Source: Escherichia phage mobillu
Reading direction: 5' to 3' (one strand)
Length of the DNA stretch: 64,000 nucleotides
Sequence record: MN850622.1
Shown: piece by piece, positions 1-64,000 of the stretch
How the letters are laid out: each line of letters starts with the position of its first letter
Position numbering within the stretch: position 1 is the first letter of the stretch
The notes under the pieces: model-generated
The model's input: the letters and a program-made list of their open reading frames with translations, nothing else
Databases searched by the model: none
Told to the model about the DNA's origin: nothing
Translations under genes and position numbers: made by a program

Positions 1-54
1 GATATTGAATACGATTTTGATAACTTTGGAATTGTTTCTGGTGGTAAAGCTTAA
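1..54 (+). CDS. 3' end of an upstream CDS truncated by the window edge
   Basis: Open frame from position 1 ending at TAA 52-54 (..DIEYDFDNFGIVSGGKA*). Confidence 0.3.
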   Translation, partial: DIEYDFDNFGIVSGGKA

Positions 55-230
55 ATAATTCCTGTCTAATAAAGGGGAACGCAACCTCTCCTCATGAACG
101 TCGAGTCCTCTGAGTGATGTACCTTTTCCAACCTGTAATAAGGTCGAGCGCAATGCGGTAATGGGTTTACATAGCGAGTCGAAGGACCTAACATGTGCCA
201 CGGAATGGCCCAAACCTTAAGAGAAATAAT

Positions 231-770
231 ATGAGAACATTTTTAACTGGACCTTATCTATCCCTGATGAATGCTTTTACACACCATTCTGATGCTAGAG
301 TAGAAGAAATTTGTAAGAACGGTTATGTCCCACCGTTTGAAGACGTACTCAAGCAGTACTGTACACTTCGTTTAGACGGTGGCCGACAATCAGGTAAATC
401 AATTGCTGTGACTAACTTTGCTGCTAATTGGCTGTATGATGGTGGAACGGTTATTGTTCTTTCTAATACTTCAGCTTATGCTAAAATTTCTGCTGGCAAC
501 ATTGAAAAAGAATTTTCTCGTTATTCTAGCGACGATATTCGATTCCGTTTATTTACTGATTCTGTTCGTAGTTTTATTGGCAATGAAGGTTCTAAATTCC
601 GTGGATTAACGCTTTCTCGTATTCTGTATATAATTGACGAGCCTATTAAAGCTCCTGATATGGATAAGATTTACAATGTACATATTAAAACAGTCCAACA
701 CTGTTGCAAAAACAAATATTGCAACGGCGGTATTGCTCGTCCTCAATTTTTTGTGATTGGAATGCAATGA
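231..770 (+). CDS. hypothetical P-loop NTPase-like protein
   Basis: ORF 195..770; Walker A-like GGRQSGKS and hhhhDE (YIIDEP); start placed at ATG 231 (ATG 195 possible). Confidence 0.55.
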   Translation: MRTFLTGPYLSLMNAFTHHSDARVEEICKNGYVPPFEDVLKQYCTLRLDGGRQSGKSIAVTNFAANWLYDGGTVIVLSNTSAYAKISAGNIEKEFSRYSSDDIRFRLFTDSVRSFIGNEGSKFRGLTLSRILYIIDEPIKAPDMDKIYNVHIKTVQHCCKNKYCNGGIARPQFFVIGMQ

Positions 771-1075
771 TGACCACTATTGAAGTTTTTGAATATTGTT
801 ATAATAGCCCGGTATGCAATAAAAGGGCTCTTGTAGAAAATTATGAGATTTACCATTTTAAACCTAAACGATATCGTTTGACTAAAGGTCCGTTCGCAGG
901 TCAGCAGGTTCTTTGTACTGCTCCTAATGCACGGTTGATGACTAGTATTCCACATTTCAAAATGGAATTTATTGATGGGCCATTTAAGGGATTAATCACT
1001 CAAAGTTTAATGGCGTTTAATTCCAACCCATTTTTGATTAAAGAAAAAACTTGGATAAATTTATTTTCTAATTGA
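767..1075 (+). CDS. hypothetical protein
   Basis: ORF 704..1075; start moved to ATG 767 which overlaps upstream stop (ATGATGA coupling). Confidence 0.5.
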   Translation: MMTTIEVFEYCYNSPVCNKRALVENYEIYHFKPKRYRLTKGPFAGQQVLCTAPNARLMTSIPHFKMEFIDGPFKGLITQSLMAFNSNPFLIKEKTWINLFSN

Positions 1076-1081
1076 GGTTAT

Positions 1082-1444
1082 ATGAAAGCATATCAAATTC
1101 TTGAAGGCACACACAAAGGCACTATTTATTTTGAAGACGGTACTCAAGCCCGGATTATTGTCTCTAAGACTTTTAAAGAAGACGCTATTGTAGACCCAGA
1201 AATTTTCTACGGTTTGAATGCCCGTGAAATTGAAATTGAACATCAACCTAAAGTTAAAATTGAAGGTGGTCAACATCTGAACGTTAACGTTCTGCGTCGT
1301 GAAACTCTGGAAGATGCAGTTAAGCATCCGGAAAAATATCCGCAGCTGACCATCCGTGTATCCGGTTATGCAGTTCGCTTTAACTCTCTGACTCTGGAAC
1401 AGCAGCGTGACGTTATCGCTCGCACCTTTACTGAGAGTCTATAA
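1082..1444 (+). CDS. autonomous glycyl-radical cofactor (GrcA/YfiD-like; T4 Y06I-type)
   Basis: C-terminal 60 aa [58 protein letters not shown] matches enterobacterial GrcA as I recall it, including the RVSGY glycyl radical motif; RBS GAGG upstream. Confidence 0.85.
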
Positions 1445-1668
1445 TGGCTAAATTGATTATAGAAGGGTCTGAAGATGTTTTAAAATGTTTTGCCGCCTGG
1501 TTTAGTTGCTCAGGCGAGCAATCATTCATTGAATCATTTAGAATGGGTGATATTACTGGAAACTATCCGACAACTGATATCACTGTACGTGGATATGGTA
1601 TTAATGAGCCTATCCAATTGGTCGAATATGACCTTGCCGCCGATGAGGAAATTCCTTATGTCGATTGA
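1444..1668 (+). CDS. hypothetical protein
   Basis: ORF with TAATG start/stop overlap with GrcA-like gene. Confidence 0.5.
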   Translation: MAKLIIEGSEDVLKCFAAWFSCSGEQSFIESFRMGDITGNYPTTDITVRGYGINEPIQLVEYDLAADEEIPYVD

Positions 1669-1924
1669 AGATATTAAAGGCTACAAGCCACATACCGACG
1701 ATAAAATTGGTAAAGTGAACGCTATTAAAGATGCAGAAGTCCGTCTTGGATTGTTGTTTGATGCTCTGATTGAAGAAGCATATATCTTGAAAGAAAATGA
1801 AACAGAGCAACAAACCAAAGAAGATATGGATGCAGTACAGGCTCTTAAGTATGCTAAGCAACATCTAAAAGAAGCCAGCATGTGGGCCTGTCGTGCAGTA
1901 TTTCGACCTGAGGAAAAATACTAA
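1658..1924 (+). CDS. hypothetical protein
   Basis: ORF 1490..1924; start placed at ATG 1658 (MSIEDIK..) overlapping upstream stop. Confidence 0.45.
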
Positions 1925-2223
1925 TGGCTCAAATCCTATCAGGCTTTGGAACTCATTATGAAGCGTCTAGACGCATAACTGAAAGCAATCCTTTTGGCCT
2001 TGTTCCGAAGCACAAGAAAATTCAAAGCCTTGATGACTTTGAGAACCGCCTATGGGCCCTCTTTAATGAGTACAAGGCATATCTGAAAGAAGACGCTGAC
2101 GATTGTCTTGAAGAAGATGAGATTGCGTATTACGAACAACGCCTTGAACAGCTAAAGAACTTCCATCAGGTTCGTGACGAAGTATCTAAAGCAGTTAAAA
2201 AGTTAATTCCTTTCAAAGAGTAG
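1924..2223 (+). CDS. hypothetical protein
   Basis: ORF; TAATG overlap with upstream gene. Confidence 0.55.
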
Positions 2224-2270
2224 TTTACTTCTCCTCTAGTTGTGTTACTATAGACTTGTCAACTAGAGGA
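2223..2270 (+). promoter_or_regulatory. T4-type early promoter with embedded inverted repeat (PeSL-like)
   Basis: GTTTAC 2223-2228, TG-TTACTATAGA -10 region; 12-bp inverted repeat CTCCTCTAGTTG 2231-2242 / CAACTAGAGGAG 2259-2270 that includes the downstream SD. Confidence 0.55.
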
Positions 2271-2279
2271 GAAATCAAA

Positions 2280-2738
2280 ATGACTATCAATTCGGAAGTT
2301 TTTATCCGCCGTAATAAACTCCGTCGAATCTTTGAAACGGAGTTCCGCAAAATAAATGCCGGTATAAAAGATGCTGCAAAGTCTCTTGGACTACCAGGCT
2401 TTCATATCAAGTATTCTCAACATCTCTTAGATCGTGCCATCCAGAGAGAAATAGATGAGAATTACGTTTTTGAATTATTTCATAAAGTAAAAAATCACGT
2501 TAAAGAAGTTGCAGAATTTTTATCAATGCCGGCACGTCCGGATGTTGATGAAGATTTTGTCGAAGGTGTCGAATATCGCCCAGGCCGTTTAGAAATAACT
2601 GACGGAAATCTTTGGTTAGGACTTACAGTTTGTCGCGAAAATCCGGCATTCAAAATGAAGACTCTTCAATGCAGAATGGCTATTATTAACAGTAAACGAC
2701 TACCAGGAAAAGCTTCTAAAGCAGTGATTAAAATCTAG
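2280..2738 (+). CDS. regB: RegB endoribonuclease
   Basis: 152 aa; MTINSEVFIRRNKLRR...LKYSQHLLDRAIQREIDE...EYRPGRLEITDGNLWLG...LQCRMAIINSKRLPGKASKAVIK matches T4 RegB as I recall it; start at ATG 2280 after GAGGAG. Confidence 0.8.
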   Translation: MTINSEVFIRRNKLRRIFETEFRKINAGIKDAAKSLGLPGFHIKYSQHLLDRAIQREIDENYVFELFHKVKNHVKEVAEFLSMPARPDVDEDFVEGVEYRPGRLEITDGNLWLGLTVCRENPAFKMKTLQCRMAIINSKRLPGKASKAVIKI

Positions 2739-2746
2739 AGGTAAAC

Positions 2747-3289
2747 ATGAGAAAAGCACTACTCGCTGGTCTATTTGCTCTTTCATTATCAGCACATAGC
2801 TCCGAGCATACTTTTAGTAATGTCCAACTCGATAACTTGAATTATGCTTATCAGTTTGGGGAACAGTTTTCTAAGGACGGAAAATTTAAAACGCATGAAA
2901 ATATGCATAAGAAAGGGCTTGGATACATAATGGCCGCAATACTATGGCAGGAATCATCCGCCGGTATTAATTTTAAAGATAAGAAAGGTCACCATGCGTA
3001 TGGAATGTTCCAAAATTATCTACCAACAATGAGGGCAAGAATTAACCAGCTTGGTTATAATATGACTGATGCCCAAATTAAGAAAATGCTATCTAAGCGG
3101 TCTAATTCAGCCAGATGGGCTTATATCGAATTTTCTTATTGGTTAAATATACATAACGGGGATATAAGAAAAGCTATATCCTCATATAATGCGGGATGGA
3201 AGACAAGTGCTGGAAGTAAATATGCTTCTGAAGTCCTAGAAAAGGCTAATTACCTTAAATCAAATAAACTACTGGAAATAAAAGAATGA
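2747..3289 (+). CDS. secreted lytic transglycosylase-like protein (SLT-like)
   Basis: N-terminal signal peptide; ILWQESSAG motif resembling the SLT catalytic E-S segment. Confidence 0.55.
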   Translation: MRKALLAGLFALSLSAHSSEHTFSNVQLDNLNYAYQFGEQFSKDGKFKTHENMHKKGLGYIMAAILWQESSAGINFKDKKGHHAYGMFQNYLPTMRARINQLGYNMTDAQIKKMLSKRSNSARWAYIEFSYWLNIHNGDIRKAISSYNAGWKTSAGSKYASEVLEKANYLKSNKLLEIKE

Positions 3290-3633
3290 CCAAAATGTTG
3301 GCTTTAATAGTTAGCTTGGTTTCATTTAACGCTCTTGCTAATACTACATATACTGATGTAACGGAGTATACAAACAGAACGGCGTCTGATTATTGTGGTA
3401 AAAGTCAAGAGTGTAAAGTAGATTTTTCACAAAAATTGTTATACGCGTATAAAGACGGAGAAAAAGATGGGGCGTCTAGTAGGTTCAAGGCGTCTACCTT
3501 AATTAAAAGATACTATAAAAAATGGCAAATATTAGAATGCTCGGTGGCGGAACCTAAAGATAAGGCAGCATGCAATTCTATGGTGGACCGTCTAGTTGAC
3601 TCTTATAATAGAGGACTTGCAGCAAGTGATTAA
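3286..3633 (+). CDS. hypothetical secreted protein
   Basis: ORF with signal peptide (MTKMLALIVSLVSFNALA), 4 Cys. Confidence 0.55.
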   Translation: MTKMLALIVSLVSFNALANTTYTDVTEYTNRTASDYCGKSQECKVDFSQKLLYAYKDGEKDGASSRFKASTLIKRYYKKWQILECSVAEPKDKAACNSMVDRLVDSYNRGLAASD

Positions 3634-4093
3634 AAACTATATCAAGGGCGATATTGTCGCCCTGTTTTCTAAAGGTAATAATATTGCTCATGGGTGTAAT
3701 TGTTTTCATACAATGGGCGCCGGTGTAGCAGGACAATTAGCAAAGGCTTATCCAAAAATTCTTGAAGCAGATAAACTTCAAACCGAATTCGGAGACAAGT
3801 CTAAACTCGGGACTTATTCGGTTTATGAAAAATATTTTAAGACCCATAAAGCTTATTGCTTTAATCTTTATACACAGTTTGAGCCGGGACCTAATTTTGA
3901 GTACTCTGCTTTAATGAATTGTATAATAGAATTAAATGAATTCGGAAAGAATAAGATAACAAAGCCTGTAATTTATATGCCAAGAATTGGTGCAGGTATT
4001 GGTGGTGGAAACTGGGATGTCATCGAAGAGATTTTAGATACGTATTCTACTAAACTAGAAATTGTGATTGTTGATTGGGAACCGTTATTATGA
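3596..4093 (+). CDS. macro-domain protein (ADP-ribose binding/processing family)
   Basis: GDIV...N.AHGCN...GAGVAGQ and later GIGGG segments resemble macro-domain motifs; overlaps upstream ORF by 38 nt. Confidence 0.55.
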   Translation: MTLIIEDLQQVIKNYIKGDIVALFSKGNNIAHGCNCFHTMGAGVAGQLAKAYPKILEADKLQTEFGDKSKLGTYSVYEKYFKTHKAYCFNLYTQFEPGPNFEYSALMNCIIELNEFGKNKITKPVIYMPRIGAGIGGGNWDVIEEILDTYSTKLEIVIVDWEPLL

Positions 4094-4302
4094 ATATACA
4101 TTATCCACATCCATATGACCCAAAGAATAAGGCAGTAATTATTCGTCAATGGGAACGCATTTGTCGTACCAAATGTCCAATTAATAGTCCACATGATGTA
4201 GATAAAGACTACATCGGAACATTCGTTGAATATACCTTTATTGATAAGAAAGGCCGTAAACAACATGTAGAAGAATATTGCTTAAAGGTGACATGGCTAT
4301 GA
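4075..4302 (+). CDS. hypothetical protein
   Basis: ORF 75 aa. Confidence 0.45.
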   Translation: MGTVIMNIHYPHPYDPKNKAVIIRQWERICRTKCPINSPHDVDKDYIGTFVEYTFIDKKGRKQHVEEYCLKVTWL

Positions 4303-4505
4303 GTCAAACAAAAATTCTTACAGGTGCTAAATGCGAAAAATGCGAATGGCCTGTAGTTTTTGCTTTATGCAATGACGAAATGGCTTGTGATTTTGATTAT
4401 TGGTGTTACTGTTCGAACAAAGGTTGTAGCAATCATAAAGGTGAAGGGTTTTACTCAGGATTTTACCCTTACCCAGATTTCGTTAAAGAAGGTGAACCTA
4501 AATGA
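4293..4505 (+). CDS. hypothetical Cys-rich small protein
   Basis: ORF 4278..4505, start placed at ATG 4293; CEKCEW...C..C..C pattern. Confidence 0.45.
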   Translation: MAMSQTKILTGAKCEKCEWPVVFALCNDEMACDFDYWCYCSNKGCSNHKGEGFYSGFYPYPDFVKEGEPK

Positions 4506-4684
4506 AATTGACTAAAGAAGAGAAAACTAAACTGTTTGAACTTATCCATGACCTATTGGATGAGCAAGCAGCCACCAATGCGTATGATGAATATGCTCCT
4601 TTGACGGACGAAGAATATCAAGCATTGTTGGAATCATTTGACAGGAAAGAACAAGAACTCATTGACTACGTGAATTCACTATAA
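4502..4684 (+). CDS. hypothetical acidic protein
   Basis: ORF 60 aa, ATGA overlap with upstream stop. Confidence 0.45.
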   Translation: MKLTKEEKTKLFELIHDLLDEQAATNAYDEYAPLTDEEYQALLESFDRKEQELIDYVNSL

Positions 4685-4693
4685 GGGACTCTT

Positions 4694-5275
4694 ATGGCTA
4701 GTTTAATTTTTACCTATGCCGCTATGAACGCTGGTAAGTCTGCTTCATTACTTACTGCCGCACATAACTATAAAGAACGCGGCATGGGTGTATTAGTTCT
4801 TAAACCGGCTATTGATACTCGCGATTCAAAAGGTGAAATAGTCTCTCGTATTGGTATTCGTCAGGACGCCAATATAATTACAAAAGACATGGATATCTTT
4901 GAATTCTATAAATGGGCTGCAGCACAAAAGGATATTCACTGCGTATTTGTTGACGAAGCTCAGTTCTTAACTACTGAAAAGGTGTATCAACTTAGTCGTA
5001 TTGTTGACGTATACAATGTGCCGGTAATGGCATATGGACTACGAACAGATTTTAAAGGTAATCTATTTGAAGGTTCTCAAGCATTAATGGCTATTGCCGA
5101 TAAGCTTGTTGAACTTAAAGGTGTCTGTCATTGTGGTAAAAAGGCCACAATGGTAGCTAGAGTCACGGAAGACGGACTTCCAATTACAGATGGCAGTCAA
5201 ATTGAAATTGGTGATACCGATAGATATGTGTCATTATGCCGGAAGCATTGGAACGATTTGACAGGGTTGTTATAA
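4694..5275 (+). CDS. tk: thymidine kinase
   Basis: 193 aa; P-loop NAGKSASLL, VDEAQF, zinc ligand pattern CHCGKKAT...C; matches T4 Tk length and motifs. Confidence 0.9.
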   Translation: MASLIFTYAAMNAGKSASLLTAAHNYKERGMGVLVLKPAIDTRDSKGEIVSRIGIRQDANIITKDMDIFEFYKWAAAQKDIHCVFVDEAQFLTTEKVYQLSRIVDVYNVPVMAYGLRTDFKGNLFEGSQALMAIADKLVELKGVCHCGKKATMVARVTEDGLPITDGSQIEIGDTDRYVSLCRKHWNDLTGLL

Positions 5276-5278
5276 ATA
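5271..5278 (+). promoter_or_regulatory. candidate T4 late promoter (TATAAATA)
   Basis: Exact TATAAATA about 25 nt upstream of ATG 5303. Confidence 0.35.
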
Positions 5279-5302
5279 CTAATATCTAACCAAGAGGTAT
5301 AT

Positions 5303-5515
5303 ATGCAGCAATTAAACGAAAGACAACTTCGTAATCTTACTGTAACCCAATTGGATGAAATCCGAAGAGAATTAGGACATTCTATTTCTCATTTAAACGA
5401 GGATATCCGTCAAACTGGTTCTAAAGCTGATTATACACGCAAGCGCAAGCTGGAAAAATACCTCGCAGATGTTAAGGCCGTCCAAAGGCGAAAAATAAAT
5501 ACTGGCCAAAATTAA
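5303..5515 (+). CDS. hypothetical protein (rI.-1 position)
   Basis: ORF 70 aa with RBS AAGAGG. Confidence 0.5.
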
Positions 5516-5527
5516 CAGGAGGCCTAT

Positions 5528-5830
5528 ATGGCCTTAAGAGCGATAGCTGTCATAGCGATGCTGGGGTTTTTTGCAGCAACAACTCCTATCGTTGGTACTG
5601 CAAATATCGACCCATATTTTGATAACTTTATGGAATCAGGGATTAAAAACGTATATACTTTGTTTGAAATTCAAAATGTCGAGAATTCTGAAAAATTCTA
5701 TAAGTATATGGCAAAGCATTACAAAAATAGCCCCTGTGATGATGCATTTGAATGTCATGAACAAGGCATAAAAACTGCCAGACAATTTGCCGAGTTCATG
5801 AAAATAAAATTAGAGCCTACATCTATCTAA
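5528..5830 (+). CDS. rI: lysis-inhibition regulator RI (antiholin)
   Basis: 100 aa with N-terminal signal anchor; NIDPYFDNFMESGIKNVYTLFE...YKNSPC..FEC..G...FMKIKLE matches T4 RI as I recall it; synteny tk-rI. Confidence 0.7.
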   Translation: MALRAIAVIAMLGFFAATTPIVGTANIDPYFDNFMESGIKNVYTLFEIQNVENSEKFYKYMAKHYKNSPCDDAFECHEQGIKTARQFAEFMKIKLEPTSI

Positions 5831-5836
5831 TTTACT

Positions 5837-5865
5837 AGCCCCTTCCGAAAGGTTGGGGCTTTTTG
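5837..5865 (+). terminator. rho-independent terminator
   Basis: Stem AGCCCC/GGGGCT with inner CC-GAAA-GG, followed by TTTTT. Confidence 0.7.
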
Positions 5866-5875
5866 GCATCTATCA

Positions 5876-5927
5876 GTTTACTTCTCCTCAGGTTGTGTTA
5901 TAGTAAACCTTACTTACTAGAGGAGAA
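5876..5927 (+). promoter_or_regulatory. T4-type early promoter (PeSL-like)
   Basis: GTTTAC 5876-5881, TG-TTATAGTAA; inverted repeat TCTCCTC/GAGGAGA spanning the SD. Confidence 0.5.
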
Positions 5928-5931
5928 CGTT

Positions 5932-6111
5932 ATGTCACGTAAAGAAAAAATTTCTAAGTTAATGTTTTTGATTGAAGAGTACGCTAATGCGGTATCTGAT
6001 TGGGAAAATGCTCATGGTTGCGAAGATGGAGACATCGACATTAACAGAGCTATGAAAAAGATGGCTGACGCCCACACCGAATTGCAAATGTATGTTAACG
6101 AGATTATGTGA
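5932..6111 (+). CDS. hypothetical small protein
   Basis: ORF 5863..6111, start placed at ATG 5932 after GAGGAG. Confidence 0.5.
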   Translation: MSRKEKISKLMFLIEEYANAVSDWENAHGCEDGDIDINRAMKKMADAHTELQMYVNEIM

Positions 6112-6118
6112 GGATATT

Positions 6119-6325
6119 ATGCTTTACGATTATACTGGAAAATCTGAAGACGGTGTACTTGAGCTTTTACCTGAAAGCGCTGAAGATGATGATATGGTGG
6201 TGATGTTTTGTAAAAATGGACCTGGGGATAAGGGATGGATTTATCTTCGTCAAGAAAATGACTTAATTGTTTTGGACCCTAAACAAGTTGAAGAACTTTA
6301 TCAACATTTAAAACACAATCGGTAG
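6119..6325 (+). CDS. hypothetical acidic protein
   Basis: ORF 6092..6325, start placed at ATG 6119. Confidence 0.5.
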   Translation: MLYDYTGKSEDGVLELLPESAEDDDMVVMFCKNGPGDKGWIYLRQENDLIVLDPKQVEELYQHLKHNR

Positions 6326-6362
6326 TTTACATCTTGGTAGGACTATGTTATAGTAGTCCTAT
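6325..6362 (+). promoter_or_regulatory. T4-type early promoter (PeSL-like)
   Basis: GTTTAC 6325-6330, TG-TTATAGTAG; inverted repeat AGGACTA/TAGTCCT. Confidence 0.5.
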
Positions 6363-6382
6363 CAAAACAAACGGAGAACAAA

Positions 6383-6493
6383 ATGAAACTTTTGCTTATC
6401 GCTTATGTTGTAGTACAATACAATTATCCGATGTTTACTTATAACATGGTAAACGGCATAGTGAATCTTATTGAAACGAGTATGGTAAAATGA
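6383..6493 (+). CDS. hypothetical micro-ORF (36 aa, hydrophobic)
   Basis: ATG with RBS ACGGAG; below the ORF-track size cutoff. Confidence 0.25.
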   Translation: MKLLLIAYVVVQYNYPMFTYNMVNGIVNLIETSMVK

Positions 6494-6669
6494 CCCGTGA
6501 ACAAGCTAATAAATTGATGGACCTTATCCGTGACTTACGTGAAGCCGATTCAGATTTGAATGATGTAGCTTATCATGCGGTAAATGATAACGAAGACTTT
6601 TATGAAAATCAGGTTGATGCTTGTCTGAATGATTTGGTGAATTTTGTTGAAACTTTAATTGGTGAATAA
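6490..6669 (+). CDS. hypothetical acidic small protein (59 aa)
   Basis: ATGA overlap with preceding micro-ORF; below ORF-track cutoff. Confidence 0.35.
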   Translation: MTREQANKLMDLIRDLREADSDLNDVAYHAVNDNEDFYENQVDACLNDLVNFVETLIGE

Positions 6670-6670
6670 T

Positions 6671-7201
6671 ATGAAAACTGTAATTGAAACAACCGAGTTG
6701 TTTGGCGATTTATGTATCGAAAAACGTGGTTATGCTTACGTTCTGACACAAGAAGATGATGCTGTTACTATTCTTCCTATGGAACTGGACAAGATTTTGA
6801 AACTCAATCCGCCCGGCCATGCATCTGTAATTAACATTGATGAAGACCTTCAAGTTCGTTTTTATCACGGTCTTTATAGTGGGGTTAATATCGAAACAGA
6901 AGATGAATGCCTTTCTATCAATAATTGGAAAACATTCGTCACTAAGGTGAAAGAATTCATAGAATCTGAAACTGCCAAAAAGGCCAAACTTCAATGGGCT
7001 AAATGCCGTAATGCTTTTATTACAAATCAGGACCACCCTGACTATACAACAGTCCTAGGCGTTAATCCTTCTTATGAAGACGGTGATGTCGTAGTTATTC
7101 GCCAAATTGATGACCTTCGTCAGCATATCATTACATTAGACAAAGATGAAGCAGTTGCTCTTAAAGCTTATCTCGATTCTATTATCCCAACTTTGAAATA
7201 A
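6671..7201 (+). CDS. hypothetical protein
   Basis: ORF 6659..7201, start at ATG 6671. Confidence 0.55.
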   Translation: MKTVIETTELFGDLCIEKRGYAYVLTQEDDAVTILPMELDKILKLNPPGHASVINIDEDLQVRFYHGLYSGVNIETEDECLSINNWKTFVTKVKEFIESETAKKAKLQWAKCRNAFITNQDHPDYTTVLGVNPSYEDGDVVVIRQIDDLRQHIITLDKDEAVALKAYLDSIIPTLK

Positions 7202-7210
7202 GGAATTATT

Positions 7211-7684
7211 ATGATTATCAATGAAAACTCTTGGCACTTTAAAATTTATGCCGCGTTCAATAGTACATGGAATCGCCCGAAAACGTTGTGTGCTTATTTT
7301 TGGAAAACGTTAATCCCGGTATTGGCTGTTTCAATTATTGGATTTGCGATTTTAGCAGCAGTCACAATTATTGGCCAGGAAATTTTAACTAAATTCTTTG
7401 TTTTTAGCAGTCTATGGACATTAGTTCCGGCCTCAATTGGCGTAGGCATTTTAATGGTAGCAGTCATGGCTTTTATTGCTACCGGGTTGGTAATTGGTCC
7501 GTCTTGGTTGTTAGACAAATATAACGACAGAAAATATTATAAAGAAATTGAGTTCATTGCACAAAACCAAGAACGAATTAAAAATGGACTTGAACCTATT
7601 GAACGTAAGAAATCATTAATAGGTGAATACCTTAAAGCTCGTAAAGAAAAAGTCTGTCCTACTCTTGAATATAAGGCTAAATGA
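7211..7684 (+). CDS. hypothetical membrane protein
   Basis: Two to three hydrophobic helices (LIPVLAVSIIGFAILAAV.., LVPASIGVGILMVAVMAFIATGLVIG). Confidence 0.55.
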   Translation: MIINENSWHFKIYAAFNSTWNRPKTLCAYFWKTLIPVLAVSIIGFAILAAVTIIGQEILTKFFVFSSLWTLVPASIGVGILMVAVMAFIATGLVIGPSWLLDKYNDRKYYKEIEFIAQNQERIKNGLEPIERKKSLIGEYLKARKEKVCPTLEYKAK

Positions 7685-8670
7685 TGAAAACGATTGTTAA
7701 GGCTTACTTTGGTAGCCACCTTTATGGAACGTCTACTCCTGAATCTGACGTCGATTTTAAAGAAATTTATGTCCCTCATGCTCGTGATATCTTGACCGGT
7801 AACGTTAAAGAACACATGAGCAAGAACACGAATAACACATCTTCTAAGAACACAAAAGACGACGTGGACCATGAGTTGTATAGTCTCAAATATTTCTTTA
7901 AACTAGCTGCGGATGGTGAAACCGTCGCATTAGATATGCTTCACACTCCACAAAGTCTAGTAGTTAAATCTGATTTGCCTGATGTATGGAAGTATATTCA
8001 AGATAACAGGTCTCGTTTCTATACCACTAACATGAAATCTTATTTAGGGTATGTCCGTAAGCAAGCTTCTAAATACGGTGTCAAGGGTTCTCGACTGGCT
8101 GTTCTTCGTCAAGCCCTTAAACGTTCTAATGAATGGGGACAATACTTTGATAATGGTGCAGTAATTCGTTTATCACATATGAAGAATGTTCTGCCTGTAG
8201 GTGAATTTGCTTCATGGGTTGAAACCGAAAACGAGAAAACAGGTAAGCAAACATTCTATAATCTGTTAGACCGTAAATTCCAAGACACATTAACCAATAA
8301 AGAGTTCAATGCCATCCTGGTTAAACTGGAAGAGAACTATGGTGAACGTGCTCGTAAGGCAGAAGCCAACGAAGGTATTGACTGGAAAGCATTGAGTCAT
8401 GCATGTCGTGGTGGACTTCAACTATTGGAAATTTACAAAACCGGCGACCTGGTTTACCCACTTCAGGATGCTCCATTTATTCTCGATGTTAAGCTTGGTA
8501 AACATACGTTTAAAACTGTACAAGAATTCCTAGAAGATATCGTTGACCAAGTTGAACATGCGTCAGAACAAGCCGCTAAGAACGGTATGCAACAAAAAGT
8601 AGATATGAGTTTCTGGGATGATTTCCTTGAGCAAGTCTATCTCGAAAATCATAATTCTTACTATAAATAA
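7681..8670 (+). CDS. Pol-beta-superfamily nucleotidyltransferase-like protein
   Basis: N-terminal GS-x9-SDVD motif (YFGSHLYGTSTPESDVDF). Confidence 0.55.
   Translation: MMKTIVKAYFGSHLYGTSTPESDVDFKEIYVPHARDILTGNVKEHMSKNTNNTSSKNTKDDVDHELYSLKYFFKLAADGETVALDMLHTPQSLVVKSDLPDVWKYIQDNRSRFYTTNMKSYLGYVRKQASKYGVKGSRLAVLRQALKRSNEWGQYFDNGAVIRLSHMKNVLPVGEFASWVETENEKTGKQTFYNLLDRKFQDTLTNKEFNAILVKLEENYGERARKAEANEGIDWKALSHACRGGLQLLEIYKTGDLVYPLQDAPFILDVKLGKHTFKTVQEFLEDIVDQVEHASEQAAKNGMQQKVDMSFWDDFLEQVYLENHNSYYK
8663..8670 (+). promoter_or_regulatory. candidate T4 late promoter (TATAAATA)
   Basis: Exact TATAAATA about 32 nt upstream of ATG 8702. Confidence 0.35.
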
Positions 8671-8701
8671 ATAGATAAATAACCATTAACTTGAGGTAAA
8701 T

Positions 8702-8968
8702 ATGAAAAAATTAGTAATTGGTTTATTCGCTGTAATGATGGCATTCTCTGTTGGTGCTACCACGGGCGCAGGAGCTGATGGTAACCAGTCTTCTGGGCCT
8801 TCTAACGGTTCGGTAAATGCATCACATTCTCAGGGTATTGAGAATATCAAATCAAGCTATATTAATAGCACGGCCGGACAAGCAACTGAAGCATGGTCAA
8901 AGGGTCGAGTAGTTACTCGCTCTGTATTCTGTGATATGCCTAATTATGTTGCTAAGTGTGATAAGTAA
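8702..8968 (+). CDS. hypothetical secreted protein
   Basis: Signal peptide MKKLVIGLFAVMMAFSVGA; Gly/Ser-rich. Confidence 0.55.
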   Translation: MKKLVIGLFAVMMAFSVGATTGAGADGNQSSGPSNGSVNASHSQGIENIKSSYINSTAGQATEAWSKGRVVTRSVFCDMPNYVAKCDK

Positions 8969-8973
8969 ATGTG

Positions 8974-8993
8974 GGGACCTTCGGGTCCCTTTA
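8974..8993 (+). terminator. candidate rho-independent terminator
   Basis: GGGACC-TTCG-GGTCCC followed by TTT. Confidence 0.5.
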
Positions 8994-9019
8994 GGGGGTT
9001 AAAATATTTTTAAAAAGTA

Positions 9020-9056
9020 GTGTACATGCTTTTAGGATATGATACTATAGACCTAT
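9020..9056 (+). promoter_or_regulatory. candidate early promoter
   Basis: TGTACA -35-like, TACTATAGACC -10 region as in other cassettes. Confidence 0.35.
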
Positions 9057-9086
9057 CGAAACGAAATGAGTAAATTGGAGAATAAA

Positions 9087-10067
9087 ATGTTCAACGTTCA
9101 AATCAAAAAAGGTATCTATCGTAATAACGAAATCTCTGGTTCTTATGTTGCCACAAAGACCTGGTTCCCGGCAAAGCTTAATCCTGAATGTTCCCACTTA
9201 GGTGATGGTAAAATTTTCGTTATGATTGATGGATCTGAACGTGGAGTATGGGTCTTCAAATCAGACATCGTAATGGAAGGAGTTGAGACGTCACCAGTTG
9301 CAGTTGTTGAAAGCACTGAAGATATGAAAACTCGTATCAACAAACGCTTTAAAGTAATGAACATGATGACGAATGGCATTATCGATGGCAAAATTCGTTC
9401 ACTCATTATTTCAGGTGCAGCTGGTATTGGTAAGACGTATTCTCTGGATAAAGCACTTAATAATGCTAATGATAATGGTTTCATCAAATACAAAAGCATT
9501 AATGGTAAAATCTCTGGTATTGACCTTTACGAACAACTTTGGCTCAACCGTGATGCAGACAGCGTTCTCTTAATCGATGACGTTGACGTATTCTCAGATA
9601 TGGACATCCTGAACCTTCTTAAAGCAGCATTAGATACCGGAGATAAACGCAAAGTTTGTTGGAGCACTGCGTCATCTTATCTCGAGGATAAGGGTATTGA
9701 TAAAGAATTTGAGTTTGAAGGTACTATCGTTTTCATTACAAACGTTGATATCGATAAAGAGTTAGAACGGGGTTCGAAACTTGCTCCACACCTTCAAGCT
9801 TTAGTATCTCGTTCAGTGTATCTCGACCTTGGAGTACACTCTAATGAAGAGATTATGGTTCGAGTTGAAGATGTAATATTATCTACTGACATGATGCAGA
9901 AACGTGGTCTGACGGATGCAGAAACGTATAAAGCATTGTCCTGGATGAAGGCTAACGTATCTCGTCTTCGCAATGTATCATTACGTACGGCTCTTTATGT
10001 AGCAGATTTTATTTCAACTGATAAAGATGGTTGGGAAGAAATCTCGGAAGTTACTTTACTGAAATAA
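9087..10067 (+). CDS. AAA-type P-loop ATPase-like protein
   Basis: Walker A ISGAAGIGKTY, Walker B VLLIDDVD; start placed at ATG 9087 after GGAG (ATG 9066 possible). Confidence 0.6.
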   Translation: MFNVQIKKGIYRNNEISGSYVATKTWFPAKLNPECSHLGDGKIFVMIDGSERGVWVFKSDIVMEGVETSPVAVVESTEDMKTRINKRFKVMNMMTNGIIDGKIRSLIISGAAGIGKTYSLDKALNNANDNGFIKYKSINGKISGIDLYEQLWLNRDADSVLLIDDVDVFSDMDILNLLKAALDTGDKRKVCWSTASSYLEDKGIDKEFEFEGTIVFITNVDIDKELERGSKLAPHLQALVSRSVYLDLGVHSNEEIMVRVEDVILSTDMMQKRGLTDAETYKALSWMKANVSRLRNVSLRTALYVADFISTDKDGWEEISEVTLLK

Positions 10068-10205
10068 GCTTATAGGAAGTTCTGAGGTAACAAAAGCCAT
10101 AAAGATGAATAATCATATGGCTTACCTCAAAGAAGGACACCAGGAACCTACTGAGGGCATAGAAATATTTAAAAATAATGATGTACAAATCAAAGAGGAT
10201 ATGTT

Positions 10206-10493
10206 ATGGATTTTATGCAAAAAATTAAAGCCGCAGTCGAACTCTATGCTCATCGTATGGTTAGTTCTACAATGCAATATAGCGAGGAGGTTCGCCAGGA
10301 CTCTTCCTTGAAAGGAAAAACTAAAGCCTTAATTACCTTAGATCGTTTGCAAAAGAATGCCATAGAGATGCTCCAGTACGACAAGGGTGTATATAAGAAA
10401 GAACAGGAAGAGAAACTTAAATCTGAAAAATTAAAGAAAATCCCGAAGTCGGTTTGGTTCAGTGGAAAAAATACCGAAAAAAGTTTCTTTTAG
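10206..10493 (+). CDS. hypothetical protein
   Basis: ORF 95 aa with RBS AGAGGA. Confidence 0.5.
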   Translation: MDFMQKIKAAVELYAHRMVSSTMQYSEEVRQDSSLKGKTKALITLDRLQKNAIEMLQYDKGVYKKEQEEKLKSEKLKKIPKSVWFSGKNTEKSFF

Positions 10494-10495
10494 TT

Positions 10496-10533
10496 GTTTA
10501 CAAGGTCTATGGTTATGTTATTATAGACCTATC
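10496..10533 (+). promoter_or_regulatory. T4-type early promoter (PeSL-like)
   Basis: GTTTAC 10496-10501, TG-TTATTATAGACC; inverted repeat GGTCTAT/ATAGACC. Confidence 0.5.
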
Positions 10534-10551
10534 AACTACTGGAGGTAAAAC

Positions 10552-11079
10552 ATGAACGCTAAAGATATTTTCAACCTGGTGAATTATAACGACGGTAAAT
10601 TTAAATCTGAAGCACAAAGCAAGTTCTTTAATGACGTTGCTTATGGTAACGAGATTACCGTGGACGGAGGTCAGATTTTCAAATCTCGCTGGAATTGGAT
10701 TGTTATCATCGATTCAGTTGGAATTGTGGAAGTCTACAAAAACACTAACAAAAAACGTACATTATTCTGGTCTCGTGAAACTAACGAGCAGTACAAAAAG
10801 GATAAAGCATCTCGTTTATCCAAAGTAACCCAGGAAGATATCGAGTTTATCAAGAAAGATATCGAGATGTACGAAAATTTAATTGCTGAAGACCAGGCAG
10901 TACTCGATAAGTTTGATGAAATTAAAGCTTCTCGTGAAATCCCTGACTTCATGAAAGAAACAGTAAACGAACGATACGCTCTCACTTCAGAACGTATTGC
11001 AAACTATACAAAACAGAAAGCAGAACGTATTAGTACTCTTCGGAAATTTGAAGAACGTTTAAAGACGGTTCACGCATAA
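10552..11079 (+). CDS. hypothetical protein
   Basis: ORF 175 aa with RBS GGAGG. Confidence 0.55.
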   Translation: MNAKDIFNLVNYNDGKFKSEAQSKFFNDVAYGNEITVDGGQIFKSRWNWIVIIDSVGIVEVYKNTNKKRTLFWSRETNEQYKKDKASRLSKVTQEDIEFIKKDIEMYENLIAEDQAVLDKFDEIKASREIPDFMKETVNERYALTSERIANYTKQKAERISTLRKFEERLKTVHA

Positions 11080-11081
11080 AC

Positions 11082-11106
11082 GCTTTACCCAAGGACGGGT
11101 TATAAT
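11082..11106 (+). promoter_or_regulatory. candidate middle-type promoter
   Basis: GCTTTA (MotA-box-like) 12 nt upstream of TATAAT 11101-11106; contains CCAAGGACGG motif. Confidence 0.35.
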
Positions 11107-11141
11107 GGTTTTGAGTTCCAATTCAATCTGAGGAAATAGTT

Positions 11142-12137
11142 ATGAGCATTACATCTGATGCGGTAAAACATGAAATTAACGGTTTATGTGCTTCACAGAT
11201 TAAAGTGTGGTTTAAAGACCATAACGATCGCAGAGCACTTAATTATGAACAAATTGCTATCCAAGTTCATCAATTACTGGTTAGTAAATTTGATTTTCAT
11301 ATGCCGTCTGAAATCTATACTAATCTGCCGCGAGCACTTATTAAAGCGTGTAAAGGTTATGGAAAATCAATGGCTGATGGAATCTTCAGCGCGCTGAATA
11401 AACTTAACGTTCTGTCGATGATTAACTCTAACAACATCCTGCGTAATCTAGGACGTACTGATTTGTTCGGCCGTGAACAGTGTAAAATGCCTTTGAAATG
11501 GATTGTTGCTCATCTTAACGAGAACCAAACACGTTTTATGGCCGTAACAGCACGCTTACAAATGGGCCTAGATCGTCAGATGAACTTTAAAACTCATCCA
11601 CGTTATTCAGGTTCAACTGACTTTTATAAATGTGAGCTTCAAAAGGTCGGTGGCAAAACCGTCTTAGTAGTTCGTGTAACGTTTGAAGGACGACGTCAAG
11701 GATATTTTGACATAATCGGCTCTGGACTTAAACATTGTGGATTTATCGACGAAGTTGATATCAAGCGAGACGGCGTTGGATACCGTATTGGGTATGTTTG
11801 TACTCTTAAAGAAGAGATTTCAGGACCAGCTCCAGGACTAAAAGACGTTAGATATAAAGACGAGCTCGTTGAAGAAATAAAAGAAGTTGAATATGATATC
11901 AACCAAGAAGATGCTCTTAAAGACCTTATTGATGAACTGAACCAAGACGTTATTCCGGTTCAGAAATTTGAATCAAAACATGCTGAGCAAATCAAATACT
12001 TTGAAGCTTTGATTAACGAACTTAATGTAACTATTCAACAGACTGACGATGAAATCTCACGATTAGCAGGCTTAAACGGTAAAAATAAAACAGAACGAGC
12101 TAATCTTATTCAAGTAGTAAAACTTCTTAAGGAATGA
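11142..12137 (+). CDS. hypothetical protein with C-terminal coiled coil
   Basis: ORF 331 aa; C-terminal heptad-rich segment. Confidence 0.6.
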   Translation: MSITSDAVKHEINGLCASQIKVWFKDHNDRRALNYEQIAIQVHQLLVSKFDFHMPSEIYTNLPRALIKACKGYGKSMADGIFSALNKLNVLSMINSNNILRNLGRTDLFGREQCKMPLKWIVAHLNENQTRFMAVTARLQMGLDRQMNFKTHPRYSGSTDFYKCELQKVGGKTVLVVRVTFEGRRQGYFDIIGSGLKHCGFIDEVDIKRDGVGYRIGYVCTLKEEISGPAPGLKDVRYKDELVEEIKEVEYDINQEDALKDLIDELNQDVIPVQKFESKHAEQIKYFEALINELNVTIQQTDDEISRLAGLNGKNKTERANLIQVVKLLKE

Positions 12138-12166
12138 TGTACAACCAAGGATGGTTGGAGTATAAT
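12137..12166 (+). promoter_or_regulatory. early promoter cassette
   Basis: ATGTAC-AACCAAGGATGGTTGGAG-TATAAT. Confidence 0.5.
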
Positions 12167-12192
12167 AAATTTTTCAACATGAGGAATATAAA

Positions 12193-13152
12193 ATGGCTTT
12201 TATTACACGTAGAGAACTTATCAAAGAATTTACCTCGAACGCATATACTCCAGGACCTAATCCTATCCGTATGCCTGTAAAGACTCCTGAAGAGATTGAG
12301 GAAATCTGTTCATATTATGGGATTACTTCTCGTAAGTTTACTCAATTTGAATGCGTTACTAACACACCCGTTAAAGAGTTCATTAAAAATGGCGAGTTCA
12401 GCCGTTTATTGGCCAAACAGAAACTTCGTAATTTTTGTATTGGCGGTGAAGGACAATATTTCGCTAAGCAGTTCCGGAATAACCTTAACAATCTGATGGC
12501 CATTGCTTCTCGTATTCGTCCTCAAGCAATTAACATGAAACATTTGAAATATACTTACGATAAGTTGGAAATCATGGTTATCAGTGAGAACGAGTTCACT
12601 CTCACGTATAAACCTAAGAATGATAACGTTGCTCGTGTATTCCACCAAGCGTTGGAAGTGTTAGGTGATAATATTCACCAGATTAAAGCAATTTATTCTC
12701 GTGAGCTTAATATTATCAACCCTATCAAGAATAAGGGCCATATCGCTATCCAGGCTCGTGTATCTATTGGTAAAAAGGTTCCTGCGCCATGGTGGCACAA
12801 AGACTCCGAATATTATCAAAATCTTAAAAAGGAAAATGCATTGTTTGAAGCATCGCTTACTGGGACCCCAATTGAACAGGCCGAAGTCCTAAGTGCTTAT
12901 TCTACTTCGGGTAAATCAATGTTTAAAGGTTTGCCAAATGTGTGCAAACTGTCTGCAGTAAAACTAAATGTTTCTAATGACCTTCTTCCGGTCGAAGATT
13001 ACCATTACAATCAAATCAAGGCCACTATGGACCAACTGTCTGTTGAACTTGACAAAGCACAAGCTAAGCTTCGTGATGCTCAAAGTGTTGTAACGAATCT
13101 CCAGTTGCAGTATTCTAAACTTTTTAACGCAATGAATGCGTTAAAATCATAA
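12193..13152 (+). CDS. hypothetical protein with C-terminal coiled coil
   Basis: ORF 319 aa; C-terminal heptad-rich segment. Confidence 0.6.
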   Translation: MAFITRRELIKEFTSNAYTPGPNPIRMPVKTPEEIEEICSYYGITSRKFTQFECVTNTPVKEFIKNGEFSRLLAKQKLRNFCIGGEGQYFAKQFRNNLNNLMAIASRIRPQAINMKHLKYTYDKLEIMVISENEFTLTYKPKNDNVARVFHQALEVLGDNIHQIKAIYSRELNIINPIKNKGHIAIQARVSIGKKVPAPWWHKDSEYYQNLKKENALFEASLTGTPIEQAEVLSAYSTSGKSMFKGLPNVCKLSAVKLNVSNDLLPVEDYHYNQIKATMDQLSVELDKAQAKLRDAQSVVTNLQLQYSKLFNAMNALKS

Positions 13153-13156
13153 ATCA

Positions 13157-13186
13157 GTTTACAACCAAGGATGGTTGGAGTATAAT
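13157..13186 (+). promoter_or_regulatory. early promoter cassette
   Basis: GTTTAC-AACCAAGGATGGTTGGAG-TATAAT, identical 30-mer also at 55021. Confidence 0.55.
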
Positions 13187-13214
13187 GAATTTATCTTAAC
13201 GAGAGGAAAATATT

Positions 13215-14165
13215 ATGACACGTTCACATTACATTGAATACTTTGCAGGTCTTATCGCTAACGTTCATGCCCAACGTGCTTCTGGTGTACTAGGATTTGA
13301 TGTTCCACACCGAGATGTAGTAAGTGGTATTCTTCGAGATTTTGGTACATACGTAGGCCAAGAAAATCATATCTGTAAAGATACTCAAAATGCATATTCT
13401 CATTCATTAGGGACACTGCTTCAATGGTTCAAACGTTCTCGTTTATTATCTTCTACTGTAGCTCGCGATAACATTAAAAACTTTATGAAGCCGAGCTTTA
13501 TTAAATCTGTGACATCTAAAACCGATTTGGTTGAATTCACTATTGTTAATGATGTTAAAAAGACTCATTTGGCTGATTGGTTAACTACCATTCCTGAAAC
13601 TAAATTTGCCGATAAATTTGCTTGTGAATTCAATAACCAAGTGAATATGCTTTTTAAACATTCTCGTAAATTATTCACAGGCGGCGATTCTCGTACAAAT
13701 ACAGTTCATGCTAAAGATTGGGTTACTGCAGTGTTCAAACCAACCGGTAATGGTACCGCATCATTATCAATTGATATTCAGGTTCCTTATTATCACTCAC
13801 GTAATCTCGGCACCATGAAAGCTGAAGAAATTAAGAAGCACAATAAAACCATTCGTTCGCTGTCTTATAAACTTCGCATGATGTTAAGAATCATGGACGT
13901 GGTAGAAATGTATGATGAAACCGAAGATAATGGTTCAATGTTATACAGTTCTCGCATTCAAATTAAGTTGAAGAACCCTAACGAGTATAAGCCTAAGCCT
14001 ATTAAAGAGCCTAAAGCAGAAAAAGTTGATAACTTAAGAGAAGAACGCGAATATCTCAAATCTCGTCTGAAAGAAGTCGAAGCCCAGATTGCAGAACAAA
14101 CTAAATCGTTAAAAGCTCTGAATGCGAAAGCGGATGGTTTACGAAATGCCATTGAGGTGTTATAA
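13215..14165 (+). CDS. hypothetical protein with C-terminal coiled coil
   Basis: ORF 316 aa; C-terminal heptad-rich segment. Confidence 0.6.
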   Translation: MTRSHYIEYFAGLIANVHAQRASGVLGFDVPHRDVVSGILRDFGTYVGQENHICKDTQNAYSHSLGTLLQWFKRSRLLSSTVARDNIKNFMKPSFIKSVTSKTDLVEFTIVNDVKKTHLADWLTTIPETKFADKFACEFNNQVNMLFKHSRKLFTGGDSRTNTVHAKDWVTAVFKPTGNGTASLSIDIQVPYYHSRNLGTMKAEEIKKHNKTIRSLSYKLRMMLRIMDVVEMYDETEDNGSMLYSSRIQIKLKNPNEYKPKPIKEPKAEKVDNLREEREYLKSRLKEVEAQIAEQTKSLKALNAKADGLRNAIEVL

Positions 14166-14470
14166 TGAAACTACGTCTTTTAGAGGATATTGATATGAGC
14201 ACTAATCATGGCTTGGTTAAGTTTATTGACGATAGTTCAAAGATTGAATTTGTTCAGCGAGATAAAATCCACGGTGAAGAAGAGTTTGTTCCTCCGGCAT
14301 GGAACGAAATAATGAAAATGGTTGAACGACGTGAAAATGCTGCCAAATCGGCAGCAAAACATCCATGCCCGGAATGTGGAACTATCCAAGTCCAACTGGT
14401 TAACTGGACAACTGATAACTTGAAATTGAAATGCCGTAAATGCTTCCACAAATTTGAGAGAACATTATAA
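14165..14470 (+). CDS. hypothetical zinc-ribbon protein
   Basis: C-terminal CPEC-x17-CRKC; TAATG coupling. Confidence 0.5.
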   Translation: MKLRLLEDIDMSTNHGLVKFIDDSSKIEFVQRDKIHGEEEFVPPAWNEIMKMVERRENAAKSAAKHPCPECGTIQVQLVNWTTDNLKLKCRKCFHKFERTL

Positions 14471-14883
14471 TGAGATATAGCCTTCATTGTTTTATCGCAG
14501 CTTTAGTTTTTGCCATCATTCCATTCATTTGGAACAGCCAGAATACTTACATGGAAACTAAAGTAATTCCTGTGGAGGTAGTGGAATTAATCTCAGGTCA
14601 ATCTACAGGAAAATATTCTAAATTAGAATTTATTGCCGTCTATAAAGATGAGCAAGGACGAGTTTTTGACAGGCGTGTATCGCCATCGTTTTATACGCTT
14701 CTGAATAAAGGTGATACGATAGCTATAGAAATTCGTGAGATGGATATCAAACAAACTACTAAAGATAACTTGATTTGGTTCTTTGGTATGGTGTTGTTGG
14801 TTTCTATCTGTATCACAGGTTTTATTACATGTATTGTATTTGGCGTTGCATATTTAATCGATGAAAGGAAAAATAATGTTTAA
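14470..14883 (+). CDS. hypothetical membrane protein
   Basis: N- and C-terminal hydrophobic helices. Confidence 0.55.
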   Translation: MRYSLHCFIAALVFAIIPFIWNSQNTYMETKVIPVEVVELISGQSTGKYSKLEFIAVYKDEQGRVFDRRVSPSFYTLLNKGDTIAIEIREMDIKQTTKDNLIWFFGMVLLVSICITGFITCIVFGVAYLIDERKNNV

Positions 14884-15139
14884 AGTGTACGGGTATGACT
14901 CTACTATTCATAAATGCATTTATTGTGATAATGCGAAACGATTGCTGACTGTTAAGAAACAGCCATTCGAATTCATTAATGTTATGCCAGAAAAAGGTGT
15001 TTTTGATGATGAGAAAATTGCTGAGCTTCTGGTTAAGCTTGGACGTGAATCACAAGTCGGATTGACTATGCCTCAAGTGTTTGCTCCTGACGGAAGTCAC
15101 ATTGGTGGATTTGATCAACTGCGAGAATATTTTAAATGA
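14876..15139 (+). CDS. nrdC: thioredoxin (NrdC)
   Basis: 87 aa from ATG 14876; MFKVYGYDSTIHKCIYCDNAKRLL...GGFDQLREYFK matches T4 NrdC as I recall it (CxYC active site). Confidence 0.9.
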   Translation: MFKVYGYDSTIHKCIYCDNAKRLLTVKKQPFEFINVMPEKGVFDDEKIAELLVKLGRESQVGLTMPQVFAPDGSHIGGFDQLREYFK

Positions 15140-15351
15140 TGCTTGAAGGAACTGATTATATCCATGACTACCGTGGAAACGCGGTATATGTAGGTGATGA
15201 AGTTGCAGTTTACTATGGGTATGGAACTTTGATGACAGCCAAGGTTATTCAAATTAAAAATAATCGTGCTAAACTCGAAGTTTATTATTCTAATGGCGAA
15301 AAGTCTATTTCTAAATGGAAATACGGCGATTGCATGGTCAAACTGGGGTAA
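15136..15351 (+). CDS. hypothetical protein
   Basis: ORF 71 aa, ATGA overlap. Confidence 0.5.
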   Translation: MMLEGTDYIHDYRGNAVYVGDEVAVYYGYGTLMTAKVIQIKNNRAKLEVYYSNGEKSISKWKYGDCMVKLG

Positions 15352-15353
15352 AT

Positions 15354-15524
15354 ATGATTTACGATATTAGTGCAGCAAGAGCTCCATCAATGGTTACTAT
15401 TCCTGTTGAAGAATTAGATCGTCTTCAGAAAATTGAAGAGCTTCTTTGGGAAATTGAATCAGCTTTGCCGTCCGGACTAGAATCCTGGATTGATTATGAA
15501 GAGCTCAATAAACTCCGGGGTTAA
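15354..15524 (+). CDS. hypothetical small protein
   Basis: ORF 15315..15524, start placed at ATG 15354 after GGGG. Confidence 0.4.
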   Translation: MIYDISAARAPSMVTIPVEELDRLQKIEELLWEIESALPSGLESWIDYEELNKLRG

Positions 15525-15573
15525 ACCATGGTATTCGGCTCGATGGGAAACTGTCGAGCCAGACGTCGAAACA

Positions 15574-15603
15574 GTTTACAACGACGAAGAAACGTGTTAT
15601 GAT
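15574..15603 (+). promoter_or_regulatory. candidate early promoter
   Basis: GTTTAC 15574-15579 and TG-TTATGAT 18 nt downstream; preceded by hairpin GGCTCGA/TCGAGCC 15537-15560. Confidence 0.35.
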
Positions 15604-15652
15604 GAACCTACAGTAAACGATATGATTGATTTGGAAATGGGAAGAGATTATT

Positions 15653-15823
15653 ATGCAAGTTAAATTGTTATACCGTTTATTAAAAAGTGGCGAACACGAT
15701 TGGTATGTGTTGATTAAAACTGAACCAAATTTTTTCTCCGGACGACCATTTACGGTTCGACCAACTAAACGTCAGCTTCGCAAAGCGAAACGCACGCATC
15801 GCAACTTTTATAGAGGATATTGA
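15653..15823 (+). CDS. hypothetical basic small protein
   Basis: ORF 15626..15823, start placed at ATG 15653 after GGAAGAG. Confidence 0.4.
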   Translation: MQVKLLYRLLKSGEHDWYVLIKTEPNFFSGRPFTVRPTKRQLRKAKRTHRNFYRGY

Positions 15824-15824
15824 T

Positions 15825-16250
15825 ATGAATATTTCTGACACACGTGGTAAGTGGTTCAAGATTGTTAAAGATGACGAAGAACTCCAAGATAAGTTTCCTG
15901 AATTAAAGAAAGATACAATCATCAAGGTAATTGGTACTACGACCGAAGATGGTTATGGCGACCATGGCATTATTGAAGTGATGTTGAACACTGGTGAGAA
16001 ACTTTGCATCTATGACCGTGATACTTCTCTTTGGTGCTTCTGGGAATCACATTCAATAGATGAACTCGAAGAAATTGATTCGGCTGATATTGCGGATGTG
16101 CTAGGTAGTAAACTTGGTGAATTCGAAGGTGAACGAATTTCTTATGCATTAGCTAAATTAGCCGGACAAGAAAATAACGACGGCTATGAAGGTAACCTGA
16201 TGCAAGCAGCCGCAGAATACATTGAATATTTAGAAAGACGTTTAAGTTAA
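15825..16250 (+). CDS. hypothetical acidic protein (position of T4 pin)
   Basis: ORF 141 aa between nrdC and gene 49; no motif recognised. Confidence 0.55.
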   Translation: MNISDTRGKWFKIVKDDEELQDKFPELKKDTIIKVIGTTTEDGYGDHGIIEVMLNTGEKLCIYDRDTSLWCFWESHSIDELEEIDSADIADVLGSKLGEFEGERISYALAKLAGQENNDGYEGNLMQAAAEYIEYLERRLS

Positions 16251-16255
16251 TAAAT

Positions 16256-16284
16256 ACCCTTATCTATTTAAGGTAAGGGTTTAT
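16256..16284 (+). terminator. hairpin / weak terminator upstream of gene 49
   Basis: ACCCTTA-loop-TAAGGGT followed by TTAT. Confidence 0.4.
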
Positions 16285-16285
16285 C

Positions 16286-16759
16286 ATGTTATTATCAGGC
16301 GCAAAATATAAAGAAGAAAAACAAAAATTTTATGATGCACAGAATGGTAAGTGTCCTATTTGCCACCGTGAATTAGACCCTGATGTTCAAGGTAACCATC
16401 TTGACCACGACCACGAATTAAACGGGCCAAAAGCCGGTAGAGTTCGTGGATTACTCTGTAATCTGTGCAACGCAGCAGAAGGCCAAATGAAGCATAAGTT
16501 CAATCGTTCCGGTCTTAAAGGACGTGATGTTGACTACCTCGAATGGCTTGAAGCTCTTCTTGCTTATTTGAAACAAGATTATTCTGATAATAATATCCAT
16601 CCTAATTTTGTTCCAGACAAAACTAAAGAGTTCTCAAGACTAGGTAAAGAGGAAATGATGGCTGAGATGCTTCAAAGAGGATTTGAATATAATGAATCTG
16701 ACACCAAAACACAGTTAATAGCTTCATTTAAGAAGCAGCTTAGAAAGAGTTTAAAATGA
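16286..16759 (+). CDS. 49: endonuclease VII (Holliday junction resolvase)
   Basis: 157 aa; YKEEKQKFYDAQNGKCPIC..HLDHDHELNGPKAG.VRGLLCNLCN...GFEYNESDTKTQLIASFKKQLRKSLK matches T4 gp49 as I recall it. Confidence 0.9.
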   Translation: MLLSGAKYKEEKQKFYDAQNGKCPICHRELDPDVQGNHLDHDHELNGPKAGRVRGLLCNLCNAAEGQMKHKFNRSGLKGRDVDYLEWLEALLAYLKQDYSDNNIHPNFVPDKTKEFSRLGKEEMMAEMLQRGFEYNESDTKTQLIASFKKQLRKSLK

Positions 16760-18573
16760 CAATTGAAAAAGAAATTGAAGGATTGATTCATAAAACTAAT
16801 AAAGACCTTTTAAACGAGAATGCTAATAAAGATTCTCGTGTTTTTCCAACTCAACGGGACCTTATGGCCGGTATTGTGTCTAAACACATTGCCAAAAATA
16901 TGGTCCCGTCTTTTATTATGAAAGCGCATGAAAGCGGAATTATTCATTTCCACGATATTGATTATTCCCCTGCTCTTCCATTTACTAATTGCTGTTTAGT
17001 AGATTTAAAAGGAATGCTTGAAAACGGATTTAAGCTAGGTAATGCACAGATTGAAACTCCTAAATCAATTGGCGTTGCTACTGCAATTATGGCACAAATT
17101 ACTGCACAAGTTGCTTCCCATCAATACGGCGGAACGACTTTTGCTAATGTAGATAAAGTACTTTCTTCTTATGTTAAACGCACCTATGCAAAACATATTG
17201 AGGATGCAGAAAAATGGCAAATCGCTGATGCGTTGAATTATGCTCAATCTAAAACAGAAAAAGACGTATACGATGCATTCCAAGCTTATGAATATGAAGT
17301 AAATACTCTCTTTAGTTCAAACGGACAAACTCCTTTTGTAACAATTACATTTGGTACGGGAACTGACTGGACTGAACGAATGATTCAGAAAGCAATTCTG
17401 AAAAATCGTATTAAAGGTCTTGGTCGTGATGGAATAACTCCTATTTTCCCTAAGCTTGTTATGTTCGTTGAAGAAGGCGTTAATCTTTATAAAGACGATC
17501 CGAACTATGATATTAAGCAGCTTGCTCTAGAGTGTGCAAGCAAAAGAATGTATCCTGACATTATTTCGGTTAAGAATAATAAAGCTATTACCGGTTCTTC
17601 AGTTCCTGTTTCTCCAATGGGTTGCCGTAGTTTCTTGAGCGTATGGAAAGATTCAACCGGTAATGAAATTCTTGATGGTCGCAATAATCTTGGTGTTGTA
17701 ACATTGAATCTTCCTCGTATCGCGTTAGATTCTTATATTGGAACACAGTTCAATGAACAGAAATTTGTTGAGCTATTTAATGAACGAATGGATCTGTGTT
17801 TTGAAGCCTTGATGTGTAGAATTAGTTCCTTAAAAGGAGTTAAAGCAACTGTTGCTCCTATTCTTTACCAAGAAGGTGCATTAGGGGTTCGTCTTAAACC
17901 TGATGACGATATAATTGAGTTATTTAAAAACGGTAGAAGTTCAGTGTCTTTGGGATACATTGGTATTCACGAATTGAATATTCTTGTCGGTCGTGATATT
18001 GGGCAAGAAATTTTAACTAAAATGAATGCTCATCTTAAACAGTGGACTGAAAGAACCGGATTTGCTTTTAGTTTATATTCGACTCCTGCTGAAAACCTTT
18101 GTTATCGCTTCTGTAAACTTGATACAGAAAAATATGGAAGTGTAAAGGATGTCACTGATAAAGGCTGGTACACTAATAGTTTCCATGTTTCAGTAGAAGA
18201 AAATATTACTCCGTTTGAAAAGATTTCTCGTGAAGCGCCATATCATTTCATTGCGACAGGTGGTCACATTTCTTATGTTGAACTTCCTGATATGAAAAAT
18301 AACTTAAAGGGTCTTGAGGCCGTGTGGGATTATGCTGCACAACATTTAGATTATTTTGGTGTTAATATGCCAGTGGATAAATGTTTTACATGCGGAAGTA
18401 CTCATGAAATGACTCCCACTGAAAACGGATTTGTTTGTTCAGTTTGTGGAGAAAGTGATCCTAAAAAGATGAACACCATAAGAAGAACATGCGGTTATTT
18501 GGGAAATCCGAACGAACGAGGATTTAATCTCGGTAAAAATAAAGAAATCATGCATAGGGTTAAACACCAATGA
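16756..18573 (+). CDS. nrdD: anaerobic ribonucleoside-triphosphate reductase
   Basis: 605 aa; C-terminal zinc site C..C..C..C and glycyl-radical motif RRTCGYLG; uninterrupted reading frame. Confidence 0.95.
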   Translation: MTIEKEIEGLIHKTNKDLLNENANKDSRVFPTQRDLMAGIVSKHIAKNMVPSFIMKAHESGIIHFHDIDYSPALPFTNCCLVDLKGMLENGFKLGNAQIETPKSIGVATAIMAQITAQVASHQYGGTTFANVDKVLSSYVKRTYAKHIEDAEKWQIADALNYAQSKTEKDVYDAFQAYEYEVNTLFSSNGQTPFVTITFGTGTDWTERMIQKAILKNRIKGLGRDGITPIFPKLVMFVEEGVNLYKDDPNYDIKQLALECASKRMYPDIISVKNNKAITGSSVPVSPMGCRSFLSVWKDSTGNEILDGRNNLGVVTLNLPRIALDSYIGTQFNEQKFVELFNERMDLCFEALMCRISSLKGVKATVAPILYQEGALGVRLKPDDDIIELFKNGRSSVSLGYIGIHELNILVGRDIGQEILTKMNAHLKQWTERTGFAFSLYSTPAENLCYRFCKLDTEKYGSVKDVTDKGWYTNSFHVSVEENITPFEKISREAPYHFIATGGHISYVELPDMKNNLKGLEAVWDYAAQHLDYFGVNMPVDKCFTCGSTHEMTPTENGFVCSVCGESDPKKMNTIRRTCGYLGNPNERGFNLGKNKEIMHRVKHQ

Positions 18574-19040
18574 ATTATGATAGATTTTATCCTTGCGATT
18601 TTGTGAATGGCCCTGGTTGCAGGGTCGTTCTTTTCGTTACAGGTTGTTTGCATAAATGTGAAGGGTGTTATAATAAATCAACATGGAATGCTAGAAATGG
18701 TATTCCATTCACTGGTGAAACACTAGAACAATTAATTGAATGTTTGAATAATGATTATATAGAAGGATTGACTATAACCGGAGGAGACCCTCTCTATCCT
18801 GACAACCGAGATGTTATTCATTGCATTGCTCAAACAGTAAAAAATCTTTATCCCAATAAAAGCATTTGGTTGTGGACAGGATATAAGTTTGAAGATATTA
18901 AACAGCTAGAAATGCTTAAATATGTTGATGTTATTATTGATGGGAAGTATGAGAAAAATCTTCCGACCAAAAAACTGTGGCGAGGATCAGATAATCAGCG
19001 ACTTTGGTCAAATACCGATGGGGTGTGGAAACATGATTAA
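18570..19040 (+). CDS. nrdG: anaerobic RNR activating protein (radical SAM)
   Basis: 156 aa; CLHKCEGC radical-SAM cluster motif; ATGA coupling with nrdD. Confidence 0.9.
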   Translation: MNYDRFYPCDFVNGPGCRVVLFVTGCLHKCEGCYNKSTWNARNGIPFTGETLEQLIECLNNDYIEGLTITGGDPLYPDNRDVIHCIAQTVKNLYPNKSIWLWTGYKFEDIKQLEMLKYVDVIIDGKYEKNLPTKKLWRGSDNQRLWSNTDGVWKHD

Positions 19041-19150
19041 ATTGAATTACATTATGGATACTATAAATGATATGATTTTTCGTTTTGGTCCAGAATTTTA
19101 TTCGCAATATAGTTTAATGATTATCAATGCTTAGTTAATTAAGGGTAAAT

Positions 19151-19366
19151 ATGTACAAATTTCGTAAAGGTTTAGCTGATTTTCTTACAACTGTAACGTT
19201 CTTTTTGTTTATGGCAGTTGGAGCTATTTTTCTTATTCCTTTTACTGGTGTATTTTTCGTGATTAGTTTAATTTCTCCAGAAAAGGGTTTATCCTCCAGC
19301 GAATTCAATGAACGTTTGGACAAAATTACTAATAAACTGAATTCTGTTCTTGATAAAAAGGCTTAA
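19151..19366 (+). CDS. hypothetical membrane protein
   Basis: Two hydrophobic helices. Confidence 0.5.
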   Translation: MYKFRKGLADFLTTVTFFLFMAVGAIFLIPFTGVFFVISLISPEKGLSSSEFNERLDKITNKLNSVLDKKA

Positions 19367-19368
19367 TT

Positions 19369-19686
19369 ATGATTAGTTTTGAGCGGTATGTAGTAGAGAG
19401 TTGGAATGGTTTTGATATGTTCGGTAATGACTATTATTTCTATGAATGTAGTCTGAACCCAAGCTTCTGGGCTGGACGTGAACAAGACCTCGAAGAAATC
19501 AACGCTCGTGCCGATTTGTTAGGTGAACTGCCTACGGTTTATTTTACCTTTGATGAATCCGGCTTCGTTATCCAGGTTTATTTTCCTGAAGAAAACTCTG
19601 GTGAGGATTCTGTTAATCCTCCTTATTGGGCTTACCAAGGAATTATTTCTCGTGGAACAAAACTCGAACTTAAAGAACAAGATTGA
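19369..19686 (+). CDS. hypothetical acidic protein
   Basis: ORF 105 aa. Confidence 0.5.
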   Translation: MISFERYVVESWNGFDMFGNDYYFYECSLNPSFWAGREQDLEEINARADLLGELPTVYFTFDESGFVIQVYFPEENSGEDSVNPPYWAYQGIISRGTKLELKEQD

Positions 19687-19975
19687 AATTTATGGCATCC
19701 CTGAAGAAGTTGGACGTTGTCCAGGATGTTATACTGTTACAAAACTTTTAAAGGAGCTCAATGCTCCTTATACATTTTATAAAGTCCTCACTAATAATGG
19801 TAAGATTGAATATGACCGTCCTTTAATCGTATCTCTTGCTAAACGTGCAGGATTCACTTCACTTAATATTCGTTATCCTGTCATATTTTTAAATGATAAG
19901 AAACAAAAGAATATTGCAGAGTTTAAAAAGTCCTTGATTTCATTAGGATATGACTCTGATATCATAGAAGATTGA
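19652..19975 (+). CDS. nrdH: glutaredoxin-like protein (NrdH-like)
   Basis: Glutaredoxin fold signature KIEIYG...CPGC; no in-frame ATG near the domain, so start tentatively at GTG 19652; ORF-track 19523 start would overlap upstream gene by 164 nt. Confidence 0.55.
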   Translation: MEQNSNLKNKIEIYGIPEEVGRCPGCYTVTKLLKELNAPYTFYKVLTNNGKIEYDRPLIVSLAKRAGFTSLNIRYPVIFLNDKKQKNIAEFKKSLISLGYDSDIIED

Positions 19976-20084
19976 CCAGGTGCCGCCTGGTCTTCTTTAT
20001 CTCATTTCTAATATAATCCATTGGAATCTTCACTTCACTATCTCCTTGTGCCCCTCTCAAATCAAAAAATATTTTCATAAAACA

Positions 20085-20115
20085 GTTTACATCCTCAATA
20101 AATGTGTTAAGATTA
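20085..20115 (+). promoter_or_regulatory. candidate early promoter
   Basis: GTTTAC 20085-20090, TG-TTAAGAT 16 nt downstream. Confidence 0.4.
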
Positions 20116-20141
20116 AACCATCTACTATAGAGGAAAATAAA

Positions 20142-20324
20142 ATGACAATTGAAGATAAAGAAATTAAGGTTGACCAGTACTATTCTGTCAATGGTAATGC
20201 AGTACAGATAACCAGAGTTTCAAGCCTGGATGTTTGGTACCGTTCAATCAAATATCCAGAAATTGGCGAAATGCTTTGTGACCGTGGTATCTTCTGTTCA
20301 ATTGCGAAGGAAATTAAGCTATGA
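20142..20324 (+). CDS. hypothetical small protein
   Basis: ORF 19980..20324, start placed at ATG 20142 after AGAGGAAAA. Confidence 0.5.
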   Translation: MTIEDKEIKVDQYYSVNGNAVQITRVSSLDVWYRSIKYPEIGEMLCDRGIFCSIAKEIKL

Positions 20325-20569
20325 TTAGTTTAGATTCAAAGAAAGTTGTTCTAACCCTTAAAGTTAATGACGAGCGACCGGTATTCGTTACCATTTCCGA
20401 TTTGCATGTTGAAATTGCTAATGGCGTCCGTACTTATCAAACGTCTAAAACACATTGGGACTATATCCCGATGTTGACGCTTACTCAGCGTTTAGAATCA
20501 ATCGGTCTTAAAGACCTTTCAGTAAGTGAAGTGAATTTTATCAAACGCATTGTATCAATCAACCTCTGA
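20321..20569 (+). CDS. hypothetical protein
   Basis: ORF 82 aa, ATGA overlap. Confidence 0.5.
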   Translation: MISLDSKKVVLTLKVNDERPVFVTISDLHVEIANGVRTYQTSKTHWDYIPMLTLTQRLESIGLKDLSVSEVNFIKRIVSINL

Positions 20570-20576
20570 GGTACTT

Positions 20577-20870
20577 ATGGGTAAAACGTATCGTCGTAAA
20601 GATTTGAAAGTTCGTGATTATGACTATTTTGGTAAACGTAAAGCTCCTGACGGTGTTAGCCACAAAGACATGGTTGAAAACATTTTCCGCTCAGATAAAT
20701 GGAAACGTATGAAAGGCGTTGATTCCGAAGTCAAGAATGAAATGAATCGACAACTCCGCAAAGAAGTTCGTAAGTTGAAAAAAGATGTTTACAGTAAAGA
20801 AGATTATGATTATAATACTTCTCATACTGAAGCCAAACGTAAAGCTAACGAATGTTATCGTTACAGTTGA
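20577..20870 (+). CDS. hypothetical basic protein
   Basis: ORF 20550..20870, start at ATG 20577 after GAGG. Confidence 0.5.
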   Translation: MGKTYRRKDLKVRDYDYFGKRKAPDGVSHKDMVENIFRSDKWKRMKGVDSEVKNEMNRQLRKEVRKLKKDVYSKEDYDYNTSHTEAKRKANECYRYS

Positions 20871-20877
20871 GGAAATT

Positions 20878-21012
20878 ATGAATATCAAACGAATGCTTTT
20901 TAAGCAGGGATTATATACTTTAAATGTTAATCCAAAGGGTGATACAACTAAATGGTCCGTAAATGACTGGATTAAGTTCATCGATGAAAATGGGGCCTGG
21001 AACACAAAATGA
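20878..21012 (+). CDS. hypothetical small protein (44 aa)
   Basis: ORF 20785..21012, start at ATG 20878 after GAGGAAA. Confidence 0.35.
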   Translation: MNIKRMLFKQGLYTLNVNPKGDTTKWSVNDWIKFIDENGAWNTK

Positions 21013-21209
21013 ATCCTGAATCTATGTTATCGCAAAAGCTTCGTGAAGAACGTGCCGAATTCTTTGCCAATATGAAACTCAACGGCGTTGAGGATGAAGA
21101 CTTCTTACGCTGGTTCTGGATTTACAAATACAAAGAATGCCAGCACGCTGTACTACTGACTTGTGCAGTTATGTACGAAGGCTGGAAAGGCGCTAAAAAG
21201 TTCGGTTAA
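21009..21209 (+). CDS. hypothetical protein
   Basis: ORF 66 aa, ATGA overlap. Confidence 0.5.
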   Translation: MNPESMLSQKLREERAEFFANMKLNGVEDEDFLRWFWIYKYKECQHAVLLTCAVMYEGWKGAKKFG

Positions 21210-21272
21210 TAATGTACAACGATAGGAAGACATGTTATTATCTTCCTATCGTCTTAAAATGAGGAAAATATC

Positions 21273-21512
21273 ATGGCCCAAGAATTAGATTTTATCAAAT
21301 TCAAAAAACACCTCGACGTTAAAATTGGGGATTCAATTGTTAGGATTGAGTATGACATTTTAACAGATGCTATTACTATTAGTTGTGATGGAAATAGTTT
21401 CAGCTTCGATACAACCGAAAACAAATACCCAATCTATAAAGGCATCTTTGATATGGGTGTTGATATTACTCCACGTGATACAAATTACTTACTTTTCATG
21501 CTTAAAAAATAG
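21273..21512 (+). CDS. hypothetical protein
   Basis: ORF 79 aa with RBS GAGGAAAA. Confidence 0.5.
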   Translation: MAQELDFIKFKKHLDVKIGDSIVRIEYDILTDAITISCDGNSFSFDTTENKYPIYKGIFDMGVDITPRDTNYLLFMLKK

Positions 21513-21578
21513 TATACAAACTCTTGAGAGATGAGTATAATTCTCTCGTTGGATAATAAAATAACCGAGGAAAATAAT

Positions 21579-21911
21579 ATGTCTACTAAAATCAAAAACG
21601 TAGTTAATTCTTTCGCTTTCGATAAAGTTGTTGCTCTTCTGGAATCTGGCAATATTGTTACTCCTCAAGTTCTTGACGCATGGGAATTCCGTCTTTATGA
21701 AATCATGCAAAAACACAACCAGAAAATTGGACGTAATTCTATTCGTGAAATTCTAGTGCAATATATTCTTTCTGAATTTGACGTTGCTGCGTTTGGTGTT
21801 GAATCTAAAGCTTATCAGAAACATGAAATCTCTGAAAAGACTATCCGTCGTATGAAAAATCAACGTAAGAAAAAATTCGTTGACCTGAAAATTGTTAAGG
21901 CGGCAAAATGA
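21579..21911 (+). CDS. hypothetical protein
   Basis: ORF 21531..21911, start at ATG 21579 after GAGGAAAA. Confidence 0.5.
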   Translation: MSTKIKNVVNSFAFDKVVALLESGNIVTPQVLDAWEFRLYEIMQKHNQKIGRNSIREILVQYILSEFDVAAFGVESKAYQKHEISEKTIRRMKNQRKKKFVDLKIVKAAK

Positions 21912-22135
21912 GTGTATTAACAGAAACTTTGATTAATGACCTGCGTCTAGCTGGTTACGAAGTTGGTACAAATAGCCTAGGTCTTCCTCAGATTGAAGGT
22001 CCTGGATTTATTCTAGAATACGAATTCAAACAATGGTGGTTATATGCTACGGTTGACGATGCGTTGAATATTGATTTCGTTGACCAATTTGATTCGCTGG
22101 ATGCTGCTCTTGAAGCAGCAAAGGAACTAGAATGA
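21908..22135 (+). CDS. hypothetical acidic protein
   Basis: ORF 75 aa, ATGA overlap. Confidence 0.5.
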   Translation: MSVLTETLINDLRLAGYEVGTNSLGLPQIEGPGFILEYEFKQWWLYATVDDALNIDFVDQFDSLDAALEAAKELE

Positions 22136-22401
22136 AATTAACTCGAATCAGTATAACTGAAGAAAAGCTGGGCGAATTTTATGTTGACGAATACATGAAA
22201 GTCACGTATTTTCCATTCGTTAAAGGTGTTGGTTTTTGGGAAACTCATGTATCTCAATTAAACGAAGGCGACTATAACGAAACACATGAGAACTTTTTAG
22301 ATTTTCTTTATAATGCCGGTCTTACTGAGCTTTATATCGATATCCATGAGTTCAAACGTTTAATGGAAAAAGTGTTTCAGGCTTATTGTTTGCTCCGATA
22401 G
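22132..22401 (+). CDS. hypothetical protein
   Basis: ORF 89 aa, ATGA overlap. Confidence 0.5.
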   Translation: MKLTRISITEEKLGEFYVDEYMKVTYFPFVKGVGFWETHVSQLNEGDYNETHENFLDFLYNAGLTELYIDIHEFKRLMEKVFQAYCLLR

Positions 22402-22409
22402 TATCTCGT

Positions 22410-22452
22410 GCTTTAAGATAGGTCTCTAAATATTATGATATAATAGACCTAT
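22410..22452 (+). promoter_or_regulatory. candidate promoter with inverted repeat upstream of gene 55
   Basis: GCTTTAA, TATAAT 22439-22444; inverted repeat AGGTCT/AGACCT. Confidence 0.4.
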
Positions 22453-22473
22453 GAATTGAGCCAAGAGGTACTT

Positions 22474-23031
22474 ATGACTGAACAAAAACCTAAAAATAAC
22501 TATGTGAATAATAAAGAGCTTCTCGCCGCTATAATCGAGTGGAAAAAGGAGCTCTTAAATAATAAAGACCCAAACAAAATTATTCGTCAGAATGATACCA
22601 TCGGTTTAGCAATTATGCTTATCGCCGAAGGCCTGTCCAAACGTTTCAACTTTTCAGGATATACCCAGTCTTGGAAGCAGGAGATGATTGCAGATGGGAT
22701 TGAAGCCTCTATTAAGGGACTTCATAATTTCGACGAAACTAAGTACAATAACCCACATGCATACATAACTCGAGCTTGTTTTAATGCTTTTGTCCAACGT
22801 ATCAAAAAAGAACGTAAGGAAGTTGCAAAGAAATATAGTTACTTCGTTCATAATGTCTACGACAGTCATGACGATGATATGGTAGCGTTGGTAGATGAAA
22901 CGTTTATTCAAGACATCTACGATAAAATGACGCATTATGAAGAATCCGCTTATAAAGCTCCTGGGGCTGAAAAGAAGGAAGTTGTTAGCGATTCGCCTAG
23001 TTTGGATTTTTTATATGAGGATGACAATTGA
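22474..23031 (+). CDS. 55: late-transcription sigma factor gp55
   Basis: 185 aa from ATG 22474; ..[13 protein letters not shown]...[53 protein letters not shown] matches T4 gp55 as I recall it. Confidence 0.9.
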
Positions 23032-23230
23032 CATCTCTAACTACTTAGAAGAACCTTTTGACGAAGCAATCCCTTATTTGGTAAAACTGTTGGGTCGAGA
23101 ATTTAAAATTAATTTTGACATCGACCCTTTGAACCCACATGACGTGTCATTTTCGATAAATGGGACCCCAGTTGAATATGAGTTCTGTATTGAAGAGGAT
23201 GGGCGTTTTTATTTTAATTTAATGAGATAA
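23021..23230 (+). CDS. hypothetical small protein
   Basis: ORF 22937..23230, start placed at ATG 23021 (or 23015), overlapping gene 55 end. Confidence 0.4.
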
Positions 23231-23231
23231 T

Positions 23232-23555
23232 ATGACTACCGAGATTATTGAAAATAAAGAAGCAGAAGATGCAGTAGCTAAAATGCTACAAGAAATCCAA
23301 AAGAAAAATGAAGCTGAAGCACGTAAAAAATCTGAAAAGATTCTTAAAAAGAATCGTTTTGAACTAAACCGTCTTTATGCTCATGCTCAAGAAGCAGCAA
23401 TTCAAAACAACTTCGAAGCTTATGAATATGCTATTAAGAAATCTCGGGATATTCTACGACAACCATATAATGACAAGTTAATTAAAATCCAGTGGATTAC
23501 TACTCGTCAGGCTATTGAGGACATCATTAATGGCGCTAGTTCAAACAAAGTTTAA
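23232..23555 (+). CDS. hypothetical protein (coiled-coil, Lys/Glu-rich)
   Basis: ORF 107 aa. Confidence 0.5.
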   Translation: MTTEIIENKEAEDAVAKMLQEIQKKNEAEARKKSEKILKKNRFELNRLYAHAQEAAIQNNFEAYEYAIKKSRDILRQPYNDKLIKIQWITTRQAIEDIINGASSNKV

Positions 23556-23736
23556 ACGTCTGAAGCTGAACGCAGGGTTCACCATTAAATTGGGTGGTCC
23601 TCTTTGTGTTAAAATTTCCGAAAAGGAATATCACGACGGTTCTATTACAGAAATTTGTCCGCCTATTGTAAAGGCAGACCCAAAACAACTCGTGTGGGTT
23701 GATTCATTCCAAGTTAAGAAATGGTGGAAACGATGA
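23530..23736 (+). CDS. hypothetical small protein
   Basis: ORF 23515..23736, start placed at ATG 23530. Confidence 0.35.
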   Translation: MALVQTKFKRLKLNAGFTIKLGGPLCVKISEKEYHDGSITEICPPIVKADPKQLVWVDSFQVKKWWKR

Positions 23737-23775
23737 GAGAAATCGATTTAGGCATTTTCTGAGAGGTGCTTATGC

Positions 23776-23949
23776 ATGACGAACATCCCGACTTCTGAAA
23801 ATTTTGATAAAATCCGTAAAGGCAAAGCAGAAAGAATGAGACGTTTTAAAGAGTCTTATGATAAAGCTAAAGCCGAAGGAACTATTACGTACAAGCCCAT
23901 TCGATTTAAAAGTTCAAATGAGCCTCTGTACGGTGTACTATGTGGATAG
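23776..23949 (+). CDS. hypothetical basic small protein (57 aa)
   Basis: ATG 23776 with GAGAGG upstream; ends immediately before the terminator; below ORF-track cutoff. Confidence 0.4.
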   Translation: MTNIPTSENFDKIRKGKAERMRRFKESYDKAKAEGTITYKPIRFKSSNEPLYGVLCG

Positions 23950-23972
23950 GAACTCTTCGGAGTTCCTTTTTT
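23949..23972 (+). terminator. rho-independent terminator
   Basis: GGAACTC-TTCG-GAGTTCC followed by TTTTTT. Confidence 0.7.
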
Positions 23973-24018
23973 GCTTTATAAACGGATGATAGAATGAATT
24001 AACTAATGAGGAAATAAT

Positions 24019-25038
24019 ATGAAAATTTTGCACTTAGGCGACTTCCATATCGGAGTCAAACAAGACGACCCATGGGTTCAAGATATTCAACGTGATGGTA
24101 TTCAACAAGCAATTGAATACTCTAAGAAACACGGGATTAAAACTTGGATTCAGTACGGTGATTGGTTTGACGTCCGTAAAGCAATAACACATCGTACAAT
24201 GGAATTCAATCGTGAAATCGTTGATATGATTTCTAAAGCAGGCATTCACGTTCATGTCACGATAGGAAACCATGACATGGCGTTTAAGAATACAATAACA
24301 CCTAACACTGTTTCTGAATTGTTAACTCAATTTGAAAACTTTACTATTTACGAACATCCAACTACTGTAGATTTTGACGGATGTCTGATTGATATCGTTC
24401 CATGGATGTGTGAAGAAAATACAGGTGAAATCTTAGAGCACATCAAGACTTCTTCCGCCGCGTATTGTGTTGGGCACTGGGAATTAAATGGCTTTTATTT
24501 CTATAAAGGAATGAAGTCTCATGGGCTTGAACCTGATTTCTTAAAGACCTATAAACAAGTCTGGTCTGGCCACTTCCACACAATCTCTGAAGCTGCTAAC
24601 GTCAAATATATTGGGACACCATGGACCCTTACTGCAGGCGATGAGAACGACCCGCGCGGATTCTGGGTATTTGACACTGATGTTGAACGTATGGAATTTA
24701 TTCCTAATGAAACAACATGGCATCGACGAATCACTTATCCGTTTAAAGGCAAAATTAATTATTCTGATTATACTAATCTAGCCGTACGTGTTATAGTATC
24801 AGAAATTGATTCAGAGTTGACTAAGTTTGAATCTGAACTTGAAAAAGTAGTTCACTCTCTTCGTATGGTTTCTAAAGTTGATAACAGTGTTGAATCTGAT
24901 GACGACCAGGAAATCGAGATTAAATCACTTCAAGATATCATTAAAGAATATATTGACGCGATTCCAGATATCTCAGACGAAGACAGAGAAGCGCTGGTCA
25001 AATATTCCAACGAACTTTATATTGAGGCAACACAATGA
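24019..25038 (+). CDS. 47: recombination nuclease subunit gp47 (Mre11-like)
   Basis: 339 aa; phosphoesterase motifs LHLGDFH, GDWFD, GNHD, GHWE, GHFH; matches T4 gp47 as I recall it. Confidence 0.9.
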   Translation: MKILHLGDFHIGVKQDDPWVQDIQRDGIQQAIEYSKKHGIKTWIQYGDWFDVRKAITHRTMEFNREIVDMISKAGIHVHVTIGNHDMAFKNTITPNTVSELLTQFENFTIYEHPTTVDFDGCLIDIVPWMCEENTGEILEHIKTSSAAYCVGHWELNGFYFYKGMKSHGLEPDFLKTYKQVWSGHFHTISEAANVKYIGTPWTLTAGDENDPRGFWVFDTDVERMEFIPNETTWHRRITYPFKGKINYSDYTNLAVRVIVSEIDSELTKFESELEKVVHSLRMVSKVDNSVESDDDQEIEIKSLQDIIKEYIDAIPDISDEDREALVKYSNELYIEATQ

Positions 25039-25292
25039 CTTTAGATGAATTTAACAATGCTGGTCTCAGGCTTGAAGTTGAAATGGACGTTAAAGACGAT
25101 GATGGATTCGAGGACACTATCAAGTATTGGATTGAGCCATTACGCGTTGAAGGCAATGAAGTTAAAGCAGTTCATGTCTGCACCGACTGGGCTATTGAAT
25201 TTAGCTTTAATATAATGGACAACGATACTCCCGGCTCTATTCTTAAAATGGCTGAAGCGTGTATTGAGGATGCGTATAATGACGAAGACTGA
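25035..25292 (+). CDS. hypothetical acidic protein
   Basis: ORF 85 aa, ATGA overlap with gene 47. Confidence 0.5.
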   Translation: MTLDEFNNAGLRLEVEMDVKDDDGFEDTIKYWIEPLRVEGNEVKAVHVCTDWAIEFSFNIMDNDTPGSILKMAEACIEDAYNDED

Positions 25293-25518
25293 TTATGAAA
25301 TCCATCGTCATGAATTTAGTATTGGTGACGGTTATATTGGTATCGTTGAATGGACTGAGAATTACGAGGAATCAACTCCTCGTTTCTTTGGAACAATGTA
25401 TGTTACCTGTGAGTACGCACCAGGTGTTGTTATGTATGCAGAACTAGATGAATATTTTGCTGATAGAGATGGCATGTTAAAATATGTAGAGGACTTCATT
25501 CGAAGAGAATACATATGA
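25279..25518 (+). CDS. hypothetical protein
   Basis: ORF 25264..25518 begins with TTG in the track; ATG 25279 (or 25270) preferred. Confidence 0.45.
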   Translation: MTKTDYEIHRHEFSIGDGYIGIVEWTENYEESTPRFFGTMYVTCEYAPGVVMYAELDEYFADRDGMLKYVEDFIRREYI

Positions 25519-27203
25519 AATCATTTAAATTAAATCGTGTTCGTTATCAAAACATCATGTCTGTAGGTGGGAATCCTATTGATATCCAATTAGATAAAGT
25601 CCAAAAGACCTTAATCACCGGTAAAAATGGCGGTGGTAAATCTACGATGTTAGAAGCCATTACTTTCGGACTTTTCGGTAAACCATTTCGTGATGTTAAG
25701 AAAGGACAAATCATTAATAGCACGAACAAGAAAGAGCTCTTAGTTGAGCTTTGGATGGAATTCGATGATAAAAAATACTTCATTAAACGTGGCCAAAAGC
25801 CCAATATTTTCGAAATCTCCGTTGACGGTGTTCGTCTCGATGAATCTGCCAGCAGTCGTGACTTCCAAGAAGAATTTGAACGTAGCATCGGAATGTCATA
25901 CGCGTCTTTTAAACAGATCGTTGTGCTTGGGACGGCAGGGTATACCCCTTTCATGGCTCTTAGCACCCCTGCTCGTAGAAAACTTGTCGAAGACCTTTTA
26001 GAAGTCGGCACACTCGCTGAAATGGATAAAATCAATAAGTCTCAAGTTCGAGAACTTAATTCCCAGGGACAAGTTCTCGATGCCAAGAAAGATGGTATTA
26101 TCCAACAAATTAAGATTTATAACGAGAATATCGAACGTCAAAAGAAATTATCTGGTGATAATGTAGCGCGTCTACAGAATATGTATGACGACCTAGCCAA
26201 AGAAGCTCGTTCATTAAAAGCAGAAATCGAAGAAGCTAATGAGCGACTACTTAATATCGTTCTTGATGAAGACCCTACTGAGGCATTCAACAAGATAGGA
26301 CAAGAAGCATTCTTGATTAAATCTAAAATCGACTCATATAACAAAGTTATTAAGATGTATCATGATGGCGGTACATGTCCTACTTGTGCATCACAGTTGC
26401 ACCAGGGTGATCCTATTGTCTCTAAGATTACCGATAAGCTTCATGAATGTAATCACTCATTCGAGCAACTTACATGTCACAGAGATAATCTGAGTGTCCT
26501 AGTGGACGAATATAGAGCTAATGTTAAGACTAAACAGGACCTTGCATCTGATATTCGTACCAAGAAACAAGCAATGATTGCCACTATTGATAAAGCTAAG
26601 AAAGTTAAAGCTGCAATAGAGCAAGCCTCAGCAGAATTTATCGACCATGCCGATGAGATAGCTTTGCTTCAAAAAGAACTTGATAAAATCATTAAAACAA
26701 AATCAGATATCGTTCTTGAAAAATACCATCGTGGTATTATCACAGATATGTTAAAAGATTCTGGTATTAAAGGTGCTATCATTAAAAAATATGTGCCTCT
26801 GTTCAACAAGCAGATTAACCATTATCTTAAAATCATGGAAGCTGATTACGTGTTTTCTATTGACGAAGAATTCAATGAATCTATAAAATCACGTGGTCGT
26901 GAAGATTTTAGTTATGCTTCATTTAGTCAAGGTGAAAAGGCACGTATCGATATCGCATTGTTGTTTACATGGCGAGATATTGCTGAAAAGGTCTCTGGTG
27001 TTAAAATCAACACTCTGATTCTTGATGAGGTTTTTGATGGTGCTGTTGATTCTGAGGCTGTTAAGGCTATAGATACCATTCTTGGAAGTTTACAAAATAC
27101 TAATGTGTTCATTATCTCTCATCGAGACCATGACCCTCAACGTTATGGACAACATCTTCAAATGAGCAAAGTTGGACGATTTACGGTAATGACTGTTTCA
27201 TAA
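25515..27203 (+). CDS. 46: recombination nuclease subunit gp46 (Rad50/SbcC-like ATPase)
   Basis: 562 aa; Walker A GKNGGGKST, central coiled coil with CPTC zinc hook, signature FSQGEKARI, Walker B LILDEVFD. Confidence 0.9.
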   Translation: MKSFKLNRVRYQNIMSVGGNPIDIQLDKVQKTLITGKNGGGKSTMLEAITFGLFGKPFRDVKKGQIINSTNKKELLVELWMEFDDKKYFIKRGQKPNIFEISVDGVRLDESASSRDFQEEFERSIGMSYASFKQIVVLGTAGYTPFMALSTPARRKLVEDLLEVGTLAEMDKINKSQVRELNSQGQVLDAKKDGIIQQIKIYNENIERQKKLSGDNVARLQNMYDDLAKEARSLKAEIEEANERLLNIVLDEDPTEAFNKIGQEAFLIKSKIDSYNKVIKMYHDGGTCPTCASQLHQGDPIVSKITDKLHECNHSFEQLTCHRDNLSVLVDEYRANVKTKQDLASDIRTKKQAMIATIDKAKKVKAAIEQASAEFIDHADEIALLQKELDKIIKTKSDIVLEKYHRGIITDMLKDSGIKGAIIKKYVPLFNKQINHYLKIMEADYVFSIDEEFNESIKSRGREDFSYASFSQGEKARIDIALLFTWRDIAEKVSGVKINTLILDEVFDGAVDSEAVKAIDTILGSLQNTNVFIISHRDHDPQRYGQHLQMSKVGRFTVMTVS

Positions 27204-27257
27204 ACGCTTTAACACGATGTGGTTATAATGACCACATCAAATTAAATGGAGAACAAC

Positions 27258-27446
27258 ATGGAGTATTCAACTGGCCAACATCTTCTCGTTGTCCCTGAAA
27301 TTAAAAAATATGTTTTGACCAATACGTTTTCAGGTGAAGAACATATTGTTACTGAACAAATGCTCAAATCTGCTTTTAAAGATGAGTATAATAAAATAAT
27401 GTCTAATCGCAATTCCGCATGGACAGTTACCGACTTCTACGAATAA
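27258..27446 (+). CDS. hypothetical small protein (45.2 position)
   Basis: ORF 27246..27446, start placed at ATG 27258 after GGAGAA. Confidence 0.5.
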   Translation: MEYSTGQHLLVVPEIKKYVLTNTFSGEEHIVTEQMLKSAFKDEYNKIMSNRNSAWTVTDFYE

Positions 27447-27458
27447 GAGAGAAATAAT

Positions 27459-27875
27459 ATGTTTACTACTGCTAAAGGTTTTACCGCTGCTGATCTGAAA
27501 GTTACTTCTATCCGTACTGACGCTAACCCGCATAACCATAATCGTGTTCGTAAAGCATGGGTCCTGCATTGTGATGACGCAAGTGCTAAAAAACTCCAAT
27601 CTTTGCCACAAGAAACTCGTTTTATGATTTATGGTTTTATTGATAACGATGTATCTGATATGTGGATTCATCTGATGCGTAAGCACTATAAAGATTCTAT
27701 CGAAGCAGGTGCTAAAATCGTTCTTGATAAAGACGGTTCTGAACGCCTTGAAGATTTTTACTGTGTTGATGCCGACGAACAACTAATTGCAGCTGGCGAA
27801 ATTGTTGCTTCTAAAATTCCAGAATATATTGAATCACTGCCTGAAGCTATTAAAAAGCAGATGGTTGCTGCATAA
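27459..27875 (+). CDS. rpbA: RNA polymerase-binding protein RpbA (by position and size)
   Basis: 138 aa ORF between gene 46 and gene 45; assignment by synteny. Confidence 0.6.
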   Translation: MFTTAKGFTAADLKVTSIRTDANPHNHNRVRKAWVLHCDDASAKKLQSLPQETRFMIYGFIDNDVSDMWIHLMRKHYKDSIEAGAKIVLDKDGSERLEDFYCVDADEQLIAAGEIVASKIPEYIESLPEAIKKQMVAA

Positions 27876-27917
27876 TAAATTTGTTATAAACTTTGAATTG
27901 TCTTGAAAGGAAATAAA

Positions 27918-28604
27918 ATGAAACTGTCTAAAGATACTATCGCTATTCTGAAAAACTTTGCCTCTATTAACTCTGGCATTCTGCTGAGTCAAGGTAAATT
28001 TATTATGACTCGTGCAGTTAATGGCACCACTTATGCGGAAGCAAATATCTCTGATGAAATTGATTTTGACGTAGCACTTTATGATTTGAATAGCTTCTTA
28101 AGCATTTTGAGTCTAGTGTCTGATGATGCCGAAATTTCAATGCATACTGATGGCAATATTAAAATTGCAGATACACGTTCCACAGTTTATTGGCCTGCTG
28201 CCGACAAGAGCACCATTGTTTTTCCTAATAAGCCAATTCAATTCCCAGTGGCTTCTGTGATTACTGAAATTAAAGCTGAAGACCTTCAACAATTGCTTCG
28301 AGTTTCACGTGGTCTTCAGATTGATACAATTGCTATTACAAATAAAGACGGTAAAATTGTTATCAATGGCTATAATAAAGTTGAAGATTCAGGACTAACT
28401 CGTCCTAAGTATTCTTTGACTCTTACTGATTATGACGGTTCTAATAACTTTAACTTCGTAATCAATATGGCTAATATGAAAATCCAGCCAGGTAACTATA
28501 AAGTAATGTTGTGGGGAGCTGGTGATAAAGTTGCAGCCAAGTTTGAAAGCTCTCAAGTAAGTTATGTTATTGCGATGGAAGCCGATTCTACCCACGACTT
28601 CTAA
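27918..28604 (+). CDS. 45: sliding clamp gp45
   Basis: 228 aa from ATG 27918; MKLSKDT.A.LKNFA.INSGI...AEDLQQLLRVSRGLQIDTIAIT...EADSTHDF matches T4 gp45 as I recall it. Confidence 0.9.
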   Translation: MKLSKDTIAILKNFASINSGILLSQGKFIMTRAVNGTTYAEANISDEIDFDVALYDLNSFLSILSLVSDDAEISMHTDGNIKIADTRSTVYWPAADKSTIVFPNKPIQFPVASVITEIKAEDLQQLLRVSRGLQIDTIAITNKDGKIVINGYNKVEDSGLTRPKYSLTLTDYDGSNNFNFVINMANMKIQPGNYKVMLWGAGDKVAAKFESSQVSYVIAMEADSTHDF

Positions 28605-28679
28605 GTCAAAGCTTTACGTTTATTGTGATACGATTATGGAGGAGAAATCCTCCAGTTTAATGATAATGAGGAAAATTAC

Positions 28680-29642
28680 ATGATTACTATCAATTCCAAA
28701 GAACACATTCTAGAACAGAAATATCGTCCTTCTTCCATTGACGAATGTATTCTGCCTGCGTATGACCATGAAACATTCAAGTCTTTAGTATCTAAAGGAA
28801 AACTTCCTCATATTATTTTACACTCTCCATCTCCTGGTACCGGTAAAACAACCGTAGCAAAAGCATTATGTAATGATATCAATGCCGAAATGATGTTCGT
28901 CAACGGTTCTGATTGTAAGATTGATTTTGTGCGTGGTCCATTAACTGCATTCGCTCGTTCAGTCTCAATGGAAGGCAAGCCTAAAGTTATTGTTATTGAT
29001 GAATTTGACCGTAGTGGCCTCGCTGAATCACAACGTCACCTTCGTACATTCATGGAAGAATTCTCTAGTAACTGTTCTATTATTATTACTGCCAACAACA
29101 TCGATGGAATTATCGAACCGTTACGTAGTCGTTGTCGAGTTATCGAATTCGGACGTCCAACCGAAGAAGATAAAATCTCAATGATGAAGAAAATGATTCA
29201 TCGCATGGTTGAAATCTGTAAGAACGAAAATATCGAAATCGCTGATATGAAAGTTGTTGCAGCTCTGGTTAAAAAGAACTTCCCGGACTTTCGACGTACA
29301 ATTGGTCAATTAGACCAGTACTCATCTAAAGGTGTTCTTGATGCAGGTATTTTGTCGATTGTAACCAATGATCGTGGCACGGTAGATGATGTCATAGAAG
29401 CAATGAAAAATAAAGATATCAAACAGCTTCGTGCGTTAGCTCCAAAATATGCCGCTGATTATTCATGGTTCATCGATAAATTAGTTTCTGAGTGTTATGA
29501 CAAAGTTGCACCAGGTAAAAGTATTATTTCGCTTTATGAAATTGCAGGCGAAAATAATAAGTTTCATGGATTAGCAAGTAATATTGAATTACATGTTATG
29601 TATATGCTTCTTCAACTGACCTGCGAACTGACTTGGAAATAA
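28680..29642 (+). CDS. 44: clamp loader large subunit gp44 (AAA+)
   Basis: 320 aa; Walker [11 protein letters not shown], Walker [12 protein letters not shown] motif LRSRC. Confidence 0.9.
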
Positions 29643-29643
29643 T

Positions 29644-30207
29644 ATGAACTTATTTGATGATGCCGTCCAACTTAACGAGCACCAAATTGCATGGAAGTCT
29701 AACGACGCTGATGCGATTCAAAAATGTGCTGACATGTTTAAAGAAAAACCTGAGAATGAATTCTTTAAAATCATTAATGCTATTAATGAAAAGAAATCTA
29801 TGTCAATTGCTCAGGTCGACTACTCAAAATTTATGGTTGAGAACTCATTATCCCAGTTCCCAGAATGTATGCCAGCTGTTTACATGATGAACTTAGTCGG
29901 TTCTGAATTAAGTGATGAAGCGCACTTCAACTATATGATGGCAGCAATTCCGCGTGGTCGTCGATTCTCTAAATGGGCTAAACTAGTCGAAGACACTTCA
30001 GAGTTACTAGTTATCAAACTGTTGATGAAACGTTACACAATCAACATGAATGATGCTACCGAGTATAAGCGGCTCCTTGAAAAAAATAACAAGTTGCCAA
30101 TAGTCCTTAAAGAACTGAAGGCCATGGTCACTGATGAGTTTCTCAAAGAAGTTACAAAAAATGTGAAAGAACAAAAACAATTTAAAAAATTAGCATTGGA
30201 ATGGTAA
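29644..30207 (+). CDS. 62: clamp loader small subunit gp62
   Basis: 187 aa, immediately downstream of gene 44; synteny and size. Confidence 0.8.
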
Positions 30208-30209
30208 AA

Positions 30210-30578
30210 ATGATTGAAATTAAATTGAAGAACCCTGAAGATTTTCTGAAAGTCAAAGAGACTTTGACCCGTATGGGCATCGCTAATAACAAGGATAAAG
30301 TTCTTTATCAGTCCTGTCATATCCTCCAAAAGCAAGGTAAATACTACATCGTCCACTTTAAAGAAATGTTGCGTATGGATGGACGTCAGGTTGATATTGA
30401 TGGTGAAGACTATCAGCGACGTGATTCGATTGCTCAGTTGCTTGAAGACTGGGGATTGATTGTTATTGAAGACTCTGCTCGTGAAGATCTGTTTGGCCTT
30501 ACTAATAACTTCCGTGTTATCTCTTTTAAACAGAAAGATGACTGGACTTTGAAAGCAAAATATACAATTGGTAATTAA
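30210..30578 (+). CDS. regA: translational repressor RegA
   Basis: 122 aa from ATG 30210; MIEIKLKNPEDFLKVKETLTRMGIANNKDKVLYQSCHILQK.G.YYIVHFKEMLRMDGRQV...NNFRVISFKQK matches T4 RegA as I recall it. Confidence 0.9.
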   Translation: MIEIKLKNPEDFLKVKETLTRMGIANNKDKVLYQSCHILQKQGKYYIVHFKEMLRMDGRQVDIDGEDYQRRDSIAQLLEDWGLIVIEDSAREDLFGLTNNFRVISFKQKDDWTLKAKYTIGN

Positions 30579-30582
30579 AGCA

Positions 30583-30612
30583 ATGGGACTTCGGTCCCAT
30601 TTGGAGTATAAT
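30583..30612 (+). promoter_or_regulatory. hairpin plus -10 element upstream of gene 43
   Basis: ATGGGAC-TTCG-GTCCCAT hairpin 30583-30600 followed by TATAAT 30607-30612. Confidence 0.4.
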
Positions 30613-30659
30613 AAGTTCATCAACAAACAAAAGACAATAACTCGTCTAAAGGAAATTAA

Positions 30660-33371
30660 ATGAAAGAATTTTACTTAACGGTTGAACAGATTGGTGATTC
30701 AATTTTTGAACGTTACATCGATTCTAATGGCCGTGAACGTACTCGCGAAGTAGAATATAAACCATCACTGTTTGCTCATTGTCCAGAAAGTCAGGCTACG
30801 AAATATTTCGATATCTACGGTAAGCCGTGTACTCGTAAATTGTTCGCTAATATGCGTGATGCCTCCCAATGGATTAAACGCATGGAAGATATCGGACTTG
30901 AAGCACTTGGCATGGACGATTTCAAATTGGCGTATTTGTCTGACACTTATAACTATGAAATCAAATACGACCATACAAAAATTCGTGTGGCTAACTTCGA
31001 CATCGAAGTAACATCTCCGGACGGGTTCCCTGAGCCGTCACAAGCAAAACATCCGATTGATGCTATCACCCATTATGACTCAATTGACGACAGGTTCTAC
31101 GTATTTGATCTATTGAATTCTCCATATGGTAATGTGGAAGAATGGTCTATCGAAATTGCGGCTAAGCTTCAAGAACAAGGCGGTGATGAAGTTCCATCCG
31201 AAATTATCGATAAAATCATTTATATGCCGTTTGATAATGAAAAAGAATTATTGATGGAATATCTCAACTTCTGGCAACAGAAAACTCCTGTCATTTTGAC
31301 TGGATGGAACGTTGAGTCATTTGATATTCCATATGTGTATAACCGAATCAAGAATATTTTTGGCGAATCTACTGCGAAACGTTTATCGCCACATCGTAAA
31401 ACTCGTGTTAAAGTTATCGAAAACATGTATGGTTCTCGTGAAATCATTACATTGTTCGGTATCTCTGTTCTTGATTACATTGACCTTTACAAAAAATTCT
31501 CTTTTACCAATCAACCGTCGTATTCTCTGGATTACATTTCAGAATTTGAATTGAACGTTGGTAAACTGAAATATGACGGCCCTATTTCTAAGCTTCGTGA
31601 AAGCAATCACCAACGATATATTTCTTATAACATTATCGACGTGTATCGTGTATTGCAAATTGATTCTAAGCGTCAGTTCATCAACTTGAGCTTGGACATG
31701 GGTTATTATGCTAAAATTCAGATTCAATCTGTGTTTAGCCCAATTAAAACATGGGATGCTATTATTTTTAATAGCCTTAAAGAGCAGAACAAGGTGATTC
31801 CACAAGGTCGTTCTCACCCGGTTCAACCTTATCCTGGCGCTTTTGTTAAGGAACCTATTCCAAATCGATACAAATATGTAATGAGTTTCGACCTTACATC
31901 TCTGTATCCAAGTATTATTCGCCAAGTGAATATTAGCCCTGAAACAATAGCAGGAACGTTTAAAGTAGCTCCACTGCATGATTATATTAACGCAATCGCT
32001 GAACGTCCTTCAGATGTGTACAGTTGTTCTCCTAACGGCATGATGTATTATAAAGACCGTGATGGTGTAGTTCCAACTGAAATCACTAAGGTCTTTAATC
32101 AACGTAAAGAACATAAAGGTTATATGCTTGCAGCTCAACGTAATGGTGAAATAATTAAAGAGGCATTGCATAATCCTAATCTTTCTGTTGACGAACCATT
32201 AGATGTTGATTATCGTTTTGACTTCACTGACGAGATTAAAGAAAAGATTAAAAAGTTGTCTGCTAAATCTCTTAATGAAATGTTGTTTAGAGCTCAACGT
32301 ACTGAAGTTGCAGGTATGACTGCACAAATTAACCGTAAATTGCTTATCAACTCACTTTATGGTGCACTTGGCAACGTTTGGTTCCGTTATTATGATTTGC
32401 GTAATGCTACTGCAATCACAACATTCGGGCAAATGGCTTTACAGTGGATTGAACGTAAAGTTAATGAATATCTGAATGAAGTTTGTGGTACAGAAGGTGA
32501 AGCTTTCGTTCTTTATGGTGATACAGACTCTATTTACGTATCTGCTGATAAAATTATCGATAAGGTTGGTGAATCTAAATTCCGCGATACTAACCATTGG
32601 GTAGACTTCTTAGATAAGTTTGCACGTGAACGTATGGAACCAGCTATTGATAGAGGTTTCCGTGAAATGTGTGAATACATGAACAATAAACAACACTTAA
32701 TGTTCATGGACCGAGAAGCTATCGCTGGTCCTCCGCTCGGTTCTAAAGGTATTGGTGGATTCTGGACTGGCAAGAAACGTTATGCATTAAACGTGTGGGA
32801 TATGGAAGGCACTCGTTACGCCGAGCCTAAACTCAAAATCATGGGTCTAGAGACTCAGAAATCTTCGACCCCTAAAGCAGTACAGAAAGCTCTTAAAGAA
32901 TGTATTCGTCGTATGCTTCAAGAAGGTGAAGAATCATTACAAGAATATTTTAAAGAGTTTGAAAAAGAATTCCGTCAATTGAATTATATTAGCATCGCGT
33001 CGGTATCTTCTGCGAATAACATTGCTAAATATGACGTAGGTGGATTCCCGGGTCCTAAATGCCCGTTCCATATTCGTGGAATTCTGACGTATAACCGAGC
33101 TATCAAAGGTAATATTGATGCACCACAAGTTGTAGAAGGTGAAAAAGTATATGTTCTGCCTTTACGTGAAGGAAACCCATTCGGTGATAAATGTATCGCA
33201 TGGCCTTCTGGTACTGAAATCACAGATTTAATTAAAGACGATGTACTTCATTGGATGGACTACACTGTTCTCCTTGAGAAGACATTTATTAAACCGCTTG
33301 AAGGATTCACATCAGCAGCTAAACTCGATTACGAGAAGAAAGCATCTCTGTTCGATATGTTTGATTTTTGA
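30660..33371 (+). CDS. 43: DNA polymerase (family B) gp43
   Basis: 903 aa; exonuclease motif FDIEV, polymerase motifs DxxSLYPS, KxxxNSLYG, YGDTDS; N-terminus matches the RB69-type polymerase as I recall it. Confidence 0.97.
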   Translation: MKEFYLTVEQIGDSIFERYIDSNGRERTREVEYKPSLFAHCPESQATKYFDIYGKPCTRKLFANMRDASQWIKRMEDIGLEALGMDDFKLAYLSDTYNYEIKYDHTKIRVANFDIEVTSPDGFPEPSQAKHPIDAITHYDSIDDRFYVFDLLNSPYGNVEEWSIEIAAKLQEQGGDEVPSEIIDKIIYMPFDNEKELLMEYLNFWQQKTPVILTGWNVESFDIPYVYNRIKNIFGESTAKRLSPHRKTRVKVIENMYGSREIITLFGISVLDYIDLYKKFSFTNQPSYSLDYISEFELNVGKLKYDGPISKLRESNHQRYISYNIIDVYRVLQIDSKRQFINLSLDMGYYAKIQIQSVFSPIKTWDAIIFNSLKEQNKVIPQGRSHPVQPYPGAFVKEPIPNRYKYVMSFDLTSLYPSIIRQVNISPETIAGTFKVAPLHDYINAIAERPSDVYSCSPNGMMYYKDRDGVVPTEITKVFNQRKEHKGYMLAAQRNGEIIKEALHNPNLSVDEPLDVDYRFDFTDEIKEKIKKLSAKSLNEMLFRAQRTEVAGMTAQINRKLLINSLYGALGNVWFRYYDLRNATAITTFGQMALQWIERKVNEYLNEVCGTEGEAFVLYGDTDSIYVSADKIIDKVGESKFRDTNHWVDFLDKFARERMEPAIDRGFREMCEYMNNKQHLMFMDREAIAGPPLGSKGIGGFWTGKKRYALNVWDMEGTRYAEPKLKIMGLETQKSSTPKAVQKALKECIRRMLQEGEESLQEYFKEFEKEFRQLNYISIASVSSANNIAKYDVGGFPGPKCPFHIRGILTYNRAIKGNIDAPQVVEGEKVYVLPLREGNPFGDKCIAWPSGTEITDLIKDDVLHWMDYTVLLEKTFIKPLEGFTSAAKLDYEKKASLFDMFDF

Positions 33372-33411
33372 TATAATGCCAAGGACGGCCAACTAATTAA
33401 ATGAGAGAAAT

Positions 33412-34047
33412 ATGAAAACTACACCAATCACTATCGCTATTGACGCAATCGTAAAACAAGCTTCATCTCTTGCCACTATGGCTAAAGTAATTAGTCAAAA
33501 CCCTGCTCGGTATAATGCTATTCTTGAAACTCTTCGTCGCCCTGGACTGAGTAATTATGAAAGTCGTGTAATTATTACAGGTGTTGGTAAGAACGCTAAT
33601 ATCGCAACTAAAGCTTCCGAGACTTTTGCTTCACTAGGTATTCCTAGCATGTATTTGAACACTGGGCATTATTCTCATGGTGACGCAGGATTTATTGCAC
33701 CTAATGATGTATTAGTTCACATCAGCCGTTCTGGTAAGACTGAAGAAATGATAGGTGTTGCTAAACATCTTCGTATGATTCGTCCTCAGGTTAAACAGAT
33801 TCTGTTACATTGTAACCCTGACATTCCACAAGAATACGAAGCCCTTTTTGATTACTCTTTCTGTACAGGCATCGCGGTAGAGGTTGATGAGAATTCTCTG
33901 GCTCCGACCATGTCCACTACATTGTTGTTAGCGCTTATCGATACGTTTGCTATCAACCTTTCGTCTGAACGTGGATTTACCTCTAATGATTTCCTTAAGT
34001 TCCATCCAGGCGGTGCACTAGGTGCCATGTTACGAGGCGAACAATGA
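33412..34047 (+). CDS. SIS-domain sugar-phosphate isomerase (GmhA/KdsD-like)
   Basis: 211 aa; SIS signature VIITGVGKNANIA...HISRSGKTEE; single-domain size similar to phosphoheptose isomerase. Confidence 0.75.
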   Translation: MKTTPITIAIDAIVKQASSLATMAKVISQNPARYNAILETLRRPGLSNYESRVIITGVGKNANIATKASETFASLGIPSMYLNTGHYSHGDAGFIAPNDVLVHISRSGKTEEMIGVAKHLRMIRPQVKQILLHCNPDIPQEYEALFDYSFCTGIAVEVDENSLAPTMSTTLLLALIDTFAINLSSERGFTSNDFLKFHPGGALGAMLRGEQ

Positions 34048-34187
34048 AAGCAATAACAATAGGACTTTTACTATTGATGCTTGTCATGACTATCTACTGG
34101 AGCTTAACGGCTCCGGTAATGATTCCAACACTTGTAATTGGATGGATTATGATTGGTCTACAGGCAAAGTATGAATGCTTTAACTAG
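34044..34187 (+). CDS. hypothetical small membrane protein (47 aa)
   Basis: ATGA coupling with SIS gene stop; two hydrophobic segments; below ORF-track cutoff. Confidence 0.4.
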   Translation: MKAITIGLLLLMLVMTIYWSLTAPVMIPTLVIGWIMIGLQAKYECFN

Positions 34188-34228
34188 AATAGTGTACAAT
34201 ACTCCTACTTACCAATGAGGACTTCAAC

Positions 34229-35914
34229 ATGAAAAAAGCTGTTATTCTTGGTGCTGGATTGGCAACTCGTTTGTATCCAATAACGCATCATATTCCTAAG
34301 GTGCTTGTTAACTATAAACAAGACACTATTCTGAGCAATTTGTATACAATTTATTCTGACCTTGGCGCAGATGAAATTATTGTAGTAGTTCATTCAAAAT
34401 TTGCTGAAACTGTTCGAGCTTATTGTGAGCAAGAAGGGTTCAATGTGACTATTCGTACAGTTGATGAAGCGTATGGTTCTGCTTATGCTCTTGCTAAATT
34501 ACACAAAGATTTAGACGGCCATAATGTAATTGTTAACTGGTGTGATATTATTCCCGATTTTGGTTCATGGTCTTGGAATGTTAACGCAATCTATGTTAAG
34601 GGTGACGAATGTCGATATAATTTCGACGGTGAAAATATCACTAACGTAGGTTCAACAGGTGGTAATGTTGTAGGAATTTATCAGTTCAAAGACTGGGAAT
34701 TCTATATGGGTTCTACTGATGAGGAAATTCATGAATACTGCAAAGGACGTGATTTCGTAGAATTCCTTTACGGCAGCGCATTCAATAAATCAGAGCTTAT
34801 GAATATAATTGATTTAGGTGATATGCCTAAACTTGAAAAGGCTCATGAAGTTCGTGAACTTAATCGTAGTTTTAATGCAGTTGAAATTGGTGAAGAAACT
34901 GTAACTAAATTCGCATTAACCGAACAGGGACGAGCTCTTCAGAAAGATGAGATTTCGTGGTATTTGAAAGTGAAATCAGATTCAGTTCCTCAGTTAGTTT
35001 CTGTTAATGAAAATAACTTTGAAATGGAACGCATTAAAGGTAAGCCGGCATTTGAATATATTAAATCAAAATCAAGTCTTGCTCGTCCACAAATTATTGA
35101 TGCAATTTTAGATGCACTGAAATTCAGCACAGACACTTATTTTGTAAGTCCTGAAACTGTTCGTCGTGATTTCACTAAAGAATTCTATACGAAAGTTATT
35201 GATCGTTGTGAAAGCATTCAACCATTGATTGATTCATTTGGTAAAATCACACATGTGAACTACACTAAGATTGGACGTCTGAAGCCAATGCTGAAACAAG
35301 CTTTAGAACACCTTATTCGTTATCATAACCGTTCTCAGGGACAGTACTCTGTTATTCATGGTGACCCGAACTTCAGTAATACTATGATTACTGATAACGG
35401 CGAAGTCAAGTTTATCGACCCTCGTGGATATTTTGGCGAAACCAAGATTTACGGGCCAAAATTGTATGATGAAGCTAAAGTGCTTTATGCTGTTTCAGGT
35501 TATGATGAATTCAATGCTAATCCGACCTGGGGACAGTTTACTATTGATGAAACAACTTGTAATGTGACTATTAACATCAATCCATTAGTTTACAAATATG
35601 GAAAGATGAGTTCGTTTAACGAGTATCATCATTTGGCTGTAGCAATTATCTGGATTGCATTAGGTGGTTATTTCAAGAATAATCCACTTAAAGCGGTAGC
35701 CGCATATTATAAAGGTATGGAACTTCTGACTAAGCAATTACGTAACATGGGCCGTGTACTTCAAGACGGCTCTATTAGTTATGACGTAGCAGAACCTGTA
35801 ACGGCTACTCTGATTACAAAAAATCCTGGTAAATGGGTACTAACTGATAAAGAAACTGGTGTTTCCTATCGTCCAATCGGTGGCGATATCACTCATCAAT
35901 GGGAACGAATCTAA
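34229..35914 (+). CDS. bifunctional sugar-1-phosphate nucleotidyltransferase / sugar kinase (APH-choline kinase fold)
   Basis: 561 aa; N-terminal NTP-transferase signature AVILGAGLATRLYPIT..PK; C-terminal kinase motifs VIHGDPNFSNTMI and FIDPRGYFGE. Confidence 0.75.
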   Translation: MKKAVILGAGLATRLYPITHHIPKVLVNYKQDTILSNLYTIYSDLGADEIIVVVHSKFAETVRAYCEQEGFNVTIRTVDEAYGSAYALAKLHKDLDGHNVIVNWCDIIPDFGSWSWNVNAIYVKGDECRYNFDGENITNVGSTGGNVVGIYQFKDWEFYMGSTDEEIHEYCKGRDFVEFLYGSAFNKSELMNIIDLGDMPKLEKAHEVRELNRSFNAVEIGEETVTKFALTEQGRALQKDEISWYLKVKSDSVPQLVSVNENNFEMERIKGKPAFEYIKSKSSLARPQIIDAILDALKFSTDTYFVSPETVRRDFTKEFYTKVIDRCESIQPLIDSFGKITHVNYTKIGRLKPMLKQALEHLIRYHNRSQGQYSVIHGDPNFSNTMITDNGEVKFIDPRGYFGETKIYGPKLYDEAKVLYAVSGYDEFNANPTWGQFTIDETTCNVTININPLVYKYGKMSSFNEYHHLAVAIIWIALGGYFKNNPLKAVAAYYKGMELLTKQLRNMGRVLQDGSISYDVAEPVTATLITKNPGKWVLTDKETGVSYRPIGGDITHQWERI

Positions 35915-36300
35915 TGCACCGTGTAGAAAACATGCTTAATCTTTGTTTTGATGTCGATGATTGTATAACAGAGTGGAATAACAATCGTGATTACGTGAAC
36001 TTCAAACCAGACGTCGAAATGGTGTCTGCCATTAATGCCCTGTATGATGCAGGGCATACCATAACGCTTTACACTGCTCGCGGTATGAAGTCAGTAGGTC
36101 CTGGTCGTATAGCAATTGACATTCTCCCAAGTCTGATTCAGAACTTGGCAAACATTGGCTTGAAGTACCATAATTTGCTAACACATAAACCAGTATATGA
36201 TTGGATTATCGACGACAAAGCTATGCGTCCTGACGAATTCAAAGCTCTTATGAATAAAGGCGAATTCGAAACATTTAAATCATATAAACCAAATCTATAA
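35914..36300 (+). CDS. HAD-superfamily phosphatase
   Basis: 128 aa from ATG 35914 (TAATG coupling); HAD motif I FDVDDCIT near N-terminus; C-terminal WIIDDKA. Confidence 0.65.
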   Translation: MHRVENMLNLCFDVDDCITEWNNNRDYVNFKPDVEMVSAINALYDAGHTITLYTARGMKSVGPGRIAIDILPSLIQNLANIGLKYHNLLTHKPVYDWIIDDKAMRPDEFKALMNKGEFETFKSYKPNL

Positions 36301-36357
36301 TAATTTAAGTAAGACCTGCAAAAACCATCGCATCAATTAACGTGAGATGCAAAAAAA

Positions 36358-37518
36358 ATGAATACTTTTAAAATCGGAACGAATTTTGATTTAGCTCTTC
36401 TTGATAAAATCGTAGAGCTCAATAAAACTTATCCTAATAGCTTGATAAACGAAGTATACGGCTCTACAAGAGAAATGGCTTTTGTAGCAGCCAGACCTGA
36501 TTTTAGGCTTCCTGACGTTGACAAAAAGATGTTAGAAGATTACGTTAAACGTTGTAACGAATTAGGTATTTGCTTTAACTATACACTCAACACGATAAAT
36601 CCTGGTTCAAAAAGAGAACTAGTTGAGTGGAAGAAGAAAGCTATTCAGGATTATGTTCAGTATCTTTGGTCAATAGGCGTATGGCGTATTACTATCGCTA
36701 ACCCTGTTGTTATGGAAATTGTTCGTGAAGTCAATAAAGACATTGAGATTGAAGTTTCAACAATTCTACATGTCGATGCTGTAACTCAAATCAAATACTT
36801 GCATGACCAGTATAATATCAAAAAGGTCTGCTGTGGAATTCATAAGAACCGTTCAGTTTCTTTCCTGAAGCGTGCAGCAGAGTTTTGCAATAAGAACAAT
36901 ATAATATTTGAAGTTCTTGTAAATGAGTTCTGTTCTAATGCTGGTAAAGGGTATACAACACATTGTAGCTATCGTGACTCTTGCTATATTTTCCATAGTA
37001 CTGATGTTACAGCTGATGATGCTAAATCCTTAAACGGATATCCTATGCAGCACTGTATTAAAGCTCGTGATACAGACCCATTTAACTGGTTGAGAACTCG
37101 TTTTGTTCGTCCTCAAGATTTGAAACTTTATAATGATATTGGTATCACTCAATTCAAAGTTTCAGGACGTACAGGTAGCACAGACTACATTTTGAAAGTT
37201 CTTGAAGCATACGCTTCTGAAAAGTTTGAAGGTAATTTGTTAGAACTGTGGAAGCCTTTAGAGACTATTTTCACTCTTGAAAATGAGACCGAGTTTTCAC
37301 ATACGGTAAATATTGAAACCTCTTTGTTAGATGGCTTTTTAGAAAAAAGGTGGTTCAGACATCCAGATTTCGATTGTGCTAATGAAATCTGCGGGACGAC
37401 GTGTACATATTGTGAAAGATATTATAAACGTCAGTTATCTAAAAATGGGTTATCAGAAAATTCTATATCTATTATTGATATAACTAACTCTGATGACGCT
37501 TTGAGGTACCCAGAATGA
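36358..37518 (+). CDS. U32-family-like Cys-rich protein (tentative)
   Basis: 386 aa; layout YTLNTIN ... EVSTILHV ... IFEVLVNEFCSNAGKGYTTHCSY resembles U32 (PrtC/RlhA/UbiU) family; C-terminal cluster C-x4-C-x4-C-x2-C. Confidence 0.55.
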   Translation: MNTFKIGTNFDLALLDKIVELNKTYPNSLINEVYGSTREMAFVAARPDFRLPDVDKKMLEDYVKRCNELGICFNYTLNTINPGSKRELVEWKKKAIQDYVQYLWSIGVWRITIANPVVMEIVREVNKDIEIEVSTILHVDAVTQIKYLHDQYNIKKVCCGIHKNRSVSFLKRAAEFCNKNNIIFEVLVNEFCSNAGKGYTTHCSYRDSCYIFHSTDVTADDAKSLNGYPMQHCIKARDTDPFNWLRTRFVRPQDLKLYNDIGITQFKVSGRTGSTDYILKVLEAYASEKFEGNLLELWKPLETIFTLENETEFSHTVNIETSLLDGFLEKRWFRHPDFDCANEICGTTCTYCERYYKRQLSKNGLSENSISIIDITNSDDALRYPE

Positions 37519-37754
37519 TTTCTAGAAAAACTTTTAACCACCAACTTAATGAAGAGATTTTGACTATGAAAATTAACAGCAACGAACAAATTCTTAAAAA
37601 GGCCCTTATGGGCCTGTTTGAAACTAAAGCGGCTAAAGTGATTAAAGGACCTGTTCAATTGGAATACTACGCTGATGCATTTCTTCATAGTGTTCTTGGA
37701 AGTATCGATGCTGAAGCTTTACGTTATATCAACATTGTCAAGAAATTCAAATAA
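37515..37754 (+). CDS. hypothetical protein
   Basis: ORF 79 aa, ATGA overlap. Confidence 0.5.
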   Translation: MISRKTFNHQLNEEILTMKINSNEQILKKALMGLFETKAAKVIKGPVQLEYYADAFLHSVLGSIDAEALRYINIVKKFK

Positions 37755-37796
37755 GCTTTACGAATTGAGTATATAATAAATTGTATTGAGGTAAAC

Positions 37797-38513
37797 ATGG
37801 GAAAACATAACACAATGAAATATATCAAAGCCGCAGATTTTCAAACCGCATTTAAAGCAGTCAATCGTGAAATTTTAGAAAACCCGGAATTCGTAACTGA
37901 TTCTCGTATTGGACGTTGTAATGAAATTGGGTCTATGACAGTAGTTGTTGACACTCCATCATCATTCAAAATGACCGACCCACGTATTAACCGCATCTCT
38001 TATGAATACGCCGAAGATTTCTGGAAGTTTATGATTTCTGGTGGTACCAACGCAGAAGAAGCGTTTAAGGCATATCCTAATGTCGCTAAATTTATTTCTA
38101 AACCAAAATCAGATGTTTTGCCGGCGAACTTCAACACTTTCTACGGTCCTCGCATTGCGGCCCAATTACCAGCTCTTCTAAAAGAACTTAAAGAGAAGCC
38201 TAACTCCCGAAGAGTTGTGTTCCAAATTCTAGAAAGTTCTGATCAGGCTTTGCTTGATTCAGACGAAACGCTTGAATATCCATGTACTGACTCAGTGACT
38301 TATTATATTCGTGATGGTAAGCTTTATACCCACTGTCATATGCGTTCTCAGAACTGTGCTGTTGTTATGCAGTTGGATTTTTATCTCCAAGGAAAATTAC
38401 TTCATTATATCGCTAACGAATGTGGTGTAGAAGTTGGTGATTATACTCATACCATGGTAAGTGCCCATGTGTTTGAACGTGATTTTGATTATGTTAAAGG
38501 ATTCCTTGACTAA
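37797..38513 (+). CDS. 42: dCMP hydroxymethylase gp42 (thymidylate synthase family)
   Basis: 238 aa; PCTDSVTYYIRD ... HMRSQN segments correspond to T4 gp42 active-site region as I recall it. Confidence 0.8.
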   Translation: MGKHNTMKYIKAADFQTAFKAVNREILENPEFVTDSRIGRCNEIGSMTVVVDTPSSFKMTDPRINRISYEYAEDFWKFMISGGTNAEEAFKAYPNVAKFISKPKSDVLPANFNTFYGPRIAAQLPALLKELKEKPNSRRVVFQILESSDQALLDSDETLEYPCTDSVTYYIRDGKLYTHCHMRSQNCAVVMQLDFYLQGKLLHYIANECGVEVGDYTHTMVSAHVFERDFDYVKGFLD

Positions 38514-39412
38514 TGGCTATTTTCCGCGTACCAATCTTGAGTATGCGGTCTTATGAAACTGGACAGTATGCTATCCTTAAGGATGGCAACTTCCAACTTC
38601 ATTTGCACCGTGCTAATCCAGGTGATGTGATTACATATCCACGTAATGCATCTGATATTAAAGAATGCGAACGTCTTTTCCCAGAATTTAAGTTTGTTCC
38701 ATTATGGTATAAAGATAACGCGTATAACACTCGTAAATATTTCTGGTCTGAAAATGAATTTGTGGTTGATTCATTAATTGCTTATTATGATTGTGATTTT
38801 CTAATCACAGATATCACCGGATATGACGGTGCTTTTGATGTAGAATTCAATTTCAATATCACTGCAGACCCTAATAAACCACGTTTTTATATTGACGAAT
38901 TCTTAAAAACCGACATGTTGTCGGTTAATCGTTCACTTCAAACTACTGTGTTGAACGAACGTCAAAAAGAAGTGCTGGTTAACGCAGGTGCAGATGGTAA
39001 TAAGATTATCGTAACGCAGAAAGTTATACGTCCTTCCATCATGCAGCGTCTTGTAGGTGATTTGGCTCCTATTCATCTAGATGGTATTTTTCATCCATTT
39101 CGAATTAGCGACCCGTGCTATCGTTTTGAACAAGTGGTTGAATGTGCAATTCAATTAGGCCAACCGCTTTATATAACCGATCCAAATAATAGCTTCGACA
39201 GAAATAAGTATCCTGAAGAAGCGCTGATTCGAATTTTTAAACCAACTAAAACTGAGTACTATCAAATTCTTAAAGGACGTCCGAAAATTCAATATTTCGA
39301 AAATCCTGAAGAAGTATTCCATCCAGGTCTTGGTGAGTTCATCTACTTTAATGCTTTAATTTCTTCGCCGTATAATATACCTAAATATGAAGATGTCGTA
39401 ATCGAGGAATAA
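38513..39412 (+). CDS. hypothetical protein occupying the beta-glucosyltransferase locus
   Basis: 299 aa; no similarity to T4 beta-gt recognised; TAATG coupling with gene 42. Confidence 0.6.
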   Translation: MAIFRVPILSMRSYETGQYAILKDGNFQLHLHRANPGDVITYPRNASDIKECERLFPEFKFVPLWYKDNAYNTRKYFWSENEFVVDSLIAYYDCDFLITDITGYDGAFDVEFNFNITADPNKPRFYIDEFLKTDMLSVNRSLQTTVLNERQKEVLVNAGADGNKIIVTQKVIRPSIMQRLVGDLAPIHLDGIFHPFRISDPCYRFEQVVECAIQLGQPLYITDPNNSFDRNKYPEEALIRIFKPTKTEYYQILKGRPKIQYFENPEEVFHPGLGEFIYFNALISSPYNIPKYEDVVIEE

Positions 39413-39413
39413 A

Positions 39414-39962
39414 ATGGCTAAAATTATTTTAGTAGATGGCCCAGATAATGCTGGTAAAACAACTTTCATTAATGACATAATGGAAATTAGTGAAAGATAT
39501 GTAAAGATTGATTTCCCTAAACGAACAGTTGATGGGCGTTTCGATGTTAAGTCTCGAAATGAAGTTGGCTGCTTCGAAACGATGTTGAATTATTTAGACC
39601 CTACTAAGATTTATCTGTTAGACCGTGGATATATTAGTAACTGGGTTTATGGACGTATTCGACAAGATGCGGACTCGGTTCTTGACGTTTATGAACAGGA
39701 TTATGTTCGTCTTTGCCAAAACCATGATGTGTTCACAATTATTTTAACACGTAACGAAATGACTGAAAGTTTTGAAGACGACCTTATTACTTTGTCTTCA
39801 TTCGGTTTTAATACAGTCATTTCACATTTTGAAGAGTTTGCAATTCATAACAAAATCCAAACGTATCAATTACTTAATCATGATGGTGCTAACAAAGTTA
39901 TAGGATTTAATGCAAGCGAACGTAATTATTTGATTACAGAAATTATCAAATGGGCTCGTTAA
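39414..39962 (+). CDS. P-loop nucleoside/nucleotide kinase-like protein
   Basis: 182 aa; Walker A VDGPDNAGKTT; LDRGYIS resembling dNK/TMK family. Confidence 0.65.
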   Translation: MAKIILVDGPDNAGKTTFINDIMEISERYVKIDFPKRTVDGRFDVKSRNEVGCFETMLNYLDPTKIYLLDRGYISNWVYGRIRQDADSVLDVYEQDYVRLCQNHDVFTIILTRNEMTESFEDDLITLSSFGFNTVISHFEEFAIHNKIQTYQLLNHDGANKVIGFNASERNYLITEIIKWAR

Positions 39963-40060
39963 GAGCCATTTAAAGTTTTAAATGCTGTATAACCCTTAGT
40001 ATATAATCATCTTATCTTTTAAACATGAGTAAAATATAATGATGCCTATGGAAAAATACA

Positions 40061-41233
40061 ATGTCTGATTTAAAATCTCGTTTGATTAAAGCTTCTACTT
40101 CTAAAATGACTGCAGACTTGACTAAGTCTAAGCTGTTTAATAATCGCGATGAAGTCCCTACTCGTATTCCAATGTTGAATATTGCACTAGGTGGTGCACT
40201 GAATGCCGGGTTGCAATCAGGCTTGACTATTTTTGCTGCTCCTTCTAAACACTTTAAAACGTTGTTTGGACTGACCATGGTTGCAGCATATATGAAGAAA
40301 TATAAAGATGCAATCTGTTTGTTTTATGACTCAGAATTCGGTGCTTCGGAATCTTATTTTCGTTCAATGGGTGTTGATTTAGACCGTGTAGTTCATACTC
40401 CGATTCAATCGGTCGAACAACTTAAGGTTGATATGACTAATCAGCTTGACGCGATTGAACGCGGTGATAAAGTTATTATCTTTATTGACTCGATTGGTAA
40501 TACTGCATCTAAGAAAGAAACCGAAGATGCATTGAACGAGAAAGTTGTAGGTGATATGTCTCGTGCTAAGGCACTTAAATCTCTGTTCCGCATTGTGACC
40601 CCGTATCTGACTATTAAAGATATTCCGTGTGTTGCAATTAACCATACAGCAATGGAAATCGGCGGATTGTATCCTAAAGAGATTATGGGCGGTGGTACAG
40701 GTATTCTTTATTCTGCCAACACGGTATTTTTTATCTCTAAACGTCAGGTTAAAGAAGGTACAGAATTGACCGGTTATGACTTCACGTTGAAAGCAGAAAA
40801 ATCTCGCACAGTTAAAGAGAAATCTACTTTCCCGATCACGGTTAATTTTGATGGCGGTATTGACCCATTCAGTGGCTTGTTAGAAATGGCAACTGAAATT
40901 GGTTTTGTAGTTAAGCCTAAAGCTGGTTGGTATGCTCGTGAATTCCTTGACGAAGAAACAGGTGAAATGATTCGTGAAGAAAAATCATGGCGTGCTAAAG
41001 CTACTGATTGTGTAGAATTCTGGGGACCTTTGTTTAAACACAAACCTTTCCGAGATGCAATTGAAACTAAATATAAACTAGGTGCTATCTCTTCTATTAA
41101 AGAAGTTGATGACGCTGTTAACGACCTTATTAATTGCAAAGCAACAACTAAAGTTCCGGTTAAAACTTCTGATGCTCCATCTGCAGCAGATATAGAAAAC
41201 GACCTTGACGAAATGGAAGATTTCGATGAATAA
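40061..41233 (+). CDS. uvsX: recombinase UvsX (RecA-like)
   Basis: 390 aa; Walker A-like AAPSKHFKT, RecA core; matches T4 UvsX size and position. Confidence 0.9.
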   Translation: MSDLKSRLIKASTSKMTADLTKSKLFNNRDEVPTRIPMLNIALGGALNAGLQSGLTIFAAPSKHFKTLFGLTMVAAYMKKYKDAICLFYDSEFGASESYFRSMGVDLDRVVHTPIQSVEQLKVDMTNQLDAIERGDKVIIFIDSIGNTASKKETEDALNEKVVGDMSRAKALKSLFRIVTPYLTIKDIPCVAINHTAMEIGGLYPKEIMGGGTGILYSANTVFFISKRQVKEGTELTGYDFTLKAEKSRTVKEKSTFPITVNFDGGIDPFSGLLEMATEIGFVVKPKAGWYAREFLDEETGEMIREEKSWRAKATDCVEFWGPLFKHKPFRDAIETKYKLGAISSIKEVDDAVNDLINCKATTKVPVKTSDAPSAADIENDLDEMEDFDE

Positions 41234-41567
41234 TCTCGATGATTTAAATCTAGAAATCGTTGATGAATCCCCTTCTTCGGAAGGGGAAGACATTCGCAAA
41301 GAACGAGTGTTTAATGAATCTCTTAAAATTGTCCGTTCAGCAATGGAAAATGTCATTCAAGAGATTCTGATTACACTTGAAGACGGTTCCCATCATATAG
41401 TCTATATTACAAAACTAGACTGGGTTGATGGTAAAATCGTAATGGACTTTGCAGTTCTTGACCAGGACAGAAAAGCAGAACTTGCACCGCACGTTGAAAA
41501 ATGTGTTACAATGCAAGTACAACAAGCTTTTAATGAACGAACCAAGAAAAAATTTAAATTCTTTTAA
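41226..41567 (+). CDS. 40: gp40-like protein (head vertex assembly chaperone position)
   Basis: ORF 41205..41567, start placed at ATG 41226 overlapping uvsX stop; synteny uvsX-40-41. Confidence 0.55.
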   Translation: MNNLDDLNLEIVDESPSSEGEDIRKERVFNESLKIVRSAMENVIQEILITLEDGSHHIVYITKLDWVDGKIVMDFAVLDQDRKAELAPHVEKCVTMQVQQAFNERTKKKFKFF

Positions 41568-41576
41568 GGAGTTATC

Positions 41577-43019
41577 GTGGTAGAAATTATTTTGTCTCAT
41601 CTAGTATATGACCAGGCTTATTTTTCTAAGGTCTGGCCTTATATGGATTCTGAGTATTTTGAGCGTGGACCGGCAAAAAATGTCTTTAAAATTATAAAGA
41701 GCCACGTTAACGAATATAATGCAATGCCATCTATCAATGCGTTAAAGGTGGCTTTAGATAACAGTTCTTTAACTGAAGCCGAATATAAAGGAACTTCAGA
41801 CCTAATTGAAAAATTGGCTGATACTCCTGAAGACCATGAATGGTTGGTTAAAGAAACTGAGAAATATGTCCAGCAAAAAGCGATGTATAATGCTACATCC
41901 AAAATCATTGAGATTCAGTCTAATGCTGAACTACCTCCAGAACAACGTAACAAGAAAATGCCTGACGTAGGAGCTATTCCTGATATTATGCGTCAAGCAC
42001 TTTCAATTTCGTTTGATAGTTATGTTGGTCATGACTGGATGGAAGACTACGAAGCACGCTGGCTTTCTTATCTAAATAAAGCACGTAAGGTCCCGTTCAA
42101 ATTAAACATTTTGAATAAAATCACTAAAGGTGGTGCTGAAACAGGTACACTAAACGTTTTAATGGCCGGTGTTAACGTTGGTAAATCTTTAGGCCTTTGT
42201 TCACTTGCTGCAGATTATCTTCAAACAGGTCATAACGTTCTTTATATTTCTATGGAAATGGCTGAAGAAGTTTGTGCTAAGCGTATAGATGCAAACATGC
42301 TTGACGTATCACTCGATGATATCGATGATGGTAACGTATCTTATGCTGAATATAAAGCCAAGATGGAAAAATGGCGTTCAAAAACAACATTAGGACGTTT
42401 AGTAGTTAAACAGTATCCCACTGGTGGAGCTAATGCTAATACATTTCGTGCATTGCTTAATGAGTTAAAACTTAAGAAGAACTTTGTGCCATCTGTAATC
42501 ATGGTTGATTACTTAGGTATTTGTGGGTCTTGTCGTATCAGAGTTTACACTGAAAATAGCTACACATTAGTTAAAGCTATCGCAGAAGAACTTCGTGCAT
42601 TAGCAGTAGAATCTGAAACAGTTCTATGGACTGCAGCTCAAGTAGGACGGGCAGCATGGGATGCTTCGGATATGAACATGAGCGATATTGCAGAATCAGC
42701 AGGTTTACCAGCAACGGCAGATTTCATGTTGGCCGTAATTGAAACCGAAGAACTTGCACAAGCTGAACAACAACTTATCAAACAAATCAAATCACGATAC
42801 GGCGATAAGAATAAGTGGAATAAATTCCTGATGGGTGTACGTAAAGGCAACCAGAAATGGATTGAGATTGAGCAAGAAGGCATGAACACACCTAACACAG
42901 TAAATGAAAACGCAGGTGCTCAGATGCGTCAGGCAGAGGTGAATCGTACGGAACGCGTAGGTAAAGCCAAAGCAACACGTGCTGACCTAGATAGCTTAGC
43001 CAATGAGTTAAAATTTTAA
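41577..43019 (+). CDS. 41: replicative DNA helicase gp41 (DnaB-like)
   Basis: 480 aa; GTG start 41577 with RBS TAAGGAG; Walker A GVNVGKS; N-terminus MVEIILSHL.YDQAYFSKVWPYMDSEYFE matches T4 gp41 as I recall it. Confidence 0.9.
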   Translation: MVEIILSHLVYDQAYFSKVWPYMDSEYFERGPAKNVFKIIKSHVNEYNAMPSINALKVALDNSSLTEAEYKGTSDLIEKLADTPEDHEWLVKETEKYVQQKAMYNATSKIIEIQSNAELPPEQRNKKMPDVGAIPDIMRQALSISFDSYVGHDWMEDYEARWLSYLNKARKVPFKLNILNKITKGGAETGTLNVLMAGVNVGKSLGLCSLAADYLQTGHNVLYISMEMAEEVCAKRIDANMLDVSLDDIDDGNVSYAEYKAKMEKWRSKTTLGRLVVKQYPTGGANANTFRALLNELKLKKNFVPSVIMVDYLGICGSCRIRVYTENSYTLVKAIAEELRALAVESETVLWTAAQVGRAAWDASDMNMSDIAESAGLPATADFMLAVIETEELAQAEQQLIKQIKSRYGDKNKWNKFLMGVRKGNQKWIEIEQEGMNTPNTVNENAGAQMRQAEVNRTERVGKAKATRADLDSLANELKF

Positions 43020-43025
43020 TAAAAA

Positions 43026-43044
43026 GGAGACTTCGGTCTCCTTT
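43026..43044 (+). terminator. rho-independent terminator
   Basis: GGAGAC-TTCG-GTCTCC followed by TTT. Confidence 0.6.
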
Positions 43045-43048
43045 CGGG

Positions 43049-43078
43049 GTTTACATCTTCCTCTAGGCATGATATGAT
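43049..43078 (+). promoter_or_regulatory. candidate early promoter
   Basis: GTTTAC 43049-43054 and TATGAT 18 nt downstream. Confidence 0.4.
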
Positions 43079-43107
43079 GTACTTACACCAACCAAGAGGA
43101 AAACATT

Positions 43108-43482
43108 ATGAATATGTCTCAAGCAATTTTTACTGTAATCACCGAAAACACAACTGTTGAAGTAGTTTCTCCACTGGCAACCTACGTTATTCTTGCTCCT
43201 AAAACTATTGTATCTCGTATGGAAAACATGGGCAAACGTATCGTACAAATAGTTGGAGCCGGAAATCAAAAACTTGATTATCTACGAACCATCAAAGCTT
43301 ATGAACATTTCCAACTCGAAAAAGGTTCTCCTATCCAGGTAGAACTCGTAAATGGTGATATCGTTCGAGCAATGTTCCATCATTTCTATGCATTGAATGA
43401 CCCATCTAAAGCGGTTCGTTTAATTGCATACGACGCAAACCAAAACGAAATCAACGCAGATGTATCTAAATTACGTTTTTAA
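43108..43482 (+). CDS. hypothetical protein
   Basis: ORF 124 aa with RBS AAGAGGAAA. Confidence 0.55.
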   Translation: MNMSQAIFTVITENTTVEVVSPLATYVILAPKTIVSRMENMGKRIVQIVGAGNQKLDYLRTIKAYEHFQLEKGSPIQVELVNGDIVRAMFHHFYALNDPSKAVRLIAYDANQNEINADVSKLRF

Positions 43483-43531
43483 GTTTACTTCTCCAGTAGT
43501 TGTGTTATTATAGATCTATCAACTACTGGAG
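43483..43531 (+). promoter_or_regulatory. T4-type early promoter (PeSL-like)
   Basis: GTTTAC 43483-43488, TG-TTATTATAGA; 12-bp inverted repeat CTCCAGTAGTTG/CAACTACTGGAG. Confidence 0.55.
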
Positions 43532-43537
43532 AACAAA

Positions 43538-43855
43538 ATGAAAACCATCGATTGTAAAGCAGAATTTAAGATTTTTTATCACGGTTCAAGTAGTTCAGCT
43601 AACATCGAAAACATGCTTTGTCCTCCTGAAGAAACAGGAGTTCTGTCTGAAACTGGACGTAAGAAAAACTTGGATCGTGTATTCTTTACTGAAGATATCG
43701 GTTTAGCAAAGATTTATGCAGGACGAGCAGCACGCTCTTATGGAGGTGAACCACGTCTCTATCGAGTAATTTCTCCGGTAGATGTAGTTCAAATGAATGA
43801 TACTAAAGGCGCTACAGTTTATCACGCTGAATGGGCATTTTGCGAGGAAATATGA
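43538..43855 (+). CDS. hypothetical protein
   Basis: ORF 105 aa immediately upstream of and coupled to dmd. Confidence 0.55.
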   Translation: MKTIDCKAEFKIFYHGSSSSANIENMLCPPEETGVLSETGRKKNLDRVFFTEDIGLAKIYAGRAARSYGGEPRLYRVISPVDVVQMNDTKGATVYHAEWAFCEEI

Positions 43856-44040
43856 GCAAATTAACTAAAGTTACTTTTATCGGTTGGTTTAAAAGCGGTG
43901 AGATGTTCACTAAAGATATCATGTTATCAGGTGATCGCGAAGAAATCGAGTGGGTTACGGTACAACTTGCTGAAGTGAACAAAGCATTAGTTAAAGCATT
44001 TGTTAATGACGAGAAAGTTTTCGAAGCAGATTTTCGATAA
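43852..44040 (+). CDS. dmd: Dmd (discriminator of mRNA degradation; antitoxin against RnlA/LsoA)
   Basis: 62 aa from ATG 43852; ..KVTFIGWFK..EMFTK...AEVNKALVKAF..D.KV.E.D matches T4 Dmd as I recall it. Confidence 0.7.
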   Translation: MSKLTKVTFIGWFKSGEMFTKDIMLSGDREEIEWVTVQLAEVNKALVKAFVNDEKVFEADFR

Positions 44041-44052
44041 TTTTAAATAGCT

Positions 44053-44086
44053 GTTTACAAGCCCCACATACTGTGTTACTATCTTT
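44053..44086 (+). promoter_or_regulatory. candidate early promoter
   Basis: GTTTAC 44053-44058, TG-TTACTAT. Confidence 0.4.
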
Positions 44087-44110
44087 CTATCAACTACAGA
44101 GGAAATTGAA

Positions 44111-44479
44111 ATGAAAAAATTAATCGCTTTAGCAATGGTATTTGGATTAACCGGATGTGGTGCCCATGGCTTTATCCCTAATAATGTTGGCCAACTGATT
44201 TATAATCCGAATGTTAAACAGTACGACCAACCTAAAGTTGAAGTGGAAGACCCGGTTACTGTAGGTAATCGAATGATTCAAGCTGATGCCCATGCTCAAC
44301 GTTATCGTGACTCTGATACTGTAGCATTGTCAAAAGAACAGCGCGTTAAAGAACATTGCTTACAGGCTACTGAAATCGCATTCATTCGCTATGTTGAAAC
44401 AACCGGTAAAGAGCCTACCCAGAAACAAATCGCGAATAACTACGTCCAGTGTATTGAACGTTTAAACAAATTTAATTAA
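44111..44479 (+). CDS. hypothetical lipoprotein
   Basis: Signal peptide with lipobox LTGC. Confidence 0.55.
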   Translation: MKKLIALAMVFGLTGCGAHGFIPNNVGQLIYNPNVKQYDQPKVEVEDPVTVGNRMIQADAHAQRYRDSDTVALSKEQRVKEHCLQATEIAFIRYVETTGKEPTQKQIANNYVQCIERLNKFN

Positions 44480-44482
44480 TTG

Positions 44483-44516
44483 GTTTACACCAAAGTTAAA
44501 ATAAGATACTATAAAC
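44483..44516 (+). promoter_or_regulatory. candidate early promoter
   Basis: GTTTAC 44483-44488, TACTATAAAC downstream. Confidence 0.35.
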
Positions 44517-44540
44517 ATAACAAATCAAGAGGAAATTAAC

Positions 44541-44789
44541 ATGGAATTATTCGTAGCTAGTTCAGTAGCAGTTTTAATCGCAGGTATTGGTTCAATCATC
44601 ATTTACATGTTGCCTTGGGTAATCGCACTTATTCGTGGCACAAAAAGCACAACAGCAATCTTCTTTGTATCTTTACTCTTTAACTGGACGATGGTTGGTT
44701 GGATTGGAACTTTAATTTGGTCTATCATTGCCGAAAAGAAATCGGCTCAGCAGCCTCAACAAGTAATTATTATTCGCGAAAAAGAATAA
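44541..44789 (+). CDS. hypothetical membrane protein
   Basis: Two hydrophobic helices; 82 aa. Confidence 0.55.
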   Translation: MELFVASSVAVLIAGIGSIIIYMLPWVIALIRGTKSTTAIFFVSLLFNWTMVGWIGTLIWSIIAEKKSAQQPQQVIIIREKE

Positions 44790-44793
44790 ACTT

Positions 44794-44830
44794 GTTTACA
44801 TTATAGATGGACTATAGTATAGTAGTCCTA
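44794..44830 (+). promoter_or_regulatory. T4-type early promoter (PeSL-like)
   Basis: GTTTAC 44794-44799; inverted repeat GGACTA/TAGTCC. Confidence 0.5.
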
Positions 44831-44852
44831 TCAAATCAACTAAGGAGTTAAA

Positions 44853-45146
44853 ATGAAAAAGTTATCATTGGCAGCAATCTTACTTGCAGTATCATGTGCA
44901 CCGGCTCCAGTTACGGCAGGTTATGATAAAGACCTCTGTGAGTGGTCAATGACTGCAAATCAAGAAGATGTTGAACAACAAATCTTCTCTGATATCATGA
45001 ACATCACTAAACGAGACCGTCCTAATATGGTTAATAAAGTTGTTGAACAACTTAAGTCTGGCGGTATCATGCAGTACAACTATGTTTTGTATTGTGACCC
45101 TAATTTCGATAACAAAGATATCGTAACCGAAATCACAGGTGAATAA
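44853..45146 (+). CDS. sp: Spackle-like periplasmic protein (tentative)
   Basis: 97 aa with signal peptide; AGYDKDLCEWSMTA...YNYVLYCD resembles T4 Sp as I recall it. Confidence 0.5.
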   Translation: MKKLSLAAILLAVSCAPAPVTAGYDKDLCEWSMTANQEDVEQQIFSDIMNITKRDRPNMVNKVVEQLKSGGIMQYNYVLYCDPNFDNKDIVTEITGE

Positions 45147-45798
45147 TATGATTTATTATATGCACAAAAATGCGCCATTTAAATATGGTAAATTTCCTAA
45201 TGCACAATGTTATAATATAACGCCGAATGAAAATAATAACGGATACCATCTCGGTGTAATTTTTGTAATTGTTAAAGATAACGAAATAGTTGCCTGGGCA
45301 GATTTTAAAGGTACAACATATGATGTTAATCCTGTGCCTTTCACATATTACAATATAATGGATTTGGCATATGATTATAATTGGTTTAATCATGACACGT
45401 TGGCTCATATTGAAGGTGTAGGATTTGACATCTCTTATTCTAGCTATTCATTATGTCCTATGAGCCGAGCTCACGGTAAAGATGTATCATATCTTTCAAT
45501 TCGGAAACGTGTAAACTTCAAACGTAGTACAGAGTATGTTGGTGGACTCTTTGTTAAAGATAATAAAATAACCCGTATTAGTTATCCTCTAAGTGTAGGC
45601 CAAAAAGATGTTGATGTTGATTTGGACTTAACTGAAAATAACATTAATCGTATTGCTTCTGTATATTTTGATATCGATGAAAAAATTGTAGTGTGTGGAT
45701 ACGAATTACCACCTGAAGAAAAGGCCGAAGCAATTGAAGTCGAATTAGAAATTTCTGTTGATGACCAAATATTTAATGCATTTATGAATCGAGGTTAA
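45139..45798 (+). CDS. hypothetical protein
   Basis: ORF 219 aa. Confidence 0.55.
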   Translation: MNNMIYYMHKNAPFKYGKFPNAQCYNITPNENNNGYHLGVIFVIVKDNEIVAWADFKGTTYDVNPVPFTYYNIMDLAYDYNWFNHDTLAHIEGVGFDISYSSYSLCPMSRAHGKDVSYLSIRKRVNFKRSTEYVGGLFVKDNKITRISYPLSVGQKDVDVDLDLTENNINRIASVYFDIDEKIVVCGYELPPEEKAEAIEVELEISVDDQIFNAFMNRG

Positions 45799-45799
45799 A

Positions 45800-45997
45800 A
45801 TGACTACTGCAATTTGCACTGGTTCTAAAATTAGTGTTTTTACAAGTTTTGAAGATTATGAAGTTGTTTCAAAACACCAATGCCATATTAGCGTAAAAGC
45901 TAATGATGGTGTAATTTGGAATATTCCACAGTATGAAGGCACTACATATGAAGTCACAGATATAAATGGTGACAAAGCAATCTTTGTAATTGATTAA
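45800..45997 (+). CDS. hypothetical protein
   Basis: ORF 65 aa. Confidence 0.5.
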   Translation: MTTAICTGSKISVFTSFEDYEVVSKHQCHISVKANDGVIWNIPQYEGTTYEVTDINGDKAIFVID

Positions 45998-46016
45998 ATA
46001 TACTCAGGAGGTACCT

Positions 46017-46484
46017 ATGGGTATTATTAACACTGCAATAGATTCTGTTTATGCATATAAGTTTATTCGACTAATGCAAAAACCTTTTACTGAATGGAAA
46101 GCATACGAAGCCAAAATCATCGATGAACGTGGAAGTGTTCTTAAACGCCCTTCCACTCCTGAAGAGAAAGCGGCTTATACACCTTTTCATGCTTCAGTTC
46201 GTTCAATGAAGCGAATGATGAGCACTGTTCCAGGTCTTAATGGAATGGCCTCAATGATGTCTGCCTGGAGTGCTGTAGCTTCACGCTATAACATTACGGA
46301 AGAACAACAGAAAGAAATATTTAAAGAACTCCCTTTATTTGAGGATATGGTTGCTGGTGATTCAGGCGACAGTCCTCAAGCTATTGCATCAGGAACAACT
46401 ACAGGTGCAGTCGTAAATAAAGGTCCAGAACAAATTCCTTCCAAGAAAAGAAAGCGAATTAAAGTAAATATTAATAAGTTGTGA
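46017..46484 (+). CDS. hypothetical protein
   Basis: ORF 45990..46484, start placed at ATG 46017 after AGGAGG. Confidence 0.5.
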   Translation: MGIINTAIDSVYAYKFIRLMQKPFTEWKAYEAKIIDERGSVLKRPSTPEEKAAYTPFHASVRSMKRMMSTVPGLNGMASMMSAWSAVASRYNITEEQQKEIFKELPLFEDMVAGDSGDSPQAIASGTTTGAVVNKGPEQIPSKKRKRIKVNINKL

Positions 46485-46523
46485 TATGATGGCCTTATTA
46501 ATTTAAGGCCTCTGGAGAATACT

Positions 46524-47546
46524 ATGGCTGAATGGATAGATAATGAATTTGCTTATCGTGCGTTTTCTCACCTACCTCGTTTTAGACAAATCAATAATTC
46601 AAGCACATTTAAATTAACATTTCGATGTCCAGTTTGTGGCGACTCTCAGACAGATGCAATGAAAGCTCGCGGTTGGTATTATGGCGGTACTCCTGGTAAT
46701 GTACATTGCTATAACTGTCAATACCACAATACAATTTCCGGATACTTAAAGGAGTATGATGAAGAGCTTTATCGCGAATATCTAATGGAAGTTCGTAAAG
46801 AAAAAGCTAGAATGGAACCAAAGATTGAAAAGGTTCCTGAAGCTAAGCCAGAGCCAGAGAAAAAGACTATAAATTCTTTGCCGTCTTGTTCTCGTCTGGA
46901 CAAGTTGCCTGAAGAGCATCCTATTGTGAAATATGTTAAGTCTCGGTGTATTCCTAAAGAATCATGGAACAGATTATGGTTCACATTAGAATGGCCCAAA
47001 TTGGTCAACAAGATTCAACCTGGTACGTATAAGAAAGAGATTCCCGAACCACGTTTAGTGATTCCTATTTTTAATAAAGATGGTAAGGCCGAGTCATTCC
47101 AAGGACGTGCACTTCGTAAAGATGCTCCTCAGAAATATATCACTATTAAAGCGTTTGAGTCTGCAACAAAAATTTATGGTGTTGAACGTGTTAAGGAAGG
47201 GGACGTCTGGGTAATGGAAGGCCCTATTGATAGTTTATTCATACCCAATGCAATCGCTATTACAGGCGGCTCAATAGATTTAGATGTGGTACCATTTAAA
47301 GAACGTCGGGTATGGGTAATGGATAATGAACCTAGGCATCCGGATACTATAGCTCGCATGAAGCGATTAGTTGATGCAGGCGAACGTGTCATGTTCTGGG
47401 ATCGAGCTCCATGGAGATCAAAGGATGTGAATGATATGGTAATGAAAGAAAATGCAACACCACAAGAAATTTTAGAATATATGAAACAGAATATTTCAAG
47501 TGGGTTGCATGCTAAAATGAGATTATCTCGTTATTCGAAGATTTAA
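46524..47546 (+). CDS. 61: DNA primase gp61
   Basis: 340 aa; N-terminal zinc ribbon CPVCGDS...CYNC, TOPRIM segment VMEGPIDS...D.E. Confidence 0.85.
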   Translation: MAEWIDNEFAYRAFSHLPRFRQINNSSTFKLTFRCPVCGDSQTDAMKARGWYYGGTPGNVHCYNCQYHNTISGYLKEYDEELYREYLMEVRKEKARMEPKIEKVPEAKPEPEKKTINSLPSCSRLDKLPEEHPIVKYVKSRCIPKESWNRLWFTLEWPKLVNKIQPGTYKKEIPEPRLVIPIFNKDGKAESFQGRALRKDAPQKYITIKAFESATKIYGVERVKEGDVWVMEGPIDSLFIPNAIAITGGSIDLDVVPFKERRVWVMDNEPRHPDTIARMKRLVDAGERVMFWDRAPWRSKDVNDMVMKENATPQEILEYMKQNISSGLHAKMRLSRYSKI

Positions 47547-47740
47547 ACAAGCCCTATAATAGCAAAGGCCAAATCAACTACAGTATCCAATGGAACAGAA
47601 GGAACCATAACACCATGGGCAACTAACAATGGTGCAATCCCGAAGTTCCATGAAATAATGCCACCTACAACTATTGCAGCGATAGCAGTTTTCTTTTTAT
47701 TGCCTTTAATAGCGTTGATTAACGATGGAAGTTTAAACAT
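47543..47740 (-). CDS. hypothetical small membrane protein (minus strand)
   Basis: 65 aa; strong RBS TAAGGAG 5 nt upstream of ATG on minus strand; lies in a gap with no + strand ORF; two hydrophobic helices. Confidence 0.55.
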   Translation of the reverse strand: MFKLPSLINAIKGNKKKTAIAAIVVGGIISWNFGIAPLLVAHGVMVPSVPLDTVVDLAFAIIGLV

Positions 47741-47828
47741 GATATCTCCTTAGTTACCTATTATTTATTACGCTTTATAAAATTAATGTTAGAATTAACT
47801 CTCTTATACTGAATTGAAAGGAAAAATA

Positions 47829-48350
47829 ATGGCACACTTTAACGAATGTTCACAACTTATTTCTGGTGTTGATAAAGCAGAAGAAGCTTATTTTAATGCT
47901 CTGATTCACGAAGATAAAGACCCACTGCAGGTAATGCTTGATATGCAGAAATCTTTACAGGTTCGTCTGGCAAATGACAAGCCTGAACATAACAAACATC
48001 CTGATGAATTGGCCACTGCTGGCGATGTTGTTGATTGGCTGCGTAATCAGAAAGATTATATTGATGATGAATTTCGTGAACTGCTGACTTCACTTGGTGG
48101 TATGTCCAACGGTGAAAAAGCTGCCAGCTCTGTGTGGAAGCCATGGAAAGCACAACATGCTGAATATCGTAATCGTCGTATTGATGAACTGTCTCCTGAA
48201 GACCAGCTCGAAATTAAATTCGAAATGATTGATATTCTGCACTTCGTTCTGAACATGTTCCAAGGTCTGGGTCTTTCTGCCGAAGAAATCTTTAAACTGT
48301 ATTATCTGAAGAATGCTGAAAACTTTGCTCGTCAAGACCGAGGTTATTAA
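47829..48350 (+). CDS. 56: dCTP pyrophosphatase gp56 (MazG-like)
   Basis: 173 aa from ATG 47829; MAHFNEC...DPLQVMLDMQ...ETAGDVV.W...IDDEFRELLTSLG...SPEDQLEIKFE..DI.HFVLNMF.GLG...EEIFKLYYLKN.ENFARQDRGY matches T4 gp56 as I recall it. Confidence 0.85.
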   Translation: MAHFNECSQLISGVDKAEEAYFNALIHEDKDPLQVMLDMQKSLQVRLANDKPEHNKHPDELATAGDVVDWLRNQKDYIDDEFRELLTSLGGMSNGEKAASSVWKPWKAQHAEYRNRRIDELSPEDQLEIKFEMIDILHFVLNMFQGLGLSAEEIFKLYYLKNAENFARQDRGY

Positions 48351-48523
48351 TGGCTCGTTTAAATAAACGTCAGCTTAAGAAAGCTCATAAGAAACGTATT
48401 GACCAACTATTTAAAAATGATAACAGTGAGCTTATTTGTAAGCTCCTGTCTAATCAGCTTCAGCATGTTAGTCAATTATCAGACCATCTACATATGGTTG
48501 ATTGGGTTGCAAATGAAACTTGA
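48350..48523 (+). CDS. hypothetical basic small protein (57 aa)
   Basis: TAATG coupling with gene 56 stop; below ORF-track cutoff. Confidence 0.4.
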   Translation: MARLNKRQLKKAHKKRIDQLFKNDNSELICKLLSNQLQHVSQLSDHLHMVDWVANET

Positions 48524-48737
48524 TTTTTATGCATGGCAAAAAGCCGGGAGACCGGCTAATAAAGCATTCGGCTCTGATGGATATAATACTAGACTCCACT
48601 GGAAATTTAATACTCCAGATGATTATTCTCCGGTAATAATTAACGGTGATGTTGTTATATTAGCTAAATTCGGATATTTTATTGTACCGAAGAAATTCAT
48701 TATAAATACACCTGTAACTAAACAACAAAGGAGTTAA
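48513..48737 (+). CDS. hypothetical small protein
   Basis: ORF 48399..48737 in other frame; start placed at ATG 48513; alternative longer form would have hydrophobic N-terminus. Confidence 0.35.
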   Translation: MKLDFYAWQKAGRPANKAFGSDGYNTRLHWKFNTPDDYSPVIINGDVVILAKFGYFIVPKKFIINTPVTKQQRS

Positions 48738-48739
48738 TT

Positions 48740-48976
48740 ATGGGTGGTTATGTAAACATCAAAACCTTTACGCATCCTGCTGGTGAAGGTAAAGAAGTTA
48801 AAGGTATGGAAGTTTCTGTGCCGTTTGAGATTTATTCAAACGAACATCGGATTGCAGATTCTCATTACCAAATCTTTCCATCAGAAAAGGCAGCTTATTC
48901 TACTGTAGTTTCTGATGCAGCTGACTGGAAAACTAAGAACGCTGCAATGTTTACCCCTACACCAGTAAGTGGTTAA
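48740..48976 (+). CDS. soc: small outer capsid protein Soc
   Basis: 78 aa; GYVNIKTF...HYQ.FPSEKAAYSTV matches T4 Soc as I recall it. Confidence 0.75.
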   Translation: MGGYVNIKTFTHPAGEGKEVKGMEVSVPFEIYSNEHRIADSHYQIFPSEKAAYSTVVSDAADWKTKNAAMFTPTPVSG

Positions 48977-48984
48977 ATAATTTA

Positions 48985-49010
48985 AGGAATCCTTCGGGAT
49001 TCCTTTTTTT
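48985..49010 (+). terminator. rho-independent terminator
   Basis: AGGAATCC-TTCG-GGATTCCT followed by TTTTTTT. Confidence 0.8.
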
Positions 49011-49019
49011 GTTTCTACA

Positions 49020-49052
49020 GTTTACAACAACTAAAAACTGTGTTAAGATATT
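49020..49052 (+). promoter_or_regulatory. candidate early promoter
   Basis: GTTTAC 49020-49025, TG-TTAAGAT. Confidence 0.4.
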
Positions 49053-49077
49053 TTTACTTACTCAAGAGGAGAACAAT

Positions 49078-49305
49078 ATGTTAAATCGTTGGATTAAACC
49101 TAATAACACATTAGGTGCTTTGATTGCTCAAGAAGTTTCGTTGAAATACGGTCTTGGATATTACGATGATGTAGTCGTACACTCATTCATGATGGATGGT
49201 GAAGACGTCAAATTTAATGTCGAAATCCGTTGGGATGATGGTGGTGTTCGTTTTGTTCGAGGAACAATTAATGCTTACGATACTGAAGAAGTTGTTTGCT
49301 GTTAA
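49078..49305 (+). CDS. hypothetical protein
   Basis: ORF 49009..49305, start placed at ATG 49078 after GAGGAG. Confidence 0.5.
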   Translation: MLNRWIKPNNTLGALIAQEVSLKYGLGYYDDVVVHSFMMDGEDVKFNVEIRWDDGGVRFVRGTINAYDTEEVVCC

Positions 49306-49318
49306 GCCAGGCGAAGGT

Positions 49319-49519
49319 ATGATGCCTATTCCTGATACACACGAAAAAAGTTGGGAATATATCGGTGACGGCATGATGGAAGAAGTTGTTCGTCCAAAAA
49401 CAAAACATGTTAATGCTTCAAGCTCTTCAAGTTATAATCATTCATACGTATCGTCTTGGCCTGGTGATTCTGGGTCAAGTTATTCTGATTGTGGTTCAAG
49501 CTCAGGGAGCTGCGAATGA
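49319..49519 (+). CDS. hypothetical Ser-rich small protein
   Basis: ORF 49196..49519, start placed at ATG 49319; low-complexity Ser/Gly C-terminus. Confidence 0.35.
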   Translation: MMPIPDTHEKSWEYIGDGMMEEVVRPKTKHVNASSSSSYNHSYVSSWPGDSGSSYSDCGSSSGSCE

Positions 49520-49695
49520 ACAAGATAGTTAAATGGTTTAAAAGCTGGGACGATGGTGTCGGTCCGGAAGATTGGCTGGATGTTCTTGAAGAGAATATGG
49601 CTAAAGAATTCCAGAAACATGAAGAAAAGCTCGTCGAAGATGAAGGCGAACGTATTGTAAAACTTTATATGGGTGAACCATCGAGGAAATTATAA
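49516..49695 (+). CDS. hypothetical small protein
   Basis: ORF 49489..49695, start placed at ATG 49516 (ATGA coupling). Confidence 0.4.
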   Translation: MNKIVKWFKSWDDGVGPEDWLDVLEENMAKEFQKHEEKLVEDEGERIVKLYMGEPSRKL

Positions 49696-50159
49696 TGGAT
49701 GCTATGCTATTTAAAATGTATTTGCTTGAAGCCAAGTCATTTAAACATATACCAGTGGAAGATAAGACTCCACTAGAAATAGCTATTCTCATTAACAAAA
49801 GTCTAAATAATCCGCAATATATCGTAGAAGAATTCTGCAAATTGCAGATTCCTAAAGGTTACAAAATTCGTGTAGAGCGAGTTGGAGCTATTACTCGTTC
49901 TAAAAATTCTCCGTTTAGTCTTGAAGAAGGCATAAAGGACTTAGGTTATGAATCTACGGAAAATGCCGTTTATGCGAATCCTGAAAAGCGTTTAGACTTG
50001 TTTGAAAAGCGAGACCACAAGTATTTTGCCAAAAAATACTTTATTACATCATTAGCAGATTTAATCCATTTGCAACGAGCTATTTGGAAATTTTTTAAGA
50101 CAAAAGGTGTAGCGCTAGAAACATTCTCCGAGCAGCCTAGTTTTTATTTAGGTGAATAA
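49695..50159 (+). CDS. hypothetical protein
   Basis: ORF 154 aa. Confidence 0.55.
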   Translation: MDAMLFKMYLLEAKSFKHIPVEDKTPLEIAILINKSLNNPQYIVEEFCKLQIPKGYKIRVERVGAITRSKNSPFSLEEGIKDLGYESTENAVYANPEKRLDLFEKRDHKYFAKKYFITSLADLIHLQRAIWKFFKTKGVALETFSEQPSFYLGE

Positions 50160-50160
50160 T

Positions 50161-50340
50161 ATGGACCTTATGAGTATGTTTGACGAGCCTGAAGTTGAGG
50201 CTCCTAAAGTGCATCGTAGTGAACTTGTTGATGAACTAGATAGTATTATACAGCGTCATGGCTTTAGTTTACCATTAGATGTCCTGAAAGACCTCGCCTC
50301 TTATTATGATGACCCTCCACCATGGAGTCCATGGAAATGA
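50161..50340 (+). CDS. hypothetical acidic small protein
   Basis: ORF 50152..50340 starts with GTG in track; ATG 50161 preferred. Confidence 0.45.
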   Translation: MDLMSMFDEPEVEAPKVHRSELVDELDSIIQRHGFSLPLDVLKDLASYYDDPPPWSPWK

Positions 50341-50501
50341 AAGAGAAATTGAAAGAGAAATTCTTACTAGAAATCAAGGAAAAAGACTTTGAGACATGGT
50401 ATCGAATGGTGAAAGGGTTGACATTGCTTTTTAAAGCATCCTTATTCATGTTAGAACAACCTGGCCCTGATGGACCTTTAGTAGGAAAGCTTAAAAAGTA
50501 G
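50337..50501 (+). CDS. hypothetical small protein (54 aa)
   Basis: ATGA coupling with upstream stop; below ORF-track cutoff. Confidence 0.35.
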   Translation: MKEKLKEKFLLEIKEKDFETWYRMVKGLTLLFKASLFMLEQPGPDGPLVGKLKK

Positions 50502-50535
50502 TTTACATTCCCTCCTCTCGTGTTATGATAGGCTT
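50501..50535 (+). promoter_or_regulatory. candidate early promoter
   Basis: GTTTAC 50501-50506, TG-TTATGATAGG. Confidence 0.45.
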
Positions 50536-50556
50536 ATCTTTAAATGGAGGTCTATC

Positions 50557-51138
50557 ATGACATGTCAATCTGAACTTCAAGAACGTGAATACCTAACAAA
50601 TCTGATTGATAGCAAATTCACCCACCAAGAACAAAACATTCTCTGGGCTTGCACCGATTCTAAGGAAGACCCGGATTTCCACTATGAATTAGACCATCTT
50701 GTTCGTAAGCATATGACTTCTACAGTACCAGTAGAACTCTACCGTGGTGTAACTCCAGAAGAAGTAGAACGTCTTTCACTTCTTTCTGTTGGTTGCCATT
50801 GGTCTCCTGGACGAGTAACATCGTTCACAACTGATTTCAGTACAGCTCGTCAATTCTCCGGGAGATGGGAATATCAGACGTACACTATTCTTAGTCTCAG
50901 GAATGCTCCATTCATTTTTGATTACTACCAAAACATGATTAACATTGTACTCGCCGGAAAGAACCCTAAGCATGTTATGGAAGAAACGCGTGTTGACGTC
51001 CTAGATATGATTGAATCTGAACAAGAGTACATGGTCTCAGGTATCTCTAGATTTGAGATTGTGGAAATTGAAGACTTAGAATATGACCCTTTATCTCGAT
51101 TATACAAAATCATTCATTTGAAAATGTTGAATTTTTAG
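50557..51138 (+). CDS. modB: ADP-ribosyltransferase (ModB-like)
   Basis: 193 aa; R-S-E triad: LYRG, TSFTT (STS-type), EQEYMV; tandem with second ART. Confidence 0.65.
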   Translation: MTCQSELQEREYLTNLIDSKFTHQEQNILWACTDSKEDPDFHYELDHLVRKHMTSTVPVELYRGVTPEEVERLSLLSVGCHWSPGRVTSFTTDFSTARQFSGRWEYQTYTILSLRNAPFIFDYYQNMINIVLAGKNPKHVMEETRVDVLDMIESEQEYMVSGISRFEIVEIEDLEYDPLSRLYKIIHLKMLNF

Positions 51139-51196
51139 TGTACAAACTCTTCCAATGATGATACTATTACCTTTATCAACCACAGGAGAAACCTAA

Positions 51197-51805
51197 ATGT
51201 TTATGCCGTATAACGAGTGTGAAATTGAAGAAATTGTTCGTCGTGCTCAAAACCCCGAATATCAAGATGTATTGCAGTACGAAATTGATAGTCAATTCAG
51301 CGACATTGAACAAAGTGTACTGTGGCAGTGTATGGAAAACAAGCCAGACTGTATTCAACAGGAGTTAAGTTCAATCGTTCGTAGAAATTGGACGTCTTCT
51401 GTTCCTGAGACAATGTATCGTGGAATCTCTAAGAAAACTATGGCCGCACTCGATGATAAAGGCATTGGTAGTATTATTAAATTTGACAGAGTAATGAGCT
51501 TCAGCCCAGTGTTCGGTGTAGCACGTAACTTTGCTTCGTATAATTTTTACGGAACATTTAATATGTTCTGCATCAAAGATGCACCATTTGCTTTCAACTT
51601 CCGTGAACATATGCTTAACATGATTCTGGCTGCGCCATCTTGTGAGTTCAATGGAGCTTTCCCTGAAGCGACAAGACGGTCTAATGCTAGACTTATATCC
51701 GACGAATGTGAATTTATGCTCCCTATAGGGACTACACTGCGTGTAGATTCTATTATTCAAGATGGACGTTATACAATCTGGAATCTGTCTATTGTCAGTT
51801 ACTGA
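51197..51805 (+). CDS. modA: ADP-ribosyltransferase (ModA-like)
   Basis: 202 aa; MYRG, MSFSP, DECEFML triad elements. Confidence 0.65.
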   Translation: MFMPYNECEIEEIVRRAQNPEYQDVLQYEIDSQFSDIEQSVLWQCMENKPDCIQQELSSIVRRNWTSSVPETMYRGISKKTMAALDDKGIGSIIKFDRVMSFSPVFGVARNFASYNFYGTFNMFCIKDAPFAFNFREHMLNMILAAPSCEFNGAFPEATRRSNARLISDECEFMLPIGTTLRVDSIIQDGRYTIWNLSIVSY

Positions 51806-51957
51806 CTGAATTGGAATAACCGGATGGAACTCAGAACCATTATAACACATAAAAAATTAAAGCATTTTACGAAAAAAGAGTGTACACTACCTGAGGGCAT
51901 GATATTATAAGCTTATCAGCTAAATGACTTAACGTCCGTAAGACAGAGGAAAATATT

Positions 51958-52704
51958 ATGTTATCAAATAATAAAATTAACAAAATCAATCGTCGTCTTG
52001 ACCACACCAGAGCTTCTGCGAAGAGACGCTCTAAGGATTTTAACTTAGACTTTAATTACCTTAAAAACATTCTTGATCAAAAGGTCTGCGCTTACTCAGG
52101 TGAATCTTTCAATAACTCTGTTGAAGGTGAGAAATTATCCTTAGAACGTTTTAATAACGATATCGGCTACATTAAAGGTAATGTTATCCCGGTTAAGAAA
52201 AAATATAACACGGCTCGTTCTGATTTAACATTAGAAGAACTTATTGAGAAACGTGACGCTGTTGCAAGACGTATCGCTAATCCTTCTGCCCGTAAAGTAG
52301 AGAAACTTAATCTCGACGAGAAGAAATGGGCCCAAATTAAAAAGGTTTATGATACTATTTTAAAAATCCGAGCAAAACGTGAAAATCGTGTTAAGCATAT
52401 GGCGAACATGATGAAAAATCAACCTTTATCTAACGAATCTAAACTTAGAATTGTTGCTTTGAAAGCACGCATTAATGGCTCACATCAAGCAGAAGGCCAT
52501 GAACTTACTAAACTCAACGTTCTTCTTAAAGGCTCTGACTGGAAAACTAAAACTAAATTAACTGACGCTGAATCGCTTTTCGATACATATGATAAAGTTA
52601 TCCAAGGTCTGCAACGCTTTGAAAAGATTGGTTTCATTGGTAAATTAAAATTGAAACGTGGCTTACCACTTAGCGCATCATTATTCCAACTGATTAAAGG
52701 TTAA
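51958..52704 (+). CDS. hypothetical basic protein (srd position)
   Basis: 248 aa; position corresponds to T4 srd between modA and dda. Confidence 0.5.
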   Translation: MLSNNKINKINRRLDHTRASAKRRSKDFNLDFNYLKNILDQKVCAYSGESFNNSVEGEKLSLERFNNDIGYIKGNVIPVKKKYNTARSDLTLEELIEKRDAVARRIANPSARKVEKLNLDEKKWAQIKKVYDTILKIRAKRENRVKHMANMMKNQPLSNESKLRIVALKARINGSHQAEGHELTKLNVLLKGSDWKTKTKLTDAESLFDTYDKVIQGLQRFEKIGFIGKLKLKRGLPLSASLFQLIKG

Positions 52705-52706
52705 TT

Positions 52707-53018
52707 ATGGTTTATGTATATGCAATAGTTTATCGAGATATGGAAGGATTTACCGTCCCGGTTCCACTTGATGAGCATCGTCCTGCAGTATTTTTTAGAA
52801 AGGATATTGCAGATAAAGTTTTCGATACTTTGAAAACACAGTATAAAACAGATTTAAAAATGGGAGTTCTAAGAATGGTCGAAACTCCGCGTAAGTTCTG
52901 GTTTAATAAGCTTGAAATGAAACACGTTAAACTAGATGCGGAGACGCAAAGATTGTATCAACGAATCCTGGACACAGGCCGTATTGTTAGTATTCCAATT
53001 GCAGGGACTTTACGATGA
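52707..53018 (+). CDS. hypothetical protein (dda.1 position)
   Basis: ORF 103 aa. Confidence 0.5.
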   Translation: MVYVYAIVYRDMEGFTVPVPLDEHRPAVFFRKDIADKVFDTLKTQYKTDLKMGVLRMVETPRKFWFNKLEMKHVKLDAETQRLYQRILDTGRIVSIPIAGTLR

Positions 53019-54328
53019 CATTTGATGATTTGACTGAAGGCCAGAAAAACGCCTTCAACGTTGTTATGGAAGCTATTAAAGAAAAGAAACATCACGTAAC
53101 TATTAATGGGCCTGCTGGTACAGGTAAAACAACCCTTACTAGATTTATTGTTGAAGCTCTTATTTCTTCAGGAGAATCAGGTATTATTTTAGCAGCCCCT
53201 ACACATGCTGCTAAAAAGGTTCTAAGCAAACTTGCGGGTCAAGAAGCATCGACTATTCATAGCATTCTTAAAATCAACCCAACTACATACGAAGAAAACG
53301 TATTGTTTGAACAGAAAAAGGTTCCCGACTTAGCCTTGTGCCGTGTACTGTTATTTGATGAAGCGTCAATGTGTGACCGTTCTCTGTTTAAAATAATGTT
53401 AGCTAGTATCCCTAAATGGTGTACAGTAATTGGAATTGGTGACCGATGCCAGATTCGTCCAGTAGACCCAGGTGAATCAACTGCGTATCTAAGTCCTTTC
53501 TTCACTCACAAAGACTTTGTGCAATGCAACCTTACAGAAGTTAAACGTAGCAATGCACCAATTATTGATGTTGCGACTGATATTCGTAATGGCAAATGGA
53601 TTTACGATAAAGTAGTTGATGGACACGGTGTTCATGGATATACAGACCTTAAATCGTATATGATGAACTATTTTAACGTTGTTAAAACTCCTGAAGACCT
53701 TTTCGAAAATCGAATGATGGCATTCACAAATAAGTCGGTGGACAAGTTAAATTCAATTATTCGCCGAAAACTTCTTGAAACAGAAAAACCATTTATTAAA
53801 GACGAAGTCATTGTTCTACAAGAGCCATTTACTAAGACATATAAGCTAGATGGTAAAAATATGACCGAAATGCTTTTCAATAACGGGCAATTCGTTCGTA
53901 TTCGAGATGCTGTAGAAACGTCTACATTCGTTAAAGCACGTGGTGTTTCAGGCGAATATATGATACGATACTGGAATCTTACAGTAGAAACATATGGGGA
54001 TGATGAAGAATACATCCGCGAAGATATAAAGGTTATTTCTTCTGAAGAAGAGCTTTATAAATTCAATTTGTTTTTGGCTAAGACCGCAGAAACATACAAA
54101 TTTTGGAATAAAGGTGGTAAAGCCCCATGGAGCGAATTCTGGGATGCTAAACGCATGTTCACTAAGGTGAAGGCACTACCTGTATCAACCTTCCATAAGG
54201 CCCAGGGTATATCTGTTGACACGGCCTTTGTTTATACACCGTGTATCCATTATGCCGATTCAGAATTAGCCAAACAATTACTATATGTCGGCACGACTCG
54301 TGGTCGTTTTGACGTCCATTTTATTTGA
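53015..54328 (+). CDS. dda: SF1 DNA helicase Dda
   Basis: 437 aa; Walker A GPAGTGKTT, Walker B LLFDEASM; N-terminus MTFDDLTEGQKNAFN matches T4 Dda as I recall it. Confidence 0.9.
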   Translation: MTFDDLTEGQKNAFNVVMEAIKEKKHHVTINGPAGTGKTTLTRFIVEALISSGESGIILAAPTHAAKKVLSKLAGQEASTIHSILKINPTTYEENVLFEQKKVPDLALCRVLLFDEASMCDRSLFKIMLASIPKWCTVIGIGDRCQIRPVDPGESTAYLSPFFTHKDFVQCNLTEVKRSNAPIIDVATDIRNGKWIYDKVVDGHGVHGYTDLKSYMMNYFNVVKTPEDLFENRMMAFTNKSVDKLNSIIRRKLLETEKPFIKDEVIVLQEPFTKTYKLDGKNMTEMLFNNGQFVRIRDAVETSTFVKARGVSGEYMIRYWNLTVETYGDDEEYIREDIKVISSEEELYKFNLFLAKTAETYKFWNKGGKAPWSEFWDAKRMFTKVKALPVSTFHKAQGISVDTAFVYTPCIHYADSELAKQLLYVGTTRGRFDVHFI

Positions 54329-54337
54329 GAGAAAATT

Positions 54338-55015
54338 ATGAGCACTGATGTTATTATAGATTTTGAAACATTCGGCAATACATCAAAAGCGGCTGTTATT
54401 GACCTTGCGGTTATTGCATATAATTCCGACCCTGAAGTTGTTGAATCATTTGAAGAACTTGTTCAACGAGGTAAGCGAATTAAATTTAATTTAGCTTCTC
54501 AGAAAGGGAAGCGAGTTTTCGCTAAATCCACTATGAAATGGTGGAAAGAGCAATCGGCTGAAGCACGTAAAAACTTGGCCCCGTCTGAAGACGATGTCAC
54601 TACGCTTGAAGGCATTAAAATCTTTTTAGATTATTGTCGAGCTAATAAAGTTGACCAATGGAAATCACAGATGTGGTGCCGTGGTATGAGCTTTGACTTC
54701 CCGATCTTGGTCGATTTGATTCGTGACCTCTATCGTGATGAAGGTGTTCTTGAACCAGATATTGATACTGATAAATTAGAACCGGTTAAATTCTGGGCTC
54801 AACGTGATATTCGTACGGCAATCGAAGCTTACTCGTTGACACGAGGATTAAGTATGTGTCCATTACCGATGGGTACGCTAAAAGGATTCGTTGCCCATGA
54901 TAGTATTCATGATTGTGCTAAAGATATTTTGATGTTAAAATATGCTCAGCGTTATGCGCTTGGCCTTGAAGATGTCCCTGAGAATCCTGACCCATTAAGT
55001 GTAAAACAGCGATAA
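54338..55015 (+). CDS. dexA: exonuclease A (DEDD family)
   Basis: 225 aa; N-terminal IIDFETFG (DEDD motif I); synteny downstream of dda. Confidence 0.75.
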   Translation: MSTDVIIDFETFGNTSKAAVIDLAVIAYNSDPEVVESFEELVQRGKRIKFNLASQKGKRVFAKSTMKWWKEQSAEARKNLAPSEDDVTTLEGIKIFLDYCRANKVDQWKSQMWCRGMSFDFPILVDLIRDLYRDEGVLEPDIDTDKLEPVKFWAQRDIRTAIEAYSLTRGLSMCPLPMGTLKGFVAHDSIHDCAKDILMLKYAQRYALGLEDVPENPDPLSVKQR

Positions 55016-55020
55016 AACCG

Positions 55021-55050
55021 GTTTACAACCAAGGATGGTTGGAGTATAAT
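55021..55050 (+). promoter_or_regulatory. early promoter cassette
   Basis: GTTTAC-AACCAAGGATGGTTGGAG-TATAAT, identical to 13157-13186. Confidence 0.55.
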
Positions 55051-55081
55051 CTTTCTATCTTAACCAAACAGGAAAAACATT

Positions 55082-55576
55082 ATGAATATCAATACTACGG
55101 CTACTTACATCCTGAAAGACGAAAAACAAATCAACTGGTACGGTGCTTCAGTGCGAGCTTATGAAAAGTTTTGTGAAATTTTAGGTGCCACTCAAGGTAA
55201 TAGTTTCACTATTGTTAACTTCATCAAACAAGCTGAAGGCCCTTGGTTATTCTTAGAAATTAAAAATTCATACGGTACAATTTCTACTGCCGCCCTTCCA
55301 AGCACCGACTTTGAACTGTTGATTGAAGAAGTAGAACCTGTTAAAGACATCTGTATTGATATGGATATCGCTTGTATGTACGGTACTCTGATTAAGCCTA
55401 TTGAGCCTACTGATTTGTTGTGTAAATATGTTTCAATTCGACGACCGTTCGCTGGTCCAGTAAATGGCTGGGTGTCTGACCAGTGGATTGAAGAAGGTGT
55501 TGAACTTCTGAACGTTGTTCATGCAGGTGATTTTAGTGTAGTTCCACGTAGTGCTGTGGTTAATATCCTTAATTAA
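55082..55576 (+). CDS. hypothetical protein, paralog family member A
   Basis: 164 aa; C-terminal GWVSDQWIEEGVELLNVVHAGDFSVV shared with next two ORFs. Confidence 0.6.
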   Translation: MNINTTATYILKDEKQINWYGASVRAYEKFCEILGATQGNSFTIVNFIKQAEGPWLFLEIKNSYGTISTAALPSTDFELLIEEVEPVKDICIDMDIACMYGTLIKPIEPTDLLCKYVSIRRPFAGPVNGWVSDQWIEEGVELLNVVHAGDFSVVPRSAVVNILN

Positions 55577-55578
55577 TG

Positions 55579-55608
55579 TTGTACATCCAAGGATGGATGG
55601 AGTATAGT
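55579..55608 (+). promoter_or_regulatory. early promoter cassette variant
   Basis: TTGTAC-ATCCAAGGATGGATGGAG-TATAGT. Confidence 0.5.
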
Positions 55609-55638
55609 GAATTCAATTTAAACAAAGAGAGAGAAATT

Positions 55639-56094
55639 ATGATTGCTATTGGTGAAATTAAGCGTGTATCGTCTGCATCTCGTTCTAAAGCTGCAGGTCG
55701 TCTAGTTGAAGTGGTAGGACTTCGTACTAATGGTACTGGTCGTGTTAAAGAAGTTAAAGTTCGAATCATTCCTAGTTCTGGAAAAACTGAAACTCAGTAC
55801 GCTTACGTAAGTCCTAAATTTTTGGAAACTCATGTGAGCGCTCATTTTGCTTCTACTGAACCTAATGCACAGTTCAAATGGGCCCTTTGCAAAGGTGTTG
55901 AATTCCAGACTGATAAAGAATTTGACTTCATCGATGAATATGGTTATCCAAGCAAAACTGATACTATGTGTGGCTTCATTAGTGACCAATGGGTTGAAGA
56001 TGGTGAAAAGTTATACAATATCGTATTCTTAGGTGACTTCCGAGTTGTTAAAGAATCTGAAATCACTCGCTATGTGTCTCCTCGTAAAGCTTAA
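55639..56094 (+). CDS. hypothetical protein, paralog family member B
   Basis: ORF 55576..56094 begins inside the promoter; start placed at ATG 55639 after GAGAGAG; shares N- and C-terminal motifs with 56104 ORF. Confidence 0.6.
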   Translation: MIAIGEIKRVSSASRSKAAGRLVEVVGLRTNGTGRVKEVKVRIIPSSGKTETQYAYVSPKFLETHVSAHFASTEPNAQFKWALCKGVEFQTDKEFDFIDEYGYPSKTDTMCGFISDQWVEDGEKLYNIVFLGDFRVVKESEITRYVSPRKA

Positions 56095-56103
56095 GGAATT
56101 ATT

Positions 56104-56523
56104 ATGAATATTGTAAATCTCTCTACAGGTGATTACGTATATGTATCCGTTGCTTCTCGCTCTAAAGTTGCCGGGAAGTTGGTTGAAGTTCTTTCTGTGA
56201 GTGATCCGGTTTTTGGACGTAACGAAGTTAAAGTTCGTGACGCTGATGGTAACATTGGTTATGTCTCAAGCCAATTCATTGAACCAGAAGAAAAAGCGTT
56301 CAAATGGGGACTATGCAGATCAGTTTCTGTTGAAAAAGACCATGAATTCACTATTGCTGCGGCAACTGATGGAACACCGTGGAAAACTAAGCAAATCGCC
56401 GGATTTATTAGCGACCGTTGGGTAGAAGATGGTGTTAAGCTTTATAACATCGTTTTCGCTGGACAGTTCATGGTAGTTCCTGAATTCCAAATTAAAAAAT
56501 ATAGCCCAGCTGCTTTTGCATAA
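56104..56523 (+). CDS. hypothetical protein, paralog family member C
   Basis: 139 aa; SRSK.AG.LVEV and GFISD.WVEDG..LYNIVF.G.F.VV shared with member B. Confidence 0.6.
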   Translation: MNIVNLSTGDYVYVSVASRSKVAGKLVEVLSVSDPVFGRNEVKVRDADGNIGYVSSQFIEPEEKAFKWGLCRSVSVEKDHEFTIAAATDGTPWKTKQIAGFISDRWVEDGVKLYNIVFAGQFMVVPEFQIKKYSPAAFA

Positions 56524-56527
56524 AGTT

Positions 56528-56576
56528 GTTTACTTCTCCTCTGGTTTTGATATTATAACCATATCAACCAGAGGAG
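56528..56576 (+). promoter_or_regulatory. T4-type early promoter (PeSL-like)
   Basis: GTTTAC 56528-56533; 11-bp inverted repeat CTCCTCTGGTT/AACCAGAGGAG. Confidence 0.55.
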
Positions 56577-56582
56577 AATAAT

Positions 56583-57107
56583 ATGTTAGTTTACCGCGTA
56601 GAACGTAGTTTTTGTACTCAACGTGAATCATTACCAGGAATTGCTATCGAAGACGGTAAAGCCGTCAGAATTTGGGAAACCTCTTGGAATAAAGAACCTC
56701 GCTCGCCGTACGGTTGGTCGGGCACCGACAACTCTGAAGAAACATGGGAGTTCCTTGATAAACACGGAATACTCTCAGGTAACTTCTACCATCACGGCGA
56801 CAACTATAATGTCCCTAATCGTCCTACAGTAAATGAAGACAAACTCCTTGAACAAAATATCTTAAGATACCATAGAATTGAGTACACATTTGAATTGAGT
56901 GAAGATTGGGCTCAAGGGTTCTATTTTGGATTTGAAAGTGTTGACGCGGTTTATGCATGGTTTGATGACCAGGTGGATGTTGAACTCTTGAAAGCTAAAG
57001 GATACTACATCGCGGTCTATGAAGCACCTGATTTCATCCTCGGAAGTTGTCAATTAATGTTCAGACGTTCATTGGCAGAACAAGTTGATTTTATTTTGCT
57101 AAAATGA
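56583..57107 (+). CDS. hypothetical protein
   Basis: ORF 174 aa. Confidence 0.55.
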   Translation: MLVYRVERSFCTQRESLPGIAIEDGKAVRIWETSWNKEPRSPYGWSGTDNSEETWEFLDKHGILSGNFYHHGDNYNVPNRPTVNEDKLLEQNILRYHRIEYTFELSEDWAQGFYFGFESVDAVYAWFDDQVDVELLKAKGYYIAVYEAPDFILGSCQLMFRRSLAEQVDFILLK

Positions 57108-57141
57108 TGTACAACAACTATGGTCTATGATACTATAGACC
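57108..57141 (+). promoter_or_regulatory. candidate early promoter (PeSL-like)
   Basis: TGTACA, TACTATAGACC; inverted repeat GGTCTAT/ATAGACC. Confidence 0.45.
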
Positions 57142-57164
57142 TATCAAAACAAGAGGAGAATATT

Positions 57165-57392
57165 ATGAAACGTCAAATCATTAAAAACGTAACTACTGAT
57201 TCAAACATCGATGAGTTTGAAGATGTTCTGTTTAATCCTGATTTAGTTGTTGTACAGAAAAACTGGACTGAATTTTTATGCTACACTGAAGTGGTTTACG
57301 TTTACGAAAAACTCGGCGATGAAATGCCTATCTATGGTATCTTCCGTGAAATCACTGAAAATGGTACAACTTATTGGAAGGAAACTTACTAA
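57165..57392 (+). CDS. hypothetical protein
   Basis: ORF 57120..57392, start placed at ATG 57165 after GAGGAG. Confidence 0.5.
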
Positions 57393-57805
57393 TGGCTAAT
57401 AAATTCCGCGTTAACTCATGGTACCAATTTAAAGATAAACGTGCCCAAGAAGAGTTTATTAAAGACCACACTGATAATGGGATTTATGCACGACGTCTTG
57501 GCATGGAACCATTTAAAGTATTAGATGTTGACCATCTTGGTCGTCCTACTAAAATTGTGACATCTACTGGCACGGTTGGATACGCAACAGGCGGTGATAT
57601 CCTTGATGAAAACTTTATCTGGCTCTCCACGAATGAAGCAGAATTCTTTGACGAAGTTGGAAATCCATATCAAGCGTCCGAAGAGCAAGATTCTGGTGAA
57701 CTTGATGAATTGTCTGAATTTCCGGTGATGACGATTACTATCGAAAATAACGACCAGGCATGGTCTTTGTATCAAATGTTGAAAGCTCACTTTAAGGAAC
57801 AATAA
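57392..57805 (+). CDS. hypothetical protein
   Basis: ORF 57374..57805, start at ATG 57392 (TAATG coupling). Confidence 0.5.
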
Positions 57806-57984
57806 TGCCGTTATACGACTATAAATGTCAATCTGAAGATTGTGGTCATGAATATGAAAAAATTAAAAGAATTTCTGAACGAGAAAACGATGTTTGCCTT
57901 GAATGTCATCGTCTGTCTACTCGTCGGGTTTCTGCTCCTAAACATGTGAACGGTGGTTTTTACGACTTACTTAAGAAGGGTTAA
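57805..57984 (+). CDS. hypothetical zinc-ribbon small protein (59 aa)
   Basis: C-x4-C ... C-x2-H pattern (YKCQSEDCGH...CLECH); TAATG coupling; below ORF-track cutoff. Confidence 0.45.
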   Translation: MPLYDYKCQSEDCGHEYEKIKRISERENDVCLECHRLSTRRVSAPKHVNGGFYDLLKKG

Positions 57985-57986
57985 TT

Positions 57987-58409
57987 ATGGCTTTTAAAGG
58001 TTTTGAAGTTGGTAAGAAATATCGTATTATCAAAGGACAGGAAGATAATTTCTTGAGAATTCTTAATACGACTGGTAAACGTCTTAACACTACTCTGCAT
58101 ACAGTTTTATTATCAAGAGATTTTATTGTAGAAGAGATGATTGGTTATGGTGTTTCAATGATTGCCGCTGAAACCGATGGACCTGGACGTACAATCATTA
58201 GTATGCAAGGTGATATTCTAATTTACGGTGCAGAATTTAAATTCTTTGAAGAAGTTCCTGAATCAGATACAGCCGTAGATTTCAAAAAAGGCTCTATAGA
58301 ATTTGTTGATGGTTCGGTGATCGTATCAGGTGATGTGGTCATTACAGTTAAAAGTGAACAAGGGCGTTTGGCTGCAATTGATGCACTTCAGAAAATTAAA
58401 TTTAAATAA
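57987..58409 (+). CDS. hypothetical protein
   Basis: ORF 140 aa, followed by terminator. Confidence 0.55.
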   Translation: MAFKGFEVGKKYRIIKGQEDNFLRILNTTGKRLNTTLHTVLLSRDFIVEEMIGYGVSMIAAETDGPGRTIISMQGDILIYGAEFKFFEEVPESDTAVDFKKGSIEFVDGSVIVSGDVVITVKSEQGRLAAIDALQKIKFK

Positions 58410-58427
58410 GGGCTTCGGCCCTTTTTG
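58408..58427 (+). terminator. rho-independent terminator
   Basis: AAGGGC-TTCG-GCCCTT followed by TTT. Confidence 0.75.
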
Positions 58428-58472
58428 CTTTAGATTTCGGATGATAGAATACCTTCATAACGAGGAGACAAC

Positions 58473-60290
58473 ATGATTAAAAATGAAATTAAGGTATTGT
58501 CAGATGTAGAACATATTAAGAAACGTAGTGGTATGTATATTGGTTCTTCGGCTAAAGAAGCCCACGAGCGTTTTTTGTTTGGTAAATATCAACAAGTTGA
58601 ATATGTTCCTGGTCTGGTTAAATTAATCGATGAGATTATTGACAACTCGGTTGATGAAGCTATTCGTACATCATTTAAGTTTGCAAATAAAATTGATGTG
58701 CAAATTAAAAATAATCAAGTTTCGGTGGAAGATAACGGACGTGGTATTCCTCAAGGTTTAGTTACCGACCAAACAGGTGAACAAATTCCTGGACCTGTAG
58801 CAGCCTGGACTATTCCAAAGGCCGGTGGTAACTTTGGTGATGACTCTGAACGCAAGACTGGTGGTATGAACGGCGTCGGGAGTAGTTTAACTAATATCTT
58901 CTCTACGTTGTTTACAGGCATCACGTCAGATGGCGAAAACGAAATCACTGTTAACTGTTCAAACGGAATGGAAAACAAATCATGGTCTTCTAAGAAATCT
59001 AAAGGTAAAGGCACTAAAGTAATCTTCACTCCTGATTTCTCTTCATTTGAAGAGCATAATTTATCTCAAATTTATTTAGATATTACTTTAGACCGACTTC
59101 AAACATTGGCAGTCGTTTATCCTGATATCAAGTTCACATTTAATGGTAAAAAGGTTGATGGTAATTTTAAACGATTTGCTAAACAATTTGGCGAAGATAA
59201 CATCATTCAAGAAAATGATAAAGTCTCTATAGCATTCACAACATCACCAGATGGCTTCCGTCATTTAACTTATGTGAATAACATCCATACTAAAAATGGT
59301 GGTCATCATGTTGAATGTGTAATGGATGATATCTGTGAACATCTTTTGCCTGGTATTAAAAAGAAATATAAGGGTATTGAAGTCACTAAAGCTCGTGTTA
59401 AAGAATGTCTCACAATGTTGATGTTTATTAGAGACATGAGCAACATGCGTTTTGATTCTCAGACTAAAGAACGTTTAACGTCAACGTATGGTGATATTCG
59501 TAATCATATCCAATTAGATGCTAAGAAAATTGCTCAGGCACTTCTTAAAAACGAAGCCTTGATTATGCCTATTGTTGAAGCAGCATTAGCTCGTAAATTG
59601 GCAGCAGAAAAGGCTGCAGAAACTAAAGCAGCTAAAAAGGCAACTAAAGCTAAGGTTCATAAGCATATTAAAGCTAACCAATGTGGTAAAGATGCAGATA
59701 CGACATTGTTTTTAACAGAAGGTGATTCGGCAATTGGTTATCTCATTGATGTTCGTGACCGTGAACTACACGGCGGATTCCCATTACGTGGTAAGGTGAT
59801 GAATAGCTGGGGTATGTCATATGCTGATATGATGAAGAACAAAGAGCTCTTTGATATCTGTGCTATCACGGGTCTTATTCTTGGTGAAAAGGCAGAGAAT
59901 ACGAACTATCGTAATATTGCAATTATGACCGATGCCGATCATGACGGTCTTGGAAGTATTTATCCGGCTTTGCTTGCTTTCTTTAGTAATTGGCCTGAAT
60001 TGTTTGAACAAGGACGTATTCGCTTTGTTAAAACGCCTGTAATTATTGCACAAATTGGCAAAACTCAAAAATGGTTTTATACTGTAGCTGAGTATGAAGA
60101 AGTTAAAGATACACTGCCTAAGCATAGTATTAGATACATCAAGGGATTAGGCTCCCTTGAAAAGTCAGAATATCGTGAAATGATTCAGAACCCTGTGTAC
60201 GACGTAGTTAAACTTCCTGAAAATTGGAAAGAACTCTTTGAAATGTTGATGGGTGATGATTCAGAACTTCGTAAAGAATGGATGTCCTAA
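58473..60290 (+). CDS. 39: DNA topoisomerase II large subunit, fused gp39/gp60 form (GyrB-like ATPase + TOPRIM)
   Basis: 605 aa; GHKL ATPase motifs (DNSVDE, DNGRGIP, GGMNGVGSS) plus TOPRIM LFLTEGDSA and DADHDG in one continuous frame. Confidence 0.9.
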   Translation: MIKNEIKVLSDVEHIKKRSGMYIGSSAKEAHERFLFGKYQQVEYVPGLVKLIDEIIDNSVDEAIRTSFKFANKIDVQIKNNQVSVEDNGRGIPQGLVTDQTGEQIPGPVAAWTIPKAGGNFGDDSERKTGGMNGVGSSLTNIFSTLFTGITSDGENEITVNCSNGMENKSWSSKKSKGKGTKVIFTPDFSSFEEHNLSQIYLDITLDRLQTLAVVYPDIKFTFNGKKVDGNFKRFAKQFGEDNIIQENDKVSIAFTTSPDGFRHLTYVNNIHTKNGGHHVECVMDDICEHLLPGIKKKYKGIEVTKARVKECLTMLMFIRDMSNMRFDSQTKERLTSTYGDIRNHIQLDAKKIAQALLKNEALIMPIVEAALARKLAAEKAAETKAAKKATKAKVHKHIKANQCGKDADTTLFLTEGDSAIGYLIDVRDRELHGGFPLRGKVMNSWGMSYADMMKNKELFDICAITGLILGEKAENTNYRNIAIMTDADHDGLGSIYPALLAFFSNWPELFEQGRIRFVKTPVIIAQIGKTQKWFYTVAEYEEVKDTLPKHSIRYIKGLGSLEKSEYREMIQNPVYDVVKLPENWKELFEMLMGDDSELRKEWMS

Positions 60291-60312
60291 GCTCCTTCGG
60301 GAGCTTCATTTT
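60290..60312 (+). terminator. candidate rho-independent terminator
   Basis: AGCTCC-TTCG-GGAGCT followed by TCATTTT. Confidence 0.55.
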
Positions 60313-60332
60313 AATTTTAATAAGGCTTAATT

Positions 60333-61433
60333 ATGAAAGTTATGTTTATCCCATCTCGCGCAGTCCCATTTAACCCAGAACGTGTACAAGGTGGTCTTGA
60401 AGCAGTACATTTAAATGTGTTGAAATATCTTGTGTCCATCGGTGCTGATATTGATTATATCGGCTTTGATAATGACACGTTTGGTGACTGGAAGGTTAAT
60501 CATCATCCTGTTGGTCATCTGACTAAATTCAGTCTAGGTATGAGTTATACTATGGCTCGTAAGATTGTTGAACTAGCCGGCATTAATGAGTACGATTTCG
60601 TTGTTACAATGGAACCGACCAAACTAACCGTTCAGGCAATTAAAGACGCAGGTCTCTCTAAAGTTCATAAGAATTTTATGGCAACACCATTTGAACCAGT
60701 ATCTCGTGGCATTGTTCAAATTTGGGACCAGACTATTCAAATTCATAAGAACGGTGGTAAGAGTTATGCTCCTACTAAAGCCTTCCGTGAATTTGAACGC
60801 AAATATTGTTATATGACTTCAGGTCTGACTGACAAAATTGATTATGATTATTGGCGAGCAAATCCGTTGTTTGAAGCCGAAGATTATCCGGTTATTTGTT
60901 TGAATGATAAACCTGAAGTTCTTCCGGCGACTGATCTGATTATTAGTGCACAACGTTATGACACTAAAATGCGTCGTACTGATGTTGCTCTTGAAGCGAT
61001 TAAAGCACTAGGCGAAAATGGTGCAGGATACTGTCCTAGTAAATGGGCACCACCAGCTAAATATCCTGTTATTATTGATGCTCCACACAGTGAAATCATG
61101 GAACGTCTTAAAATGGCTAAAGCACTTATTAATACGTGTCCTGACACAGGTACGGTAGAGAATAGTTCTATTGAAGCCATCTCTAAAGGTGTCCCTGTAA
61201 TCCAGTTAGTTTTTAAGGATTATCCTCATGCGACATTCGAATACGACCCGGATACTGTGCGTGTAGAAATTGATTCCTCTACTCCTAAGAAAGAAGTAGT
61301 TGCGCTTTACACAAAAGCTGTATTAGAATTCACTGACACATACGAAGCTCGAGTTAAACGTGCTGAAGCAGTATGGAAGAAATATAATCGAGATGCAGTT
61401 GTTGCGATGTGGGATAAAATCTTCACAGCGTAA
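60333..61433 (+). CDS. GT-B fold glycosyltransferase (GT4-like); candidate DNA (hmC) sugar transferase
   Basis: 366 aa; N-terminal MKVMFIPSRA..GGLEAVHLNVLKYL and C-terminal ENSSIEAISKGVPVI resemble GT4 signature regions. Confidence 0.65.
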   Translation: MKVMFIPSRAVPFNPERVQGGLEAVHLNVLKYLVSIGADIDYIGFDNDTFGDWKVNHHPVGHLTKFSLGMSYTMARKIVELAGINEYDFVVTMEPTKLTVQAIKDAGLSKVHKNFMATPFEPVSRGIVQIWDQTIQIHKNGGKSYAPTKAFREFERKYCYMTSGLTDKIDYDYWRANPLFEAEDYPVICLNDKPEVLPATDLIISAQRYDTKMRRTDVALEAIKALGENGAGYCPSKWAPPAKYPVIIDAPHSEIMERLKMAKALINTCPDTGTVENSSIEAISKGVPVIQLVFKDYPHATFEYDPDTVRVEIDSSTPKKEVVALYTKAVLEFTDTYEARVKRAEAVWKKYNRDAVVAMWDKIFTA

Positions 61434-61525
61434 ATCCTGAATAGCCTGAGGCACTATTACACATAAGATGATAGATTATATGGTCTTTAGTAATAGTGCC
61501 CTAGGAATCTACTGAAGAGAATATT

Positions 61526-61726
61526 ATGAGAACATATAACGTGGACTTGGAACTTTTTGATAAAGCAGTGCTCCGGGAATTCCGGCTTATCCAAAGATTT
61601 TTTGATATCGAATCAGCAGAGTCCTTTAAAGAACGCTTTAAAGAAATTCGATATAAAATACAAACCGATACAGCTACTAAAGAAGAACTTCTTGAAGTAG
61701 CAGAAATTTTTAAACGTAACTTGTGA
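61526..61726 (+). CDS. hypothetical protein (rIIA.1 position)
   Basis: ORF 66 aa upstream of rIIA. Confidence 0.5.
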   Translation: MRTYNVDLELFDKAVLREFRLIQRFFDIESAESFKERFKEIRYKIQTDTATKEELLEVAEIFKRNL

Positions 61727-61738
61727 TGAGAGAAAAAT

Positions 61739-63952
61739 ATGATTATTGAAACGGCTAAAGAAACGATTATTGGTTCTGGTGGTAAAAGCACAGCATTTAC
61801 TATTCAAGGCAATAGCAAAGTTTATAAGATTTTGTCTAATGACCTTTATACAAACAAAGAATTGGCTTGTGTACGTGAATTAATCACAAACTGTATTGAT
61901 GGGCAAATTCTTAATGGTTGCACTGATAAGTTTATTGTTCAGGCACCAGGTCGTTTAGACCCACGTTTTGTAGTTCGAGACTTTGGTCCTGGTATGAGTG
62001 ATTTCACCATTCGAGGTAATGACGAAGAGCCAGGAATTTATAACTCATATTTTGCTTCAACTAAAACATCGAGTAACGATTTCATTGGTGGATTCGGACT
62101 CGGCTCTAAAGCTCCATTAGCATATACCGATACGTTTAACCTTACGTCTTATCACAACGGCGAAGTTCGTGGTTACGTAATCTACCAAGATGACACGGGT
62201 CCACAAATTAAGCCGACCTTTGTAGATAAGATGGGTCCTGATGACCGTACTGGTGTAGAAGTAGTCGTACCGGTTAACCCGGAAGATTTTGAAAAGTTTG
62301 CATCCGAAATTGCGTATGTTATGCGTCCTCTAGGTGATATTGCAGAAGTTCGTGGTGTTAAAGATATTAAATACTTCCCTGAATTTGACGATGTATATTT
62401 GGCCAAGGAAGCTCCATGGGGTGAACGCGGTAATATCATGGCTGTTTACGGTGGTATTGTATATCCAATCGGAAGTGTTATTAAAGAACAAACATGGATG
62501 ATGACGCGATGCACTACAGCTTATATTAAATTCCCTATGGGTGAACTAGATGTAGCTCCGTCTCGTGAAGCATTGTCATTTGATAAACGTACGGTAGCAA
62601 ATATCCATAAACGCGTTGCAGAAATCGATGCTAAATTGTTCGCTGAAGATTCTAAGAAATGGATTGATTGTAAATACCCACGTCATGTGTTCCGTGAAAT
62701 TGATTCTCTTGGCTATACCGCTCGTAAATACATGGAAAAGGCTGGGTCTAATATTGAATCACTGAAATACTCTAAAGAACAACTAACTTATTCTGAGTTG
62801 TACAAACGTTTTAAAATGGGGCCTGAGTGGTGTAATCTTGGCGTCGTATATGATATCGTTGAATCCCCTCGTCTTCGTCGTATTCGTGAAAGTGGTAGCT
62901 CAACGGCAACCATTTCAATTAACAGTCTGATTGGCATTAACATTAAAAACGTTGAAATTGTTATTGACGACGTTAAGGGACGCGTTCCATTAATGCGAGC
63001 TCTTAATTCAATTGAAATGTCTAAAGACGAGGTTAAATTAACTGGTAAAGTTCCACGCGGTTTTGGTAAAAGCGTACTATTCGTTGACCCTACAGACGAA
63101 GATGCAATGAAACTTCTGGAACGCCTTAAAGTTATCTTTGTTGGCGACAACATTAACATGTACAAGACTTCAGAGCTTTTACAAATCGTTAAGCCATGGA
63201 TTGAAGTCAGGAAACGAACTAATGAGCCTCGTCCTAAATCGCCAAGTGCTCATCGATTCTTTAAGAATGAAAACGATGTTTGGGTATCAGAAGACCTCTT
63301 TATTCCGGCAAGTGAAGCAGATGAAATCCAAGGTTATGCTATAGTTCGTAATCGTTCTAATGCTGAATGTCTTGATGCAGATAAAGGTTGGTTGAACTAT
63401 GACTCTAATTTCTTGACCCGTATTGCTGATTTGTCAGATATTAAAGAGTTCACTGTAGTCCGTCCACAGATTGCTAAGAAAGTTCGTAAACTTGGTGAAG
63501 TAGAATGCTTGTTCGAAAAATCAATTAATGACTATATTACGCTAATCGATAAAGTAGATTATGATGAGTATGTATCACCAAGTCGTAGAGCACAGCCCTA
63601 TCTAAACCATATTACTCGTAATGAAGAGCTTAACTTCCTTAGTAAGTATTTTAGCTCTAAGAACAAAGAAATCAGTAAAGATTTTGCAAAACTCTCCACA
63701 GTAAATAATCGCTGGGGATGGAATCGATTCGCAGGTGCTACTAATACAGACCTGAATAAGAAGTTAGAATTGTGTGCTAAAATTTTCGATAAGCTTAAAG
63801 ATAATGCTTACGATAATGATGATAAAATGGTTATTGAATTCGAAACCAATTATCATATTGTGACAGAATACATGGGACGACGTGGTACTCTTTCAAAAGA
63901 ACAGGTCGCTCAAATCGTTAAATTCATGAAGGCCGTGGAAGCGGCCAAATAA
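61739..63952 (+). CDS. rIIA: rIIA membrane-associated protein
   Basis: 737 aa; followed directly by rIIB start; N-terminal GHKL-like region; size and synteny. Confidence 0.85.
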   Translation: MIIETAKETIIGSGGKSTAFTIQGNSKVYKILSNDLYTNKELACVRELITNCIDGQILNGCTDKFIVQAPGRLDPRFVVRDFGPGMSDFTIRGNDEEPGIYNSYFASTKTSSNDFIGGFGLGSKAPLAYTDTFNLTSYHNGEVRGYVIYQDDTGPQIKPTFVDKMGPDDRTGVEVVVPVNPEDFEKFASEIAYVMRPLGDIAEVRGVKDIKYFPEFDDVYLAKEAPWGERGNIMAVYGGIVYPIGSVIKEQTWMMTRCTTAYIKFPMGELDVAPSREALSFDKRTVANIHKRVAEIDAKLFAEDSKKWIDCKYPRHVFREIDSLGYTARKYMEKAGSNIESLKYSKEQLTYSELYKRFKMGPEWCNLGVVYDIVESPRLRRIRESGSSTATISINSLIGINIKNVEIVIDDVKGRVPLMRALNSIEMSKDEVKLTGKVPRGFGKSVLFVDPTDEDAMKLLERLKVIFVGDNINMYKTSELLQIVKPWIEVRKRTNEPRPKSPSAHRFFKNENDVWVSEDLFIPASEADEIQGYAIVRNRSNAECLDADKGWLNYDSNFLTRIADLSDIKEFTVVRPQIAKKVRKLGEVECLFEKSINDYITLIDKVDYDEYVSPSRRAQPYLNHITRNEELNFLSKYFSSKNKEISKDFAKLSTVNNRWGWNRFAGATNTDLNKKLELCAKIFDKLKDNAYDNDDKMVIEFETNYHIVTEYMGRRGTLSKEQVAQIVKFMKAVEAAK

Positions 63953-63960
63953 GGAAACAT

Positions 63961-64000
63961 TATGTACAATATCAAATGCTTGTCCCAAGAAGAACAGTTA
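63961..64000 (+). CDS. rIIB: rIIB (5' end, truncated by window)
   Basis: MYNIKCLSQEEQL matches the T4 RIIB N-terminus MYNIKCL as I recall it. Confidence 0.6.

Follow-up and report, generated by a model that had tools for sequence, protein, structure and literature searches.

The early region of Escherichia phage mobillu raises the question of why its promoters contain inverted repeats, and of the molecule and transcript in which these repeats could act. The stretch analysed here (64,000 nt of sequence record MN850622.1; hereafter the window) is the early region of a Mosigvirus (T4-like) coliphage. Our preferred explanation, to which we assign a probability of roughly 55%, is that these sites are early promoters with an embedded RNA hairpin that would form only in read-through transcripts, with roles depending on the hairpin class and with an additional part in gene shuffling.

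About two dozen (24-26) T4-type early promoters were identified in the window, all on the + strand. They consist of GTTTAC, 17-18 nt, TGn, TAnnnT, a short leader, a Shine-Dalgarno (SD) sequence, and ATG, preceded by an A/T-rich region. The pattern GTTTAC-N16-18-TAnnnT has 21 matches, 20 of them on the + strand, compared with 2.58 +/- 1.58 in shuffled sequences. This motif excess and the strong strand bias identify the sites as T4-type, sigma-70-dependent early promoters and bear out the claim of a first-pass annotation that a GTTTAC promoter family occupies at least a dozen sites; the GTTTAC/TGn/-10 layout that it described also holds, but the literal string ending in TATAG is matched by only a subset of the sites. 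The T4 regB promoter has been experimentally characterised as 'a typical early promoter' (PMC3014915). The early promoters are concentrated in the variable regions, with 0.6-0.9 per kb in the intervals 0-21.6 and 43-57.2 kb; counting along the window gave none at 21.6-43 kb.

All inverted repeats quoted in the first-pass annotation were located within 1 nt of its coordinates (Table 1). The regB repeat at 2223 is an exact Watson-Crick match longer than the one originally given, and the 44794 repeat is present as a 6-bp match, not as the quoted AGGACTA. In RNA folding, the stems that flank the -10 box reach 11-13 bp with G.U pairs. Folding of the weak sites (5876, 43049, 21512, and 57107) was no better than that of shuffled sequences.

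Table 1. Promoters and promoter-like cassettes of the window and their embedded repeats (SD, probability that the SD is unpaired, read-through vs own-promoter RNA)
Feature	Position	Strand	Elements	Fold (kcal/mol; z)	SD
regB early promoter cassette, SD-pairing	2223..2282	+	-35 GTTTAC 2223-2228; -10 TACTAT 2246-2251; ATG 2280; arms TTCTCCTCTAGTTG 2229-2242 / CAACTAGAGGAGAA 2260-2273 (14 bp); SD GGAG inside 3' arm	-23.2; -3.4	0.00 vs 0.85
mobD.2a early promoter cassette, weakened SD-pairing repeat	5876..5934	+	TTCTCCTC 5882-5889 / GAGGAGAA 5920-5927 (8 bp); upstream ORF ends 45 nt before -35	z -1.2 (like shuffles)	
mobD.2 early promoter cassette, -10-flanking	6325..6385	+	TAGGACTA 6338-6345 / 6354-6361; 13-bp stem 6334-6346 / 6353-6365, two G.U pairs, loop GUUAUA	-18.6; -3.2	free, 0.41 vs 0.37
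nrdC.10 promoter (GTGTAC)	9020..9089	+	terminator hairpin upstream at 8975-9000; no strong embedded repeat		
nrdC.8 early promoter cassette, -10-flanking	10496..10554	+	AGGTCTAT 10503-10510 / 10523-10530; 11-bp stem 10503-10513 / 10520-10530	-18.7; -2.7	
Promoter-like cassette (ATGTAC)	12137..12195	+	small spacer-internal hairpin AACCA-AGGA-TGGTT		
nrdC.3 early promoter	13157..13217	+	spacer-internal hairpin AACCAAGGATGGTT		
GTATAC promoter	21512..21582	+	GAGAGA 21526-21531 / TCTCTC 21542-21547 around TATAAT	z -1.4 (weak)	
Early promoter downstream of terminator-like hairpin	43049..43110	+	weak SD-pairing repeat TTCCTCT 43058-43064 / AGAGGAA 43095-43101 (7 bp)	z +0.3 (no fold signal)	
Early promoter, 105-aa ORF upstream of dmd, SD-pairing	43483..43540	+	arms TTCTCCAGTAGTTG 43489-43502 / 43520-43533 (14 bp); SD region GGAGAACAAAA	-24.4; -5.3	0.00 vs 0.75
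sp (spackle) early promoter, -10-flanking	44794..44855	+	GGACTA 44809-44814 / TAGTCC 44823-44828 (6 bp)	-15; -2.6	
motB.1 early promoter, copy of 13157 cassette	55021..55084	+	88% identity over 50 nt		
motB promoter-like cassette (TTGTAC)	55579..55642	+	compensated spacer hairpin ATCCA-AGGA-TGGAT		
motB.2 early promoter cassette, SD-pairing	56528..56585	+	arms 56534-56546 / 56566-56578 (13 bp)	-23.9; -4.8	0.00 vs 0.46
cef promoter (ATGTAC), -10-flanking	57107..57167	+	GGTCTAT 57122-57128 / ATAGACC 57135-57141	z -1.5 (weak)	

The excess of these repeats over chance was measured by pairing each spacer with its own downstream segment (cis) or with those belonging to other promoters (trans). In the window, the longest stem averages 6.4 bp in cis and 4.75 in trans, a difference reached in 0/20,000 permutations, and stems of at least 7 bp occur at 8 sites where 2.6 are expected (P = 0.00075). 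Among 273 unique promoters from 43 related contigs or loci, stems of at least 8 bp were found in 29% of cis and 2.1% of trans pairings; orthologs in this set are not independent, and clustering into 152 groups, a partial correction, gave 23 and 1.6%, respectively, with the observed count reached in 0/5000 permutations. The inverted repeats between the spacer and the region after the -10 box are thus confirmed in both the window and its relatives.

With start sites placed by sigma-70 geometry, the 5' arm is the promoter spacer itself and lies ~20-30 nt upstream of any start site. Because transcription from the cassette starts downstream of this arm, the hairpin is confined to read-through RNA arriving from upstream. 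The earlier idea that the stem sequesters the ribosome-binding site in the mRNA is therefore not supported for messages initiated at the cassette, which lack the 5' arm and cannot form the stem. The predicted coupling would instead be between transcript origin and translation and would not involve a hairpin within the 5' UTR of the cassette's own message.

SD pairing, described in the first-pass annotation as frequent, was found at three strong sites (2223, 43483, and 56528) and two weaker ones (5876 and 43049) and only at these of 24. In folding predictions, the mean unpaired probability of the SD in this class is 0.02 in read-through RNA vs 0.37 in own-promoter RNA. No comparable drop was seen between the two RNAs in the other classes, and the SD downstream of -10-flanking hairpins is as accessible as in repeat-free promoters. 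About half or more of the embedded hairpins make no contact with the SD, and their presence therefore cannot in general be put down to SD masking. In the SD-pairing class, the anti-SD occupies the spacer's 5' end and the loops are 15-30 nt long.

The regB promoter provides the clearest view of how the repeats evolve. Among 34 distinct upstream sequences, at least nine different SD-pairing stems were found, including TCTAGTTG/CAACTAGA in the window, TCTTGACTG/CAGTTAAGA in T4, TCTTTATG/CATAAAGA, TGTAAG/CTTACA, and TTTTAGT/ACTAAAA. Orthologous regB promoters thus retain pairing despite differing stem sequences. In an anchored alignment, both sides change in 11/14 pairs and the covariation score is 0.486, compared with 0.14 in shuffles and ~0.1 in slid controls, values that are biased, as is the class assignment, by the selection of the sequences for pairing. 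Mismatches within stems are more often G.T than A.C (24 vs 6; 13 vs 2 among cluster representatives), the reverse of trans chimeras (15 vs 31). The favouring of G.U on the sense strand points to selection on a single, sense strand; it would also be compatible with hairpin formation by the non-template DNA strand.

Promoter-embedded hairpins are not new in kind. In the T4 record X04567 (1986; early region at 58.3-65.5 kb), stem-loops overlap the promoters of ipIII, ipII, denV, and ORF 61.9 (regB), and T-even analogues are described in the papers on PeSLs (promoter-early stem-loops). The 2223 site is the ortholog of 'imp. inverted repeat D/D'' in X04567, and the two share a layout in which the arms enclose the -10 box of the following gene and the 3' arm includes the ribosome-binding site. 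Repeat C/C' of T4 denV has a D/D'-like layout, and T4 ipII carries a 14-bp stem flanking the -10 box. The T4 record treats such structures as potential terminators and is silent on which transcripts form them.

In the explanation that we prefer, the inverted repeat would encode an RNA hairpin formed only in transcripts initiated at a promoter further upstream. In the SD-pairing class, where the 3' arm contains the SD, read-through RNA would have its ribosome-binding site masked and would be untranslatable and presumably also resistant to the RegB endoribonuclease, while RNA from the cassette's own promoter would leave the SD free. These genes would therefore be expressed as a short early pulse bound to their own promoter. 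A parallel is found in T4 e, soc, 49, and I-TevI, which have translation-masking hairpins with the SD/AUG in the 3' arm, so that longer transcripts are silent (PMC3014915); as at the SD-pairing sites, transcripts of the internal promoter lack the 5' arm. The soc and gene 49 hairpins were also found in the window. The internal promoter of the T4 genes is late (TATAAATA) and expression is delayed, whereas that of the cassettes is early and is predicted to limit expression to the early burst. In excerpts of the PeSL papers (PMC2839356 and PMC4122927), spacer-SD pairing is not mentioned.

RegB acts on early SDs in which GGAG precedes an A-rich tract, is blocked by structure, and cleaves the regB mRNA itself (PMC3014915). 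GGAG is the SD in 91% of the SD-pairing class, and sites 43483 and 6325 fit the consensus GGAGRAYARAA (PMC3014915). RegB sites were defined on unstructured RNA, and no link between read-through hairpin context and RegB was found in the literature consulted. In the -10-flanking class (6325, 10496, 44794, and 57107), in which the SD is free, the hairpin would most likely be an intercistronic element for the upstream message, replacing the separate terminator-type stem-loop of other junctions as a 3' barrier or attenuator.

Two other RNA-level readings are unlikely, to a similar degree, but deserve the most weight among the alternatives. According to the first, which follows the 1986 T4 record and the PeSL papers, the hairpins are terminators or attenuators of the upstream gene that overlap the next promoter. 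Orthologous stem-loops are labelled 'pot. transcription terminator' in X04567, and a G/C-rich RB49 PeSL stem-loop reduced lacZ expression to an extent similar to that of rrnB T1 (PMC2839356). Embedded and upstream terminator-like hairpins also stand in for each other: the latter precede 4/94 promoters with embedded repeats and 47/179 others (P = 2.6e-6; 2/44 vs 24/108 among cluster representatives, P = 0.008), making the two nearly mutually exclusive. This near exclusion equally favours our preferred explanation, in which the hairpin depends on read-through, as does the decay of the embedded repeat in orthologs of the 43483 promoter with an upstream terminator. Against the terminator reading, these A/T-rich stems run into A/C-rich leaders, for example AAAUCAAAAUG or AUCAAAAC, and not into a U tract, no embedded hairpin was called terminator-like on the + strand, and the long loops of the SD-pairing class are unlike those of intrinsic terminators.

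According to the second, the hairpins are stability barriers that shield the upstream cistron from 3' exonucleases after an intercistronic RegB or RNase E cut, and SD masking is incidental. The first paired base lies 5-8 nt downstream of the upstream stop codon, terminator hairpins with which the repeats swap are likewise 3'-end protectors, the G.U bias of the sense strand agrees with a function in RNA, and the downstream GGAG SDs are RegB-type sites. Yet in the SD-pairing class the GGAG target is within the stem, where structure blocks RegB (PMC3014915), which disfavours a RegB cut as the source of the protected 3' end.

It is improbable that the repeats act solely in DNA, as recombination or cruciform elements, without an RNA function. 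The cassettes resemble the PeSLs of Arbiol et al. 2010 (PMC2839356) in having an early promoter, a stem-loop that lies between its boxes or overlaps them, an SD, and an ATG, together with an A/T-rich upstream region, enrichment in variable regions, and one cassette-flanked indel in our comparison. In relative L034, a P1-ORF-P2 arrangement corresponds to a clean PeSL-type indel at site 9020, whose cassette in the window is a hybrid with a 5' half like P1 and a 3' half like P2. A homology breakpoint (2213) adjoins the regB cassette, and the 30-nt cores of the 13157 and 55021 cassettes, which belong with 12137 and 55579 to a four-copy family, are identical although ~42 kb apart. PeSL mini-circles have been demonstrated experimentally in RB49 and phi1 (PMC2839356). 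The first-pass proposal of gene-shuffling cassettes is thus supported by anatomy, clustering in variable regions, and this single indel; most indels between close relatives lie elsewhere. In our preferred explanation, the ~60-bp units, being repeated and conserved, would double as crossover points for gain or loss of gene cassettes. Such homologous exchange requires shared sequence and not self-complementarity, whereas here pairing is conserved while stem sequences diverge, and neither a symmetric duplex nor a cruciform predicts the excess of G.T over A.C. RB49 and phi1 PeSLs differ further by a TTGACA-type -35 and polyG/polyC stems behaving as terminators; the weaker, A/T-rich stems of the window agree with what has been described for the T-even 'IP-locus' analogues (Repoila et al. 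1994), and Comeau et al. 2014 (PMC4122927) place T4 and PST stem-loops just upstream of the promoter.

Translational coupling, in which a ribosome terminating on the upstream gene would unfold the 5' arm and expose the SD, making translation of read-through RNA dependent on upstream translation, appears slightly less probable still. Two features suit this model: in 76-89% of the promoters with a hairpin the upstream gene stops right at the -35, at a median of 2 nt before it, and the anti-SD occupies the spacer's 5' end. Judging from the known ribosome footprint and the position of its helicase, however, termination would unzip no more than 0-2 of the 13-15 pairs, and the -10-flanking hairpins are left unexplained. 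Finally, the promoter consensus is partly symmetric (GTTG...CAAC and TAT...ATA) and 14-22% of trans pairs reach 6 bp, but a chance origin of the repeats from this symmetry can practically be dismissed, as cis pairing far exceeds trans pairing within the same family and the variable stem positions covary.

Mosigvirus phages, such as Escherichia virus vB_Eco_mar005P1, are 98% identical to the first 20 kb of the window. Early transcription runs along the + strand, and the genes are arranged in the order vs.8 ... regB, vs, tk, nrdC.x, 49, nrdD and nrdG, followed by the replication genes and then by gene 41, dmd, imm, sp, 61, 56, soc, modB, modA, srd, dda, dexA, motB, cef and 39. The motif GTTTAC-N16-18-TAnnnT has 21 exact matches in the window, compared with 2.58 ± 1.58 expected from dinucleotide shuffles; 20 of them lie on the + strand, and regB, imm, sp, modA, modB, srd, motB and other early genes are located directly downstream. 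When one mismatch in the -35 was allowed, 24-26 promoter sites were found, which in alignment share a (C)TATCAAC-like conserved start region, a Shine-Dalgarno (SD) sequence and an ATG, and in most cases a TGn. The GTTTAC/TGn promoter family reported in the first-pass annotation is thus real. The hexamers and their spacing, the A/T-rich UP-element region (70% A+T in the 30 nt 5' of the -35 at 26 sites versus 63% ± 8% in random 30-mers of the window) and the orientation ahead of early genes are those of the T4-type early sigma-70 promoter (Pe), although literature support for activity immediately after infection without phage proteins is confined to the T4 regB ortholog (PMC3014915). All sites lie in two variable blocks, one at 0-21.6 kb and the other at 43-57.2 kb, with densities of 0.6 and 0.9 per kb, and none was found in the replication-gene block at 21.6-43 kb. 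A generic sigma-70 scan was non-discriminating (62 promoters found versus 67 expected, and 69 versus 63), so that only the T4-specific motif is informative; a literal motif search ending in TATAG returned only three sites because of spacing.

All of the inverted repeats previously quoted for these promoters were located, to within 1 nt; several are longer than had been claimed, but the one at 44809 is 6 bp and not 7 bp in length. The longest repeats are listed in the table, and sites are designated by the window coordinate at which they begin. As a control that preserves consensus and composition, the pairing of every spacer with the segment downstream of it (cis) was compared with its pairing with the downstream segments of other family members (trans). 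The mean longest stem was 6.4 in cis versus 4.75 in trans, the cis mean being reached in 0 of 20,000 permutations, and stems of at least 7 bp were present at 8 sites versus 2.6 expected (P = 0.00075), confirming that the repeats exceed chance. The three long stems (2223 ahead of regB, 43483, and 56528 ahead of motB.2), in which the 5' arm in the spacer pairs with the SD, fold as RNA with energies of -23 to -24 kcal/mol (z -3.4 to -5.3). Stems flanking the -10 at 6325, 10496 and 44794 extend to 11-13 bp via G.U pairs (z -2.6 to -3.2), and the RNA folds at 5876, 43049, 21512 and 57107 were indistinguishable from shuffles. Because only one of about 15 MotA-box middle promoters in the window carries such a repeat, the embedded repeat is essentially specific to early promoters. 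That one site stands ahead of a 66-aa ORF with the SD GGAGAACAAC, and its 8-bp repeat, GATGTGGT/ACCACATC, lies on either side of the -10.

Positions of repeats, hairpins and promoter-like sites in the window
Feature	Position	Strand	Description
Repeat of promoter 2223 (regB)	2229-2242/2260-2273		14 bp
Repeat of promoter 43483	43489-43502/43520-43533		14 bp
Repeat of promoter 56528 (motB.2)	56534-56546/56566-56578		13 bp
MotA-box middle-promoter-like site	27197-27262		aaaCGCTTTA, 12 nt, TATAAT
Gene 49 SD/AUG-masking hairpin with late promoter	16250-16290		ACCCUUAUCU/AGGUAAGGGU following TAATAAATA motif
soc SD/AUG-masking hairpin with late promoter	48695-48745		stem takes in AUG, following TATAAATA
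Four-copy promoter family	12137, 13157, 55021, 55579	+	spacer-internal hairpin AACCA-AGGA-TGGTT
Early-promoter match inside 3' end of nrdC.3 ORF	14137-14167		

The comparative set comprised 273 unique promoter sequences from tk-anchored loci (42 T4-like contigs, about 20 kb each) and other loci. Exact repeats between the spacer and the downstream segment, 8 bp or longer, were present in 29% of these sequences in cis versus 2.1% in trans, and in 23 versus 1.6%, respectively, after clustering to 152 groups, the observed count being reached in 0 of 5000 permutations; the repeats are therefore conserved above chance in related genomes. They fall into two classes: 45 sequences have the SD inside the 3' arm (the SD-pairing class) and 49 have a free SD, with the 3' arm located between about 2 nt short of the -10 hexamer end and 13 nt beyond it (the -10-flanking class). 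The regB promoter alone is represented by 34 different upstream sequences with at least nine different SD-pairing stems among them; some lineages carry a -10-flanking stem in place of these (GGGCCAT/ATGGCCC or AGGGCTAT/ATAGCCCT), and in the most distant ones the embedded repeat is absent and a terminator lies upstream. Alignment of 16 regB promoter orthologs with MAFFT and RNAalifold yielded zero consensus pairs, since the arms are not in register across the orthologs, and was superseded by an alignment anchored on the SD/anti-SD core, which is biased towards pairing. In the latter, both sides have changed in 11 of 14 pairs, and the covariation score was 0.486 versus 0.14 for shuffles (0/500) and about 0.1 for slid partners; the sequences in this alignment had been chosen for pairing, which makes the cis-against-trans comparison, free of such selection, the fairer test. 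When the gene 61 and motB.2 proteins were used to scan IMG/VR, close relatives only were recovered.

At the SD-pairing sites, the first 13-14 nt of the spacer constitute the 5' arm. Transcription from sigma-70 promoters starts about 7 nt after the -10, that is, in the loop or the 3' arm, so the transcript of the promoter itself lacks the 5' arm and is unable to form the stem. With start sites predicted from the sequence and established promoter geometry, only RNA reading through from an upstream promoter can form the hairpin. In partition-function folding, the probability that the SD is unpaired in read-through versus own-promoter RNA was 0.00 versus 0.85 at 2223, 0.00 versus 0.75 at 43483 and 0.00 versus 0.46 at 56528, and 0.02 versus 0.37 over all SD-pairing promoters. 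The -10-flanking class (0.34 versus 0.44) resembles repeat-free promoters (0.33 versus 0.50). The first-pass annotation had proposed that the stem sequesters the ribosome-binding site; this does not apply to the -10-flanking sites, where the SD is as free as in repeat-free promoters. Its observation of embedded repeats stands, but the mechanism must be corrected, masking being predicted in read-through RNA only, a restriction that is well supported computationally. Within the stems, G.T mismatches outnumber A.C mismatches (24 versus 6; 13 versus 2 on cluster representatives, P = 0.007), whereas trans chimeras give the opposite, 15 versus 31; this points to selection on the single-stranded sense strand, most simply as RNA. 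The same excess could also arise from a hairpin formed by the non-template strand of the DNA.

A terminator-like hairpin is present within 70 nt upstream of 4 of 94 embedded-repeat promoters versus 47 of 179 others (P = 2.6e-6), and of 2 of 44 versus 24 of 108, respectively, on cluster representatives (P = 0.008). In orthologs of the 43483 promoter that have an upstream terminator, the repeat is reduced to a 5-6 bp remnant. This near-exclusive occurrence, together with the decayed orthologs, makes embedded and separate upstream hairpins look like alternatives. The median distance between the end of the upstream ORF and the -35 of embedded-repeat promoters is 2 nt, and the embedded hairpins look like a feature of compact junctions at which read-through is expected. 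None of them has a U tract or a + strand terminator-like call, and they do not show the combination that marks an intrinsic (Rho-independent) terminator, a G/C-rich stem with a short loop and a U tract directly after it. In the -10-flanking class, the evidence goes no further than an intercistronic RNA hairpin that replaces a terminator-type hairpin and that may either attenuate transcription or protect the upstream 3' end. Translational coupling by a ribosome terminating at the upstream stop codon is less likely, since the first paired base is located 5-8 nt past the stop codon, which is probably outside the helicase reach of that ribosome.

In kind, these elements are already known, being orthologs and paralogs of T4 promoter/stem-loop cassettes whose stem-loops have been known since 1986. 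The sequence upstream of the T4-like regB is 100% identical in phage T4 records. In GenBank X04567, which covers the early region of T4 at 58.3-65.5 kb, four inverted repeats (A/A', B/B', C/C' and D/D') are marked as putative stem-loops and potential terminators; the arms of each enclose the -10 of the following gene (ipIII, ipII, denV or ORF 61.9, which is regB), and the denV and regB repeats include the ribosome-binding site in the 3' arm. These T4 stem-loops fold as expected. As in the PeSL (promoter-early stem-loop) cassettes, an early promoter comes with a stem-loop at one of the described places, namely between the two boxes, across one of them, upstream, or downstream of the -10, and the SD and ATG come next (PMC2839356); hyperplastic regions are likewise preferred. 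Two reports (PMC2839356; PMC4122927) place the PeSL stem mostly between the boxes or overlapping the -10, and describe the T-even versions as analogues that are based on T4 early promoters and have weaker stems rich in A/T. In the T4 genes e, soc, 49 and I-TevI, the hairpin contains a promoter whose RNA is without the 5' arm (PMC3014915). The present promoter geometry, with predicted starts, resembles this arrangement, and the SD and/or start codon lies in a stable 3' arm at 2223, 43483 and 56528 but not at the -10-flanking sites; the internal promoter of the T4 genes is, however, a late one that delays expression, whereas those described here are of the early type. The masking hairpins of gene 49 and soc are conserved in the window as internal examples of the T4 logic. 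In the accessible literature, which does not include several key older papers, neither the absence of the spacer arm from own-promoter RNA nor the alternation of embedded and upstream hairpins is stated, and no atlas of T4 start sites or 3' ends turned up.

Under the read-through masking model, a gene of the SD-pairing class would be translated only from RNA of its own early promoter, read-through RNA being masked. RegB cuts GGAG in early SDs, including that of regB itself, and structure protects against this cleavage (PMC3014915; PMC1702504). The SD is GGAG in 91% of the SD-pairing class, with no enrichment of the full 11-nt RegB consensus, and the exposure of GGAG to RegB would likewise be limited to own-promoter RNA. 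The spacer-built hairpin arm may represent a general, selected device of T-even-like phages that ties translation of an early gene to its source promoter, own RNA being open to ribosomes and RegB and read-through RNA closed to both; together with RegB, it could confine expression to a sharp pulse early in infection and contribute to an explanation of why early protein synthesis falls so rapidly. We assign this reading a probability of roughly 0.35. Such promoter-of-origin control of translation in T-even-like phages is neither stated nor tested in the accessible literature. If masking works as predicted, the fate of a single gene would differ according to which of two promoters made the RNA, with no protein factor needed, and an RNA-level component would be added to the shut-off of T4 early gene expression, which is still incompletely explained (PMC2988021). 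It would also be relevant to the annotation and engineering of T4-like therapeutic phages, as deleting or moving a cassette also takes half of the neighbour's hairpin.

PeSL recombination has been shown experimentally to yield mini-circles (PMC2839356). In one related contig (L034), a cassette stands on either side of a 72-aa ORF (P1 at 14025, P2 at 14305); the window counterpart is a single cassette, 9020, with the 5' half of P1 and the 3' half of P2, exactly the hybrid product that a crossover between the flanking cassettes would leave. At 1924-2223, the vs.3 ORF is replaced by an unrelated sequence of different length in four contigs (L005, L012, L033 and L034) that are otherwise 96-97% identical; the homologous sequence starts again at 2213, which leaves 10 nt before the regB -35. 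The breakpoints of most indels between close relatives lie away from cassettes (4083/4494, 10065/10234, 15139/15385 and 48298/48700). Of the modular shuffling proposed for these cassettes, the clean indel at 9020 and the breakpoint at 2213 are consistent examples, but most other indels are not, and the cassette-indel association is suggestive rather than demonstrated. In L033 (contig positions 11640-11700), homology to the window breaks off at 6345, within the 6325 hairpin loop, and gives way to a poly-A stretch and then to unrelated sequence; this is likely an assembly artefact, probably a chimera formed at the inverted repeat, and was not counted as recombination. The 30-nt core is the same in cassettes 13157 and 55021, which lie 42 kb apart. 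They belong to the four-copy promoter family, which precedes apparent tandem gene duplicates (nrdC.5/nrdC.3 and motB.1/motB) and of which the 55579 copy carries a compensated spacer hairpin, ATCCA-AGGA-TGGAT.

At the early-promoter match in nrdC.3, which is a good one, the ATG of the next ORF (14165) overlaps the -10 (TATAATG) and a second SD and ATG are located about 30 nt downstream, so the annotated gene start may be wrong. A 105-aa hypothetical protein encoded just 5' of dmd (43538-43855) is retained in 50 viral contigs, including 230-kb genomes, with identity down to 55%. Small ORFs at 48774, 55730 and 56204, in the 48700-56250 region, share the coding motif ...GTTAAAGAAGTTAAAG..., which suggests a paralogous small-protein family scattered in the variable region.

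Follow-up and report, generated by a model that had tools for sequence, protein, structure and literature searches.

The 64,000-nucleotide stretch of Escherichia phage mobillu that we analysed (MN850622.1; hereafter the window) encodes, on the plus strand at 3626-4093, a 155-aa stand-alone macrodomain that, judged by its sequence and gene order, is the syntenic orthologue of T4 tk.4 (adfM). We consider it likely that this protein, a member of the ALC1/TARG1-like class, is a glutamine-type DNA ADP-ribosyl-glycohydrolase that counters the host toxin DarT2. An earlier note on this DNA had suggested that the gene could serve in counter-defense; the suggestion was correct but not new, since an anti-DarTG2 role has already been published for the T4 orthologue. 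Our analysis adds that the T-even AdfM appears to be Gln-type, like SCO6735 of Streptomyces coelicolor and unlike the Lys-type DarG and the AdfM of phage PhiKZ.

The support for counter-defense comes from T4. A preprint of November 2025 identified tk.4 as the only T4 gene that was significantly depleted in HIDEN-SEQ on a host carrying DarTG2; a clean tk.4 knockout sensitized T4 to DarTG2, and the gene was named adfM, for anti-DarT factor Macrodomain (bioRxiv 10.1101/2025.11.20.689424). T4 tk.4 had long been annotated with an A1pp/macro motif before it received this name in 2025. The authors of the preprint inferred, without an assay, that T4 AdfM removes ADP-ribose from DNA (bioRxiv 10.1101/2025.11.20.689424), and in the ADP-ribosyl-hydrolase literature that we searched we found no enzymatic assay of any Tk.4-family protein. 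The mobillu and T4 proteins are 84% identical over 155 of 155 residues with no gaps; they are equal in length, start at the same position, are flanked by vs upstream and tk.3 downstream, and retain all family-invariant residues. They differ in the start codon, which is GTG in mobillu versus ATG in T4, and by 25 substitutions among the 155 residues, including Gly127, which is Lys in loop 2 of T4. By analogy with T4, the mobillu allele would protect its phage from DarTG2.

The longest mechanical ORF at this locus begins at TTG 3596 and reaches its stop at 4093 on the plus strand (165 aa); it contains all the motifs that the earlier note had quoted (KGDIVALF, HGCNC, MGAGVAGQ and IGAGIGGGNW). Its start, which the note had adopted, is about 30 nt too far upstream. 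T4 Tk.4 (155 aa) aligned without gaps to ORF residues 11-165, with the T4 ATG corresponding to GTG 3626, and a GAGGA Shine-Dalgarno sequence is present at 3611-3615 on the plus strand, 10 nt upstream of this GTG; GAGGA also precedes the start codon by 11 nt in T4, fPS-2 and IME281. On the basis of the T4 start alignment and the conserved Shine-Dalgarno sequence, we ruled out TTG 3596 and placed the gene at 3626-4093, with GTG 3626 as the most likely true start and TGA as the stop. A further candidate, the internal ATG 3713 (126 aa; 3713-4093), is where the NicPhage and NBG1 records begin the gene (2514-2894 and 1214-1594 in their respective coordinates). This start would cost the protein strands 1 and 2 and also the invariant residues H22 and N25, both of which persist even in homologues of 30% identity, so that the 126-aa public annotation is likely a mis-annotation. 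The corrected start matters because the records that truncate the protein in this way lose its catalytic His and Asn.

As the earlier note had stated, the gene lies in the interval between regB (2256-2738) and tk (4694-5275). The upstream neighbour vs, encoding the valyl-tRNA synthetase modifier (3286-3633, plus strand; stop at 3631-3633), overlaps the tk.4 start by 8 nt, and the ATG of the downstream neighbour tk.3 (DUF7202; 4090-4302, plus strand) overlaps the tk.4 stop (ATGA, 4090-4093). The gene order regB-vs.1-vs-tk.4-tk.3-tk.2-tk.1-tk is identical to that of T4. The window is that of a T-even phage of the Mosigvirus type; over 2.6 kb it shows 99.4% identity to Escherichia phages AV111 and NicPhage, and NicPhage is classified as a Mosigvirus (Tevenvirinae). 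Judging only from how the genes are ordered and from their overlapping starts and stops, Tk.4 would be made from a regB-vs-tk transcription unit. Existing records name the ORF 'macro domain protein', 'phosphatase' or 'T4-like phage protein with Macro domain, Poa1p_like family'. In the same interval, vs.1 (2747-3289, plus strand) has an N-terminus that by eye resembles a signal peptide and matches the SLT lytic transglycosylase domain below the threshold (18.8 bits; cut-off 21.3); some records label it 'SLT transglycosylase'. A promoter-like site (TTGTGA-18 nt-TATTAT; 4062-4091, plus strand) falls within the 3'-terminal part of tk.4, a little ahead of tk.3, and the record of Yersinia phage fPS-2 marks a 'predicted early promoter' at the matching position.

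Profile searches, structure prediction and structure comparison agreed on the macro domain that the earlier note had recognized from motifs. The protein matched Pfam Macro (PF01661) with 28.2 bits against a gathering cut-off of 22 (E 1.9e-6; 116 of 118 profile positions) and PHROG 335 with an E value of 1e-66, and a profile of 54 homologues searched against the PDB retrieved Bt_1257 (E 2e-16), TARG1 (1e-15), SCO6735 (1e-13), Poa1p (1e-13) and DarG (1.5e-12). The AlphaFold2 model reached a pLDDT of 95.1 and a pTM of 0.90, and the top-ranked Foldseek matches were TARG1, Poa1p, DarG and Bt_1257. We observed the three-layer alpha/beta/alpha fold with a mixed six-stranded sheet, and the nearest structural relatives were TARG1, DarG, Poa1p, SCO6735/Bt_1257 and ALC1 rather than MacroD, PARG or viral Mac1, supporting the assignment, from sequence and model, of a genuine stand-alone macrodomain of the ALC1/TARG1-like class.

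Within this class, sequence comparison places the protein outside the DarG family, because it scored 31.3 bits with the DarG equivalog NCBIfam NF048014 against a cut-off of 250 and covered positions 4-146 of the 338 in that model, because the PADLOC DarG model (32.8 bits) matched through the macro part alone, and because the two other hallmarks of DarG are missing: the protein ends after the macrodomain, with no C-terminal DarT-binding domain, and no darT is found beside the gene, whose neighbours are vs and tk.3. The DarG macrodomain (Thermus aquaticus, 5M31; M. tuberculosis, 5M3I) presumably shares its substrate with Tk.4, as T4 Tk.4 counters DarTG2. It differs in having the catalytic Lys80 where Tk.4 has Gln84 and an Asn where Tk.4 has His22.

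To describe the active site, we counted conservation over 254 homologues from two large searches; all the motifs lie on the plus strand. The H22-G-C-N25-C26 motif (3689-3703) carries the conserved macrodomain Asn that follows the second strand, kept in 253 of the 254 homologues, and a His (246 of 254) that is common to TARG1, Poa1p and SCO6735; in SCO6735 the residues aligned with H22-G-C-N25 are H24-V25-C26-N27. Gly-rich loop 1, G31-A-G33-V-A35-G-Q (3716-3736), assigned to binding of the diphosphate and distal ribose, retains G33 in 253 and A35 in 251 homologues, and G31 and G33 do not vary when DarG, TARG1 and SCO6735 are aligned as well. In the phosphate-binding Gly-rich loop 2, I121-G-A-G-I-G-G-G128 (3986-4009), G122 and G124 are each kept in 253. 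The phosphate loops read by the earlier note (G31-A-G33 and G122-A-G124-I-G-G-G128) thus appear on alignment and, together with N25, are nearly invariant; 86% or more of the 254 homologues retain each of N25, G31-x-G33 and G122-x-G124-x-G-G-G128.

The segment that holds the catalytic Lys in TARG1 (K84) and DarG (K80) reads N80-L-Y82-T83-Q84 in mobillu (3863-3877), with Q84 and Y82 kept in all 254 homologues and N80 in 253. MAFFT alignments placed Bt_1257 and SCO6735 out of register around this Gln, and we therefore used HMMER profile alignments, in which NlYtQ corresponds to NMIGQ in SCO6735 and Bt_1257, to YLITK in TARG1 and to NFPTK in DarG. The column of TARG1 Asp125 contains Gly or Ala among the Tk.4 homologues (Gly126 here). 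On these alignments, the invariant Gln84 stands where DarG and TARG1 have their catalytic Lys, giving a predicted active site that is Gln-type and not DarG-type, in which Q84 and N25 would be the key residues for function. The loop after Gln84 reads FEPGPNFEY; it has no Lys and is not the extended, Lys-bearing mobile loop.

A Gln at the catalytic-Lys position is shared with SCO6735 (PDB 5E3B) and with Bacteroides Bt_1257 (PDB 2AFC/2FG1), as are the Asn of the H-x-C-N motif and the Gly/Ala at the TARG1 Asp125 position; ALC1 falls in the same Gln-type subclass. In vitro, SCO6735 undoes the ADP-ribosylation of thymidine by DarT, and it also rescues cells; its Q85A and Q85E variants are inactive and N27S is nearly inactive; and in the proposed mechanism the distal ribose is held at its ring oxygen by the Gln, and a water bound to the backbone protonates thymine (PMC9411070). 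Thymidine de-ADP-ribosylation has moreover been described as a unifying activity of the ALC1/TARG1-like class (PMC9411070). Given the same Gln/Asn pair and the absence of the catalytic Lys, we propose that Tk.4 follows the mechanism of SCO6735 and not that of DarG. The likeness has limits: Tk.4 is only about 22-29% identical to SCO6735 and Bt_1257, both of which have 5-6 extra residues after the Gln, leaving a shorter loop in Tk.4, and the Lys residues of the SCO6735 loop, proposed for DNA binding or as a DNA clamp, are missing. Furthermore, Val25 of SCO6735, which works through its backbone in the proposed mechanism, is Gly23 here, and SCO6735 is cellular and DNA-damage-induced, whereas Tk.4 is viral and infection-induced. 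By sequence, the absence of the Lys-bearing loop and the exchange of Val25 for Gly23 make the fit to SCO6735 imperfect.

In the model that we favor, DarT2 would place ADP-ribose on thymidine N3 in TNTC motifs of single-stranded phage DNA, and Tk.4, acting as a DNA ADP-ribosyl-glycohydrolase, would strip the thymidine-linked ADP-ribose, allowing phage replication and transcription to proceed in hosts that carry DarTG2. Gln84, held by Asn25, would replace the catalytic Lys and, as in SCO6735, position the distal ribose, with a backbone-held water proposed to start the cleavage. Hydrolysis of thymidine-linked ADP-ribose on DNA by the mobillu protein itself is what we infer from the analogy with these relatives.

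Two further proteins place this model in context. Human TARG1 (C6orf130), a top Foldseek match of the same class, also reverses thymidine-linked DNA ADP-ribosylation (PMC9411070, PMC13036486), but it uses a Lys84/Asp125 dyad, where the Tk.4 protein has Gln84 and Gly126. The second is PhiKZ gp104, which an independent paper (Cell Rep 2026, PMC13309987) also named AdfM, and which removes ADP-ribose from DarT2-modified DNA and is imported into the phage nucleus (PMC13309987). Like Tk.4, it is a stand-alone phage macrodomain countering DarT2; unlike Tk.4, it is Lys-type, with the DarG-like motifs FPTKDNW and PPLGCANGGLDF, and it shows 21% identity to Tk.4, BLASTP finding just a 23-residue match (E 6e-4). 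From these Lys-type motifs and this low identity, the PhiKZ and T-even AdfM proteins are separate lineages at the sequence level, the PhiKZ protein apparently having been acquired independently, and the one name AdfM covers two lineages with probably different chemistry. In the PhiKZ stretch that we compared, gp104 is located at 12518-13006.

The family is widespread. Using tblastn, we found matches in 2800 of 50,697 phage records, mostly of Straboviridae but including several other large virulent phage groups, and a library of 1.84 billion proteins yielded 5363 representative clusters at E <= 1e-3. Phages carry stand-alone ADP-ribose erasers that undo the modification of DNA by DarT toxins, and the present family is found in about 5% of the phage genomes sequenced. 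One match, P0133 (1314 aa, 23 matched stretches), was rejected as a macrodomain array, because its 56-residue tandem repeat resembles GAGVAGQLAK..ILEADKLQT by chance. DarTG2 restricts T5 (PMC11825919; bioRxiv 10.1101/2025.11.20.689424), and we found no Tk.4-family ORF among the 473 six-frame ORFs of T5, the best of which scored 7 bits (E 0.12) with filters off, compared with 224 bits for the window ORF as the reference of this search. The restriction of T5 and the absence of the family from it are consistent with an anti-DarTG2 role, to which this single phage lends weak support.

We considered whether the protein might serve a broader or different counter-defense, by erasing uracil-linked ADP-ribose on RNA, by degrading ADP-ribose-derived immune signals, or by neutralizing DarT2 mainly through binding. 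On RNA, SCO6735, TARG1 and DarG can also undo the ADP-ribosylation of uracil (PMC13036486), and the spread of the family in phages is arguably wider than a single defense system would explain. Moreover, SCO6735 that has lost its catalytic activity continues to inhibit DarT in vitro by binding it (PMC9411070), so that protection by Tk.4 could be partly non-enzymatic. Against these readings, the effect of tk.4 in the T4 screen was specific to DarTG2 among the conditions tried (bioRxiv 10.1101/2025.11.20.689424), the strictness with which Gln84, Asn25 and the two Gly loops are conserved argues for catalysis and not for binding alone, and the literature that we searched contained no bacterial defense that ADP-ribosylates uracil. 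We therefore regard a function of this broader kind as unlikely.

A related reading takes the Tk.4 family as a distinct, short-loop, Gln-type branch of TARG1-like proteins, and not as an orphan DarG, with substrates beyond DarT2 lesions; these would be, for example, uracil-linked ADP-ribose on RNA or base-linked adducts of undescribed defense toxins. It joins to this a hairpin in the gene, which would act as an attenuator or RNA 3'-end element and set the amount of Tk.4 made. A terminator scan detected this GC-rich hairpin, AGGGCGAT-ATT-GTCGCCCT followed by a T-run, at 3645-3673 on the plus strand, in codons 7-16 of tk.4, with an energy of -13 kcal/mol; the NBG1 and fPS-2 records annotate it as 'terminator'. 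It is kept in T4, fPS-2 (Tequatrovirus), IME281 (Dhakavirus) and one Krischvirus, where a Val-to-Ile change turns a G.T pair into A-T, and it is absent in Karamvirus and Jiaodavirus. The codons that form it are rare (GGC, GTC and GCC make up 19%, 10% and 12% of their synonymous sets, respectively), and when synonymous codons were resampled the native energy was reached in 4.2% of samples (p ~0.04), which is suggestive but falls short of proof. Taken jointly, with all its parts, this reading has in our estimate only a small chance of being right.

The record names raise another alternative, namely that the protein is an ADP-ribose-1''-phosphate phosphatase like yeast Poa1p and disposes of a compound left over from RNA repair or tRNA splicing. 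The annotation of T4 tk.4 reads 'phosphatase; contains A1pp phosphatase motif', PHROG 335 bears the name 'phosphatase', Poa1p is of the same class and a top Foldseek match, and His22 aligns with Poa1p His23, which is mutated in deposited structures. Poa1p, however, has Ser at the position of the invariant Gln84 and Cys at that of Asn80, and sensitivity to DarTG2 is the only known phenotype of the T4 orthologue. ADP-ribose-1''-phosphate is, furthermore, the ADP-ribose by-product of the KptA-2H RNA-repair route; to our knowledge, T4-type RNA repair, which relies on Pnk and RNA ligase, does not use that route, and we are aware of nothing that would lead a T4-type phage to produce this compound. 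A Poa1p-like role is thus highly unlikely, and the DNA ADP-ribosyl-glycohydrolase remains our preferred reading.

The earlier note had also pointed to two ADP-ribosyltransferases in the window and offered a regulatory hydrolase as the other possible role of the gene. The two enzymes hold up, as ORFs 50557-51138 and 51197-51805 are ModA/ModB-like and match PHROG 832, 'RNA polymerase ADP-ribosylase', and a Pfam search of these ORFs gave no match. The enzymes Alt, ModA and ModB modify arginine. That Tk.4 should be a regulatory eraser, removing the ADP-ribose or NAD-capped-RNA adducts of the phage's own Alt, ModA and ModB from host proteins such as RNA polymerase, is scarcely credible. In its favor, the window does contain the ModA/ModB-like genes (50557-51805), ADP-ribosylated proteins are among the substrates of SCO6735 and TARG1 (PMC9411070), and an arginine-specific macrodomain, MavL of Legionella, is reported to exist. 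Against it, the substrates described for ALC1/TARG1-like proteins in the literature that we searched are acidic-residue, thymine or uracil, and phosphate linkages and not arginine (PMC9411070, PMC13036486), which makes the chemical fit poor; tk.4 and the ModA/ModB-like genes are unlinked and 46 kb apart; and the family also occurs in many other phage groups, for example in Felixounavirus-, Vequintavirus- and Pakpunavirus-sized genomes.

Elsewhere in the window, at 45148-45798 on the plus strand, we observed a homologue of T4 gp61.2 (AdfA, the anti-DarT1 factor) with 66% identity. It has Arg at the position of T4 His165 (RB69 residue 164), as in wild-type RB69, and the RB69 AdfA allele does not neutralize DarT1 (PMC11825919). 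Because of this RB69-like Arg, mobillu may be sensitive to DarTG1 unless its adfN (gene 30.3, which lies outside the window) is intact.

Follow-up and report, generated by a model that had tools for sequence, protein, structure and literature searches.

The nrdC.11 locus

The gene described here is an open reading frame (ORF) of 329 amino acids, read directly from the sequence at positions 7681–8670 of the forward strand, exactly as the original prediction had placed it. It lies in the early, plastic tk-nrdC region of the window, which is the whole 64-kb stretch of phage DNA that was analysed, and its neighbors are all encoded on the same strand. The features of the locus are listed below, the two flanking genes for context only.

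7211–7684, forward strand: 157-amino-acid membrane protein (phrog_944), upstream; its stop codon overlaps the nrdC.11 start as ATGA
7681–8670, forward strand: nrdC.11 orthologue, a Pol-beta nucleotidyltransferase of the RlaP family (PF10127), assigned from Pfam, PHROG and identity to the T4 protein
7681–8034, forward strand: predicted N-terminal nucleotidyltransferase (NTase) core, approximately residues 1–118, from 99-sequence conservation, the AF2 model and profile-profile alignment
8035–8667, forward strand: predicted C-terminal helical domain, approximately residues 119–329, from conserved blocks and the AF2 model
8101–8325, forward strand: clade-specific variable insert, approximately residues 141–215, from the alignment, the AF2 model and comparison with T4
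9066–10067, forward strand: nrdC.10 orthologue, P-loop/AAA-like (phrog_1250), downstream; syntenic with nrdC.11 in T4

A y05I-like protein is encoded upstream of the 157-amino-acid membrane protein. Genes for RegB endoribonuclease and the modifier of valyl-tRNA synthetase are found a few kb upstream of nrdC.11. While the slot directly upstream of nrdC.11 is taken here by the membrane protein, in T4 it is occupied by the homing endonuclease gene mobD. Downstream lies an 88-amino-acid ORF with a hydrophobic, signal-peptide-like N-terminus, which is absent from T4. The number of promoter-like sites in the region is what chance alone would give (17 found, 16.8 expected), and therefore no transcription unit is claimed.

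The ORF opens with ATGATG and its product begins with MMKTIVKAYFGSHLYGTSTPESDVDF. The first ATG is the one that shares bases with the stop of the preceding ORF. The second, at 7684, is the start used in the RefSeq records of near-identical phages, and most database homologues are 328 residues long; T4 NrdC.11 itself starts from a single ATG (MKT...). Since the database records, most homologues and T4 all use the second ATG, and since an AAGG sequence is located 7 nt 5' of it, the true product is probably the 328-residue protein starting at 7684 and not the 329-residue one.

Relationship to T4 NrdC.11 and to the RlaP family

Between positions 6500 and 10200 the window shares 98.9% identity with Escherichia phages vB_Eco_mar005P1 and APCEc01, which are T4-like coliphages of the genus Mosigvirus (Straboviridae, Tevenvirinae). 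In such near-identical phages the ORF is labelled “nucleotidyltransferase” in RefSeq. Its product shares 78% amino-acid identity over the full length with T4 NrdC.11 (NP_049709.1, 336 residues as opposed to 328/329 here), which is named in UniProt [quoted passage not shown]. The two genes also share their location, downstream of tk/rI and upstream of nrdC.10, as well as their motifs. The ORF is assigned, by sequence and position, as the Mosigvirus orthologue of T4 nrdC.11. Homologues were detected by tblastn in 1,520 of 50,697 phage records, and carry the name nrdC.11 in Aeromonas phage 31, Acinetobacter phage Ac42 and Sinorhizobium phage phiM19.

The protein matches Pfam family PF10127, “RlaP, RNA repair pathway DNA polymerase beta family”, with E=5.9e-13 and a score of 49.5 bits, above the gathering score of 23, the match spanning only residues 7–152 and profile positions 23–148 of 249. 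PHROG 388, annotated “nucleotidyltransferase”, aligns across residues 1–329 with E=9e-126. An exhaustive HMMER search of 1.84 billion cluster representatives (50% identity) brought up 3,285 with E<=1e-3, of which 751 reach E<=1e-30. Among the best 150 of the 3,285, nearly all are 300–350 residues long and align over their full length, so that the conserved family is the whole two-domain protein and extends beyond the N-terminal motif. The profile matches, together with the catalytic acids described below, place the product in the RlaP family and bear out its proposed membership in the Pol-beta nucleotidyltransferase superfamily.

The family has a published history. In 2006, nrdC.11 orthologues were found to match the nucleotidyltransferase domain COG3541 (PMC1524935). 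The name RlaP goes back to Burroughs & Aravind (2016) and was given because some members share operons with RNA ligases; as far as the cited accounts go, RlaPs were predicted at the same time to replace, ahead of ligation, the nucleotides missing from RNA that a nuclease has damaged (PMC7824862, PMC6514570, PMC12776372). The ligase neighborhood holds for only “some” RlaP members (PMC12776372). In jumbo phages the distribution of RlaP is reported to mirror that of RNA ligases (PMC7824862).

The RlaPs of P. fluorescens (PfRlaP) and P. aeruginosa (PaRlaP) have been characterized by Carruthers et al. (December 2025, PMC12776372), a non-peer-reviewed preprint which is the single source for the biochemistry of bacterial RlaPs. 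Both enzymes extend an RNA 3'-OH by one or two NMPs (or dNMPs), prefer Mn2+, show little base specificity and are inactive on DNA and protein (PMC12776372). On an annealed mimic of a cleaved tRNA they favor the 5' half over the free 3' end, and RlaP treatment before ligation partly rescued aminoacylation of a tRNA that lacked one anticodon-loop nucleotide (PMC12776372). With total E. coli RNA as the substrate, label from the bacterial RlaPs went into species the size of rRNA and of full-length tRNA; E. coli proteins stayed unlabelled (PMC12776372). T4 NrdC.11 is placed in the RlaP similarity network in cluster 5, “of unknown function” (PMC12776372). The original prediction of a nucleotidyltransferase of unknown target is thus out of date: RlaP (PF10127) is a named family with an activity demonstrated for bacterial members (PMC12776372), and the gene is an ordinary, already catalogued homologue of T4 nrdC.11 with a published proposed role in RNA repair.

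The nucleotidyltransferase core

Conservation was assessed in an alignment of 99 representatives with 34–52% identity. The residues G11, S12, S22, D23, D25, Y132, K236, R243 and G273 are invariant, and N57, D61, D63, D85, W103, Y124, Q128, K131, R223, D234, H240, P260 and K271 are at least 90% conserved. The N-terminal motif GS-x9-SDVD, on which the assignment to the superfamily was first based, is read directly as G11-S12, nine residues (H13–E21) and S22-D23-V24-D25. It conforms to the superfamily pattern, in which hG[GS] is followed after 9–13 residues by [DE]h[DE]h on the next strand; here D23-V-D25 opens a strand formed by residues 24–31.

In the AF2 model the core contains strands 3–10, 24–31, 45–49 and 62–68 with interleaved helices. 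Besides G11-S12 and the D23/D25 pair, its conserved elements are K56-N57, D61/D63 on strand 62–68, and D85 in helix 81–87. Conservation of N57, D63 and D85 among the 99 representatives is 96% or higher. The best candidate for the third carboxylate is D63 rather than D61, because T4 NrdC.11 carries Asn at position 61, where the protein described here has Asp. In line with this assignment, D63 sits on the expected strand and aligns with D78, which is invariant in canonical RlaPs, while D85 aligns with E100, at least 90% conserved there. The original prediction had singled out loss of the second catalytic acid as the point on which it would fall; D25 is invariant and the third acid, D63, is 97% conserved. 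The predicted catalytic acids D23, D25 and D63 are therefore all present, and the active site appears intact.

[quoted passage not shown]

The AF2 model, built with the 99-sequence alignment, is of high confidence (pLDDT 93.9, pTM 0.84) and consists of two domains, the NTase core and a mostly helical C-terminal domain. The latter contains helices 119–132, 135–155, 206–228, 235–254, 264–271, 277–300 and 309–328, interrupted by a three-stranded sheet at residues 177–201. In general outline this layout resembles that reported for PfRlaP, whose 2.1 Å structure combines an N-terminal NTase domain with a helical domain at the C-terminus, the final helix of which folds back against the NTase domain (PMC12776372). 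The C-terminal 200 residues had been thought to carry no recognizable motif. However, they fold as a helical domain and contain conserved basic and aromatic blocks (Y124, Q128, K131, Y132, K135 and R138; R223; K236, H240 and R243; K271 and G273), among them K236-x3-H240-x2-R243.

Structure prediction followed by a Foldseek search, the check suggested at the outset, revealed no close relative among solved structures in a PDB copy that lacks the PfRlaP structure. The top match is kanamycin nucleotidyltransferase (E=1.2e-3, TM 0.30). Searches of PDB sequences in the same copy, with the single protein or with the 99-sequence profile, returned nothing relevant. In the BFVD library the model aligned over its whole length with many phage “nucleotidyltransferases” of 230–290 residues (12–14% identity, target-normalized TM 0.5–0.72), which indicates that the helical domain is structurally common to shorter phage NTases.

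The ANT(4') kanamycin nucleotidyltransferase and its relatives (1kny, 6nlt and LinB, 3jyy) have the same layout of an NTase and a helical domain and are the best or near-best solved-structure matches. Enzymes of the ANT(4') type act on small-molecule antibiotics. A rival reading would be that the phage protein adenylylates a small molecule in the manner of aminoglycoside nucleotidyltransferases, or that it AMPylates a host defence or translation factor like MNT/MntA. The structural matches are weak, with TM around 0.3, 8–10% identity and no relationship at the sequence level, where significance is reached for RlaP alone. The only NCBIfam match, to the MntA model NF047752, stays below threshold with 13.3 bits, where 60 would be needed, and covers only residues 9–26, no Pfam HEPN match that would indicate a HEPN toxin gene was found in the neighboring ORFs scanned, and the bacterial RlaPs left E. 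coli proteins unlabelled. A protein or small-molecule target is accordingly regarded as quite improbable.

The Hailong oligodeoxyadenylate synthase HalB (9dbh/9dbj) also aligns with the model, over 139 residues with 16% identity, which brings up the idea that the phage enzyme makes or mimics a nucleotide signal, for instance by making more of the oligodeoxyadenylate that holds the Hailong channel HalA shut. The match is confined to the generic NTase core. HalB, of 217 residues, has no counterpart of the large C-terminal domain, and it was not retrieved by the family profile search of PDB sequences. It is one half of a two-gene defence pair with an ion channel, and nothing of the kind is present here. 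Moreover, RlaPs extend an RNA primer and are inactive on DNA. The wider suggestion of a cGAS/DncV-like enzyme, or of one acting against CBASS or Thoeris, found no support either: there was no PADLOC match, no CD-NTase Pfam match, and no CD-NTase or cGAS-like chain among the fold matches listed. Signal synthesis or mimicry is thus considered very unlikely. As little credence is given to its extended version, in which NrdC.11-type proteins would produce HalB-like oligo(deoxy)nucleotides to silence a Hailong-type or decoy-guarded effector, with the hypervariable basic insert at residues 141–215 adapting them to different systems of their hosts.

Comparison with canonical RlaPs

One metagenomic contig carries a canonical RlaP of 258 residues directly upstream of an NrdC.11-like gene. 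With this protein as the query, a set of 56 canonical RlaPs, mostly from Bacteroidota, was collected. Profile-profile comparison aligned NrdC.11 with this set only over NrdC.11 residues 4–130 (E=1.9e-5, probability 78%). A local hhalign comparison of the C-terminal half with canonical RlaPs gave an apparently high score of 136, compared with 10–21 for column-shuffled controls. This apparent homology was rejected as an artefact of sparse terminal columns, since the score fell to 13.7 once these were trimmed. Homology between the C-terminal domains of NrdC.11 and canonical RlaP is thus not demonstrable at the sequence level.

The AF2 model of the canonical 258-residue RlaP (pLDDT 95.0) has its core elements in the same order as NrdC.11. 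A helix in the canonical model opens with K156-x3-Y160-x2-R163, resembling K236-x3-H240-x2-R243, with which NrdC.11 helix 235–254 begins. The spacing before the K-x3-[YH]-x2-R helix is nine residues in the canonical model and about 80 in NrdC.11. On the basis of topology and this one motif, the C-terminal 200 residues are tentatively read as the helical domain of the RlaP family with a clade-specific insertion.

The ORF product and the RlaP family share the GS...SDxD...KN-x3-DhD...[DE]xL core and, probably, the combination of an NTase with a helical C-terminal domain. Compared with a canonical RlaP of 250 residues, the phage protein is approximately 70–80 residues longer owing to the variable insert and lacks the canonical N-terminal helix. 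Unlike the case of the RlaP members that gave the family its name, no gene for RtcB or a different ligase shares an operon with it.

The variable insert

The insert at residues 141–215 is basic (pI 9.1) and comprises, in the AF2 model, a helix extension, the three-stranded sheet 177–201 and the start of helix 206–228. Conserved columns are almost absent from it in the 99-sequence alignment. Identity to T4 NrdC.11 is 91% over residues 1–140 and 90% over residues 216–329, but only 39% over residues 141–215. The fraction of synonymously changed codons at residues identical to T4 is 0.47 in the insert, where only 32 codons could be compared, and 0.27–0.47 in the flanks. These similar fractions, from small numbers, indicate non-synonymous change as the source of the excess divergence, and nothing marks the insert as an obviously older, swapped-in module.

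This fast-evolving basic insert of about 80 residues in the helical domain, diverging far faster than the remaining protein, is the sole new detail of the present analysis. It may serve in recognition of the RNA substrate and is a candidate substrate-specificity element. Since sequence homology to canonical RlaP covers only the N-terminal ~130 residues and the C-terminal domain contains this insert, the substrate choice of the phage protein could differ from that of a canonical RlaP.

Genomic context and co-occurrence with Pnkp and RnlA

The RNA ligase or RNA-repair operon neighborhood that is a feature of RlaPs is absent from this locus. No homologue of Pnkp or RnlA was found in the 64-kb window. 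In T4 the corresponding genes are some 80 kb apart, with nrdC.11 at 55.4 kb, pseT at 134.0 kb and rnlA at 136.3 kb of the map. In Sinorhizobium phage phiM19 the linkage is loose, with an annotated RNA ligase gene about 4.5 kb to either side of the homologue, and there was no adjacent ligase in four other phage contexts. Among five divergent representatives, on mostly short contigs, one metagenomic phage contig encodes a CCA-adding enzyme 4.7 kb downstream. In another case an AcrVA2-like gene is located downstream of a distant NrdC.11-like gene; it is unrelated to NrdC.10, and a conserved gene pair was rejected.

At the level of whole genomes, T4-like phages almost always carry NrdC.11 together with Pnkp and RnlA. 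Per host genus, the phage records that have a homologue number, for NrdC.11, Pnkp and RnlA in this order, 608, 635 and 636 for Escherichia hosts, 286, 286 and 287 for Klebsiella, 83 each for Shigella, 75, 77 and 77 for Aeromonas, 69, 70 and 69 for Acinetobacter, and 56 each for Enterobacter. These near-equal counts come from the host genera where T4-like (Straboviridae) records among the hits concentrate. Phages of Mycobacterium and Streptomyces contain Pnkp and no NrdC.11-type gene. The co-occurrence is compatible with functional coupling and, equally, with vertical inheritance within Straboviridae.

The separation from ligase genes in the NrdC.11 clade would also suit an RNA 3'-tailing enzyme with no part in repair, one that marks transcripts of host or phage for decay, matures or alters the 3' ends of phage-encoded tRNAs, or repairs the acceptor (CCA) end instead of the anticodon loop. 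Such a role would agree with the labelling of rRNA-sized and full-length tRNA-sized RNAs by the bacterial RlaPs, with their low NTP specificity, and with the position of the gene in the early region near other RNA-directed functions, RegB and the valyl-tRNA synthetase modifier. On the other hand, the characterized RlaPs halt after one or two nucleotides and favor the 5' half of a nicked tRNA, which is a better fit to gap filling. No T4 phenotype and no tailing activity is known to have been attributed to nrdC.11. Tailing outside repair is considered unlikely, and there is a small chance that the function is none of those discussed in this work.

Proposed role in RNA repair

[quoted passage not shown] Extension of an RNA 3'-OH has been demonstrated in vitro and for the bacterial relatives only. 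By analogy with them, the phage enzyme would have the same activity, and its role in vivo may be counter-defence RNA repair.

The putative reaction would begin with binding of an NTP and two divalent metal ions by D23, D25 and D63, with Mn2+ being the ion preferred by the Pseudomonas RlaPs. NrdC.11 would then join one or two nucleotides, with no template, to the broken 3'-OH and in this way put back the nucleotide removed by an excising anticodon nuclease of the RloC type. Of its partners, the phage Pnkp would clear the 2',3'-cyclic phosphate left on the broken RNA and phosphorylate the 5' end, and Rnl1 would seal the break, so that a functional anticodon loop would be restored.

Excision of the wobble nucleotide by RloC was proposed to make the tRNA damage irreparable (PMC2610378). 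The T4 segment from nrdC.11 to mobD.3 can be deleted in the laboratory (PMC9825161), as would be expected of an accessory or counter-defence gene. A literature search for an anti-defence role of nrdC.11 found none.

Significance

The value of this locus as a discovery is small, as a near-identical copy is present in hundreds of sequenced T4-like phages, and the family was recognized in 2006, named in 2016 and characterized biochemically through its bacterial members in 2025. According to the published hypothesis, NrdC.11 would be the third component of T4 tRNA repair, beside Pnkp and Rnl1. This can be tested directly, because the gene is dispensable and belongs to a tractable model phage. If the hypothesis is true, this third component would defeat nucleotide-excising anticodon nucleases such as RloC, which have been thought to be repair-proof.

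Genomic context of nrdC.11

The genes flanking nrdC.11 in the window are the following:

7211-7684, 157-aa multi-pass membrane protein (phrog_944, "moron/host takeover")
8702-8968, 88-aa ORF (phrog_2243), between nrdC.11 and nrdC.10
9066-10067, NrdC.10 orthologue, a 333-aa P-loop/AAA-like protein

The stop codon of the membrane protein gene overlaps the nrdC.11 start (ATGA), and the slot held here by this gene is occupied in T4 by the HNH homing endonuclease mobD. The 88-aa ORF, for which T4 has no gene at the same position, possesses a hydrophobic, signal-peptide-like N-terminus and has no Pfam match. The NrdC.10 orthologue shows weak matches to AAA_22, AAA_16 and nSTAND3, and a weak match to a clamp-loader PHROG. 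In T4, as in Mosigvirus, nrdC.10 is syntenic with nrdC.11; phages at a greater distance do not share this arrangement. Three further regions with an nrdC.11-type gene were considered:

L007 8001-14980 / L008 556-7535, NrdC.11-type gene region of a distant phage (metagenomic contig)
L016 3099-4160, nrdC.11 homologue locus of a Slopekvirus
L015 8472-9914, nrdC.11 homologue locus of an Aeromonas jumbo phage

On the distant contig the NrdC.11-type gene is directly followed by that of a 334-aa AcrVA2-like protein (PF26125), which upon comparison showed no relationship to NrdC.10, and a CCA-adding enzyme (PolyA_pol and HD domains) is encoded 4.7 kb downstream. In the Slopekvirus and the Aeromonas jumbo phage, NAD-salvage genes, namely a NadR-like NMN adenylyltransferase/Nudix and a nicotinate phosphoribosyltransferase, are located a few kb from the nrdC.11 homologue. 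This proximity probably reflects merely a common plastic early region.

Annotation and loss of nrdC.11

The NrdC.11 homologue (window 7681-8670, + strand) is labelled "thioredoxin" in many GenBank and UniRef entries, for example those of phages JK36, mogra and vB_EcoM_TU01 and UniRef "Thioredoxin n=6". The label apparently derives from the designation nrdC.x of the gene. A thioredoxin domain is absent from the protein, and the true thioredoxin NrdC is encoded ~7 kb downstream.

In the 159.7-kb T4 record OL964745.1 nrdC.11 is reduced to its last 39 codons, and in the T4-like phage KMB43 (OR525698.1) it is split into two pieces, together comprising 67% of the gene. These losses, natural or laboratory, are consistent with dispensability.

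The insert and the two forms of RlaP

window 8101-8325, variable basic insert of NrdC.11 (residues 141-215)
L011 80-1866, tandem RlaP pair (JGI metagenome 3300056752)

The insert, present in the NrdC.11 orthologue and missing from the canonical 250-aa RlaP, shares 39% identity with that of T4, as opposed to ~90% for its flanks. Synonymous divergence from T4 at identical residues is alike in insert and flanks, and the extra divergence of the insert is therefore non-synonymous, a sequence pattern that points to relaxed or diversifying selection. On the metagenomic contig L011, the genes for a canonical RlaP of 258 aa and an NrdC.11-type RlaP of 337 aa form a tandem pair in which the stop codon of one overlaps the start codon of the other; both forms are therefore able to coexist, and they are presumably non-redundant.
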